From Auanema rhodensis (lineage: Eukaryota > Animalia > Nematoda), in assembly GCA_964057225.1 (NCBI GenBank), contig OZ059897.1, forward strand, positions 10,974,001 through 11,038,000: 64,000 nucleotides of DNA. The letters run 5' to 3'. The position numbers were made by a program, and so were the translations under genes. The notes under the pieces were generated by a model that saw nothing but the letters and a program-made list of their open reading frames with translations, had not been told where the DNA came from and did not search any database. Positions 1-64,000 of this stretch are shown in pieces. How positions within the stretch are numbered: the first letter of the stretch is position 1; the number at the start of each line of letters is the position of its first letter.

Positions 1-61
1 ATAGTGGTTAGTACTCCACGTTGTGGCCGTGGCGACACAGATTCGATTCCTGTCTTGGGCA
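1..61 (+). tRNA. trnH-GTG: tRNA-His(GTG), 5' end cut by the window edge, G53A variant
   Basis: Starts at tRNA position 12 (ATAGTGGTTAG) and ends CTTGGGCA before T6. Confidence 0.9.
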
Positions 62-207
62 TTTTTTGTTTTGAAATTAAAATGCTATAAACATATTGCT
101 TGCTTGTCATGTTAGATTTGTTTAATTCAAATACTTATTTAAGTTCTAACAATTTTCGATTTAATCACGTTCAATCAACTGTATTGTTTTCAAAAATAAA
201 GACATCT

Positions 208-260
208 TTCAATTTCTGGTCATTGAATTAGAATTTTCATGTTGTCACACAGAAATTGAA
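208..260. repeat. 11-bp perfect inverted repeat in the spacer (representative; present in most units)
   Basis: TTCAATTTCTG (208-218) and CAGAAATTGAA (250-260) are exact reverse complements. Confidence 0.85.
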
Positions 261-321
261 GAATCTTAGTTCATTTCAGTAACAATGAACACACTAACTT
301 TGTTAAGTTGTTGTAATATCG

Positions 322-393
322 GCCCAAGTAGTATAGTGGTCAGTACTCCACGTTGTGGCCGTGGCGACACAGATTCGATTCCTGTCTTGGGCA
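322..393 (+). tRNA. trnH-GTG: tRNA-His(GTG), G53A variant with C20a; possibly non-functional
   Basis: Anticodon GTG at 355-357. AGATTCGATTCC replaces AGGTTCGATTCC, giving an A53:C61 mismatch. Confidence 0.9.
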
Positions 394-399
394 TTTTTT
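394..399 (+). terminator. RNA polymerase III oligo-T terminator (representative; follows each copy)
   Basis: TTTTTT directly after A73, followed by GTTT(T/C). Confidence 0.9.
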
Positions 400-653
400 G
401 TTTCGAAATTAAAATGCTATAAACATATTGCTTGCTTGTCATGTTAGATTTCTTTAATTCAAATACATATTTAAGTTCTAACAATTTTTGATTTAATCAC
501 GTTCAATTAACTGTATTGTTTTCAAAAATAAAGACAAAATTCAATTTCTGGTCATTGAATTTGAATTTTCATGTTGTCACACAGAAATTGAAGAATCTTA
601 GTTCATTTCAGTAACAATGAACACACTAACTTTGTTAAGTTGTTGTAATATCG

Positions 654-725
654 GCCCAAGTAGTATAGTGGTTAGTACTCCACGTTGTGGCCGTGGCGAC
701 ACAGATTCGATTCCTGTCTTGGGCA
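654..725 (+). tRNA. trnH-GTG: tRNA-His(GTG), G53A variant
   Basis: Full cloverleaf with an A53:C61 mismatch. Confidence 0.9.
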
Positions 726-985
726 TTTTTTGTTTTGAAATTAAAATGCTATAAACATATTGCTTGCTTGTCATGTTAGATTTGTTTAATTCAAATACTT
801 ATTTAAGTTCTAACAATTTTCGATTTAATCACGTTCAATCAACTGTATTGTTTTCAAAAATAAAGACATCTTTCAATTTCTGGTCATTGAATTAGAATTT
901 TCATGTTGTCACACAGAAATTGAAGAATCTTAGTTCATTTCAGTAACAATGAACACACTAACTTTGTTAAGTTGTTGTAATATCG

Positions 986-1057
986 GCCCAAGTAGTATAG
1001 TGGTCAGTACTCCACGTTGTGGCCGTGGCGACACAGATTCGATTCCTGTCTTGGGCA
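986..1057 (+). tRNA. trnH-GTG: tRNA-His(GTG), G53A variant with C20a
   Basis: Full cloverleaf with an A53:C61 mismatch. Confidence 0.9.
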
Positions 1058-1324
1058 TTTTTTGTTTCGAAATTAAAATGCTATAAACATATTGCTTGCT
1101 TGTCATGTTAGATTTCTTTAATTCAAATACATATTTAAGTTCTAACAATTTTTGATTTAATCACGTTCAATTAACTGTATTGTTTTCAAAAATAAAGACA
1201 AAATTCAATTTCTGGTCATTGAATTTGAATTTTCATGTTGTCACACAGAAATTGAAGAATCTTAGTTCATTTCAGTAACAATGAACACACTAACTTTGTT
1301 TAGTTGTTGTAATATCGGCCCAAG

Positions 1325-1335
1325 TAGTATAGTGG
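1325..1335 (+). promoter_or_regulatory. Internal Pol III type-2 promoter A box (representative)
   Basis: TAGTATAGTGG at tRNA positions 8-19 fits the consensus TRGYnnARnGG. Confidence 0.85.
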
Positions 1336-1367
1336 TTAGTACTCCACGTTGTGGCCGTGGCGACACA

Positions 1368-1378
1368 GGTTCGATTCC
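1368..1378 (+). promoter_or_regulatory. Internal Pol III promoter B box, TFIIIC site (representative intact copy)
   Basis: GGTTCGATTCC matches the consensus GGTTCGAnTCC. Confidence 0.9.
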
Positions 1379-2313
1379 TGTCTTGGGCATTTTTTGTTTT
1401 GAAATTAAAATGCTACAAAATTATTGCTTGCTTGTCATGTTAGATTTCTTTAATTCAAATACATATTTAAGTTCTAACAATTTTCGATTTAATCACGTTC
1501 AATCAACTGTATTGTTTTCAAAAATAAAGACATCTTTCAATTTCTGGTCATTGAATTAGAATTTTCATGTTGTCACACAGAAATTGAAGAATCTTAGTTC
1601 ATTTCAGTAACAATGAACACACTAACTTTGTTAAGTTGTTGTAATATCGGCCCAAGTAGTATAGTGGTCAGTACTCCACGTTGTGGCCGTGGCGACACAG
1701 ATTCGATTCCTGTCTTGGGCATTTTTTGTTTCGAAATTAAAATGCTATAAACATATTGCTTGCTTGTCATGTTAGATTTCTTTAATTCAAATACATATTT
1801 AAGTTCTAACAATTTTTGATTTAATCACGTTCAATTAACTGTATTGTTTTCAAAAATAAAGACAAAATTCAATTTCTGGTCATTGAATTTGAATTTTCAT
1901 GTTGTCACACAGAAATTGAAGAATCTTAGTTCATTTCAGTAACAATGAACACACTAACTTTGTTTAGTTGTTGTAATATCGGCCCAAGTAGTATAGTGGT
2001 TAGTACTCCACGTTGTGGCCGTGGCGACACAGATTCGATTCCTGTCTTGGGCATTTTTTGTTTTGAAATTAAAATGCTACAAAATTATTGCTTGCTTGTC
2101 ATGTTAGATTTCTTTAATTTGAATACTTATTCAAGTTATAACAATTTTTGATTTAATCACGTTCAATCAACTGTATTGTTTTCAAAAATAAAGACATCTT
2201 TCAATTTCTGGTCATTGAATTAGAATTTTCATGTTGTCACACAGAAATTGAAGAATCTTAGTTCATTTCAGTAACAATGAACACACTAACTTTGTTAAGT
2301 TGTTGTAATATCG

Positions 2314-2385
2314 GCCCAAGTAGTATAGTGGTTAGTACTCCACGTTGTGGCCGTGGCGACACAGGTTCGATTCCTGTCTTGGGCA
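2314..2385 (+). tRNA. trnH-GTG: tRNA-His(GTG), canonical copy
   Basis: G10 and G53 intact; T6 terminator. Confidence 0.96.
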
Positions 2386-2645
2386 TTTTTTGTTTTGAAA
2401 TTTAAATGCTATAAAATTATTGCTTGCTTGTCATGTTAGATTTTTTTAATTTGAATACTTATTCAAGTTTCAACAATTTTGGATTTAATCACGTTCAATC
2501 AACTGTATTGTTTTCAAAAATAAAGACATCTTTCAATTTCTGGTCATTGAATTTGAATTTTCATGTTGTCACACAGAAATTGAAGATTCTTAGTTCAATT
2601 CAGTAACAATGAACACACTAATTTTTTTAAGTTGTTGTGATATCG

Positions 2646-2717
2646 GCCCAAGTAATATAGTGGTTAGTACTCCACGTTGTGGCCGTGGCGACACAGATTC
2701 GATTCCTGTCTTGGGCA
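2646..2717 (+). pseudogene. trnH-GTG: tRNA-His(GTG) G10A+G53A double variant, probable pseudogene
   Basis: AGTAATATAG (A10:C25 mismatch, A box altered) and AGATTCG (A53:C61 mismatch, B box altered). Confidence 0.7.
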
Positions 2718-3973
2718 TTTTTTGTTTTGAAATTAAAATGCTACAAAATTATTGCTTGCTTGTCATGTTAGATTTCTTTAATTTGAATACTTATTCCAGT
2801 TATAACAATTTTTGATTTAATCACGTTCAATCAACTGTATTGTTTTCAAAAATAAAGACATCTTTCAATTTCTGGTCATTGAATTAGAATTTTCATGTTG
2901 TCACACAGAAATTGAAGAATCTTAGTTCATTTCAGTAACAATGAACACACTAACTTTGTTAAGTTGTTGTAATATCGGCCCAAGTAGTATAGTGGTTAGT
3001 ACTCCACGTTGTGGCCGTGGCGACACAGATTCGATTCCTGTCTTGGGCATTTTTTGTTTTGAAATTAAAATGCTATAAACATATTGCTTGCTTGTCATGT
3101 TAGATTTGTTTAATTCAAATACTTATTTAAGTTCTAACAATTTTCGATTTAATCACGTTCAATCAACTGTATTGTTTTCAAAAATAAAGACATCTTTCAA
3201 TTTCTGGTCATTGAATTAGAATTTTCATGTTGTCACACAGAAATTGAAGAATCTTAGTTCATTTCAGTAACAATGAACACACTAACTTTGTTAAGTTGTT
3301 GTAATATCGGCCCAAGTAGTATAGTGGTCAGTACTCCACGTTGTGGCCGTGGCGACACAGATTCGATTCCTGTCTTGGGCATTTTTTGTTTCGAAATTAA
3401 TGTGCTACAAAATTATTGCTTGCTTGTCATGTTAGATTTGTTTAATTCAAATACTTATTTAAGTTCTAACAATTTTCGATTTAATCACGTTCAATCAACT
3501 GTATTGTTTTCAAAAATAAAGACATCTTTCAATTTCTGGTCATTGAATTAGAATTTTCATGTTGTCACACAGAAATTGAAGAATCTTAGTTCATTTCAGT
3601 AACAATGAACACACTAACTTTGTTAAATTGTTGTAATATCGGCCCAAGTAGTATAGTGGTCAGTACTCCACGTTGTGGCCGTGGCGACACAGATTCGATT
3701 CCTGTCTTGGGCATTTTTTGTTTCGAAATTAAAATGCTATAAACATATTGCTTGCTTGTCATGTTAGATTTCTTTAATTCAAATACATATTTAAGTTCTA
3801 ACAATTTTTGATTCAATCACGTTCAATTAACTGTATTGTTTTCAAAAATAAAGACAAAATTCAATTTCTGGTCATTGAATTTGAATTTTCATGTTGTCAC
3901 ACAGAAATTGAAGAATCTTAGTTCATTTCAGTAACAATGAACACACTAACTTTGTTAAGTTGTTGTAATATCG

Positions 3974-4045
3974 GCCCAAGTAGTATAGTGGTTAGTACTC
4001 CACGTTGTGGCCGTGGCGACACAGGTTCGATTCCTGTCTTGGGCA
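3974..4045 (+). tRNA. trnH-GTG: tRNA-His(GTG), canonical copy with first terminator run shortened to T4
   Basis: Intact gene followed by TTTTCTGTTTT. Confidence 0.95.
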
Positions 4046-4637
4046 TTTTCTGTTTTGAAATTTAAATGCTATAAAACTATTGCTTGCTTGTCATGTTAGA
4101 TTTTTTTAATTTGAATACTTATTCAAGTTTTAACAATTTTGGATTTAATCACGTTCAATCAACTGTATTGTTTTCAAAAATAAAGACATCTTTCAATTTC
4201 TGGTCATTGAATTTGAATTTTCATGTTGTCACACAGAAATTGAAGAATCTTAGTTCATTTCAGTAACAATGAACACACTAACTTTGTTAAGTTGTTGTAA
4301 TATCGGCCCAAGTAGTATAGTGGTTAGTACTCCACGTTGTGGCCGTGGCGACACAGATTCGATTCCTGTCTTGGGCATTTTTTGTTTCGAAATTAAAATG
4401 CTATAAACATATTGCTTGCTTGTCATGTTAGATTTCTTTAATTCAAATACATATTTAAGTTCTAACAATTTTTGATTTAATCACGTTCAATTAACTGTAT
4501 TGTTTTCAAAAATAAAGACAAAATTCAATTTCTGGTCATTGAATTTGAATTTTCATGTTGTCACACAGAAATTGAAGAATCTTAGTTCATTTCAGTAACA
4601 ATGAACACACTAACTTTGTTTAGTTGTTGTAATATCG

Positions 4638-4709
4638 GCCCAAGTAGTATAGTGGTTAGTACTCCACGTTGTGGCCGTGGCGACACAGGTTCGATTCCTG
4701 TCTTGGGCA
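4638..4709 (+). tRNA. trnH-GTG: tRNA-His(GTG), canonical copy
   Basis: Intact cloverleaf; higher-order equivalent of the copy at 1318. Confidence 0.96.
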
Positions 4710-7700
4710 TTTTTTGTTTTGAAATTAAAATGCTACAAAATTATTGCTTGCTTGTCATGTTAGATTTCTTTAATTCAAATACATATTTAAGTTCTAACAA
4801 TTTTCGATTTAATCACGTTCAATCAACTGTATTGTTTTCAAAAATAAAGACATCTTTCAATTTCTGGTCATTGAATTAGAATTTTCATGTTGTCACACAG
4901 AAATTGAAGAATCTTAGTTCATTTCAGTAACAATGAACACACTAACTTTGTTAAGTTGTTGTAATATCGGCCCAAGTAGTATAGTGGTCAGTACTCCACG
5001 TTGTGGCCGTGGCGACACAGATTCGATTCCTGTCTTGGGCATTTTTTGTTTCGAAATTAAAATGCTATAAACATATTGCTTGCTTGTCATGTTAGATTTC
5101 TTTAATTCAAATACATATTTAAGTTCTAACAATTTTTGATTTAATCACGTTCAATTAACTGTATTGTTTTCAAAAATAAAGACAAAATTCAATTTCTGGT
5201 CATTGAATTTGAATTTTCATGTTGTCACACAGAAATTGAAGAATCTTAGTTCATTTCAGTAACAATGAACACACTAACTTTGTTTAGTTGTTGTAATATC
5301 GGCCCAAGTAGTATAGTGGTTAGTACTCCACGTTGTGGCCGTGGCGACACAGATTCGATTCCTGTCTTGGGCATTTTTTGTTTTGAAATTAAAATGCTAC
5401 AAAATTATTGCTTGCTTGTCATGTTAGATTTCTTTAATTTGAATACTTATTCAAGTTATAACAATTTTTGATTTAATCACGTTCAATCAACTGTATTGTT
5501 TTCAAAAATAAAGACATCTTTCAATTTCTGGTCATTGAATTAGAATTTTCATGTTGTCACACAGAAATTGAAGAATCTTAGTTCATTTCAGTAACAATGA
5601 ACACACTAACTTTGTTAAGTTGTTGTAATATCGGCCCAAGTAGTATAGTGGTTAGTACTCCACGTTGTGGCCGTGGCGACACAGGTTCGATTCCTGTCTT
5701 GGGCATTTTTTGTTTTGAAATTTAAATGCTATAAAATTATTGCTTGCTTGTCATGTTAGATTTTTTTAATTTGAATACTTATTCAAGTTTCAACAATTTT
5801 GGATTTAATCACGTTCAATCAACTGTATTGTTTTCAAAAATAAAGACATCTTTCAATTTCTGGTCATTGAATTTGAATTTTCATGTTGTCACACAGAAAT
5901 TGAAGATTCTTAGTTCAATTCAGTAACAATGAACACACTAATTTTTTTAAGTTGTTGTGATATCGGCCCAAGTAATATAGTGGTTAGTACTCCACGTTGT
6001 GGCCGTGGCGACACAGATTCGATTCCTGTCTTGGGCATTTTTTGTTTTGAAATTAAAATGCTACAAAATTATTGCTTGCTTGTCATGTTAGATTTCTTTA
6101 ATTTGAATACTTATTCCAGTTATAACAATTTTTGATTTAATCACGTTCAATCAACTGTATTGTTTTCAAAAATAAAGACATCTTTCAATTTCTGGTCATT
6201 GAATTAGAATTTTCATGTTGTCACACAGAAATTGAAGAATCTTAGTTCATTTCAGTAACAATGAACACACTAACTTTGTTAAGTTGTTGTAATATCGGCC
6301 CAAGTAGTATAGTGGTTAGTACTCCACGTTGTGGCCGTGGCGACACAGATTCGATTCCTGTCTTGGGCATTTTTTGTTTTGAAATTAAAATGCTATAAAC
6401 ATATTGCTTGCTTGTCATGTTAGATTTGTTTAATTCAAATACTTATTTAAGTTCTAACAATTTTCGATTTAATCACGTTCAATCAACTGTATTGTTTTCA
6501 AAAATAAAGACATCTTTCAATTTCTGGTCATTGAATTAGAATTTTCATGTTGTCACACAGAAATTGAAGAATCTTAGTTCATTTCAGTAACAATGAACAC
6601 ACTAACTTTGTTAAGTTGTTGTAATATCGGCCCAAGTAGTATAGTGGTCAGTACTCCACGTTGTGGCCGTGGCGACACAGATTCGATTCCTGTCTTGGGC
6701 ATTTTTTGTTTCGAAATTAATGTGCTACAAAATTATTGCTTGCTTGTCATGTTAGATTTGTTTAATTCAAATACTTATTTAAGTTCTAACAATTTTCGAT
6801 TTAATCACGTTCAATCAACTGTATTGTTTTCAAAAATAAAGACATCTTTCAATTTCTGGTCATTGAATTAGAATTTTCATGTTGTCACACAGAAATTGAA
6901 GAATCTTAGTTCATTTCAGTAACAATGAACACACTAACTTTGTTAAATTGTTGTAATATCGGCCCAAGTAGTGTAGTGGTCAGTACTCCACGTTGTGGCC
7001 GTGGCGACACAGATTCGATTCCTGTCTTGGGCATTTTTTGTTTTGAAATTAAAATGCTATAAACATATTGCTTGCTTGTCATGTTAGATTTGTTTAATTC
7101 AAATACTTATTTAAGTTCTAACAATTTTCGATTTAATCACGTTCAATCAACTGTATTGTTTTCAAAAATAAAGACATCTTTCAATTTCTGGTCATTGAAT
7201 TAGAATTTTCATGTTGTCACACAGAAATTGAAGAATCTTAGTTCATTTCAGTAACAATGAACACACTAACTTTGTTAAGTTGTTGTAATATCGGCCCAAG
7301 TAGTATAGTGGTCAGTACTCCACGTTGTGGCCGTGGCGACACAGATTCGATTCCTGTCTTGGGCATTTTTTGTTTCGAAATTAATGTGCTACAATATTAT
7401 TGCTTGCTTGTCATGTTAGATTTGTTTAATTCAAATACTTATTTAAGTTCTAACAATTTTCGATTTAATCACGTTCAATCAACTGTATTGTTTTCAAAAA
7501 TAAAGACATCTTTCAATTTCTGGTCATTGAATTAGAATTTTCATGTTGTCACACAGAAATTGAAGAATCTTAGTTCATTTCAGTAACAATGAACACACTA
7601 ACTTTGTTAAATTGTTGTAATATCGGCCCAAGTAGTATAGTGGTCAGTACTCCACGTTGTGGCCGTGGCGACACAGATTCGATTCCTGTCTTGGGCATTT

Positions 7701-10700
7701 TTTGTTTCGAAATTAAAATGCTATAAACATATTGCTTGCTTGTCATGTTAGATTTCTTTAATTCAAATACATATTTAAGTTCTAACAATTTTTGATTCAA
7801 TCACGTTCAATTAACTGTATTGTTTTCAAAAATAAAGACAAAATTCAATTTCTGGTCATTGAATTTGAATTTTCATGTTGTCACACAGAAATTGAAGAAT
7901 CTTAGTTCATTTCAGTAACAATGAACACACTAACTTTGTTAAGTTGTTGTAATATCGGCCCAAGTAGTATAGTGGTTAGTACTCCACGTTGTGGCCGTGG
8001 CGACACAGGTTCGATTCCTGTCTTGGGCATTTTCTGTTTTGAAATTTAAATGCTATAAAACTATTGCCTGCTTGTCATGTTAGATTTTTTTAATTTGAAT
8101 ACTTATTCAAGTTTTAACAATTTTGGATTTAATCACGTTCAATCAACTGTATTGTTTTCAAAAATAAAGACATCTTTCAATTTCTGGTCATTGAATTTGA
8201 ATTTTCATGTTGTCACACAGAAATTGAAGAATCTTAGTTCATTTCAGTAACAATGAACACACTAACTTTGTTAAGTTGTTGTAATATCGGCCCAAGTAGT
8301 ATAGTGGTTAGTACTCCACGTTGTGGCCGTGGCGACACAGATTCGATTCCTGTCTTGGGCATTTTTTGTTTCGAAATTAAAATGCTATAAACATATTGCT
8401 TGCTTGTCATGTTAGATTTCTTTAATTCAAATACATATTTAAGTTCTAACAATTTTTGATTTAATCACGTTCAATTAACTGTATTGTTTTCAAAAATAAA
8501 GACAAAATTCAATTTCTGGTCATTGAATTTGAATTTTCATGTTGTCACACAGAAATTGAAGAATCTTAGTTCATTTCAGTAACAATGAACACACTAACTT
8601 TGTTTAGTTGTTGTAATATCGGCCCAAGTAGTATAGTGGTTAGTACTCCACGTTGTGGCCGTGGCGACACAGGTTCGATTCCTGTCTTGGGCATTTTTTG
8701 TTTTGAAATTAAAATGCTACAAAATTATTGCTTGCTTGTCATGTTAGATTTCTTTAATTCAAATACATATTTAAGTTCTAACAATTTTCGATTTAATCAC
8801 GTTCAATCAACTGTATTGTTTTCAAAAATAAAGACATCTTTCAATTTCTGGTCATTGAATTAGAATTTTCATGTTGTCACACAGAAATTGAAGAATCTTA
8901 GTTCATTTCAGTAACAATGAACACACTAACTTTGTTAAGTTGTTGTAATATCGGCCCAAGTAGTATAGTGGTCAGTACTCCACGTTGTGGCCGTGGCGAC
9001 ACAGATTCGATTCCTGTCTTGGGCATTTTTTGTTTCGAAATTAAAATGCTATAAACATATTGCTTGCTTGTCATGTTAGATTTCTTTAATTCAAATACAT
9101 ATTTAAGTTCTAACAATTTTTGATTTAATCACGTTCAATTAACTGTATTGTTTTCAAAAATAAAGACAAAATTCAATTTCTGGTCATTGAATTTGAATTT
9201 TCATGTTGTCACACAGAAATTGAAGAATCTTAGTTCATTTCAGTAACAATGAACACACTAACTTTGTTTAGTTGTTGTAATATCGGCCCAAGTAGTATAG
9301 TGGTTAGTACTCCACGTTGTGGCCGTGGCGACACAGATTCGATTCCTGTCTTGGGCATTTTTTGTTTTGAAATTAAAATGCTACAAAATTATTGCTTGCT
9401 TGTCATGTTAGATTTCTTTAATTTGAATACTTATTCAAGTTATAACAATTTTTGATTTAATCACGTTCAATCAACTGTATTGTTTTCAAAAATAAAGACA
9501 TCTTTCAATTTCTGGTCATTGAATTAGAATTTTCATGTTGTCACACAGAAATTGAAGAATCTTAGTTCATTTCAGTAACAATGAACACACTAACTTTGTT
9601 AAGTTGTTGTAATATCGGCCCAAGTAGTATAGTGGTTAGTACTCCACGTTGTGGCCGTGGCGACACAGGTTCGATTCCTGTCTTGGGCATTTTTTGTTTT
9701 GAAATTTAAATGCTATAAAATTATTGCTTGCTTGTCATGTTAGATTTTTTTAATTTGAATACTTATTCAAGTTTCAACAATTTTGGATTTAATCACGTTC
9801 AATCAACTGTATTGTTTTCAAAAATAAAGACATCTTTCAATTTCTGGTCATTGAATTTGAATTTTCATGTTGTCACACAGAAATTGAAGATTCTTAGTTC
9901 AATTCAGTAACAATGAACACACTAATTTTTTTAAGTTGTTGTGATATCGGCCCAAGTAATATAGTGGTTAGTACTCCACGTTGTGGCCGTGGCGACACAG
10001 ATTCGATTCCTGTCTTGGGCATTTTTTGTTTTGAAATTAAAATGCTACAAAATTATTGCTTGCTTGTCATGTTAGATTTCTTTAATTTGAATACTTATTC
10101 CAGTTATAACAATTTTTGATTTAATCACGTTCAATCAACTGTATTGTTTTCAAAAATAAAGACATCTTTCAATTTCTGGTCATTGAATTAGAATTTTCAT
10201 GTTGTCACACAGAAATTGAAGAATCTTAGTTCATTTCAGTAACAATGAACACACTAACTTTGTTAAGTTGTTGTAATATCGGCCCAAGTAGTATAGTGGT
10301 TAGTACTCCACGTTGTGGCCGTGGCGACACAGATTCGATTCCTGTCTTGGGCATTTTTTGTTTTGAAATTAAAATGCTATAAACATATTGCTTGCTTGTC
10401 ATGTTAGATTTGTTTAATTCAAATACTTATTTAAGTTCTAACAATTTTCGATTTAATCACGTTCAATCAACTGTATTGTTTTCAAAAATAAAGACATCTT
10501 TCAATTTCTGGTCATTGAATTAGAATTTTCATGTTGTCACACAGAAATTGAAGAATCTTAGTTCATTTCAGTAACAATGAACACACTAACTTTGTTAAGT
10601 TGTTGTAATATCGGCCCAAGTAGTATAGTGGTCAGTACTCCACGTTGTGGCCGTGGCGACACAGATTCGATTCCTGTCTTGGGCATTTTTTGTTTCGAAA

Positions 10701-13700
10701 TTAATGTGCTACAAAATTATTGCTTGCTTGTCATGTTAGATTTGTTTAATTCAAATACTTATTTAAGTTCTAACAATTTTCGATTTAATCACGTTCAATC
10801 AACTGTATTGTTTTCAAAAATAAAGACATCTTTCAATTTCTGGTCATTGAATTAGAATTTTCATGTTGTCACACAGAAATTGAAGAATCTTAGTTCATTT
10901 CAGTAACAATGAACACACTAACTTTGTTAAATTGTTGTAATATCGGCCCAAGTAGTATAGTGGTCAGTACTCCACGTTGTGGCCGTGGCGACACAGATTC
11001 GATTCCTGTCTTGGGCATTTTTTGTTTCGAAATTAAAATGCTATAAACATATTGCTTGCTTGTCATGTTAGATTTCTTTAATTCAAATACATATTTAAGT
11101 TCTAACAATTTTTGATTTAATCACGTTCAATTAACTGTATTGTTTTCAAAAATAAAGACAAAATTCAATTTCTGGTCATTGAATTTGAATTTTCATGTTG
11201 TCACACAGAAATTGAAGAATCTTAGTTCATTTCAGTAACAATGAACACACTAACTTTGTTTAGTTGTTGTAATATCGGCCCAAGTAGTATAGTGGTTAGT
11301 ACTCCACGTTGTGGCCGTGGCGACACAGATTCGATTCCTGTCTTGGGCATTTTTTGTTTTGAAATTAAAATGCTACAAAATTATTGCTTGCTTGTCATGT
11401 TAGATTTCTTTAATTTGAATACTTATTCAAGTTATAACAATTTTTGATTTAATCACGTTCAATCAACTGTATTGTTTTCAAAAATAAAGACATCTTTCAA
11501 TTTCTGGTCATTGAATTAGAATTTTCATGTTGTCACACAGAAATTGAAGAATCTTAGTTCATTTCAGTAACAATGAACACACTAACTTTGTTAAGTTGTT
11601 GTAATATCGGCCCAAGTAGTATAGTGGTTAGTACTCCACGTTGTGGCCGTGGCGACACAGGTTCGATTCCTGTCTTGGGCATTTTTTGTTTTGAAATTTA
11701 AATGCTATAAAATTATTGCTTGCTTGTCATGTTAGATTTTTTTAATTTGAATACTTATTCAAGTTTCAACAATTTTGGATTTAATCACGTTCAATCAACT
11801 GTATTGTTTTCAAAAATAAAGACATCTTTCAATTTCTGGTCATTGAATTTGAATTTTCATGTTGTCACACAGAAATTGAAGATTCTTAGTTCAATTCAGT
11901 AACAATGAACACACTAATTTTTTTAAGTTGTTGTGATATCGGCCCAAGTAATATAGTGGTTAGTACTCCACGTTGTGGCCGTGGCGACACAGATTCGATT
12001 CCTGTCTTGGGCATTTTTTGTTTTGAAATTAAAATGCTACAAAATTATTGCTTGCTTGTCATGTTAGATTTCTTTAATTTGAATACTTATTCCAGTTATA
12101 ACAATTTTTGATTTAATCACGTTCAATCAACTGTATTGTTTTCAAAAATAAAGACATCTTTCAATTTCTGGTCATTGAATTAGAATTTTCATGTTGTCAC
12201 ACAGAAATTGAAGAATCTTAGTTCATTTCAGTAACAATGAACACACTAACTTTGTTAAGTTGTTGTAATATCGGCCCAAGTAGTATAGTGGTTAGTACTC
12301 CACGTTGTGGCCGTGGCGACACAGATTCGATTCCTGTCTTGGGCATTTTTTGTTTTGAAATTAAAATGCTATAAACATATTGCTTGCTTGTCATGTTAGA
12401 TTTGTTTAATTCAAATACTTATTTAAGTTCTAACAATTTTCGATTTAATCACGTTCAATCAACTGTATTGTTTTCAAAAATAAAGACATCTTTCAATTTC
12501 TGGTCATTGAATTAGAATTTTCATGTTGTCACACAGAAATTGAAGAATCTTAGTTCATTTCAGTAACAATGAACACACTAACTTTGTTAAGTTGTTGTAA
12601 TATCGGCCCAAGTAGTATAGTGGTCAGTACTCCACGTTGTGGCCGTGGCGACACAGATTCGATTCCTGTCTTGGGCATTTTTTGTTTCGAAATTAATGTG
12701 CTACAAAATTATTGCTTGCTTGTCATGTTAGATTTGTTTAATTCAAATACTTATTTAAGTTCTAACAATTTTCGATTTAATCACGTTCAATCAACTGTAT
12801 TGTTTTCAAAAATAAAGACATCTTTCAATTTCTGGTCATTGAATTAGAATTTTCATGTTGTCACACAGAAATTGAAGAATCTTAGTTCATTTCAGTAACA
12901 ATGAACACACTAACTTTGTTAAATTGTTGTAATATCGGCCCAAGTAGTATAGTGGTCAGTACTCCACGTTGTGGCCGTGGCGACACAGATTCGATTCCTG
13001 TCTTGGGCATTTTTTGTTTCGAAATTAAAATGCTATAAACATATTGCTTGCTTGTCATGTTAGATTTCTTTAATTCAAATACATATTTAAGTTCTAACAA
13101 TTTTTGATTCAATCACGTTCAATTAACTGTATTGTTTTCAAAAATAAAGACAAAATTCAATTTCTGGTCATTGAATTTGAATTTTCATGTTGTCACACAG
13201 AAATTGAAGAATCTTAGTTCATTTCAGTAACAATGAACACACTAACTTTGTTAAGTTGTTGTAATATCGGCCCAAGTAGTATAGTGGTTAGTACTCCACG
13301 TTGTGGCCGTGGCGACACAGGTTCGATTCCTGTCTTGGGCATTTTCTGTTTTGAAATTTAAATGCTATAAAACTATTGCTTGCTTGTCATGTTAGATTTT
13401 TTTAATTTGAATACTTATTCAAGTTTTAACAATTTTGGATTTAATCACGTTCAATCAACTGTATTGTTTTCAAAAATAAAGACATCTTTCAATTTCTGGT
13501 CATTGAATTTGAATTTTCATGTTGTCACACAGAAATTGAAGAATCTTAGTTCATTTCAGTAACAATGAACACACTAACTTTGTTAAGTTGTTGTAATATC
13601 GGCCCAAGTAGTATAGTGGTTAGTACTCCACGTTGTGGCCGTGGCGACACAGATTCGATTCCTGTCTTGGGCATTTTTTGTTTTGAAATTAAAATGCTAT

Positions 13701-14929
13701 AAACATATTGCTTGCTTGTCATGTTAGATTTGTTTAATTCAAATACTTATTTAAGTTCTAACAATTTTCGATTTAATCACGTTCAATCAACTGTATTGTT
13801 TTCAAAAATAAAGACATCTTTCAATTTCTGGTCATTGAATTAGAATTTTCATGTTGTCACACAGAAATTGAAGAATCTTAGTTCATTTCAGTAACAATGA
13901 ACACACTAACTTTGTTAAGTTGTTGTAATATCGGCCCAAGTAGTATAGTGGTCAGTACTCCACGTTGTGGCCGTGGCGACACAGATTCGATTCCTGTCTT
14001 GGGCATTTTTTGTTTCGAAATTAAAATGCTATAAACATATTGCTTGCTTGTCATGTTAGATTTCTTTAATTCAAATACATATTTAAGTTCTAACAATTTT
14101 TGATTTAATCACGTTCAATTAACTGTATTGTTTTCAAAAATAAAGACAAAATTCAATTTCTGGTCATTGAATTTGAATTCTCATGTTGTCACACAGAAAT
14201 TGAAGAATCTTAGTTCATTTCAGTAACAATGAACACACTAACTTTGTTAAGTTGTTGTAATATCGGCCCAAGTAGTATAGTGGTTAGTACTCCACGTTGT
14301 GGCCGTGGCGACACAGATTCGATTCCTGTCTTGGGCATTTTTTGTTTTGAAATTAAAATGCTATAAACATATTGCTTGCTTGTCATGTTAGATTTGTTTA
14401 ATTCAAATACTTATTTAAGTTCTAACAATTTTCGATTTAATCACGTTCAATCAACTGTATTGTTTTCAAAAATAAAGACATTTTTCAATTTCTGGTCATT
14501 GAATTAGAATTTTCATGTTGTCACACAGAAATTGAAGAATCTTAGTTCATTTCAGTAACAATGAACACACTAACTTTGTTAAGTTGTTGTAATATCGGCC
14601 CAAGTAGTATAGTGGTCAGTACTCCACGTTGTGGCCGTGGCGACACAGATTCGATTCCTGTCTTGGGCATTTTTTGTTTCGAAATTAAAATGCTATAAAC
14701 ATATTGCTTGCTTGTCATGTTAGATTTCTTTAATTCAAATACATATTTAAGTTCTAACAATTTTTGATTTAATCACGTTCAATTAACTGTATTGTTTTCA
14801 AAAATAAAGACAAAATTCAATTTCTGGTCATTGAATTTGAATTTTCATGTTGTCACACAGAAATTGAAGAATCTTAGTTCATTTCAGTAACAATGAACAC
14901 ACTAACTTTGTTTAGTTGTTGTAATATCG

Positions 14930-15001
14930 GCCCAAGTAGTATAGTGGTTAGTACTCCACGTTGTGGCCGTGGCGACACAGGTTCGATTCCTGTCTTGGGC
15001 A
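14930..15001 (+). tRNA. trnH-GTG: tRNA-His(GTG), canonical copy
   Basis: G10 and G53 intact. Confidence 0.96.
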
Positions 15002-15261
15002 TTTTTTGTTTTGAAATTAAAATGCTACAAAATTATTGCTTGCTTGTCATGTTAGATTTCTTTAATTCAAATACATATTTAAGTTCTAACAATTTTTGAT
15101 TTAATCACGTTCAATTAACTGTATTGTTTTCAAAAATAAAGACAAAATTCAATTTCTGTTCATTGAATTAGAATTTTCATGTTGTCACACAGAAATTGAA
15201 GAATCTTAGTTCATTTCAGTAACAATGAACAGAATAACTTTGTTTAGTTGTTGTCATATCG

Positions 15262-15333
15262 GCCCAAGTAGTATAGTGGTTAGTACTCCACGTTGTGGCC
15301 GTGGCGACACAGGTTCGATTCCTGTCTTGGGCA
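15262..15333 (+). tRNA. trnH-GTG: tRNA-His(GTG), canonical copy with AACAGAATAAC upstream haplotype
   Basis: G10 and G53 intact. Confidence 0.96.
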
Positions 15334-18300
15334 TTTTTTGTTTTGAAATTAAAATGCTATAAACATATTGCTTGCTTGTCATGTTAGATTTCTTTAATTC
15401 AAATACTTATTTAAGTTCTAACAATTTTTGATTTAATCACGTTCAATTAACTGTATTGTTTTCAAAAATAAAGACATCTTTCAATTTCTGGTCATTGAAT
15501 TAGAATTTTCATGTTGTCACACAGAAATTGAAGATTCTTAGTTCAATTCAGTAACAATGAACACACTAATTTTTTTAAGTTGTTGTGATATCGGCCCAAG
15601 TAATATAGTGGTTAGTACTCCACGTTGTGGCCGTGGCGACACAGATTCGATTCCTGTCTTGGGCATTTTTTGTTTTGAAATTAAAATGCTACAAAATTAT
15701 TGCTTGCTTGTCATGTTAGATTTCTTTAATTTGAATACTTATTCAAGTTATAACAATTTTTGATTTAATCACGTTCAATCAACTGTATTGTTTTCAAAAA
15801 TAAAGACATCTTTCAATTTCTGGTCATTGAATTAGAATTTTCATGTTGTCACACAGAAATTGAAGAATCTTAGTTCATTTCAGTAACAATGAACACACTA
15901 ACTTTGTTAAGTTGTTGTAATATCGGCCCAAGTAGTATAGTGGTTAGTACTCCACGTTGTGGCCGTGGCGACACAGGTTCGATTCCTGTCTTGGGCATTT
16001 TTTGTTTTGAAATTTAAATGCTATAAAATTATTGCTTGCTTGTCATGTTAGATTTTTTTAATTTGAATACTTATTCAAGTTTTAACAATTTTGGATTTAA
16101 TCACGTTCAATCAACTGTATTGTTTTCAAAAATAAAGACATCTTTCAATTTCTGGTCATTGAATTTGAATTTTCATGTTGTCACACAGAAATTGAAGAAT
16201 CTTAGTTCATTTCAGTAACAATGAACACACTAACTTTGTTAAGTTGTTGTAATATCGGCCCAAGTAGTATAGTGGTTAGTACTCCACGTTGTGGCCGTGG
16301 CGACACAGATTCGATTCCTGTCTTGGGCATTTTTTGTTTTGAAATTAAAATGCTACAAAATTATTGCTTGCTTGTCATGTTAGATTTCTTTAATTTGAAT
16401 ACTTATTCAAGTTATAACAATTTTTGATTTAATCACGTTCAATCAACTGTATTGTTTTCAAAAATAAAGACATCTTTCAATTTCTGGTCATTGAATTAGA
16501 ATTTTCATGTTGTCACACAGAAATTGAAGAATCTTAGTTCATTTCAGTAACAATGAACACACTAACTTTGTTAAGTTGTTGTAATATCGGCCCAAGTAGT
16601 ATAGTGGTTAGTACTCCACGTTGTGGCCGTGGCGACACAGATTCGATTCCTGTCTTGGGCATTTTTTGTTTTGAAATTAAAATGCTATAAACATATTGCT
16701 TGCTTGTCATGTTAGATTTGTTTAATTCAAATACTTATTTAAGTTCTAACAATTTTCGATTTAATCACGTTCAATCAACTGTATTGTTTTCAAAAATAAA
16801 GACATCTTTCAATTTCTGGTCATTGAATTAGAATTTTCATGTTGTCACACAGAAATTGAAGAATCATAGTTCATTTCAGTAACAATGAACACACTAACTT
16901 TGTTAAGTTGTTGTAATATCGGCCCAAGTAGTATAGTGGTCAGTACTCCACGTTGTGGCCGTGGCGACACAGATTCGATTCCTGTCTTGGGCATTTTTTG
17001 TTTTGAAATTAAAATGCTATAAACATATTGCTTGCTTGTCATGTTAGATTTCTTTAATTCAAATACATATTTAAGTTCTAACAATTTTTGATTTAATCAC
17101 GTTCAATTAACTGTATTGTTTTCAAAAATAAAGACAAAATTCAATTTCTGTTCATTGAATTAGAATTTTCATGTTGTCACACAGAAATTGAAGAATCTTA
17201 GTTCATTTCAGTAACAATGAACAGAATAACTTTGTTTAGTTGTTGTCATATCGGCCCAAGTAGTATAGTGGTTAGTACTCCACGTTGTGGCCGTGGCGAC
17301 ACAGGTTCGATTCCTGTCTTGGGCATTTTTTGTTTTGAAATTAAAATGCTATAAACATATTGCTTGCTTGTCATGTTAGATTTCTTTAATTCAAATACTT
17401 ATTTAAGTTCTAACAATTTTTGATTTAATCACGTTCAATTAACTGTATTGTTTTCAAAAATAAAGACATCTTTCAATTTCTGGTCATTGAATTAGAATTT
17501 TCATGTTGTCACACAGAAATTGAAGATTCTTAGTTCAATTCAGTAACAATGAACACACTAATTTTTTTAAGTTGTTGTGATATCGGCCCAAGTAATATAG
17601 TGGTTAGTACTCCACGTTGTGGCCGTGGCGACACAGATTCGATTCCTGTCTTGGGCATTTTTTGTTTTGAAATTAAAATGCTACAAAATTATTGCTTGCT
17701 TGTCATGTTAGATTTCTTTAATTTGAATACTTATTCAAGTTATAACAATTTTTGATTTAATCACGTTCAATCAACTGTATTGTTTTCAAAAATAAAGACA
17801 TCTTTCAATTTCTGGTCATTGAATTAGAATTTTCATGTTGTCACACAGAAATTGAAGAATCTTAGTTCATTTCAGTAACAATGAACACACTAACTTTGTT
17901 AAGTTGTTGTAATATCGGCCCAAGTAGTATAGTGGTTAGTACTCCACGTTGTGGCCGTGGCGACACAGGTTCGATTCCTGTCTTGGGCATTTTTTGTTTT
18001 GAAATTTAAATGCTATAAAATTATTGCTTGCTTGTCATGTTAGATTTTTTTAATTTGAATACTTATTCATGTTTTAACAATTTTGGATTTAATCACGTTC
18101 AATCAACTGTATTGTTTTCAAAAATAAAGACATCTTTCAATTTCTGGTCATTGAATTTGAATTTTCATGTTGTCACACAGAAATTGAAGAATCTTAGTTC
18201 ATTTCAGTAACAATGAACACACTAACTTTGTTAAGTTGTTGTAATATCGGCCCAAGTAGTATAGTGGTTAGTACTCCACGTTGTGGCCGTGGCGACACAG

Positions 18301-18544
18301 ATTCGATTCCTGTCTTGGGCATTTTTTGTTTTGAAATTAAAATGCTACAAAATTATTGCTTGCTTGTCATGTTAGATTTCTTTAATTTGAATACTTATTC
18401 AAGTTATAACAATTTTTGATTTAATCACGTTCAATCAACTGTATTGTTTTCAAAAATAAAGACATCTTTCAATTTCTGGTCATTGAATTAGAATTTTCAT
18501 GTTGTCACACAGAAATTGAAGAATCTTAGTTCATTTCAGTAACA

Positions 18545-21500
18545 ATGAACACACTAACTTTGTTAAGTTGTTGTAATATCGGCCCAAGTAGTATAGTGGT
18601 TAGTACTCCACGTTGTGGCCGTGGCGACACAGGTTCGATTCCTGTCTTGGGCATTTTTTGTTTTGAAATTTAAATGCTATAAAATTATTGCTTGCTTGTC
18701 ATGTTAGATTTTTTTAATTTGAATACTTATTCAAGTTTTAACAATTTTGGATTTAATCACGTTCAATCAACTGTATTGTTTTCAAAAATAAAGACATCTT
18801 TCAATTTCTGGTCATTGAATTTGAATTTTCATGTTGTCACACAGAAATTGAAGAATCTTAGTTCATTTCAGTAACAATGAACACACTAACTTTGTTAAGT
18901 TGTTGTAATAACGGCCCAAGTAGTATAGTGGTTAGTACTCCACGTTGTGGCCGTGGCGACACAGATTCGATTCCTGTCTTGGGCATTTTTTGTTTTGAAA
19001 TTAAAATGCTATAAACATATTGCTTGCTTGTCATGTTAGATTTGTTTAATTCAAATACTTATTTAAGTTCTAACAATTTTCGATTTAATCACGTTCAATC
19101 AACTGTATTGTTTTCAAAAATAAAGACATCTTTCAATTTCTGGTCATTGAATTAGAATTTTCATGTTGTCACACAGAAATTGAAGAATCATAGTTCATTT
19201 CAGTAACAATGAACACACTAACTTTGTTAAGTTGTTGTAATATCGGCCCAAGTAGTATAGTGGTCAGTACTCCACGTTGTGGCCGTGGCGACACAGATTC
19301 GATTCCTGTCTTGGGCATTTTTTGTTTCGAAATTAATGTGCTACAAAATTATTGCTTGCTTGTCATGTTAGATTTGTTTAATTCAAATACTTATTTAAGT
19401 TCTAACAATTTTCGATTTAATCACGTTCAATCAACTGTATTGTTTTCAAAAATAAAGACATCTTTCAATTTCTGGTCATTGAATTAGAATTTTCATGTTG
19501 TCACACAGAAATTGAAGAATCTTAGTTCGTTTCAGTAACAATGAACACACTAACTTTGTTAAGTTGTTGTAATATCGGCCTAAGTAATATAGTGGTTAGT
19601 ACTCCACGTTGTGGCCGTGGCGACACAGATTCGATTCCTGTCTTGGGCATTTTTTGTTTCGAAATTAAAATGCTATAAACATATTGCTTGCTTGTCATGT
19701 TAGATTTGTTTAATTCAAATACTTATTTAAGTTCTATCAATTTTCGATTTAATCACGTTCAATCAACTGTATTGTTTTCAAAAATAAAGACATCTTTCAA
19801 TTTCTGGTCATTGAATTAGAATTTTCATGTTGTCACACAGAAATTGAAGAATCTTAGTTCATTTCAGTAACAATGAACACACTAACTTTGTTAAGTTGTT
19901 GTAATATCGGCCCAAGTAGTATAGTGGTTAGTACTCCACGTTGTGGCCGTGGCGACACAGGTTCGATTCCTGTCTTGGGCATTTTTTGTTTTGAAATTTA
20001 AATGCTATAAAATTATTGCTTGCTTGTCATGTTAGATTTGTTTAATTCAAATACTTATTTAAGTTCCAACAATTTTCGATTAAATCACGTTCATTTAACT
20101 GTATTGTTTTCAAAAATAAAGACAAAATTCAATTTCTGTTCGTTGAATTAGAATTTTCATGTTGTCACACAGAAATTGAAGAATCTTAGTTCATTTCAGT
20201 AACAATGAACACACTAACTTTGTTAAGTTGTTGTAATATCGGCCCATGTAGTATAGTGGTTAGTACTCCACGTTGTGGCCGTGGCGACACAGGTTCGATT
20301 CCTGTCTTGGGCATTTTTTGTTTTGAAATTAAAATGCTATAAAATTATTGCTTGCTTGTCTTGTTAGATTTCTTTAATTTGAATACTTATTCAAGTTATA
20401 ACAATTTTCGATTTAATCACGTTCAATCAACTGTATTGTTTTCAAAAATAAAGACAAAATTCAATTTCTGTTCATTGAATTAGAATTTTCATGTTGTCAC
20501 ACAGAAATTGAAGAATCTTAGTTCAATTCAGTAACAATGAACACACTAACTTTGTTAAGTTGTTGTAATATCGGCCCAAGTAATATAGTGGTTAGTACTC
20601 CACGTTGTGGCCGTGGCGACACAGATTCGATTCCTGTCTTGGGCATTTTTTGTTTTGAAATTAAAATACTACAAAATTATTGCTTGCTTGTCATGTTAGA
20701 TTTCTTTAATTCAAATACATATTTAAGTTCTAACAATTTTTGATTTAATCACGTTCAATTAACTGTATTGTTTTCAAAAATAAAGACAAAATTCAATTTC
20801 TGTTCATTGAATTAGAATTTTCATGTTGTCACACAGAAATTGAAGAATCTTAGTTCATTTCAGTAACAATGAACACACTAACTTTGTTAAGTTGTTGTAA
20901 TATCGGCCCAAGTAGTATAGTGGTTAGTACTCCACGTTGTGGCCGTGGCGACACAGGTTCGATTCCTGTCTTGGGCATTTTTTGTTTTGAAATTTAAATG
21001 CTATAAAATTATTGCTTGCTTGTCATGTTAGATTTTTTTAATTTGAATACTTATTCAAGTTTTAACAATTTTGGATTTAATCACGTTCAATCAACTGTAT
21101 TGTTTTCAAAAATAAAGACATCTTTCAATTTCTGGTCATTGAATTTGAATTTTCATGTTGTCACACAGAAATTGAAGAATCTTAGTTCATTTCAGTAACA
21201 ATGAACACACTAACTTTGTTAAGTTGTTGTAATAACGGCCCAAGTAGTATAGTGGTTAGTACTCCACGTTGTGGCCGTGGCGACACAGATTCGATTCCTG
21301 TCTTGGGCATTTTTTGTTTTGAAATTAAAATGCTATAAACATATTGCTTGCTTGTCATGTTAGATTTGTTTAATTCAAATACTTATTTAAGTTCTAACAA
21401 TTTTCGATTTAATCACGTTCAATCAACTGTATTGTTTTCAAAAATAAAGACATCTTTCAATTTCTGGTCATTGAATTAGAATTTTCATGTTGTCACACAG

Positions 21501-23192
21501 AAATTGAAGAATCATAGTTCATTTCAGTAACAATGAACACACTAACTTTGTTAAGTTGTTGTAATATCGGCCCAAGTAGTATAGTGGTCAGTACTCCACG
21601 TTGTGGCCGTGGCGACACAGATTCGATTCCTGTCTTGGGCATTTTTTGTTTCGAAATTAATGTGCTACAAAATTATTGCTTGCTTGTCATGTTAGATTTG
21701 TTTAATTCAAATACTTATTTAAGTTCTAACAATTTTCGATTTAATCACGTTCAATCAACTGTATTGTTTTCAAAAATAAAGACATCTTTCAATTTCTGGT
21801 CATTGAATTAGAATTTTCATGTTGTCACACAGAAATTGAAGAATCTTAGTTCGTTTCAGTAACAATGAACACACTAACTTTGTTAAGTTGTTGTAATATC
21901 GGCCTAAGTAATATAGTGGTTAGTACTCCACGTTGTGGCCGTGGCGACACAGATTCGATTCCTGTCTTGGGCATTTTTTGTTTCGAAATTAAAATGCTAT
22001 AAACATATTGCTTGCTTGTCATGTTAGATTTGTTTAATTCAAATACTTATTTAAGTTCTATCAATTTTCGATTTAATCACGTTCAATCAACTGTATTGTT
22101 TTCAAAAATAAAGACATCTTTCAATTTCTGGTCATTGAATTAGAATTTTCATGTTGTCACACAGAAATTGAAGAATCTTAGTTCATTTCAGTAACAATGA
22201 ACACACTAACTTTGTTAAGTTGTTGTAATATCGGCCCAAGTAGTATAGTGGTTAGTACTCCACGTTGTGGCCGTGGCGACACAGGTTCGATTCCTGTCTT
22301 GGGCATTTTTTGTTTTGAAATTTAAATGCTATAAAATTATTGCTTGCTTGTCATGTTAGATTTGTTTAATTCAAATACTTATTTAAGTTCCAACAATTTT
22401 CGATTAAATCACGTTCATTTAACTGTATTGTTTTCAAAAATAAAGACAAAATTCAATTTCTGTTCGTTGAATTAGAATTTTCATGTTGTCACACAGAAAT
22501 TGAAGAATCTTAGTTCATTTCAGTAACAATGAACACACTAACTTTGTTAAGTTGTTGTAATATCGGCCCATGTAGTATAGTGGTTAGTACTCCACGTTGT
22601 GGCCGTGGCGACACAGGTTCGATTCCTGTCTTGGGCATTTTTTGTTTTGAAATTAAAATGCTATAAAATTATTGCTTGCTTGTCTTGTTAGATTTCTTTA
22701 ATTTGAATACTTATTCAAGTTATAACAATTTTCGATTTAATCACGTTCAATCAACTGTATTGTTTTCAAAAATAAAGACAAAATTCAATTTCTGTTCATT
22801 GAATTAGAATTTTCATGTTGTCACACAGAAATTGAAGAATCTTAGTTCAATTCAGTAACAATGAACACACTAACTTTGTTAAGTTGTTGTAATATCGGCC
22901 CAAGTAATATAGTGGTTAGTACTCCACGTTGTGGCCGTGGCGACACAGATTCGATTCCTGTCTTGGGCATTTTTTGTTTTGAAATTAAAATACTACAAAA
23001 TTATTGCTTGCTTGTCATGTTAGATTTCTTTAATTCAAATACATATTTAAGTTCTAACAATTTTTGATTTAATCACGTTCAATTAACTGTATTGTTTTCA
23101 AAAATAAAGACAAAATTCAATTTCTGTTCATTGAATTAGAATTTTCATGTTGTCACACAGAAATTGAAGAATCTTAGTTCATTTCAGTAACA
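18545..23192 (+). repeat. Tandem duplication of a 7-unit (2324-bp) block
   Basis: Rare variants (AATAACGG, GGCCTAAG, GGCCCATG, GTTCGTTTC) each recur 2324 bp apart; ORFs at 18692/21016, 19209/21533 and 20537/22861. Confidence 0.9.
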
Positions 23193-23229
23193 ATGAACAG
23201 AATAACTTTGTTTAGTTGTTGTAATATCG

Positions 23230-23301
23230 GCCCAAGTAGTATAGTGGTTAGTACTCCACGTTGTGGCCGTGGCGACACAGGTTCGATTCCTGTCTTGGGC
23301 A
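23230..23301 (+). tRNA. trnH-GTG: tRNA-His(GTG), canonical copy
   Basis: G10 and G53 intact. Confidence 0.96.
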
Positions 23302-23856
23302 TTTTTTGTTTTGGAATTAAAATGCTACAAAATTATTGCTTGCTTGTCATGTTAGATTTCTTTAATTCAAATACATATTTAAGTTCTAACAATTTTCGAT
23401 TTAATCACGTTCAATCAACTGTATTGTTTTCAAAAATAAAGACATCTTTCAATTTCTGGTCATTGAATTAGAATTTTCATGTTGTCACACAGAAATTGAA
23501 GAATCTTAGTTCATTTCAGTAACAATGAACACACTAACTTTGTTAAGTTGTTGTAATATCGGCCCAAGTAGTATAGTGGTTAGTACTCCATGTTGTGGCC
23601 GTGGCGACACAGGTTCGATTCCTGTCTTGGGCATTTTTTGTTTTGAAATTTAAATGCTATAAAATTATTGCTTGCTTGTCATGTTAGATTTGTTTAATTC
23701 AAATACTTATTTAAGTTCCAACAATTTTCGATTAAATCACGTTCAATCAACTGTATTGTTTTCAAAAATAAAGACAAAATTCAATTTCTGTTCATTGAAT
23801 TAGAATTTTCATGTTGTCACACAGAAATTGAAGAATCTTAGTTCATTTCAGTAACA

Positions 23857-26800
23857 ATGAACACACTAACTTTGTTAAGTTGTTGTAATATCGGCCCAAG
23901 TAATATAGTGGTTAGTACTCCACGTTGTGGCCGTGGCGACACAGATTCGATTCCTGTCTTGGGCATTTTTTGTTTTGAAATTAATGTGCTACAAAATTAT
24001 TGCTTGCTTGTCATGTTAGATTTCTATAATTTGAATACTTTTTCAAGTTATAACAATTTTTGATTTAATCACGTTCAATTAACTGTATTGTTTTCAGAAA
24101 TAAAGACATCTTTCAATTTCTGGTCATTGAATTAGAATTTTCATGTTGTCACACAGAAATTGAAGAATCTTAGTTCATTTCAGTAACAATGAACACACTA
24201 ACTTTGTTAAGTTGTTGTAATATCGGCCCAAGTAGTATAGTGGTTAGTACTCCACGTTGTGGCCGTGGCGACACAGGTTCGATTCCTGTCTTGGGCATTT
24301 TTTGTTTTGAAATTAAAATGCTATAAAATTATTGCTTGCTTGTCTTGTTAGATTTCTTTAATTTGAATACTTATTCAAGTTATAACTATTTTTGATTTAA
24401 TCACGTTCAATCAACTGTATTGTTTTCAAAAATAAAGACAAAATTCAATTTCTGTTCATTGAATTAGAATTTTCATGTTGTCACACAGAAATTGAAGAAT
24501 CTTAGTTCAATTCAGTAACAATGAACACACTAACTTTGTTAAGTTGTTGTAATATCGGCCCAAGTAATATAGTGGTTAGTACTCCACGTTGTGGCCGTGG
24601 CGACACAGATTCGATTCCTGTTTTGGGCATTTTTTGTTTTGAAATTTAATTGCTATAAAATTATTGCTTGCTTGTCATGTTAGATTTCTTTAATTTGAAT
24701 ATTTATTCAAGTTATAACAATTTTCGATTTAATCACGTTCAATCAACTGTATTGTTTTCAAAAATAAAGACAAAATTCAATTTCTGTTCATTGAATTAGA
24801 ATTTTCATGTTGTCACACAGAAATTGAAGAATCTTAGTTCATTTCAGTAACAATGAACACACTAACTTTGTTAAGTTGTTGTAATATCGGCCCAAGTAAT
24901 ATAGTGGTTAGTACTCCACGTTGTGGCCGTGGCGACACAGATTCGATTCCTGTTTTGGGCATTTTTTGTTTTGAAATTTAATTGCTATAAAATTATTGCT
25001 TGCTTGTCATGTTAGATTTCTTTAATTTGAATACTTATTCAAGTAATAACAATTTTCGATTTAATCACGTTCAATTAACTGTATTGTTTTCAAAAATAAA
25101 GACATCTTTCAATTTCTGGCCTTTGAATTAGAATTTTCATGTTGTCACACAGAAATTGAAGAATCTTAGTTCATTTCAGTAACACTGAACACACTAACTT
25201 TGTTAAGTTGTTGTAATATCGACCCAAGTAATATAGTGGTTAGTACTCCACGTTGTGGCCGTGGCGACACAGGTTCGATTCCTGTCTTGGGCATTTTTTG
25301 TTTTGAAATTAAAATGCTATAAACATATTGCTAGCTTGTCATGTTAGATTTCTCTAATTTGAATACTTATTCAAGTTCTAACAATTTTTGATTTAATCAC
25401 GTTTAATTAATAGTATTGTTTTCAAAAATAAAGACATCTTTCAATTTCTGGCCTTTGAATTAGAATTTTCATGTTGTCACACAGAAATTGAAGAATCTTA
25501 GTTCATTTCAGTAACAATGAACACACTAACTTTGTTAAGTTGTTGTAATATCGGCCCAAGTAGTATAGTGGTTAGTACTCCAAGTTGTGGCCGTGGCGAC
25601 ACAGGTTCGATTCCTGTCTTGGGCATTTTTTGTTTTGAAATTAAAATGCTATAAAATTATTGCTTGCTTGTCATGTTAGACTGTTTTAATTTGAATACTT
25701 ATTCAAGTTTTAACAATTTTGGATTTAATCACGTTCAATCAACTGTATTGTTTTCAAAAATAAAGACATCTTTCAATTTCTGGTCATTGAATTAGAATTT
25801 TCATGTTGTCACACAGAAATTGAAGAATCTTAGTTCATTTCAGTAACAATGAACACACTAACTTTGTTAAGTTGTTGTAATATCGGCCCAAGTAATATAG
25901 TGGTTAGTACTCCACGTTGTGGCCGTGGCGACACAGATTCGATTCCTGTCTTGGGCATTTTTTGTTTTGAAATTAATGTGCTACAAAATTATTGCTTGCT
26001 TGTCATGTTAGATTTCTATAATTTGAATACTTTTTCAAGTTATAACAATTTTTGATTTAATCACGTTCAATTAACTGTATTGTTTTCAGAAATAAAGACA
26101 TCTTTCAATTTCTGGTCATTGAATTAGAATTTTCATGTTGTCACACAGAAATTGAAGAATCTTAGTTCATTTCAGTAACAATGAACACACTAACTTTGTT
26201 AAGTTGTTGTAATATCGGCCCAAGTAGTATAGTGGTTAGTACTCCACGTTGTGGCCGTGGCGACACAGGTTCGATTCCTGTCTTGGGCATTTTTTGTTTT
26301 GAAATTAAAATGCTATAAAATTATTGCTTGCTTGTCTTGTTAGATTTCTTTAATTTGAATACTTATTCAAGTTATAACTATTTTTGATTTAATCACGTTC
26401 AATCAACTGTATTGTTTTCAAAAATAAAGACAAAATTCAATTTCTGTTCATTGAATTAGAATTTTCATGTTGTCACACAGAAATTGAAGAATCTTAGTTC
26501 AATTCAGTAACAATGAACACACTAACTTTGTTAAGTTGTTGTAATATCGGCCCAAGTAATATAGTGGTTAGTACTCCACGTTGTGGCCGTGGCGACACAG
26601 ATTCGATTCCTGTTTTGGGCATTTTTTGTTTTGAAATTTAATTGCTATAAAATTATTGCTTGCTTGTCATGTTAGATTTCTTTAATTTGAATATTTATTC
26701 AAGTTATAACAATTTTCGATTTAATCACGTTCAATCAACTGTATTGTTTTCAAAAATAAAGACAAAATTCAATTTCTGTTCATTGAATTAGAATTTTCAT

Positions 26801-27840
26801 GTTGTCACACAGAAATTGAAGAATCTTAGTTCATTTCAGTAACAATGAACACACTAACTTTGTTAAGTTGTTGTAATATCGGCCCAAGTAATATAGTGGT
26901 TAGTACTCCACGTTGTGGCCGTGGCGACACAGATTCGATTCCTGTTTTGGGCATTTTTTGTTTTGAAATTTAATTGCTATAAAATTATTGCTTGCTTGTC
27001 ATGTTAGATTTCTTTAATTTGAATACTTATTCAAGTAATAACAATTTTCGATTTAATCACGTTCAATTAACTGTATTGTTTTCAAAAATAAAGACATCTT
27101 TCAATTTCTGGCCTTTGAATTAGAATTTTCATGTTGTCACACAGAAATTGAAGAATCTTAGTTCATTTCAGTAACACTGAACACACTAACTTTGTTAAGT
27201 TGTTGTAATATCGACCCAAGTAATATAGTGGTTAGTACTCCACGTTGTGGCCGTGGCGACACAGGTTCGATTCCTGTCTTGGGCATTTTTTGTTTTGAAA
27301 TTAAAATGCTATAAACATATTGCTAGCTTGTCATGTTAGATTTCTCTAATTTGAATACTTATTCAAGTTCTAACAATTTTTGATTTAATCACGTTTAATT
27401 AATAGTATTGTTTTCAAAAATAAAGACATCTTTCAATTTCTGGCCTTTGAATTAGAATTTTCATGTTGTCACACAGAAATTGAAGAATCTTAGTTCATTT
27501 CAGTAACAATGAACACACTAACTTTGTTAAGTTGTTGTAATATCGGCCCAAGTAGTATAGTGGTTAGTACTCCAAGTTGTGGCCGTGGCGACACAGGTTC
27601 GATTCCTGTCTTGGGCATTTTTTGTTTTGAAATTAAAATGCTATAAAATTATTGCTTGCTTGTCATGTTAGACTGTTTTAATTTGAATACTTATTCAAGT
27701 TTTAACAATTTTGGATTTAATCACGTTCAATCAACTGTATTGTTTTCAAAAATAAAGACATCTTTCAATTTCTGGTCATTGAATTAGAATTTTCATGTTG
27801 TCACACAGAAATTGAAGAATCTTAGTTCATTTCAGTAACA
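23857..27840 (+). repeat. Tandem duplication of a 6-unit (1992-bp) block
   Basis: Rare variants (TATAACTATT, GACCCAAG, CCAAGTTGTGG, TAGACTGTT) recur 1992 bp apart. Confidence 0.9.
25222..25293 (+). pseudogene. trnH-GTG: tRNA-His(GTG) G1A+G10A variant
   Basis: GACCCAAGTAATATAG gives A1:C72 and A10:C25 mismatches; the B box is intact. Confidence 0.7.
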
Positions 27841-27877
27841 ATGAACACACTAACTTTGTTAAGTTGTTGTAATATCG

Positions 27878-27949
27878 GCCCAAGTAATATAGTGGTTAGT
27901 ACTCCACTTTGTGGCCGTGGCGACACAGATTCGATTCCTTTGTTGGGCA
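27878..27949 (+). pseudogene. trnH-GTG: Degenerate tRNA-His(GTG) (G10A, G31T, G53A, G64T, C66G)
   Basis: CCACTTTGTGG and CCTTTGTTGGGC; there are mismatches in all four stems. Confidence 0.88.
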
Positions 27950-28541
27950 TTTTTCGTTTTGAAATTAAAATGCTACAAAATTATTGCTTGCTTGTCATGT
28001 TAGATTTCTTTAATTTGAATACTTATTCAAGTAATAACAATTTTCGATTTAATCACGTTCAATTAATAGTATTGTTTTCAAAAATAAAGATATCTTTCAA
28101 TTTCTGGCCTTTGAATTAGAATTTTCATGTTGTCACACAGAAATTGAAGAATCTTAGTTCATTTCAGTAACAATGAACACACTAACTTTGTTAAGTTGTT
28201 GTTATATTGGCCCAAGTAATATAGTGGTTAGTACTCCACGTTGTGGCCGTGGCGACACAGATTCGATTCCTGTTTTGGGCATTTTTTGTTTTGAAATTTA
28301 AATGCTATAAAATTATTGCTTGCTTGTCATGTTAGATTTCTTTAATTTGAATACTTATTCAAGTTCTAACAATTTTTGATTTAATCACGTTCAATTAACT
28401 GTATTGTTTTCAAAAATAAAGACATCTTTCAATTTCTGGCCTTTGAATTAGAATTTTCATGTTGTCACACAGAAATTGAAGAATCTTAGTTCAATTCAGT
28501 AACACTGAACACACTAACTTTGTTAAGTTGTTGTAATATCG

Positions 28542-28613
28542 ACCCAAGTAATATAGTGGTTAGTACTCCACGTTGTGACCGTGGCGACACAGGTTCGATT
28601 CCTGTCTTGTGCA
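28542..28613 (+). pseudogene. trnH-GTG: Degenerate tRNA-His(GTG) (G1A, G10A, G37A, G70T)
   Basis: GACCCAAG ... TTGTGACC ... CTTGTGCA. Confidence 0.88.
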
Positions 28614-31600
28614 TTTTTTGTTTTGAAATTAAAATGCTATAAACATATTGCTAGCTTGTCATGTTAGATTTCTCTAATTTGAATACTTATTCAAGTTCTA
28701 ACAATTTTTGATTTAATCACGTTTAATTAATAGTATTGTTTTCAAAAATAAAGACATCTTTCAATTTCTGGCCTTTGAATTAGAATTTTCATGTTGTCAC
28801 ACAGAAATTGAAGAATCTTAGTTCATTTCAGTAACAATGAACACACTAACTTTGTTAAGTTGTTGTAATATCGGCCCAAGTAGTATAGTGGTTAGTACTC
28901 CACGTTGTGGCCGTGGCGACACAGGTTCGATTCCTGTCTTGGGCATTTTTTGTTTTGAAATTAAAATGCTATAAAATTATTGCTTGCTTGTCATGTTAGA
29001 CTTTTTTAATTTGAATACTTATTCAAGTTTTAACAATTTTGGATTTAATCACGTTCAATCAACTGTATTGTTTTCAAAAATAAAGACATATTTCAATTTC
29101 TGGTCATTGAATTTGAATTTTCATGTTGTCACACAGAAATTGAAGAATCTTAGTTCATTTCAGTAACAATGAACAGAATAACTTTGTTTAGTTGTTCTAA
29201 TATCGGCCCAAGTAATATAGTGGTTAGTACTCCACGTTGTGGCCGTGGCGACACAGATTCGATTCCTGTCTTGGGCATTTTTTGTTTTGAAATTAAAATA
29301 CTACAAAATTATTGCTTGCTTGTCATGTTAGATTTCTTTAATTCAAATACATATTTAAGTTCTAACAATTTTTGATTTAATCACGTTCAATTAACTGTAT
29401 TGTTTTCAAAAATAAAGACAAAATTCAATTTCTGTTCATTGAATTAGAATTTTCATGTTGTCACACAGAAATTGAAGAATCTTAGTTCATTTCAGTAACA
29501 ATGAACAGAATAACTTTGTTTAGTTGTTCTAATATCGGCCCAAGTAGTATAGTGGTTAGTACTCCACGTTGTGGCCGTGGCGACACAGGTTCGATTCCTG
29601 TCTTGGGCATTTTTTGTTTTGGAATTAAAATGCTACAAAATTATTGCTTGCTTGTCATGTTAGATTTCTTTAATTCAAATACATATTTAAGTTCTAACAA
29701 TTTTTGATTTAATCACGTTCAATTAACTGTATTGTTTTCAAAAATAAAGACAAAATTCAATTTCTGTTCATTGAATTAGAATTTTCATGTTGTCACACAG
29801 AAATTGAAGAATCTTAGTTCATTTCAGTAACAATGAACAGAATAACTTTGTTTAGTTGTTGTCATATCGGCCCAAGTAGTATAGTGGTTAGTACTCCACG
29901 TTGTGGCCGTGGCGACACAGGTTCGATTCCTGTCTTGGGCATTTTTTGTTTTGAAATTAAAATGCTATAAACATATTGCTTGCTTGTCATGTTAGATTTT
30001 TTTAATTCAAATACTTATTTAAGTTCTAACAATTTTTGATTTAATCACGTTCAATTAACTGTATTGTTTTCAAAAATAAAGACATTTTTCAATTTCTGGT
30101 CATTGAATTAGAATTTTCATGTTGTCACACAGAAATTGAAGATTCTTAGTTCAATTCAGTAACAATGAACACACTAACTTTTTTAAGTTGTTGTGATATC
30201 GGCCCAAGTAATATAGTGGTTAGTACTCCACGTTGTGGCCGTGGCGACACAGATTCGATTCCTGTCTTGGGCATTTTTTGTTTTGAAATTAAAATGCTAC
30301 AAAATTATTGCTTGCTTGTCATGTTAGATTTCTTTAATTTGAATACTTATTCAAGTTATAACAATTTTTGATTTAATCACGTTCAATCAACTGTATTGTT
30401 TTCAAAAATAAAGACAAAATTCAATTTCTGTTCATTGAATTAGAATTTTCATGTTGTCACACAGAAATTGAAGAATCTTAGTTCAATTCAGTAACAATGA
30501 ACACACTAACTTTGTTAAGTTGTTGTAATATCGGCCCAAGTAATATAGTGGTTAGTACTCCACGTTGTGGCCGTGGCGACACAGATTCGATTCCTGTCTT
30601 GGGCATTTTTTGTTTTGAAATTAATGTGCTACAAAATTATTGCTTGCTTGTCATGTTAGATTTCTATAATTTGAATACTTTTTCAAGTTATAACAATTTT
30701 TGATTTAATCACGTTCAATTAACTGTATTGTTTTCAGAAATAAAGACATCTTTCAATTTCTGGTCATTGAATTAGAATTTTCATGTTGTCACACAGAAAT
30801 TGAAGAATCTTAGTTCATTTCAGTAACAATGAACACACTAACTTTGTTAAGTTGTTGTAATATCGGCCCAAGTAGTATAGTGGTTAGTACTCCACGTTGT
30901 GGCCGTGGCGACACAGGTTCGATTCCTGTCTTGGGCATTTTTTGTTTTGAAATTAAAATGCTATAAAATTATTGCTTGCTTGTCTTGTTAGATTTCTTTA
31001 ATTTGAATACTTATTCAAGTTATAACAATTTTTGATTTAATCACGTTCAATCAACTGTATTGTTTTCAAAAATAAAGACAAAATTCAAGTTCTGTTCATT
31101 GAATTAGAATTTTCATGTTGTCACACAGAAATTGAAGAATCTTAGTTCAATTCAGTAACAATGAACACACTAACTTTGTTAAGTTGTTGTAATATCGGCC
31201 CAAGTAATATAGTGGTTAGTACTCCACGTTGTGGCCGTGGCGACACAGATTCGATTCCTGTTTTGGGCATTTTTTGTTTTGAAATTTAAATGCTATAAAA
31301 TTATTGCTTGCTTGTCATGTTAGATTTCTTTAATTTGAATATTTATTCAAGTTATAACAATTTTCGATTTAATCACGTTCAATCAACTGTATTGTTTTCA
31401 AAAATAAAGACAAAATTCAATTTCTGTTCATTGAATTAGAATTTTCATGTTGTCACACAGAAATTGAAGAATCTTAGTTCATTTCAGTAACAATGAACAC
31501 ACTAACTTTGTTAAGTTGTTGTAATATCGGCCCAAGTAATATAGTGGTTAGTACTCCACGTTGTGGCCGTGGCGACACAGATTCGATTCCTGTTTTGGGC

Positions 31601-32857
31601 ATTTTTTGTTTTGAAATTTAATTGCTATAAAATTATTGCTTGCTTGTCATGTTAGATTTCTTTAATTTGAATACTTATTCAAGTAATAACAATTTTCGAT
31701 TTAATCACGTTCAATTAACTGTATTGTTTTCAAAAATAAAGACATCTTTCAATTTCTGGCCTTTGAATTAGAATTTTCATGTTGTCACACAGAAATTGAA
31801 GAATCTTAGTTCATTTCAGTAACACTGAACACACTAACTTTGTTAAGTTGTTGTAATATCGACCCAAGTAATATAGTGGTTAGTACTCCACGTTGTGGCC
31901 GTGGCGACACAGGTTCGATTCCTGTCTTGGGCATTTTTTGTTTTGAAATTAAAATGCTATAAACATATTGCTAGCTTGTCATGTTAGATTTCTCTAATTT
32001 GAATACTTATTCAAGTTCTAACAATTTTTGATTTAATCACGTTTAATTAATAGTATTGTTTTCAAAAATAAAGACATCTTTCAATTTCTGGTCATTGAAT
32101 TAGAATTTTCATGTTGTCACACAGAAATTGAAGAATCTCAGTTCATTTCAGTAACAATGAACACACTAACTTTGTTAAGTTGTTGTTATATTGGCCCAAG
32201 TAATATAGTGGTTAGTACTCCACGTTGTGGCCGTGGCGACACAGATTCGATTCCTGTTTTGGGCATTTTTTGTTTTGAAATTTAAATGCTATAAAATTAT
32301 TGCTTGCTTGTCATGTTAGATTTGTTTAATTCAAATACTTATTCAAGTTCTAACAATTTTTGATTTAATCACGTTCAATTAACTGTATTGTTTTCAAAAA
32401 TAAAGACATCTTTCAATTTCTGGCCTTTGAATTAGAATTTTCATGTTGTCACACAGAAATTGAAGAATCTTAGTTCAATTCAGTAACACTGAACACACTA
32501 ACTTTGTTAAGTTGTCGTAATATCGACCCAAGTAATATAGTAGTTAGTACTCCACGTTGTGGCCGTGGCGACACAGGTTCGATTCCTGTCTTGGGCATTT
32601 TTTGTTTTGAAATTAAAATGCTATAAACATATTGCTAGCTTGTCATGTTAGATTTCTCTAATTTGAATACTTATTCAAGTTCTAACAATTTTTGATTTAA
32701 TCACGTTTAATTAATAGTATTGTTTTCAAAAATAAAGACATCTTTCAATTTCTGGCCTTTGAATTAGAATTTTCATGTTGTCACACAGAAATTGAAGAAT
32801 CTTAGTTCATTTCAGTAACAATGAACACACTAACTTTGTTAAGTTGTTGTAATATCG

Positions 32858-32929
32858 GCCCAAGTAGTATAGTGGTTAGTACTCCACGTTGTGGCCGTGG
32901 CGACACAGGTTCGATTCCTGTCTTGGGCA
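32858..32929 (+). tRNA. trnH-GTG: tRNA-His(GTG), canonical copy
   Basis: G10 and G53 intact. Confidence 0.96.
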
Positions 32930-35900
32930 TTTTTTGTTTTGAAATTAAAATGCTATAAAATTATTGCTTGCTTGTCTTGTTAGATTTCTTTAATTTGAAT
33001 ACTTATTCAAGTTATAACAATTTTCGATTTAATCACGTTCAATCAACTGTATTGTTTTCAAAAATAAAGACAAAATTCAATTTCTGTTCATTGAATTAGA
33101 ATTTTCATGTTGTCACACAGAAATTGAAGAATCTTAGTTCAATTCAGTAACAATGAACACACTAACTTTGTTAAGTTGTTGTAATATCGGCCCAAGTAAT
33201 ATAGTGGTTAGTACTCCACGTTGTGGCCGTGGCGACACAGATTCGATTCCTGTCTTGGGCATTTTTTGTTTTGAAATTAAAATGCTACAAAATTATTGCT
33301 TGCTTGTCATGTTAGATTTCTTTAATTCAAATACATATTTAAGTTCTAACAATTTTTGATTTAATCACGTTCAATTAACTGTTTTGTTTTCAAAAATAAA
33401 GACAAAATTCAATTTCTGTTCATTGAATTAGAATTTTCATGTTGTCACACAGAAATTGAAGAATCTTAGTTCATTTCAGTAACAATGAACACACTAACTT
33501 TGTTAAGTTGTTGTAATATCGGCCCAAGTAGTATAGTGGTTAGTACTCCACGTTGTGGCCGTGGCGACACAGGTTCGATTCCTGTCTTGGGCATTTTTTG
33601 TTTTGAAATTAAAATGCTATAAAATTATTGCTTGCTTGTCTTGTTAGATTTCTTTAATTTGAATACTTATTCAAGTTATAACAATTTTCGATTTAATCAC
33701 GTTCAATCAACTGTATTGTTTTCAAAAATAAAGACAAAATTCAATTTCTGTTCATTGAATTAGAATTTTCATGTTGTCACACAGAAATTGAAGAATCTTA
33801 GTTCAATTCAGTAACAATGAACACACTAACTTTGTTAAGTTGTTGTAATATCGGCCCAAGTAATATAGTGGTTAGTACTCCACGTTGTGGCCGTGGCGAC
33901 ACAGATTCGATTCCTGTCTTGGGCATTTTTTGTTTTGAAATTAAAATGCTACAAAATTATTGCTTGCTTGTCATGTTAGATTTCTTTAATTCAAATACAT
34001 ATTTAAGTTCTAACAATTTTTGATTTAATCACGTTCAATTAACTGTTTTGTTTTCAAAAATAAAGACAAAATTCAATTTCTGTTCATTGAATTAGAATTT
34101 TCATGTTGTCACACAGAAATTGAAGAATCTTAGTTCATTTCAGTAACAATGAACAGAATAACTTTGTTTAGTTGTTGTAATATCGGCCCAAGTAGTATAG
34201 TGGTTAGTACTCCACGTTGTGGCCGTGGCGACACAGGTTCGATTCCTGTCTTGGGCATTTTTTGTTTTGAAATTAAAATGCTATAAAATTATTGCTTGCT
34301 TGTCTTGTTAGATTTCTTTAATTTGAATACTTATTCAAGTTATAACAATTTTCGATTTAATCACGTTCGATCAACTGTATTGTTTTCAAAAATAAAGACA
34401 AAATTCAATTTCTGTTCATTGAATTAGAATTTTCATGTTGTCACACAGAAATTGAAGAATCTTAGTTCAATTCAGTAACAATGAACACACTAACTTTGTT
34501 AAGTTGTTGTAATATCGGCCCAAGTAATATAGTGGTTAGTACTCCACGTTGTGGCCGTGGCGACACAGATTCGATTCCTGTCTTGGGCATTTTTTGTTTT
34601 GAAATTAAAATGCTACAAAATTATTGCTTGCTTGTCATGTTAGATTTCTTTAATTCAAATACATATTTAAGTTCTAACAATTTTTGATTTAATCACGTTC
34701 AATTAACTGTATTGTTTTCAAAAATAAAGACAAAATTCAATTTCTGTTCATTGAATTAGAATTTTCATGTTGTCACACAGAAATTGAAGAATCTTAGTTC
34801 ATTTCAGTAACAATGAACAGAATAACTTTGTTTAGTTGTTGTAATATCGGCCCAAGTAGTATAGTGGTTAGTACTCCACGTTGTGGCCGTGGCGACACAG
34901 GTTCGATTCCTGTCTTGGGCATTTTTTGTTTTGAAATTAAAATGCTATAAAATTATTGCTTGCTTGTCTTGTTAGATTTCTTTAATTTGAATACTTATTC
35001 AAGTTATAACAATTTGCGATTTAATCACGTTCAATCAACTGTATTGTTTTCAAAAATAAAGACAAATATCAATTTCTGGTCATTGAATTAGAATTTTCAT
35101 GTTGTCACACAGGAAATGAAGAATCTCAGTTCATTTCAGTAACAATGAACACACTAACTTTGTTAAGTTGTTGTAATATCGGCCCAAGTAATATAGTGGT
35201 TAGTACTCCACGTTGTGGCCGTGGCGACACAGATTCGATTCCTGTCTTGGGCATTTTTTGTTTTGAAATTTAAATGCTATAAAATTATTGCTTGCTTGTC
35301 ATGTTAGATTTGTTTAATTCAAATACTTATTTAAGTTCCAACAATTTTCGATTAAATCACGTTCATTTAACTGTATTGTTTTCAAAAATAAAGACAAAAT
35401 TCAATTTCTGTTCGTTGAATTAGAATTTTCATGTTGTCACACAGAAATTGAAGAATCTTAGTTCATTTCAGTAACAATGAACACACTAACTTTGTTAAGT
35501 TGTTGTAATATCGGCCCAAGTAGTATAGTGGTTAGTACTCCACGTTGTGGCCGTGGCGACACAGGTTCGATTCCTGTCTTGGGCATTTTTTGTTTTGAAA
35601 TTAAAATGCTATAAAATTATTGCTTGCTTGTCTTGTTAGATTTCTTTAATTTGAATACTTATTCAAGTTATAACAATTTTCGATTTAATCACGTTCAATC
35701 AACTGTATTGTTTTCAAAAATAAAGACAAAATTCAATTTCTGTTCATTGAATTAGAATTTTCAGGTTGTCACACAGAAATTGAAGAATCTTAGTTCATTT
35801 CAGTAACAATGAACACACTAACTTTGTTAAGTTGTTGTAATATCGGCCCAAGTAGTATAGTGGTTAGTACTCCACGTTGTGGCCGTGGCGACACAGGTTC

Positions 35901-38169
35901 GATTCCTGTCTTGGGCATTTTTTGTTTTGAAATTAAAATGCTATAAAATTATTGCTTGCTTGTCTTGTTAGATTTCTTTAATTTGAATACTTATTCAAGT
36001 TATAACAATTTTCGATTTAATCACGTTCAATCAACTGTATTGTTTTCAAAAATAAAGACAAAATTCAATTTCTGTTCATTGAATTAGAATTTTCATGTTG
36101 TCACACAGAAATTGAAGAATCTTAGTTTAATTCAGTAACAATGAACACACTAACTTTGTTAAGTTGTTGTAATATCGGCCCAAGTAATATAGTGGTTAGT
36201 ACTCCACGTTGTGGCCGTGGCGACACAGATTCGATTCCTGTCTTGGGCATTTTTTGTTTTGAAATTAAAATACTACAAAATTATTGCTTGCTTGTCATGT
36301 TAGATTTCTTTAATTCAAATACATATTTAAGTTCTAACAATTTTTGATTTAATCACGTTCAATTAACTGTATTGTTTTCAAAAATAAAGACAAAATTCAA
36401 TTTCTGTTCATTGAATTAGAATTTTCATGTTGTCACACAGGAAATGAAGAATCTCAGTTCATTTCAGTAACAATGAACAGAATAACTTTGTTTAGTTGTT
36501 GTAATATCGGCCCAAGTAGTATAGTGGTTAGTACTCCACGTTGTGGCCGTGGCGACACAGGTTCGATTCCTGTCTTGGGCATTTTTTGTTTTGAAATTAA
36601 AATGCTACAAAATTATTGCTTGCTTGTCATGTTAGATTTCTTTAATTCAAATACATATTTAAGTTCTAACAATTTTTGATTTAATCACGTTCAATTAACT
36701 GTTTTGTTTTCAAAAATAAAGAGAAAATTCAATTTCTGTTCATTGAATTAGAATTTTCATGTTGTCACACAGAAATTGAAGAATCTTAGTTCATTTCAGT
36801 AACAATGAACAGAATAACTTTGTTTAGTTGTTGTAATATCGGCCCAAGTAGTATAGTGGTTAGTACTCCACGTTGTGGCCGTGGCGACACAGGTTCGATT
36901 CCTGTCTTGGGCATTTTTTGTTTTGAAATTAAAATGCTATAAAATTATTGCTTGCTTGTCTTGTTAGATTTCTTTAATTTGAATACTTATTCAAGTTATA
37001 ACAATTTTCGATTTAATCACGTTCAATCAACTGTATTGTTTTCAAAAATAAAGACAAAATTCAATTTCTGTTCATTGAATTAGAAATTTCATGTTGTCAC
37101 ACAGAAATTGAAGAATCTTAGTTCAATTCAGTAACAATGAACACACTAACTTTGTTAAGTTGTTGTAATATCGGCCCAAGTAATATAGTGGTTAGTACTC
37201 CACGTTGTGGCCGTGGCGACACAGATTCGATTCCTGTCTTGGGCATTTTTTGTTTTGAAATTAAAATGCTACAAAATTATTGCTTGCTTGTCATGTTAGA
37301 TTTCTTTAATTCAAATACATATTTAAGTTCTAACAATTTTTGATTTAATCACGTTCAATTAACTGTATTGTTTTCAAAAATAAAGACAAATATCAATTTC
37401 TGGTCATTGAATTAGAATTTTCATGTTGTCACACAGAAATTGAAGAATCTTAGTTCATTTCAGTAACAATGAACAGAATAACTTTGTTTAGTTGTTGTAA
37501 TATCGGCCCAAGTAGTATAGTGGTTAGTACTCCACGTTGTGGCCGTGGCGACACAGGTTCGATTCCTGTCTTGGGCATTTTTTGTTTTGAAATTAAAATG
37601 CTATAAAATTATTGCTTGCTTGTCTTGTTAGATTTCTTTAATTTGAATACTTATTCAAGTTATAACAATTTTCGATTTAATCACGTTCAATCAACTGTAT
37701 TGTTTTCAAAAATAAAGACAAAATTCAATTTCTGTTCATTGAATTAGAATTTTCATGTTGTCACACAGAAATTGAAGAATCTTAGTTTAATTCAGTAACA
37801 ATGAACACACTAACTTTGTTAAGTTGTTGTAATATCGGCCCACGTAATATAGTGGTTAGTACTCCACGTTGTGGCCGTGGCGACACAGATTCGATTCCTG
37901 TCTTGGGCATTTTTTGTTTTGAAATTAAAATACTACAAAATTATTGCTTGCTTGTCATGTTAGATTTCTTTAATTCAAATACATATTTAAGTTCTAACAA
38001 TTTTTGATTTAATCACGTTCAATTAACTGTATTGTTTTCAAAAATAAAGACAAAATTCAATTTCTGTTCATTGAATTAGAATTTTCATGTTGTCACACAG
38101 GAAATGAAGAATCTCAGTTCATTTCAGTAACAATGAACAGAATAACTTTGTTTAGTTGTTGTAATATCG

Positions 38170-38241
38170 GCCCAAGTAGTATAGTGGTTAGTACTCCACG
38201 TTGTGGCCGTGGCGACACAGGTTCGATTCCTGTCTTGGGCA
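38170..38241 (+). tRNA. trnH-GTG: tRNA-His(GTG), canonical; first of four consecutive intact copies (38170, 38502, 38834, 39166)
   Basis: G10 and G53 intact in all four. Confidence 0.95.
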
Positions 38242-41200
38242 TTTTTTGTTTTGAAATTAAAATGCTACAAAATTATTGCTTGCTTGTCATGTTAGATATC
38301 TTTAATTCAAATACATATTTAAGTTCTAACAATTTTTGATTTAATCACGTTCAATTAACTGTTTTGTTTTCAAAAATAAAGACAAAATTCAATTTCTGTT
38401 CATTGAATTAGAATTTTCATGTTGTCACACAGAAATTGAAGAATTTTAGTTCATTTCAGTAACAATGAACAGAATAACTTTGTTTAGTTGTTGTAATATC
38501 GGCCCAAGTAGTATAGTGGTTAGTACTCCACGTTGTGGCCGTGGCGACACAGGTTCGATTCCTGTCTTGGGCATTTTTTGTTTTGAAATTAAAATGCTAT
38601 AAAATTATTGCTTGCTTGTCTTGTTAGATTTCTTTAATTTGAATACTTATTCAAGTTATAACAATTTTTGATTTAATCACGTTCAATTAACTGTTTTGTT
38701 TTCAAAAATAAAGACAAATATCAATTTCTGGTCATTGAATTAGAATTTTCATGTTGTCACACAGAAATTGAAGAATTTTAGTTCATTTCAGTAACAATGA
38801 ACAGAATAACTTTGTTTAGTTGTTGTAATATCGGCCCAAGTAGTATAGTGGTTAGTACTCCACGTTGTGGCCGTGGCGACACAGGTTCGATTCCTGTCTT
38901 GGGCATTTTTTGTTTTGAAATTAAAATGCCATAAAATTATTGCTTGCTTGTCTTGTTAGATTTCTTTAATTTGAATACTTATTCAAGTTATAACAATTTT
39001 CGATTTAATCACGTTCAATTAACTGTATTGTTTTCAAAAATAAAGACAAATATCAATTTCTGGTCATTGAATTAGAATTTTCATGTTGTCACACAGAAAT
39101 TGAAGAATCTTAGTTCATTTCAGTAACAATGAACAGAATAACTTTGTTTAGTTGTTGTAATATCGGCCCAAGTAGTATAGTGGTTAGTACTCCACGTTGT
39201 GGCCGTGGCGACACAGGTTCGATTCCTGTCTTGGGCATTTTTTGTTTTGAAATTAAAATGCTATAAAATTATTGCTTGCTTGTCTTGTTAGATTTCTTTA
39301 ATTTGAATACTTATTCAAGTTATAACAATTTTCGATTTAATCACGTTCAATCAACTGTATTGTTTTCAAAAATAAAGACAAATATCAATTTCTGGTCATT
39401 GAATTAGAATTTTCATGTTGTCACACAGGAAATGAAGAATCTCAGTTCATTTCAGTAACAATGAACACACTAACTTTGTTAAGTTGTTGTAATATCGGCC
39501 CAAGTAATATAGTGGTTAGTACTCCACGTTGTGGCCGTGGCGACACAGGTTCGATTCCTGTCTTGGGCATTTTTTGTTTTGAAATTTAAATGCTATAAAA
39601 TTATTGCTTGCTTGTCATGTTAGATTTGTTTAATTCAAATACTTATTTAAGTTCCAACAATTTTCGATTAAATCACGTTCATTTAACTGTATTGTTTTCA
39701 AAAATAAAGACAAAATTCAATTTCTGTTCGTTGAATTAGAATTTTCATGTTGTCACACAGAAATTGAAGAATCTTAGTTCATTTCAGTAACAATGAACAC
39801 ACTAACTTTGTTAAGTTGTTGTAATATCGGCCCAAGTAGTATAGTGGTTAGTACTCCACGTTGTGGCCGTGGCGACACAGGTTCGATTCCTGTCTTGGGC
39901 ATTTTTTGTTTTGAAATTAAAATGCTATAAAATTATTGCTTGCTTGTCTTGTTAGATTTCTTTAATTTGAATACTTATTCAAGTTATAACAATTTTCGAT
40001 TTAATCACGTTCAATCAACTGTATTGTTTTCAAAAATAAAGACAAAATTCAATTTCTGTTCATTGAATTAGAATTTTCATGTTGTCACACAGAAATTGAA
40101 GAATCTTAGTTCAATTCAGTAACAATGAACACACTAACTTTGTTAAGTTGTTGTAATATCGGCCCAAGTAATATAGTGGTTAGTACTCCACGTTGTGGCC
40201 GTGGCGACACAGGTTCGATTCCTGTCTTGGGCATTTTTTGTTTTGAAATTTAAATGCTATAAAATTATTGCTTGCTTGTCATGTTAGATTTGTTTAATTC
40301 AAATACTTATTTAAGTTCCAACAATTTTCGATTAAATCACGTTCATTTAACTGTATTGTTTTCAAAAATAAAGACAAAATTCAATTTCTGTTCGTTGAAT
40401 TAGAATTTTCATGTTGTCACACAGAAATTGAAGAATCTTAGTTCATTTCAGTAACAATGAACACACTAACTTTGTTAAGTTGTTGTAATATCGGCCCAAG
40501 TAGTATAGTGGTTAGTACTCCACGTTGTGGCCGTGGCGACACAGGTTCGATTCCTGTCTTGGGCATTTTTTGTTTTGAAATTAAAATGCTATAAAATTAT
40601 TGCTTGCTTGTCTTGTTAGATTTCTTTAATTTGAATACTTATTCAAGTTATAACAATTTTCGATTTAATCACGTTCAATCAACTGTATTGTTTTCAAAAA
40701 TAAAGACAAAATTCAATTTCTGTTCATTGAATTAGAATTTTCATGTTGTCACACAGAAATTGAAGAATCTTAGTTTAATTCAGTAACAATGAACACACTA
40801 ACTTTGTTAAGTTGTTGTAATATCGGCCCAAGTAATATAGTGGTTAGTACTCCACGTTGTGGCCGTGGCGACACAGATTCGATTCCTGTCTTGGGCATTT
40901 TTTGTTTTGAAATTAAAATACTACAAAATTATTGCTTGCTTGTCATGTTAGATTTCTTTAATTCAAATACATATTTAAGTTCTAACAATTTTTGATTTAA
41001 TCACGTTCAATTAACTGTATTGTTTTCAAAAATAAAGACAAAATTCAATTTCTGTTCATTGAATTAGAATTTTCATGTTGTCACACAGGAAATGAAGAAT
41101 CTCAGTTCATTTCAGTAACAATGAGCACACTAACTTTGTTAAGTTGTTGTAATATCGGCCCAAGTAATATAGTGGTTAGTACTCCACGTTGTGGCCGTGG

Positions 41201-41489
41201 CGACACAGGTTCGATTCCTGTCTTGGGCATTTTTTGTTTTGAAATTTAAATGCTATAAAATTATTGCTTGCTTGTCATGTTAGATTTCTTTAATTCAAAT
41301 ACATATTTAAGTTCTAACAATTTTTGATTTAATCACGTTCAATTAACTGTATTGTTTTCAAAAATAAAGACAAAATTCAATTTCTGTTCATTGAATTAGA
41401 ATTTTCATGTTGTCACACAGAAATTGAAGAATCTTAGTTCATTTCAGTAACAATGAACAGAATAACTTTGTTTAGTTGTTGTAATATCG

Positions 41490-41561
41490 GCCCAAGTAGT
41501 ATAGTGGTTAGTACTCCACGTTGTGGCCGTGGCGACACAGGTTCGATTCCTGTCTTGGGCA
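41490..41561 (+). tRNA. trnH-GTG: tRNA-His(GTG), canonical copy followed by a T7 terminator (4-bp deletion)
   Basis: Intact gene followed by TTTTTTTGAAA instead of TTTTTTGTTTTGAAA. Confidence 0.95.
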
Positions 41562-44500
41562 TTTTTTTGAAATTAAAATGCTATAAAATTATTGCTTGCT
41601 TGTCTTGTTAGATTTCTTTAATTTGAATACTTATTCAAGTTATAACAATTTTCGATTTAATCACGTTCAATCAACTGTATTGTTTTCAAAAATAAAGACA
41701 AAATTCAATTTCTGGTCATTGAATTAGAATTTTCATGTTGTCACACAGGAAATGAAGAATCTCAGTTCATTTCAGTAACAATGAACACACTAACTTTGTT
41801 AAGTTGTTGTAATATCGGCCCAAGTAGTATAGTGGTTAGTACTCCACGTTGTGGCCGTGGCGACACAGATTCGATTCCTGTCTTGGGCATTTTTTGTTTT
41901 GAAATTAAAATACTACAAAATTATTGCTTGCTTGTCATGTTAGATTTCTTTAATTCAAATACATATTTAAGTACTAACAATTTTTGATTTAATCACGTTC
42001 AATTAACTGTATTGTTTTCAAAAATAAAGACAAAATTCAATTTCTGTTCATTGAATTAGAATTTTCATGTTGTCACACAGAAATTGAAGAATCTTAGTTC
42101 ATTTCAGTAACAATGAACAGAATAACTTTGTTTAGTTGTTGTAATATCGGGCCAAGTAGTATAGTGGTTAGTACTCCACGTTGTGGCCGTGGCGACACAG
42201 GTTCGATTCCTGTCTTGGGCATTTTTTGTTTTGGAATTAAAATGCTACAAAATTATTGCTTGCTTGTCATGTTAGATTTCTTTAATTCAAATACATATTT
42301 AAGTTCTAACAATTTTTGATTTAATCACGTTCAATTAACTGTATTGTTTTCAAAAATAAAGACAAAATTCAATTTCTGTTCATTGAATTAGAATTTTCAT
42401 GTTGTCACACAGAAATTGAAGAATCTTAGTTCATTTCAGTAACAATGAACAGAATAACTTTGTTTAGTTGTTGTCATATCGGCCCAAGTAGTATAGTGGT
42501 TAGTACTCCACGTTGTGGCCGAGGCGACACAGGTTCGATTCCTGTCTTGGGCATTTTTTGTTTTGAAATTAAAATGCTATAAACATATTGCTTGCTTGTC
42601 ATGTTAGATTTTTTTAATTCAAATACTTATTTAAGTTCTAACAATTTTTGATTTAATCACGTTCAATTAACTGTATTGTTTTCAAAAATAAAGACATTTT
42701 TCAATTTCTGGTCATTGAATTAGAATTTTCATGTTGTCACACAGAAATTGAAGATTCTTAGTTCAATTCAGTAACAATGAACACACTAACTTTTTTAAGT
42801 TGTTGTGATATCGGCCCAAGTAATATAGTGGTTAGTACTCCACGTTGTGGCCGTGGCGACACAGATTCGATTCCTGTCTTGGGCATTTTTTGTTTTGAAA
42901 TTAAAATGCTACAAAATTATTGCTTGCTTGTCATGTTAGATTTCTTTAATTTGAATACTTATTCAAGTTATAACAATTTTTGATTTAATCACGTTCAATC
43001 AACTGTATTGTTTTCAAAAATAAAGACAAAATTCAATTTCTGTTCATTGAATTAGAATTTTCATGTTGTCACACAGAAATTGAAGAATCTTAGTTCAATT
43101 CAGTAACAATGAACACACTAACTTTGTTAAGTTGTTGTAATATCGGCCCAAGTAATATAGTGGTTAGTACTCCACGTTGTGGCCGTGGCGACACAGATTC
43201 GATTCCTGTCTTGGGCATTTTTTGTTTTGAAATTAATGTGCTACAAAATTATTGCTTGCTTGTCATGTTAGATTTCTATAATTTGAATACTTTTTCAAGT
43301 TATAACAATTTTTGATTTAATCACGTTCAATTAACTGTATTGTTTTCAGAAATAAAGACATCTTTCAATTTCTGGTCATTGAATTAGAATTTTCATGTTG
43401 TCACACAGAAATTGAAGAATCTTAGTTCATTTCAGTAACAATGAACACACTAACTTTGTTAAGTTGTTGTAATATCGGCCCAAGTAGTATAGTGGTTAGT
43501 ACTCCACGTTGTGGCCGTGGCGACACAGGTTCGATTCCTGTCTTGGGCATTTTTTGTTTTGAAATTAAAATGCTATAAAATTATTGCTTGCTTGTCTTGT
43601 TAGATTTCTTTAATTTGAATACTTATTCAAGTTATAACAATTTTTGATTTAATCACGTTCAATCAACTGTATTGTTTTCAAAAATAAAGACAAAATTCAA
43701 TTTCTGTTCATTGAATTAGAATTTTCATGTTGTCACACAGAAATTGAAGAATCTTAGTTCAATTCAGTAACAATGAACACACTAACTTTGTTAAGTTGTT
43801 GTAATATCGGCCCAAGTAATATAGTGGTTAGTACTCCACGTTGTGGCCGTGGCGACACAGATTCGATTCCTGTTTTGGGCATTTTTTGTTTTGAAATTTA
43901 AATGCTATAAAATTATTGCTTGCTTGTCATGTTAGATTTCTTTAATTTGAATATTTATTCAAGTTATAACAATTTTCGATTTAATCACGTTCAATCAACT
44001 GTATTGTTTTCAAAAATAAAGACAAAATTCAATTTCTGTTCATTGAATTAGAATTTTCATGTTGTCACACAGAAATTGAAGAATCTTAGTTCATTTCAGT
44101 AACAATGAACAGAATAACTTTTTTTAGTTGTTGTAATATCGGCCCAAGTAGTATAGTGGTTAGTACTCCACGTTGTGGCCGTGGCGACACAGGTTCGATT
44201 CCTGTCTTGGGCATTTTTTGTTTTGAAATTAAAATGCTATAAACATATTGCTAGCTTGTCATGTTAGATTTCTCTAATTTGAATGCTTATTCAAGTTCTA
44301 ACAATTTTTGATTTAATCACGTTTAATTAATAGTATTGTTTTCAAAAATAAAGACATCTTTCAATTTCTGGCCTTTGAATTAGAATTTTCATGTTGTCAC
44401 ACAGAAATTGAAGAATCTTAGTTCAATTCAGTAACAATGAACACACTAACTTTGTTAAGTTGTTGTAATATCGGCCCAAGTAATATAGTGGTTAGTACTC

Positions 44501-45801
44501 CACGTTGTGGCCGTGGCGACACAGATTCGATTCCTTTGTTGGGCATTTTTCGTTTTGAAATTAAAATGCTACAAAATTATTGCTTGCTTGTCATGTTAGA
44601 TTTCTTTAATTTGAATACTTATTCAAGTAATAACAATTTTCGATTTAATCACGTTCAATTAATAGTATTGTTTTCAAAAATAAAGACATCTTTCAATTTC
44701 TGGCCTTTGAATTAGAATTTTCATGTTGTCACACAGAAATTGAAGAATCTTAGTTCATTTCAGTAACAATGAACACACTAACTTTGTTAAGTTGTTGTTA
44801 TATTGGCCCAAGTAATATAGTGGTTAGTACTCCACGTTGTGGCCGTGGCGACACAGATTCGATTCCTGTTTTGGGTATTTTTTGTTTTGAAATTTAAATG
44901 CTATAAAATTATTGCTTGCTTGTCATGTTAGATTTCTTTAATTTGAATACTTATTCAAGTTCTAACAATTTTTGATTTAATCACGTTCAATTAACTGTAT
45001 TGTTTTCAAAAATAAAGACATCTTTCAATTTCTGGCCTTTGAATTAGAATTTTCATGTTGTCACACAGAAATTGAAGAATCTTAGTTCAATTCAGTAACA
45101 CTGAACACACTAACTTTGTTAAGTTGTTGTAATATCGACCCAAGTAATATAGTGGTTAGTACTCCACGTTGTGGCCGTGGCGACACAGGTTCGATTCCTG
45201 TCTTGGGCATTTTTTGTTTTGAAATTAAAATGCTATAAACATATTGCTAGCTTGTCATGTTAGATTTCTCTAATTTGAATACTTATTCAAGTTCTAACAA
45301 TTTTTGATTTAATCACGTTTAATTAATAGTATTGTTTTCAAAAATAAAGACATCTTTCAATTTCTGGCCTTTGAATTAGAATTTTCATGTTGTCACACAG
45401 AAATTGAAGAATCTTAGTTCATTTCAGTAACAATGAACACACTAACTTTGTTAAGTTGTTGTAATATCGGCCCAAGTAGTATAGTGGTTAGTACTCCACG
45501 TTGTGGCCGTGGCGACACAGGTTCGATTCCTGTCTTGGGCATTTTTTGTTTTGAAATTAAAATGCTATAAAATTATTGCTTGCTTGTCATGTTAGATTTC
45601 TTTAATTCAAATACATATTTAAGTTCTAACAATTTTTGATTTAATCACGTTCAATTAACTGTATTGTTTTCAAAAATAAAGACAAAATTCAATTTCTGTT
45701 CATTGAATTAGAATTTTCATGTTGTCACACAGAAATTGAAGAATCTTAGTTCATTTCAGTAACAATGAACAGAATAACTTTGTTTAGTTGTTGTAATATC
45801 G

Positions 45802-45873
45802 GCCCAAGTAGTATAGTGGTTAGTACTCCACGTTGTGGCCGTGGCGACACAGGTTTGATTCCTGTCTTGGGCA
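45802..45873 (+). pseudogene. trnH-GTG: tRNA-His(GTG) C56T variant (B-box core change)
   Basis: GGTTTGATTCC; the invariant C56 is lost. Confidence 0.75.
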
Positions 45874-46797
45874 TTTTTTGTTTTGAAATTAAAATGCTAC
45901 AAAATTATTGCTTGCTTGTCATGTTAGATTTCTTTAATTCAAATACATATTTAAGTTATAACAATTTTCGATTTAATCACGTTCAATCAACTGTATTGTT
46001 TTCAAAAATAAAGACAAAATTCAATTTCTGTTCATTGAATTAGAATTTTCATGTTGTCACACAGAAATTGAAGAATCTTAGTTCAATTCAGTAACAATGA
46101 ACACACTAACTTTGTTAAGTTGTTGTAATATCGGCCCAAGTAATATAGTGGTTAGTACTCCACGTTGTGGCCGTGGCGACACAGATTCGATTCCTGTCTT
46201 GGGCATTTTTTGTTTTGAAATTAAAATGCTACAAAATTATTGCTTGCTTGTCATGTTAGATTTCTTTAATTCAAATACATATTTAAGTTCTAACAATTTT
46301 TGATTTAATCACGTTCAATTAACTGTATTGTTTTCAAAAATAAAGACAAAATTCAATTTCTGTTCATTGAATTAGAATTTTCATGTTGTCACACAGAAAT
46401 TGAAGAATCTTAGTTCATTTCAGTAACAATGAACAGAATAACTTTGTTTAGTTGTTGTAATATCGGCCCAAGTAGTATAGTGGTTAGTACTCCACGTTGT
46501 GGCCGTGGCGACACAGGTTTGATTCCTGTCTTGGGCATTTTTTGTTTTGAAATTAAAATGCTACAAAATTATTGCTTGCTTGTCATGTTAGATTTCTTTA
46601 ATTCAAATACATATTTAAGTTCTAACAATTTTTGATTTAATCACGTTCAATTAACTGTATTGTTTTCAAAAATAAAGACAAAATTCAATTTCTGTTCATT
46701 GAATTAGAATTTTCATGTTGTCACACAGAAATTGAAGAATCTTAGTTCATTTCAGTAACAATGAACAGAATAACTTTGTTTAGTTGTTGTCATATCG

Positions 46798-46869
46798 GCC
46801 TAAGTAGTATAGTGGTTAGTACTCCACGTTGTGGCCGTGGCGACACAGGTTCGATTCCTGTCTTGGGCA
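46798..46869 (+). tRNA. trnH-GTG: tRNA-His(GTG) C4T isodecoder (U4:G69 wobble)
   Basis: GCCTAAG/CTTGGGC with intact A and B boxes. Confidence 0.88.
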
Positions 46870-49800
46870 TTTTTTGTTTTGAAATTAAAATGCTATAAAC
46901 ATATTGCTTGCTTGTCATGTTAGATTTCTTTAATTCAAATACTTATTTAAGTTCTAACAATTTTTGATTTAATCACGTTCACTTAACTGTATTGTTTTCA
47001 AAAATAAAGACATCTTTCAATTTCTGGTCATTGAATTAGAATTTTCATGTTGTCACACAGAAATTGAAGATTCTTAGTTCAATTCAGTAACAATGAACAC
47101 ACTAACTTTTTTAAGTTGTTGTGATATCGGCCCAAGTAATATAGTGGTTAGTACTCCACGTTGTGGCCGTGGCGACACAGATTCGATTCCTGTCTTGGGC
47201 ATTTTTTGTTTTGAAATTAAAATGCTACAAAATTATTGCTTGCTTGTCATGTTAGATTTCTTTAATTTGAATACTTATTCAAGTTATAACAATTTTTGAT
47301 TTAATCACGTTCAATCAACTGTATTGTTTTCAAAAATAAAGACATCTTTCAATTTCTGGTCATTGAATTAGAATTTTCATGTTGTCACACAGAAATTGAA
47401 GAATCTTAGTTCATTTCAGTAACAATGAACACACTAACTTTGTTAAGTTGTTGTAATATCGGCCCAAGTAGTATAGTGGTTAGTACTCCACGTTGTGGCC
47501 GTGGCGACACAGGTTCGATTCCTGTCTTGGGCATTTTTTGTTTTGAAATTTAAATGCTATAAAATTATTGCTTGCTTGTCATGTTAGATTTTTTTAATTT
47601 GAATACTTATTCAAGTTTTAACAATTTTGGATTTAATCACGTTCAATCAACTGTATTGTTTTCAAAAATAAAGACATCTTTCAATTTCTGGTCATTGAAT
47701 TTGAATTTTCATGTTGTCACACAGAAATTGAAGAATCTTAGTTCATTTCAGTAACAATGAACACACTTACTTTGTTAAGTTGTTGTAATATCGGCCCAAG
47801 TAGTATAGTGGTTAGTACTCCACGTTGTGGCCGTGGCGACACAGATTCGATTCCTGTCTTGGGCATTTTTTGTTTTGAAATTAAAATGCTATAAACATAT
47901 TGCTTGCTTGTCATGTTAGATTTGTTTAATTCAAATACTTATTTAAGTTCTAACAATTTTCGATTTAATCACGTTCAATCAACTGTATTGTTTTCAAAAA
48001 TAAAGACATCTTTCAATTTCTGGTCATTGAATTAGAATTTTCATGTTGTCACACAGAAATTGAAGAATCTTAGTTCATTTCAGTAACAATGAACACACTA
48101 ACTTTGTTAAGTTGTTGTAATATCGGCCCAAGTAGTATAGTGGTCAGTACTCCACGTTGTGGCCGTGGCGACACAGATTCGATTCCTGTCTTGGGCATTT
48201 TTTGTTTCGAAATTAAAATGCTATAAACATATTGCTTGCTTGTCATGTTAGATTTGTTTAATTCAAATACTTATTTAAGTTCCAACAATTTTCGATCAAA
48301 TCACGTTCATTTAACTGTATTGTTTTCAAAAATAAAGACAAAATTCAATTTCTGTTCGTTGAATTAGAATTTTCATGTTGTCACACAGAAATTGAAGAAT
48401 CTTAGTTCATTTCAGTAACAATGAACACACTAACTTTGTTAAGTTGTTGTAATATCGGCCCAAGTAGTATAGTGGTTAGTACTCCACGTTGTGGCCGTGG
48501 CGACACAGGTTCGATTCCTGTCTTGGGCATTTTTTGTTTTGAAATTAAAATGCTATAAAATTATTGCTTGCTTGTCTTGTTAGATTTCTTTAATTTGAAT
48601 ACTTATTCAAGTTATAACAATTTTCGATTTAATCACGTTCAATCAACTGTATTGTTTTCAAAAATAAAGACAAAATTCAATTTCTGTTCATTGAATTAGA
48701 ATTTTCATGTTGTCACACAGAAATTGAAGAATCTTAGTTCAATTCAGTAACAATGAACACACTAACTTTGTTAAGTTGTTGTAATATCGGCCCAAGTAAT
48801 ATAGTGGTTAGTACTCCACGTTGTGGCCGTGGCGACACAGATTCGATTCCTGTCTTGGGCATTTTTTGTTTTGAAATTAAAATGCTACAAAATTATTGCT
48901 TGCTTGTCATGTTAGATTTCTTTAATTCAAATACATATTTAAGTTCTAACAATTTTTGATTTAATCACGTTCAATTAACTGTATTGTTTTCAAAAATAAA
49001 GACAAAATTCAATTTCTGTTCATTGAATTAGAATTTTCATGTTGTCACACAGAAATTGAAGAATCTTAGTTCATTTCAGTAACAATGAACAGAATAACTT
49101 TGTTTAGTTGTTGTAATATCGGCCCAAGTAGTATAGTGGTTAGTACTCCACGTTGTGGCCGTGGCGACACAGGTTTGATTCCTGTCTTGGGCATTTTTTG
49201 TTTTGAAATTAAAATGCTACAAAATTATTGCTTGCTTGTCATGTTAGATTTCTTTAATTCAAATACATATTTAAGTTCTAACAATTTTTGATTTAATCAC
49301 GTTCAATTAACTGTATTGTTTTCAAAAATAAAGACAAAATTCAATTTCTGTTCATTGAATTAGAATTTTCATGTTGTCACACAGAAATTGAAGAATCTTA
49401 GTTCATTTCAGTAACAATGAACAGAATAACTTTGTTTAGTTGTTGTCATATCGGCCTAAGTAGTATAGTGGTTAGTACTCCACGTTGTGGCCGTGGCGAC
49501 ACAGGTTCGATTCCTGTCTTGGGCATTTTTTGTTTTGAAATTAAAATGCTATAAACATATTGCTTGCTTGTCATGTTAGATTTCTTTAATTCAAATACTT
49601 ATTTAAGTTCTAACAATTTTTGATTTAATCACGTTCAATTAACTGTATTGTTTTCAAAAATAAAGACATCTTTCAATTTCTGGTCATTGAATTAGAATTT
49701 TCATGTTGTCACACAGAAATTGAAGAATCTTAGTTCAATTCAGTAACAATGAACACACTAACTTTGTTAAGTTGTTGTAATATCGGCCCAAGTAATATAG

Positions 49801-52800
49801 TGGTTAGTACTCCACGTTGTGGCCGTGGCGACACAGATTCGATTCCTGTCTTGGGCATTTTTTGTTTTGAAATTAAAATGCTACAAAATTATTGCTTGCT
49901 TGTCATGTTAGATTTCTTTAATTCAAATACATATTTAAGTTCTAACAATTTTTGATTTAATCACGTTCAATTAACTGTATTGTTTTCAAAAATAAAGACA
50001 AAATTCAATTTCTGTTCATTGAATTAGAATTTTCATGTTGTCACACAGAAATTGAAGAATCTTAGTTCATTTCAGTAACAATGAACAGAATAACTTTGTT
50101 TAGTTGTTGTAATATCGGCCCAAGTAGTATAGTGGTTAGTACTCCACGTTGTGGCCGTGGCGACACAGGTTTGATTCCTGTCTTGGGCATTTTTTGTTTT
50201 GAAATTAAAATGCTACAAAATTATTGCTTGCTTGTCATGTTAGATTTCTTTAATTCAAATACATATTTAAGTTCTAACAATTTTTGATTTAATCACGTTC
50301 AATTAACTGTATTGTTTTCAAAAATAAAGACAAAATTCAATTTCTGTTCATTGAATTAGAATTTTCATGTTGTCACACAGAAATTGAAGAATCTTAGTTC
50401 ATTTCAGTAACAATGAACAGAATAACTTTGTTTAGTTGTTGTCATATCGGCCTAAGTAGTATAGTGGTTAGTACTCCACGTTGTGGCCGTGGCGACACAG
50501 GTTCGATTCCTGTCTTGGGCATTTTTTGTTTTGAAATTAAAATGCTATAAACATATTGCTTGCTTGTCATGTTAGATTTCTTTAATTCAAATACTTATTT
50601 AAGTTCTAACAATTTTTGATTTAATCACGTTCAATTAACTGTATTGTTTTCAAAAATAAAGACATCTTTCAATTTCTGGTCATTGAATTAGAATTTTCAT
50701 GTTGTCACACAGAAATTGAAGATTCTTAGTTCAATTCAGTAACAATGAACACACTAACTTTTTTAAGTTGTTGTGATATCGGCCCAAGTAATATAGTGGT
50801 TAGTACTCCACGTTGTGGCCGTGGCGACACAGATTCGATTCCTGTCTTGGGCATTTTTTGTTTTGAAATTAAAATGCTACAAAATTATTGCTTGCTTGTC
50901 ATGTTAGATTTCTTTAATTTGAATACTTATTCAAGTTATAACAATTTTTGATTTAATCACGTTCAATCAACTGTATTGTTTTCAAAAATAAAGACATCTT
51001 TCAATTTCTGGTCATTGAATTAGAATTTTCATGTTGTCACACAGAAATTGAAGAATCTTAGTTCATTTCAGTAACAATGAACACACTAACTTTGTTAAGT
51101 TGTTGTAATATCGGCCCAAGTAGTATAGTGGTTAGTACTCCACGTTGTGGCCGTGGCGACACAGGTTCGATTCCTGTCTTGGGCATTTTTTGTTTTGAAA
51201 TTTAAATGCTATAAAATTATTGCTTGCTTGTCATGTTAGATTTTTTTAATTTGAATACTTATTCAAGTTTTAACAATTTTGGATTTAATCACGTTCAATC
51301 AACTGTATTGTTTTCAAAAATAAAGACATCTTTCAATTTCTGGTCATTGAATTTGAATTTTCATGTTGTCACACAGAAATTGAAGAATCTTAGTTCATTT
51401 CAGTAACAATGAACACACTTACTTTGTTAAGTTGTTGTAATATCGGCCCAAGTAGTATAGTGGTTAGTACTCCACGTTGTGGCCGTGGCGACACAGATTC
51501 GATTCCTGTCTTGGGCATTTTTTGTTTTGAAATTAAAATGCTATGAACATATTGCTTGCTTGTCATGTTAGATTTGTTTAATTCAAATACTTATTTAAGT
51601 TCTAACAATTTTCGATTTAATCACGTTCAATCAACTGTATTGTTTTCAAAAATAAAGACATCTTTCAATTTCTGGTCATTGAATTAGAATTTTCATGTTG
51701 TCACACAGAAATTGAAGAATCTTAGTTCATTTCAGTAACAATGAACACACTAACTTTGTTAAGTTGTTGTAATATCGGCCCAAGTAGTATAGTGGTCAGT
51801 ACTCCACGTTGTGGCCGTGGCGACACAGATTCGATTCCTGTCTTGGGCATTTTTTGTTTCGAAATTAAAATGCTATAAACATATTGCTTGCTTGTCATGT
51901 TAGATTTGTTTAATTCAAATACTTATTTAAGTTCCAACAATTTTCGATCAAATCACGTTCATTTAACTGTATTGTTTTCAAAAATAAAGACAAAATTCAA
52001 TTTCTGTTCGTTGAATTAGAATTTTCATGTTGTCACACAGAAATTGAAGAATCTTAGTTCATTTCAGTAACAATGAACACACTAACTTTGTTAAGTTGTT
52101 GTAATATCGGCCCAAGTAGTATAGTGGTCAGTACTCCACGTTGTGGCCGTGGCGACACAGATTCGATTCCTGTCTTGGGCATTTTTTGTTTCGAAATTAA
52201 AATGCTACAAAATTATTGCTTGCTTGTCATGTTAGATTTCTTTAATTTGAATACTTATTTAAGTTCTAACAATTTTCGATTTAATCACGTTCAATCAACT
52301 GTATTGTTTTCAAAAATAAAGACATCTTTCAATTTCTGGTCATTGAATTAGAATTTTCATGTTGTCACACAGAAATTGAAGAATCTTAGTTCATTTCAGT
52401 AACAATGAACACACTAACTTTGTTAAGTTGTTGTAATATCGGCCCAAGTAGTATAGTGGTCAGTACTCCACGTTGTGGCCGTGGCGACACAGATTCGATT
52501 CCTGTCTTGGGCATTTTTTGTTTCGAAATTAAAATGCTATAAACATATTGCTTGCTTGTCATGTTAGATTTGTTTAATTCAAATACTTATTTAAGTTCCA
52601 ACAATTTTCGATCAAATCACGTTCATTTAACTGTATTGTTTTCAAAAATAAAGACAAAATTCAATTTCTGTTCGTTGAATTAGAATTTTCATGTTGTCAC
52701 ACAGAAATTGAAGAATCTTAGTTCATTTCAGTAACAATGAACACACTAACTTTGTTAAGTTGTTGTAATATCGGCCCAAGTAGTATAGTGGTCAGTACTC

Positions 52801-54433
52801 CACGTTGTGGCCGTGGCGACACAGATTCGATTCCTGTCTTGGGCATTTTTTGTTTCGAAATTAAAATGCTATAAACATATTGCTTGCTTGTCATGTTAGA
52901 TTTGTTTAATTCAAATACTTATTTAAGTTCTATCAATTTTCGATTTAATCACGTTCAATCAACTGTATTGTTTTCAAAAATAAAGACATCTTTCAATTTC
53001 TGGTCATTGAATTAGAATTTTCATGTTGTCACACAGAAATTGAAGAATCTTAGTTCATTTCAGTAACAATGAACACACTAACTTTGTTAAGTTGTTGTAA
53101 TATCGGCCCAAGTAGTATAGTGGTTAGTACTCCACGTTGTGGCCGTGGCGACACAGGTTCGATTCCTGTCTTGGGCATTTTTTGTTTTGAAATTTAAATG
53201 CTATAAAATTATTGCTTGCTTGTCATGTTAGATTTGTTTAATTCAAATACTTATTTAAGTTCTATCAATTTTCGATTTAATCACGTTCAATCAACTGTAT
53301 TGTTTTCAAAAATAAAGACATCTTTCAATTTCTGGTCATTGAATTAGAATTTTCATGTTGTCACACAGAAATTGAAGAATCTTAGTTCATTTCAGTAACA
53401 ATGAACACACTAACTTTGTTAAGTTGTTGTAATATCGGCCCAAGTAGTATAGTGGTCAGTACTCCACGTTGTGGCCGTGGCGACACAGGTTCGATTCCTG
53501 TCTTGGGCATTTTTTGTTTTGAAATTAAAATGCTACAAAATTATTGCTTGCTTGTCATGTTAGATTTCTTTAATTTGAATACTTATTCAAGTAATAACAA
53601 TTTTCGATTTAATCACGTTCAATTAATAGTATTGTTTTCAAAAATAAAGACATCTTTCAATTTCTGGCCTTTGAATTAGAATTTTCATGTTGTCACACAG
53701 AAATTGAAGAATCTTAGTTCATTTCAGTAACAATGAACACACTAACTTTGTTAAGTTGTTGTTATATTGGCCCAAGTAATATAGTGGTTAGTACTCCACG
53801 TTGTGGCCGTGGCGACACAGATTCGATTCCTGTTTTGGGCATTTTTTGTTTTGAAATTTAAATGCTATAAAATTATTGCTTGCTTGTCATGTTAGATTTC
53901 TTTAATTTGAATACTTATTCAAGTTCTAACAATTTTTGATTTAATCACGTTCAATTAACTGTATTGTTTTCAAAAATAAAGACATCTTTCAATTTCTGGC
54001 CTTTGAATTAGAATTTTCATGTTGTCACACAGAAATTGAAGAATCTTAGTTCAATTCAGTAACACTGAACACACTAACTTTGTTAAGTTGTTGTAATATC
54101 GACCCAAGTAATATAGTGGTTAGTACTCCACGTTGTGGCCGTGGCGACACAGGTTCGATTCCTGTCTTGGGCATTTTTTGTTTTGAAATTAAAATGCTAT
54201 AAACATATTGCTAGCTTGTCATGTTAGATTTCTCTAATTTGAATACTTATTCAAGTTCTAACAATTTTTGATTTAATCACGTTTAATTAATAGTATTGTT
54301 TTCAAAAATAAAGACATCTTTCAATTTCTGGCCTTTGAATTAGAATTTTCATGTTGTCACACAGAAATTGAAGAATCTTAGTTCATTTCAGTAACAATGA
54401 ACACACTAACTTTGTTAAGTTGTTGTAATATCG

Positions 54434-54505
54434 GCCCAAGTAGTATAGTGGTTAGTACTCCACGTTGTGGCCGTGGCGACACAGGTTCGATTCCTGTCTT
54501 GGGCA
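54434..54505 (+). tRNA. trnH-GTG: tRNA-His(GTG), canonical copy
   Basis: G10 and G53 intact. Confidence 0.95.
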
Positions 54506-57500
54506 TTTTTTGTTTTGAAATTAAAATGCTATAAAATTATTGCTTGCTTGTCTTGTTAGATTTCTTTAATTTGAATACTTATTCAAGTTATAACAATTTT
54601 CGATTTAATCACGTTCAATCAACTGTATTGTTTTCAAAAATAAAGACAAAATTCAATTTCTGTTCATTGAATTAGAATTTTCATGTTGTCACACAGAAAT
54701 TGAAGAATCTTAGTTCAATTCAGTAACAATGAACACACTAACTTTGTTAAGTTGTTGTAATATCGGCCCAAGTAATATAGTGGTTAGTACTCCACGTTGT
54801 GGCCGTGGCGACACAGATTCGATTCCTGTCTTGGGCATTTTTTGTTTTGAAATTAAAATGCTACAAAATTATTGCTTGCTTGTCATGTTAGATTTCTTTA
54901 ATTCAAATACATATTTAAGTTCTAACAATTTTTGATTTAATCACGTTCAATTAACTGTATTGTTTTCAAAAATAAAGACAAAATTCAATTTCTGTTCATT
55001 GAATTAGAATTTTCATGTTGTCACACAGAAATTGAAGAATCTTAGTTCATTTCAGTAACAATGAACAGAATAACTTTGTTTAGTTGTTGTAATATCGGCC
55101 CAAGTAGTATAGTGGTTAGTACTCCACGTTGTGGCCGTGGCGACACAGGTTTGATTCCTGTCTTGGGCATTTTTTGTTTTGAAATTAAAATGCTACAAAA
55201 TTATTGCTTGCTTGTCATGTTAGATTTCTTTAATTCAAATACATATTTAAGTTCTAACAATTTTTGATTTAATCACGTTCAATTAACTGTATTGTTTTCA
55301 AAAATAAAGACAAAATTCAATTTCTGTTCATTGAATTAGAATTTTCATGTTGTCACACAGAAATTGAAGAATCTTAGTTCATTTCAGTAACAATGAACAG
55401 AATAACTTTGTTTAGTTGTTGTCATATCGGCCTAAGTAGTATAGTGGTTAGTACTCCACGTTGTGGCCGTGGCGACACAGGTTCGATTCCTGTCTTGGGC
55501 ATTTTTTGTTTTGAAATTAAAATGCTATAAACATATTGCTTGCTTGTCATGTTAGATTTCTTTAATTCAAATACTTATTTAAGTTCTAACAATTTTTGAT
55601 TTAATCACGTTCAATTAACTGTATTGTTTTCAAAAATAAAGACATCTTTCAATTTCTGGTCATTGAATTAGAATTTTCATGTTGTCACACAGAAATTGAA
55701 GATTCTTAGTTCAATTCAGTAACAATGAACACACTAACTTTTTTAAGTTGTTGTGATATCGGCCCAAGTAATATAGTGGTTAGTACTCCACGTTGTGGCC
55801 GTGGCGACACAGATTCGATTCCTGTCTTGGGCATTTTTTGTTTTGAAATTAAAATGCTACAAAATTATTGCTTGCTTGTCATGTTAGATTTCTTTAATTT
55901 GAATACTTATTCAAGTTATAACAATTTTTGATTTAATCACGTTCAATCAACTGTATTGTTTTCAAAAATAAAGACATCTTTCAATTTCTGGTCATTGAAT
56001 TAGAATTTTCATGTTGTCACACAGAAATTGAAGAATCTTAGTTCATTTCAGTAACAATGAACACACTAACTTTGTTAAGTTGTTGTAATATCGGCCCAAG
56101 TAGTATAGTGGTTAGTACTCCACGTTGTGGCCGTGGCGACACAGGTTCGATTCCTGTCTTGGGCATTTTTTGTTTTGAAATTTAAATGCTATAAAATTAT
56201 TGCTTGCTTGTCATGTTAGATTTTTTTAATTTGAATACTTATTCAAGTTTTAACAATTTTGGATTTAATCACGTTCAATCAACTGTATTGTTTTCAAAAA
56301 TAAAGACATCTTTCAATTTCTGGTCATTGAATTTGAATTTTCATGTTGTCACACAGAAATTGAAGAATCTTAGTTCATTTCAGTAACAATGAACACACTT
56401 ACTTTGTTAAGTTGTTGTAATATCGGCCCAAGTAGTATAGTGGTTAGTACTCCACGTTGTGGCCGTGGCGACACAGATTCGATTCCTGTCTTGGGCATTT
56501 TTTGTTTTGAAATTAAAATGCTATAAACATATTGCTTGCTTGTCATGTTAGATTTGTTTAATTCAAATACTTATTTAAGTTCTAACAATTTTCGATTTAA
56601 TCACGTTCAATCAACTGTATTGTTTTCAAAAATAAAGACATCTTTCAATTTCTGTTCATTGAATTAGAATTTTCATGTTGTCACACAGAAATTGAAGAAT
56701 CTTAGTTCAATTCAGTAACAATGAACACACTAACTTTGTTAAGTTGTTGTAATATCGGCCCAAGTAATATAGTGGTTAGTACTCCACGTTGTGGCCGTGG
56801 CGACACAGATTCGATTCCTGTCTTGGGCATTTTTTGTTTTGAAATTAAAATGCTACAAAATTATTGCTTGCTTGTCATGTTAGATTTCTTTAATTCAAAT
56901 ACATATTTAAGTTCTAACAATTTTTGATTTAATCACGTTCAATTAACTGTATTGTTTTCAAAAATAAAGACAAAATTCAATTTCTGTTCATTGAATTAGA
57001 ATTTTCATGTTGTCACACTGAAATTGAAGAATCTTAGTTCATTTCAGTAACAATGAACAGAATAACTTTGTTTAGTTGTTGTAATATCGGCCCAAGTAGT
57101 ATAGTGGTTAGTACTCCACGTTGTGGCCGTGGCGACACAGGTTTGATTCCTGTCTTGGGCATTTTTTGTTTTGAAATTAAAATGCTACAAAATTATTGCT
57201 TGCTTGTCATGTTAGATTTCTTTAATTCAAATACATATTTAAGTTCTAACAATTTTTGATTTAATCACGTTCAATTAACTGTATTGTTTTCAAAAATAAA
57301 GACATCTTTCAATTTCTGGTCATTGAATTAGAATTTTCATGTTGTCACACAGAAATTGAAGAATCTTAGTTCATTTCAGTAACAATGAACACACTAACTT
57401 TGTTAAGTTGTTGTAATATCGGCCCAAGTAGTATAGTGGTTAGTACTCCACGTTGTGGCCGTGGCGACACAGGTTCGATTCCTGTCTTGGGCATTTTTTG

Positions 57501-60500
57501 TTTTGAAATTAAAATGCTATAAAATTATTGCTTGCTTGTCTTGTTAGATTTCTTTAATTTGAATACTTATTCAAGTTATAACAATTTTCGATTTAATCAC
57601 GTTCAATCAACTGTATTGTTTTCAAAAATAAAGACAAAATTCAATTTCTGTTCATTGAATTAGAATTTTCATGTTGTCACACAGAAATTGAAGAATCTTA
57701 GTTCAATTCAGTAACAATGAACACACTAACTTTGTTAAGTTGTTGTAATATCGGCCCAAGTAATATAGTGGTTAGTACTCCACGTTGTGGCCGTGGCGAC
57801 ACAGATTCGATTCCTGTCTTGGGCATTTTTTGTTTTGAAATTAAAATGCTACAAAATTATTGCTTGCTTGTCATGTTAGATTTCTTTAATTCAAATACAT
57901 ATTTAAGTTCTAACAATTTTTGATTTAATCACGTTCAATTAACTGTATTGTTTTCAAAAATAAAGACAAAATTCAATTTCTGTTCATTGAATTAGAATTT
58001 TCATGTTGTCACACAGAAATTGAAGAATCTTAGTTCATTTCAGTAACAATGAACAGAATAACTTTGTTTAGTTGTTGTAATATCGGCCCAAGTAGTATAG
58101 TGGTTAGTACTCCACGTTGTGGCCGTGGCGACACAGGTTTGATTCCTGTCTTGGGCATTTTTTGTTTTGAAATTAAAATGCTACAAAATTATTGCTTGCT
58201 TGTCATGTTAGATTTCTTTAATTCAAATACATATTTAAGTTCTAACAATTTTTGATTTAATCACGTTCAATTAACTGTATTGTTTTCAAAAATAAAGACA
58301 AAATTCAATTTCTGTTCATTGAATTAGAATTTTCATGTTGTCACACAGAAATTGAAGAATCTTAGTTCATTTCAGTAACAATGAACAGAATAACTTTGTT
58401 TAGTTGTTGTCATATCGGCCTAAGTAGTATAGTGGTTAGTACTCCACGTTGTGGCCGTGGCGACACAGGTTCGATTCCTGTCTTGGGCATTTTTTGTTTT
58501 GAAATTAAAATGCTATAAACATATTGCTTGCTTGTCATGTTAGATTTCTTTAATTCAAATACTTATTTAAGTTCTAACAATTTTTGATTTAATCACGTTC
58601 AATTAACTGTATTGTTTTCAAAAATAAAGACATCTTTCAATTTCTGGTCATTGAATTAGAATTTTCATGTTGTCACACAGAAATTGAAGATTCTTAGTTC
58701 AATTCAGTAACAATGAACACACTAACTTTTTTAAGTTGTTGTGATATCGGCCCAAGTAATATAGTGGTTAGTACTCCACGTTGTGGCCGTGGCGACACAG
58801 ATTCGATTCCTGTCTTGGGCATTTTTTGTTTTGAAATTAAAATGCTACAAAATTATTGCTTGCTTGTCATGTTAGATTTCTTTAATTTGAATACTTATTC
58901 AAGTTATAACAATTTTTGATTTAATCACGTTCAATCAACTGTATTGTTTTCAAAAATAAAGACATCTTTCAATTTCTGGTCATTGAATTAGAATTTTCAT
59001 GTTGTCACACAGAAATTGAAGAATCTTAGTTCATTTCAGTAACAATGAACACACTAACTTTGTTAAGTTGTTGTAATATCGGCCCTAGTAGTATAGTGGT
59101 TAGTACTCCACGTTGTGGCCGTGGCGACACAGGTTCGATTCCTGTCTTGGGCATTTTTTGTTTTGAAATTTAAATGCTATAAAATTATTGCTTGCTTGTC
59201 ATGTTAGATTTTTTTAATTTGAATACTTATTCAAGTTTTAACAATTTTGGATTTAATCACGTTCAATCAACTGTATTGTTTTCAAAAATAAAGACATCTT
59301 TCAATTTCTGGTCATTGAATTTGAATTTTCATGTTGTCACACAGAAATTGAAGAATCTTAGTTCATTTCAGTAACAATGAACACACTTACTTTGTTAAGT
59401 TGTTGTAATATCGGCCCAAGTAGTATAGTGGTTAGTACTCCACGTTGTGGCCGTGGCGACACAGATTCGATTCCTGTCTTGGGCATTTTTTGTTTTGAAA
59501 TTAAAATGCTATAAACATATTGCTTGCTTGTCATGTTAGATTTGTTTAATTCAAATACTTATTTAAGTTCTAACAATTTTCGATTTAATCACGTTCAATC
59601 AACTGTATTGTTTTCAAAAATAAAGACATCTTTCAATTTCTGGTCATTGAATTAGAATTTTCATGTTGTCACACAGAAATTGAAGAATCTTAGTTCATTT
59701 CAGTAACAATGAACACACTAACTTTGTTAAGTTGTTGTAATATCGGCCCAAGTAGTATAGTGGTCAGTACTCCACGTTGTGGCCGTGGCGACACAGATTC
59801 GATTCCTGTCTTGGGCATTTTTTGTTTCGAAATTAAAATGCTATAAACATATTGCTTGCTTGTCATGTTAGATTTGTTTAATTCAAATACTTATTTAAGT
59901 TCCAACAATTTTTGATTTAATCACGTTCAATTAACTGTATTGTTTTCAAAAATAAAGACATCTTTCAATTTCTGGTCATTGAATTAGAATTTTCATGTTG
60001 TCACACAGAAATTGAAGATTCTTAGTTCAATTCAGTAACAATGAACACACTAACTTTTTTAAGTTGTTGTGATATCGGCCCAAGTAGTATAGTGGTTAGT
60101 ACTCCACGTTGTGGCCGTGGCGACACAGATTCGATTCCTGTCTTGGGCATTTTTTGTTTTGAAATTTAAATGCTATAAAATTATTGCTTGCTTGTCATGT
60201 TAGATTTGTTTAATTCAAATACTTATTTAAGTTCCAACAATTTTCAATCAAATCACGTTCATTTAACTGTATTGTTTTCAAAAATAAAGACAAAATTCAA
60301 TTTCTGTTCGTTGAATTAGAATTTTCATGTTGTCACACAGAAATTGAAGAATCTTAGTTCATTTCAGTAACAATGAACACACTAACTTTGTTAAGTTGTT
60401 GTAATATCGGCCCAAGTAGTATAGTGGTTAGTACTCCACGTTGTGGCCGTGGCGACACAGGTTCGATTCCTGTCTTGGGCATTTTTTGTTTTGAAATTAA

Positions 60501-63396
60501 AATGCTATAAAATTATTGCTTGCTTGTCTTGTTAGATTTCTTTAATTTGAATACTTATTCAAGTTATAACAATTTTCGATTTAATCACGTTCAATCAACT
60601 GTATTGTTTTCAAAAATAAAGACAAAATTCAATTTCTGTTCGTTGAATTAGAATTTTCATGTTGTCACACAGAAATTGAAGAATCTTAGTTCATTTCAGT
60701 AACAATGAACACACTAACTTTGTTAAGTTGTTGTAATATCGGCCCAAGTAATATAGTGGTTAGTACTCCACGTTGTGGCCGTGGCGACACAGATTCGATT
60801 CCTGTCTTGGGCATTTTTTGTTTTGAAATTAAAATGCTACAAAATTATTGCTTGCTTGTCATGTTAGATTTCTTTAATTCAAATACATATTTAAGTTCTA
60901 ACAATTTTTGATTTAATCACGTTCAATTAACTGTATTGTTTTCAAAAATAAAGACAAAATTCAATTTCTGTTCATTGAATTAGAATTTTCATGTTGTCAC
61001 ACAGAAATTGAAGAATCTTAGTTCATTTCAGTAACAATGAACACACTAACTTTTTTAAGTTGTTGTGATATCGGCCCAAGTAATATAGTGGTTAGTACTC
61101 CACGTTGTGGCCGTGGCGACACAGATTCGATTCCTGTCTTGGGCATTTTTGTTTTGAAATTAAAATGCTACAAAATTATTGCTTGCTTGTCATGTTAGAT
61201 TTCTTTAATTTGAATACTTATTCAAGTTATAACAATTTTTGATTTAATCACGTTCAATCAACTGTATTGTTTTCAAAAATAAAGACAAAATTCAATTTCT
61301 GTTCATTGAATTAGAATTTTCATGTTGTCACACAGAAATTGAAGAATCTTAGTTCAATTCAGTAACAATGAACACACTAACTTTGTTAAGTTGTTGTGAT
61401 ATCGGCCCAAGTAATATAGTGGTTAGTACTCCACGTTGTGGCCGTGGCGACACAGATTCGATTCCTGTCTTGGGCATTTTTTGTTTTGAAATTAATGTGC
61501 TACAAAATTATTGCTTGCTTGTCATGTTAGATTTCTATAATTTGAATACTTTTTCAAGTTATAACAATTTTTGATTTAATCACGTTCAATTAACTGTATT
61601 GTTTTCAGAAATAAAGACATCTTTCAATTTCTGGTCATTGAATTAGAATTTTCATGTTGTCACACAGAAATTGAAGATTCTTAGTTCAATTCAGTAACAA
61701 TGAACACACTAACTTTGTTAAGTTGTTGTGATATCGGCCCAAGTAATATAGTGGTTAGTACTCCACGTTGTGGCCGTGGCGACACAGATTCGATTCCTGT
61801 CTTGGGCATTTTTTGTTTTGAAATTAAAATGCTACAAAATTATTGCTTGCTTGTCATGTTAGATTTCTTTAATTTGAATACTTATTCAAGTTATAACAAT
61901 TTTTGATTTAATCACGTTCAATCAACTGTATTGTTTTCAAAAATAAAGACAAAATTCAATTTCTGTTCATTGAATTAGAATTTTCATGTTGTCACACAGA
62001 AATTGAAGAATCTTAGTTCAATTCAGTAACAATGAACACACTAACTTTGTTAAGTTGTTGTAATATCGGCTCAAGTAATATAGTGGTTAGTACTCCACGT
62101 TGTGGCCGTGGCGACACAGATTCGATTCCTGTTTTGGGCATTTTTTGTTTTGAAATTTAAATGCTATAAAATTATTGCTTGCTTGTCATGTTAGATTTCT
62201 TTAATTTGAATATTTATTCAAGTTATAACAATTTTCGATTTAATCACGTTCAATCAACTGTATTGTTTTCAAAAATAAAGACAAAATTCAATTTCTGTTC
62301 ATTGAATTAGAATTTTCATGTTGTCACACAGAAATTGAAGAATCTTAGTTCATTTCAGTAACAATGAACAGAATAACTTTGTTTAGTTGTTGTAATATCG
62401 GCCCAAGTAGTATAGTGGTTAGTACTCCACGTTGTGGCCGTGGCGACACAGGTTCGATTCCTGTCTTGGGCATTTTTTGTTTTGAAATTAAAATGCTATA
62501 AACATATTGCTAGCTTGTCATGTTAGATTTCTTTAATTTGAATACTTATTCAAGTTCTAACAATTTTTAATTTAATCACGTTTAATTAATAGTATTGTTT
62601 TCAAAAATAAAGACATCTTTCAATTTCTGGCCTTTGAATTAGAATTTTCATGTTGTCACACAGAAATTGAAGAATCTTAGTTCAATTCAGTAACAATGAA
62701 CACACTAACTTTGTTAAGTTGTTGTAATATCGGCCCAAGTAATATAGTGGTTAGTACTCCACGTTGTGGCCGTGGCGACACAGATTCGATTCCTTTGTTG
62801 GGCATTTTTCGTTTTGAAATTAAAATGCTACAAAATTATTGCTTGCTTGTCATGTTAGATTTCTTTAATTTGAATACTTATTCAAGTAATAACAATTTTC
62901 GATTTAATCACGTTCAATTAATAGTATTGTTTTCAAAAATAAAGACATCTTTCAATTTCTGGCCTTTGAATTAGAATTTTCATGTTGTGACACAGAAATT
63001 GAAGAATCTTAGTTCATTTCAGTAACAATGAACACACTAACTTTGTTAAGTTGTTGTTATATTGGCCCAAGTAATATAGTGGTTAGTACTCCACGTTGTG
63101 GCCGTGGCGACACAGATTCGATTCCTGTCTTGGGCATTTTTTGTTTTGAAATTAAAATGCTACAAAATTATTGCTTGCTTGTCATGTTAGATTTCTTTAA
63201 TTTGAATACTTATTCAAGTTATAACAATTTTTGATTTAATCACGTTCAATCAACTGTATTGTTTTCAAAAATAAAGACATCTTTCAATTTCTGGTCATTG
63301 AATTAGAATTTTCATGTTGTCACACAGAAATTGAAGAATCTTAGTTCATTTCAGTAACAATGAACACACTAACTTTGTTAAGTTGTTGTAATATCG

Positions 63397-63468
63397 GCCC
63401 AAGTAGTATAGTGGTTAGTACTCCACGTTGTGGCCGTGGCGACACAGGTTCGATTCCTGTCTTGGGCA
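63397..63468 (+). tRNA. trnH-GTG: tRNA-His(GTG), last canonical copy in the window
   Basis: G10 and G53 intact; T6 terminator. Confidence 0.95.
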
Positions 63469-63728
63469 TTTTTTGTTTTGAAATTTAAATGCTATAAAAT
63501 TATTGCTTGCTTGTCATGTTAGATTTTTTTAATTTGAATACTTATTCAAGTTTTAACAATTTTGGATTTAATCACGTTCAATCAACTGTATTGTTTTCAA
63601 AAATAAAGACATCTTTCAATTTCTGGTCATTGAATTTGAATTTTCATGTTGTCACACAGAAATTGAAGAATCTTAGTTCATTTCAGTAACAATGAACACA
63701 CTTACTTTGTTAAGTTGTTGTAATATCG

Positions 63729-63800
63729 GCCCAAGTAGTATAGTGGTTAGTACTCCACGTTGTGGCCGTGGCGACACAGATTCGATTCCTGTCTTGGGCA
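63729..63800 (+). tRNA. trnH-GTG: tRNA-His(GTG), G53A variant, last complete copy
   Basis: Cloverleaf with AGATTCG. Confidence 0.9.
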
Positions 63801-64000
63801 TTTTTTGTTTTGAAATTAAAATGCTATAAACATATTGCTTGCTTGTCATGTTAGATTTGTTTAATTCAAATACTTATTTAAGTTCTAACAATTTTCGATT
63901 TAATCACGTTCAATCAACTGTATTGTTTTCAAAAATAAAGACATCTTTCAATTTCTGGTCATTGAATTAGAATTTTCATGTTGTCACACAGAAATTGAAG

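What the first reader, a model, noticed from the sequence alone, without database searches (positions are those of the whole stretch)
1..64000. A tRNA-His gene array of at least 64 kb organised like satellite DNA
Seen: at least 192 copies of one tRNA-His(GTG) gene at a fixed 332-bp period, all on one strand, with no insertions and with higher-order repeats. Only about 56 copies are canonical (manual count). Known: most eukaryotes carry far fewer tRNA-His genes, and His is a low-frequency amino acid. Tandem tRNA arrays exist (e.g. Entamoeba arrays with STR spacers), and tDNA/TFIIIC sites act as chromatin barriers and condensin sites in yeasts. Inference: copy number is not set by tRNA demand alone, and the array may be a tDNA-derived structural satellite (centromeric, pericentromeric or subtelomeric).
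Basis: partly seen in the sequence, partly recalled or inferred. Interest (0 to 1): 0.85.

Follow-up and report, generated by a model that had tools for sequence, protein, structure and literature searches.

The report
Decaying nematode tRNA-His tandem array
A roundworm chromosome (very probably Auanema rhodense) carries a real head-to-tail string of at least 192 histidine-tRNA genes, about two-thirds of them hit in their internal promoter; it is one of many such arrays in a genome whose roughly 19,500 tRNA genes were reported in outline in 2026, so it is striking but not a new kind of element.

Summary
Observation confirmed. The whole window is one 332-bp tandem repeat (192.8 copies), each unit a + strand tRNA-His(GUG) gene with encoded G-1 and a T6 terminator. 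There are no insertions and two small deletions. 55 of 192 genes are canonical; 123 carry A/B-box hits (G53A 106, G10A 65, C56T 7). Units differ by 4.6% on average, with irregular block duplications and heavy intra-unit recombination. The longest exact repeat is 2.9 kb, and the unit with head-to-tail joints stands in independent short-read runs, so it is not an assembly expansion. The host is very probably Auanema rhodense (scan notes plus a 2026 preprint; not proven by my own tools), which has 19,554 tRNA genes and tandem tRNA blocks in DNA eliminated from the soma. The scan has already noted this same array in neighbouring windows (about 0.5 Mb) and arrays of many other isotypes. Best reading: a tRNA gene amplified as satellite under relaxed selection, probably in germline-restricted DNA. 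A centromeric role is unlikely in a holocentric nematode. A maternal tRNA supply, as in zebrafish, remains open. Small new points: most copies are promoter-damaged yet would probably escape the pseudogene call, and intact copies tend not to be neighbours.

The parts
1..64000 (+). Tandem array of a 332-bp unit (72-bp tRNA-His gene + 260-bp AT-rich spacer), 192.8 copies, running off both ends
1318..1389 (+). Example of a canonical tRNA-His(GUG) gene (55 of 192 are identical to it); full cloverleaf, A73 discriminator, no intron
   Evidence: Rfam 67.3 bits; fold -26.3 kcal/mol; counts
1317..1317 (+). Genome-encoded G at -1, invariant in all 192 units (His identity element as in C. elegans)
   Evidence: PMC4338351
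1325..1335 (+). A box of the internal Pol III promoter; G10A in 65 of 192 genes
   Evidence: box assignment from established knowledge
1369..1377 (+). B box (standard 53-61); G53A in 106 of 192 genes, C56T in 7
   Evidence: TFIIIC contacts this G in yeast tRNA-His (PMC11724288)
1390..1400 (+). Pol III terminator (T6, G, T4) directly after the gene; nearly invariant
1390..1649 (+). Spacer (75% AT), diversity 0.052 against 0.024 in the gene; no short tandem repeats, no internal period
654..725 (+). Example G53A copy (breaks the 53-61 pair and the B box), still 61 bits in Rfam
2646..2717 (+). Example G10A + G53A double-hit copy (55 genes carry both)
27878..27949 (+). Most degenerate copy (five changes), missed by ARAGORN
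2978..10945 (+). Largest recent block duplication: 12 units (2978-6961) repeated at 6962-10945 with 4 differences; holds the longest exact repeat (2888 bp at 4085 and 8069)
41490..41817 (+). 328-bp unit: 4-bp deletion in the terminator region
61074..61404 (+). 331-bp unit: 1-bp deletion in the terminator T-run

Best explanation
A nuclear tRNA-His gene with its flanks has been amplified head-to-tail in a nematode (very probably Auanema rhodense) and now turns over like satellite DNA: unequal exchange or slippage copies blocks of 4-12 units, and exchange within units shuffles variants. Copy number far exceeds need, so copies that lose their Pol III promoter (G53A, G10A, C56T) cost little and spread to about 64%. 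About a third stay transcribable and probably add some tRNA, with weak selection against copies that would make a faulty tRNA. The block probably lies in repeat DNA that is cut out of body cells by programmed DNA elimination, where repeats pile up because selection is weak. Shown: anatomy, variant counts, block duplication, recombination, presence in independent reads. Inferred: species, loss of transcription in mutant copies, germline restriction, relaxed selection.
For: Block duplications at many lags, 118 of 191 units with an identical twin, adjacent units never identical. Four-gamete incompatibility in 77-100% of common site pairs more than 40 bp apart. 123 of 192 genes hit at invariant box positions; the G53 position is a TFIIIC contact (PMC11724288). 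Gene has half the shared polymorphism of the spacer (10/72 vs 69/260, p=0.03; 20 expected), with the anticodon intact in all 191 complete units. Preprint: 19,554 tRNA genes, tandem tRNA, 5S and U2 blocks among germline-restricted repeats, retained autosomal regions typically under 10% repeat, and repeat build-up read as a by-product of elimination. The somatic-only assembly had about 500 tRNA loci (PMC6469403). Scan notes: the same His array in windows to -434 kb, many other isotypes arrayed, a break site on this piece.
Against: The species is not shown by my own tools (run labels are coded). Germline restriction of this array is not shown: scan notes place other tRNA arrays in introns of ordinary genes, gene density here is 21.7% whereas the preprint says ncRNA loci are always under 20% per 10 kb, and short-read collapse could also explain the old count of 500. 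Intact copies avoid being neighbours more than expected (p about 0.01-0.04), which pure drift does not predict. The constraint signal is modest, post hoc and non-independent because of block duplication. No expression data.
Confidence: 0.6

Rival explanations
1. Maternal supply: the array is a germline-only tRNA factory, kept large to stock eggs, like zebrafish maternal-type tRNA clusters; body cells delete it and use dispersed His genes.
For: 55 canonical and 69 promoter-intact copies in 64 kb alone; G-1, anticodon and terminator kept. Eliminated DNA holds tRNA, 5S and U2 arrays together. In zebrafish, egg tRNAs come from repetitive clusters and later ones from dispersed genes (PMC11417395; 10.1101/869651). 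Other His loci with unrelated flanks exist in the same runs (table 7).
Against: Two-thirds of copies are promoter-damaged and these variants are the commonest in the gene. No RNA evidence (RNA runs with the same species label hold next to none of the words, but such libraries would usually miss tRNA). Germline location unproven.
Confidence: 0.22
2. Structural role: TFIIIC/condensin-binding or chromosome-specific repeat block acting as chromatin barrier, meiotic pairing landmark or centromeric satellite.
For: Fixed period with almost no indels. The preprint speculates that autosome-centre repeat blocks may aid homolog pairing. Intact B boxes are spread rather evenly, never more than 7 units apart.
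Against: 55% of units have lost the B-box G that TFIIIC contacts, the opposite of selection for TFIIIC sites. No conserved spacer motif beyond one low-diversity stretch. Rhabditid nematodes are holocentric (own knowledge). No telomeric repeat and no match to the four published satellite probes.
Confidence: 0.13
3. Assembly expansion of a shorter array.
For: Long near-identical repeats are a usual source of assembly error; the true length cannot be read from contigs.
Against: 107 distinct units of 191. Longest exact repeat 2.9 kb, well under the ~15-kb HiFi inserts of the preprint. The unit, its polymorphisms and head-to-tail joints stand in runs of 2019, 2023 and 2024 from three studies at very high summed depth.
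Confidence: 0.03

Closest known systems
Tandem tRNA blocks of Auanema rhodense (bioRxiv 10.64898/2026.08.27.747507)
   Same: Very probably the same genome; tandem tRNA loci among repeats with 167-504-bp units; 19,554 tRNA genes.
   Different: The preprint text that I could read gives no unit-level description (its tables S3 and S4 are images that I could not read) and counts only 215 pseudogenes genome-wide, whereas 123 of 192 genes here carry A/B-box hits. Whether this array is in the eliminated part is not shown.
Zebrafish chromosome 4 clusters of maternal-type tRNA genes (PMC11417395; 10.1101/869651)
   Same: Thousands of tRNA genes in large same-isotype clusters in repeat-rich chromatin, with dispersed copies elsewhere.
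   Different: There, expression in eggs is shown and the clusters stay in all cells; here no expression data exist and the block is probably deleted from the soma.
Entamoeba tRNA arrays (PMC2652664)
   Same: Head-to-tail tRNA gene units making up a large part of the genome.
   Different: Entamoeba units hold up to five genes with STR spacers (in E. histolytica and E. dispar) and are nearly uniform within an isolate; here one gene per unit, no STRs, 4.6% divergence and mostly damaged promoters.
Arabidopsis chromosome 1 tRNA array of 27 triplet units (PMC2886086) and human 1q23.3 tRNA VNTR (PMC4041453); abstracts only
   Same: Local tandem amplification of tRNA genes.
   Different: Far fewer units (27 triplets; 9-43 units of 7.3 kb), and several genes per unit in Arabidopsis.

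Membership tests
Eukaryotic nuclear tRNA-His gene (Pol III type 2) | Cloverleaf with GUG anticodon, A73, A and B boxes, T-run terminator | tested here: met
   (55 copies fully canonical)
Nematode (C. elegans)-type tRNA-His | Genome-encoded G-1 opposite A73 | tested here: met
   G at -1 in 192 of 192; PMC4338351. Not unique to nematodes.
Tandem multigene array / satellite under concerted evolution | Head-to-tail units, block duplication, recombination among units | tested here: met
Regular higher-order-repeat satellite (alpha-satellite type) | One fixed n-mer repeated throughout | tested here: not met
   Lag spectrum nearly flat (13-16 differences at all lags); duplications are local with changing lags
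A. rhodense germline-restricted repeat blocks | Sequence comes from A. rhodense | tested here: inconclusive
   Nematode-type gene; run years fit the 2019 A. rhodensis DNA and RNA data but labels are coded; scan notes place published break sites in this genome, one on this piece (unchecked by me)
A. rhodense germline-restricted repeat blocks | Lies between break sites and is under-represented in somatic DNA | not testable with these tools
   Only contigs could be laid; their depth is not a copy number and no single-copy reference is in the window
A. rhodense named satellites AT-1, XT-1, XT-2, XR-1 | Match to the published FISH probe sequences | tested here: not met
   0 matches at up to 3 mismatches
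Entamoeba-type tRNA array | Spacers made of short tandem repeats; units uniform within an isolate | tested here: not met
   No internal period in the unit above shuffles; 107 distinct units
Maternal-type tRNA cluster (zebrafish) | Transcripts from the cluster dominate in eggs | not testable with these tools
   No small-RNA raw reads offered
Centromeric satellite | CENP-A/CENH3 enrichment at a localised centromere | not testable with these tools
   No ChIP data; unlikely in a holocentric lineage (own knowledge)

The most novel reading that the evidence does not exclude
The array is part of a germline-only Pol III gene depot: it supplies maternal tRNA-His and is switched off in body cells by physical deletion rather than silencing, and its output is buffered by promoter-dead spacer copies so that active genes tend to alternate with dead ones.
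Probability: 0.15. Interest if true: 0.75.

Novelty: new member of a known kind. Interest (0 to 1): 0.36.

Why it matters
It is an unusually clean record of a working gene turning into satellite DNA: one unit, one period, allele frequencies readable copy by copy. It warns that the published count of about 19,500 tRNA genes with only 215 pseudogenes probably overstates functional genes, since single promoter hits keep high scores. If the array proves germline-restricted and expressed in eggs, it would make directly testable whether programmed DNA elimination removes useful germline RNA genes or only junk.

Tried and rejected
ORFs: 101 short mechanical frames that follow the repeat; no gene. Rfam beyond tRNA: only sub-threshold chance hits. 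Spacer 32-mer in metagenome contigs: none. Published satellite probes and telomere dimers: none. Internal period or dimer of 166 bp within the unit: no better than shuffles, so the 2 x 166 nucleosome idea has no sequence support. One regular HOR: rejected. G53A frequency in independent runs: not listed, but that table also omits other common variants (e.g. place 1226), so it is uninformative. Gene-to-spacer depth ratio differs among runs (about 4 in X5, 1.3 in X1), which could reflect germline share, GC bias or other His loci; not used. Paper searches found no unit-level description of nematode tRNA arrays.

Full report
Observation. The window is a single tandem repeat from base 1 to 64000 with period 332 and 192.8 copies; GC is flat at 30-32%. 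ARAGORN finds 191 tRNA-His(GTG) genes, all on the + strand. An anchor search finds 192 whole genes and a 5'-cut one at 1-61; the copy missed by ARAGORN, at 27878, has five changes. Of 191 complete units 189 are 332 bp; the other two have lost 4 bp and 1 bp in the terminator T-run.

Anatomy. Each unit is a 72-bp intronless gene followed at once by a T6 terminator and a 260-bp AT-rich spacer without internal period. The canonical gene scores 67.3 bits against Rfam tRNA and folds as a cloverleaf. All 192 genes have G at -1 opposite A73, the genome-encoded identity element described for C. elegans, which lacks Thg1 (PMC4338351). Of 192 genes, 55 are canonical, 123 are hit at an invariant A- or B-box position, 7 have only a stem mismatch and 7 a benign change; G53A is in 106, G10A in 65 (55 have both), C56T in 7. 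G53A breaks the 53-61 pair and removes a base that TFIIIC contacts in the yeast tRNA-His gene structure (PMC11724288). That such copies are poorly transcribed is inference, not measured here.

Mode of evolution. Units differ by 15 bases on average (4.6%), almost regardless of distance. 118 of 191 units have an identical twin, adjacent units are never identical, and near-identical runs of 4-12 units recur at lags of 6, 7, 9, 10, 11, 12, 22 and more: repeated block duplication, not one regular higher-order repeat. Linkage between common variants decays within about 40 bp and most pairs show all four combinations, so units are also reshuffled internally. The gene has about half the shared polymorphism of the spacer (10 of 72 against 69 of 260 sites, p=0.03; 20 expected from spacer rates), the anticodon arm is almost untouched and the anticodon intact in every complete unit, while sites that vary in any copy at all are about as frequent as in the spacer (20 of 72 against 87 of 260, p=0.40). 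The pattern fits weak selection against faulty transcripts together with tolerance of silent copies. It is modest, and copies are not independent.

One oddity: the 69 promoter-intact copies are direct neighbours less often than expected (lag-1 correlation -0.29; 1.3% of 386 matched spacer-allele indicators are as low; p 0.02-0.04 on de-duplicated junctions). This was found post hoc and may only reflect the make-up of the ancestral blocks. I record it as unexplained.

Not an artefact. There are 107 distinct units and the longest exact repeat is 2888 bp, far below the ~15-kb HiFi inserts used for the likely source assembly. Eleven public runs from three studies (2019, 2023, 2024) hold half or more of the unit's words. 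Laid on one unit, four of them cover gene and spacer throughout, show the same spacer polymorphisms, and three have contigs joining the unit's end to its start. Depths are very high but are not copy numbers. In run X4 the spacer is at trace level, so that run looks like another organism with a little of this DNA; X6 shares a His-gene flank with X1, so it is not evidence for a second species.

Context. Scan notes (AI, unchecked by me unless stated) call the genome a nematode, most likely Auanema rhodense. They report His arrays (332-bp where the period is given) in windows reaching about 434 kb upstream and another 742 kb upstream, arrays of Phe, Ala, Leu, Trp, Arg and Asp genes, and elimination break sites, one 6.1 Mb along this piece. 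I read the preprint they point to (10.64898/2026.08.27.747507). It reports a 180.9-Mb germline genome of which about 61% is eliminated from somatic cells, 19,554 tRNA genes with only 215 called pseudogenes, tandem blocks of tRNA, 5S and U2 genes among germline-restricted repeats, and retained autosomal regions typically under 10% repeat. One scan note (mre-11 twin at a boundary) matches a detail in the preprint. The earlier somatic assembly had about 500 tRNA loci (PMC6469403). I put the species at about 0.9 and germline restriction of this array at about 0.7; neither is shown by my own tools, some arrays are said to sit in introns of ordinary genes, and the 21.7% gene density here slightly exceeds the preprint's 'always under 20%'. 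The window matches none of the four published satellite probes.

Mechanism. Most likely a His gene with flanks was amplified by unequal exchange or slippage in a region where repeats are cheap, and copy number is now set by turnover, not demand. Promoter-dead variants have drifted to a majority; a third of the copies remain competent. The preprint itself argues that repeats pile up as a by-product of elimination. The main rival is a maternal supply like the zebrafish clusters, whose tRNAs dominate eggs while dispersed genes serve later stages (PMC11417395; 10.1101/869651); His genes with unrelated flanks do exist in these runs. A structural role is possible but loss of the TFIIIC contact base in 55% of units argues against selection for TFIIIC sites, and a localised centromere is not expected in a holocentric nematode (own knowledge).

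Comparison and novelty. Tandem tRNA arrays are known from Entamoeba (PMC2652664), zebrafish, Arabidopsis and human, and in outline from this genome. It works like those arrays in structure; it is not an Entamoeba-type array (no STR spacers, not uniform) nor a regular HOR satellite. New here is only the unit-level picture. One useful consequence: tRNAscan-SE calls a pseudogene only below 55 bits and with a low sequence or structure score (PMC8450103); G53A copies score 61 bits with the Rfam model (a different model, so indicative), so the published 215 pseudogenes probably undercount damaged genes by far.

Verdict. Real, correctly described, a new member of a known kind, already seen by this scan in neighbouring windows. 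Interest 0.36. The germline-depot reading has probability about 0.15 and would deserve about 0.75.

Noticed in passing
run X4 laid on window:1190-1521: In organism B the tRNA part has summed depth near 100,000 while the spacer has 40-130, with several unrelated flanks; B may carry its own amplified, near-identical tRNA-His genes. Summed contig depth is not a copy number.
   Followed up: no
loose ends at window 1313 and 1390 (table 7): Runs X1, X5 and X6 hold His genes with the same body but unrelated flanks: candidate dispersed or differently arrayed copies that could serve the soma.
   Followed up: no
unit positions 233-282, e.g. window 1550-1599: A 50-bp spacer stretch 50-100 bp upstream of the next gene is as uniform as the gene itself (diversity 0.019); chance or an upstream element.
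   Followed up: partly
whole window: Promoter-intact copies avoid being direct neighbours; unexplained, post hoc.
   Followed up: partly
window 1-64000: Variant frequencies shift along the array: G10A is rare in the first 21 kb (8 of 64 genes) and common after; canonical copies peak at 32-42 kb.
   Followed up: partly
   Followed up: no
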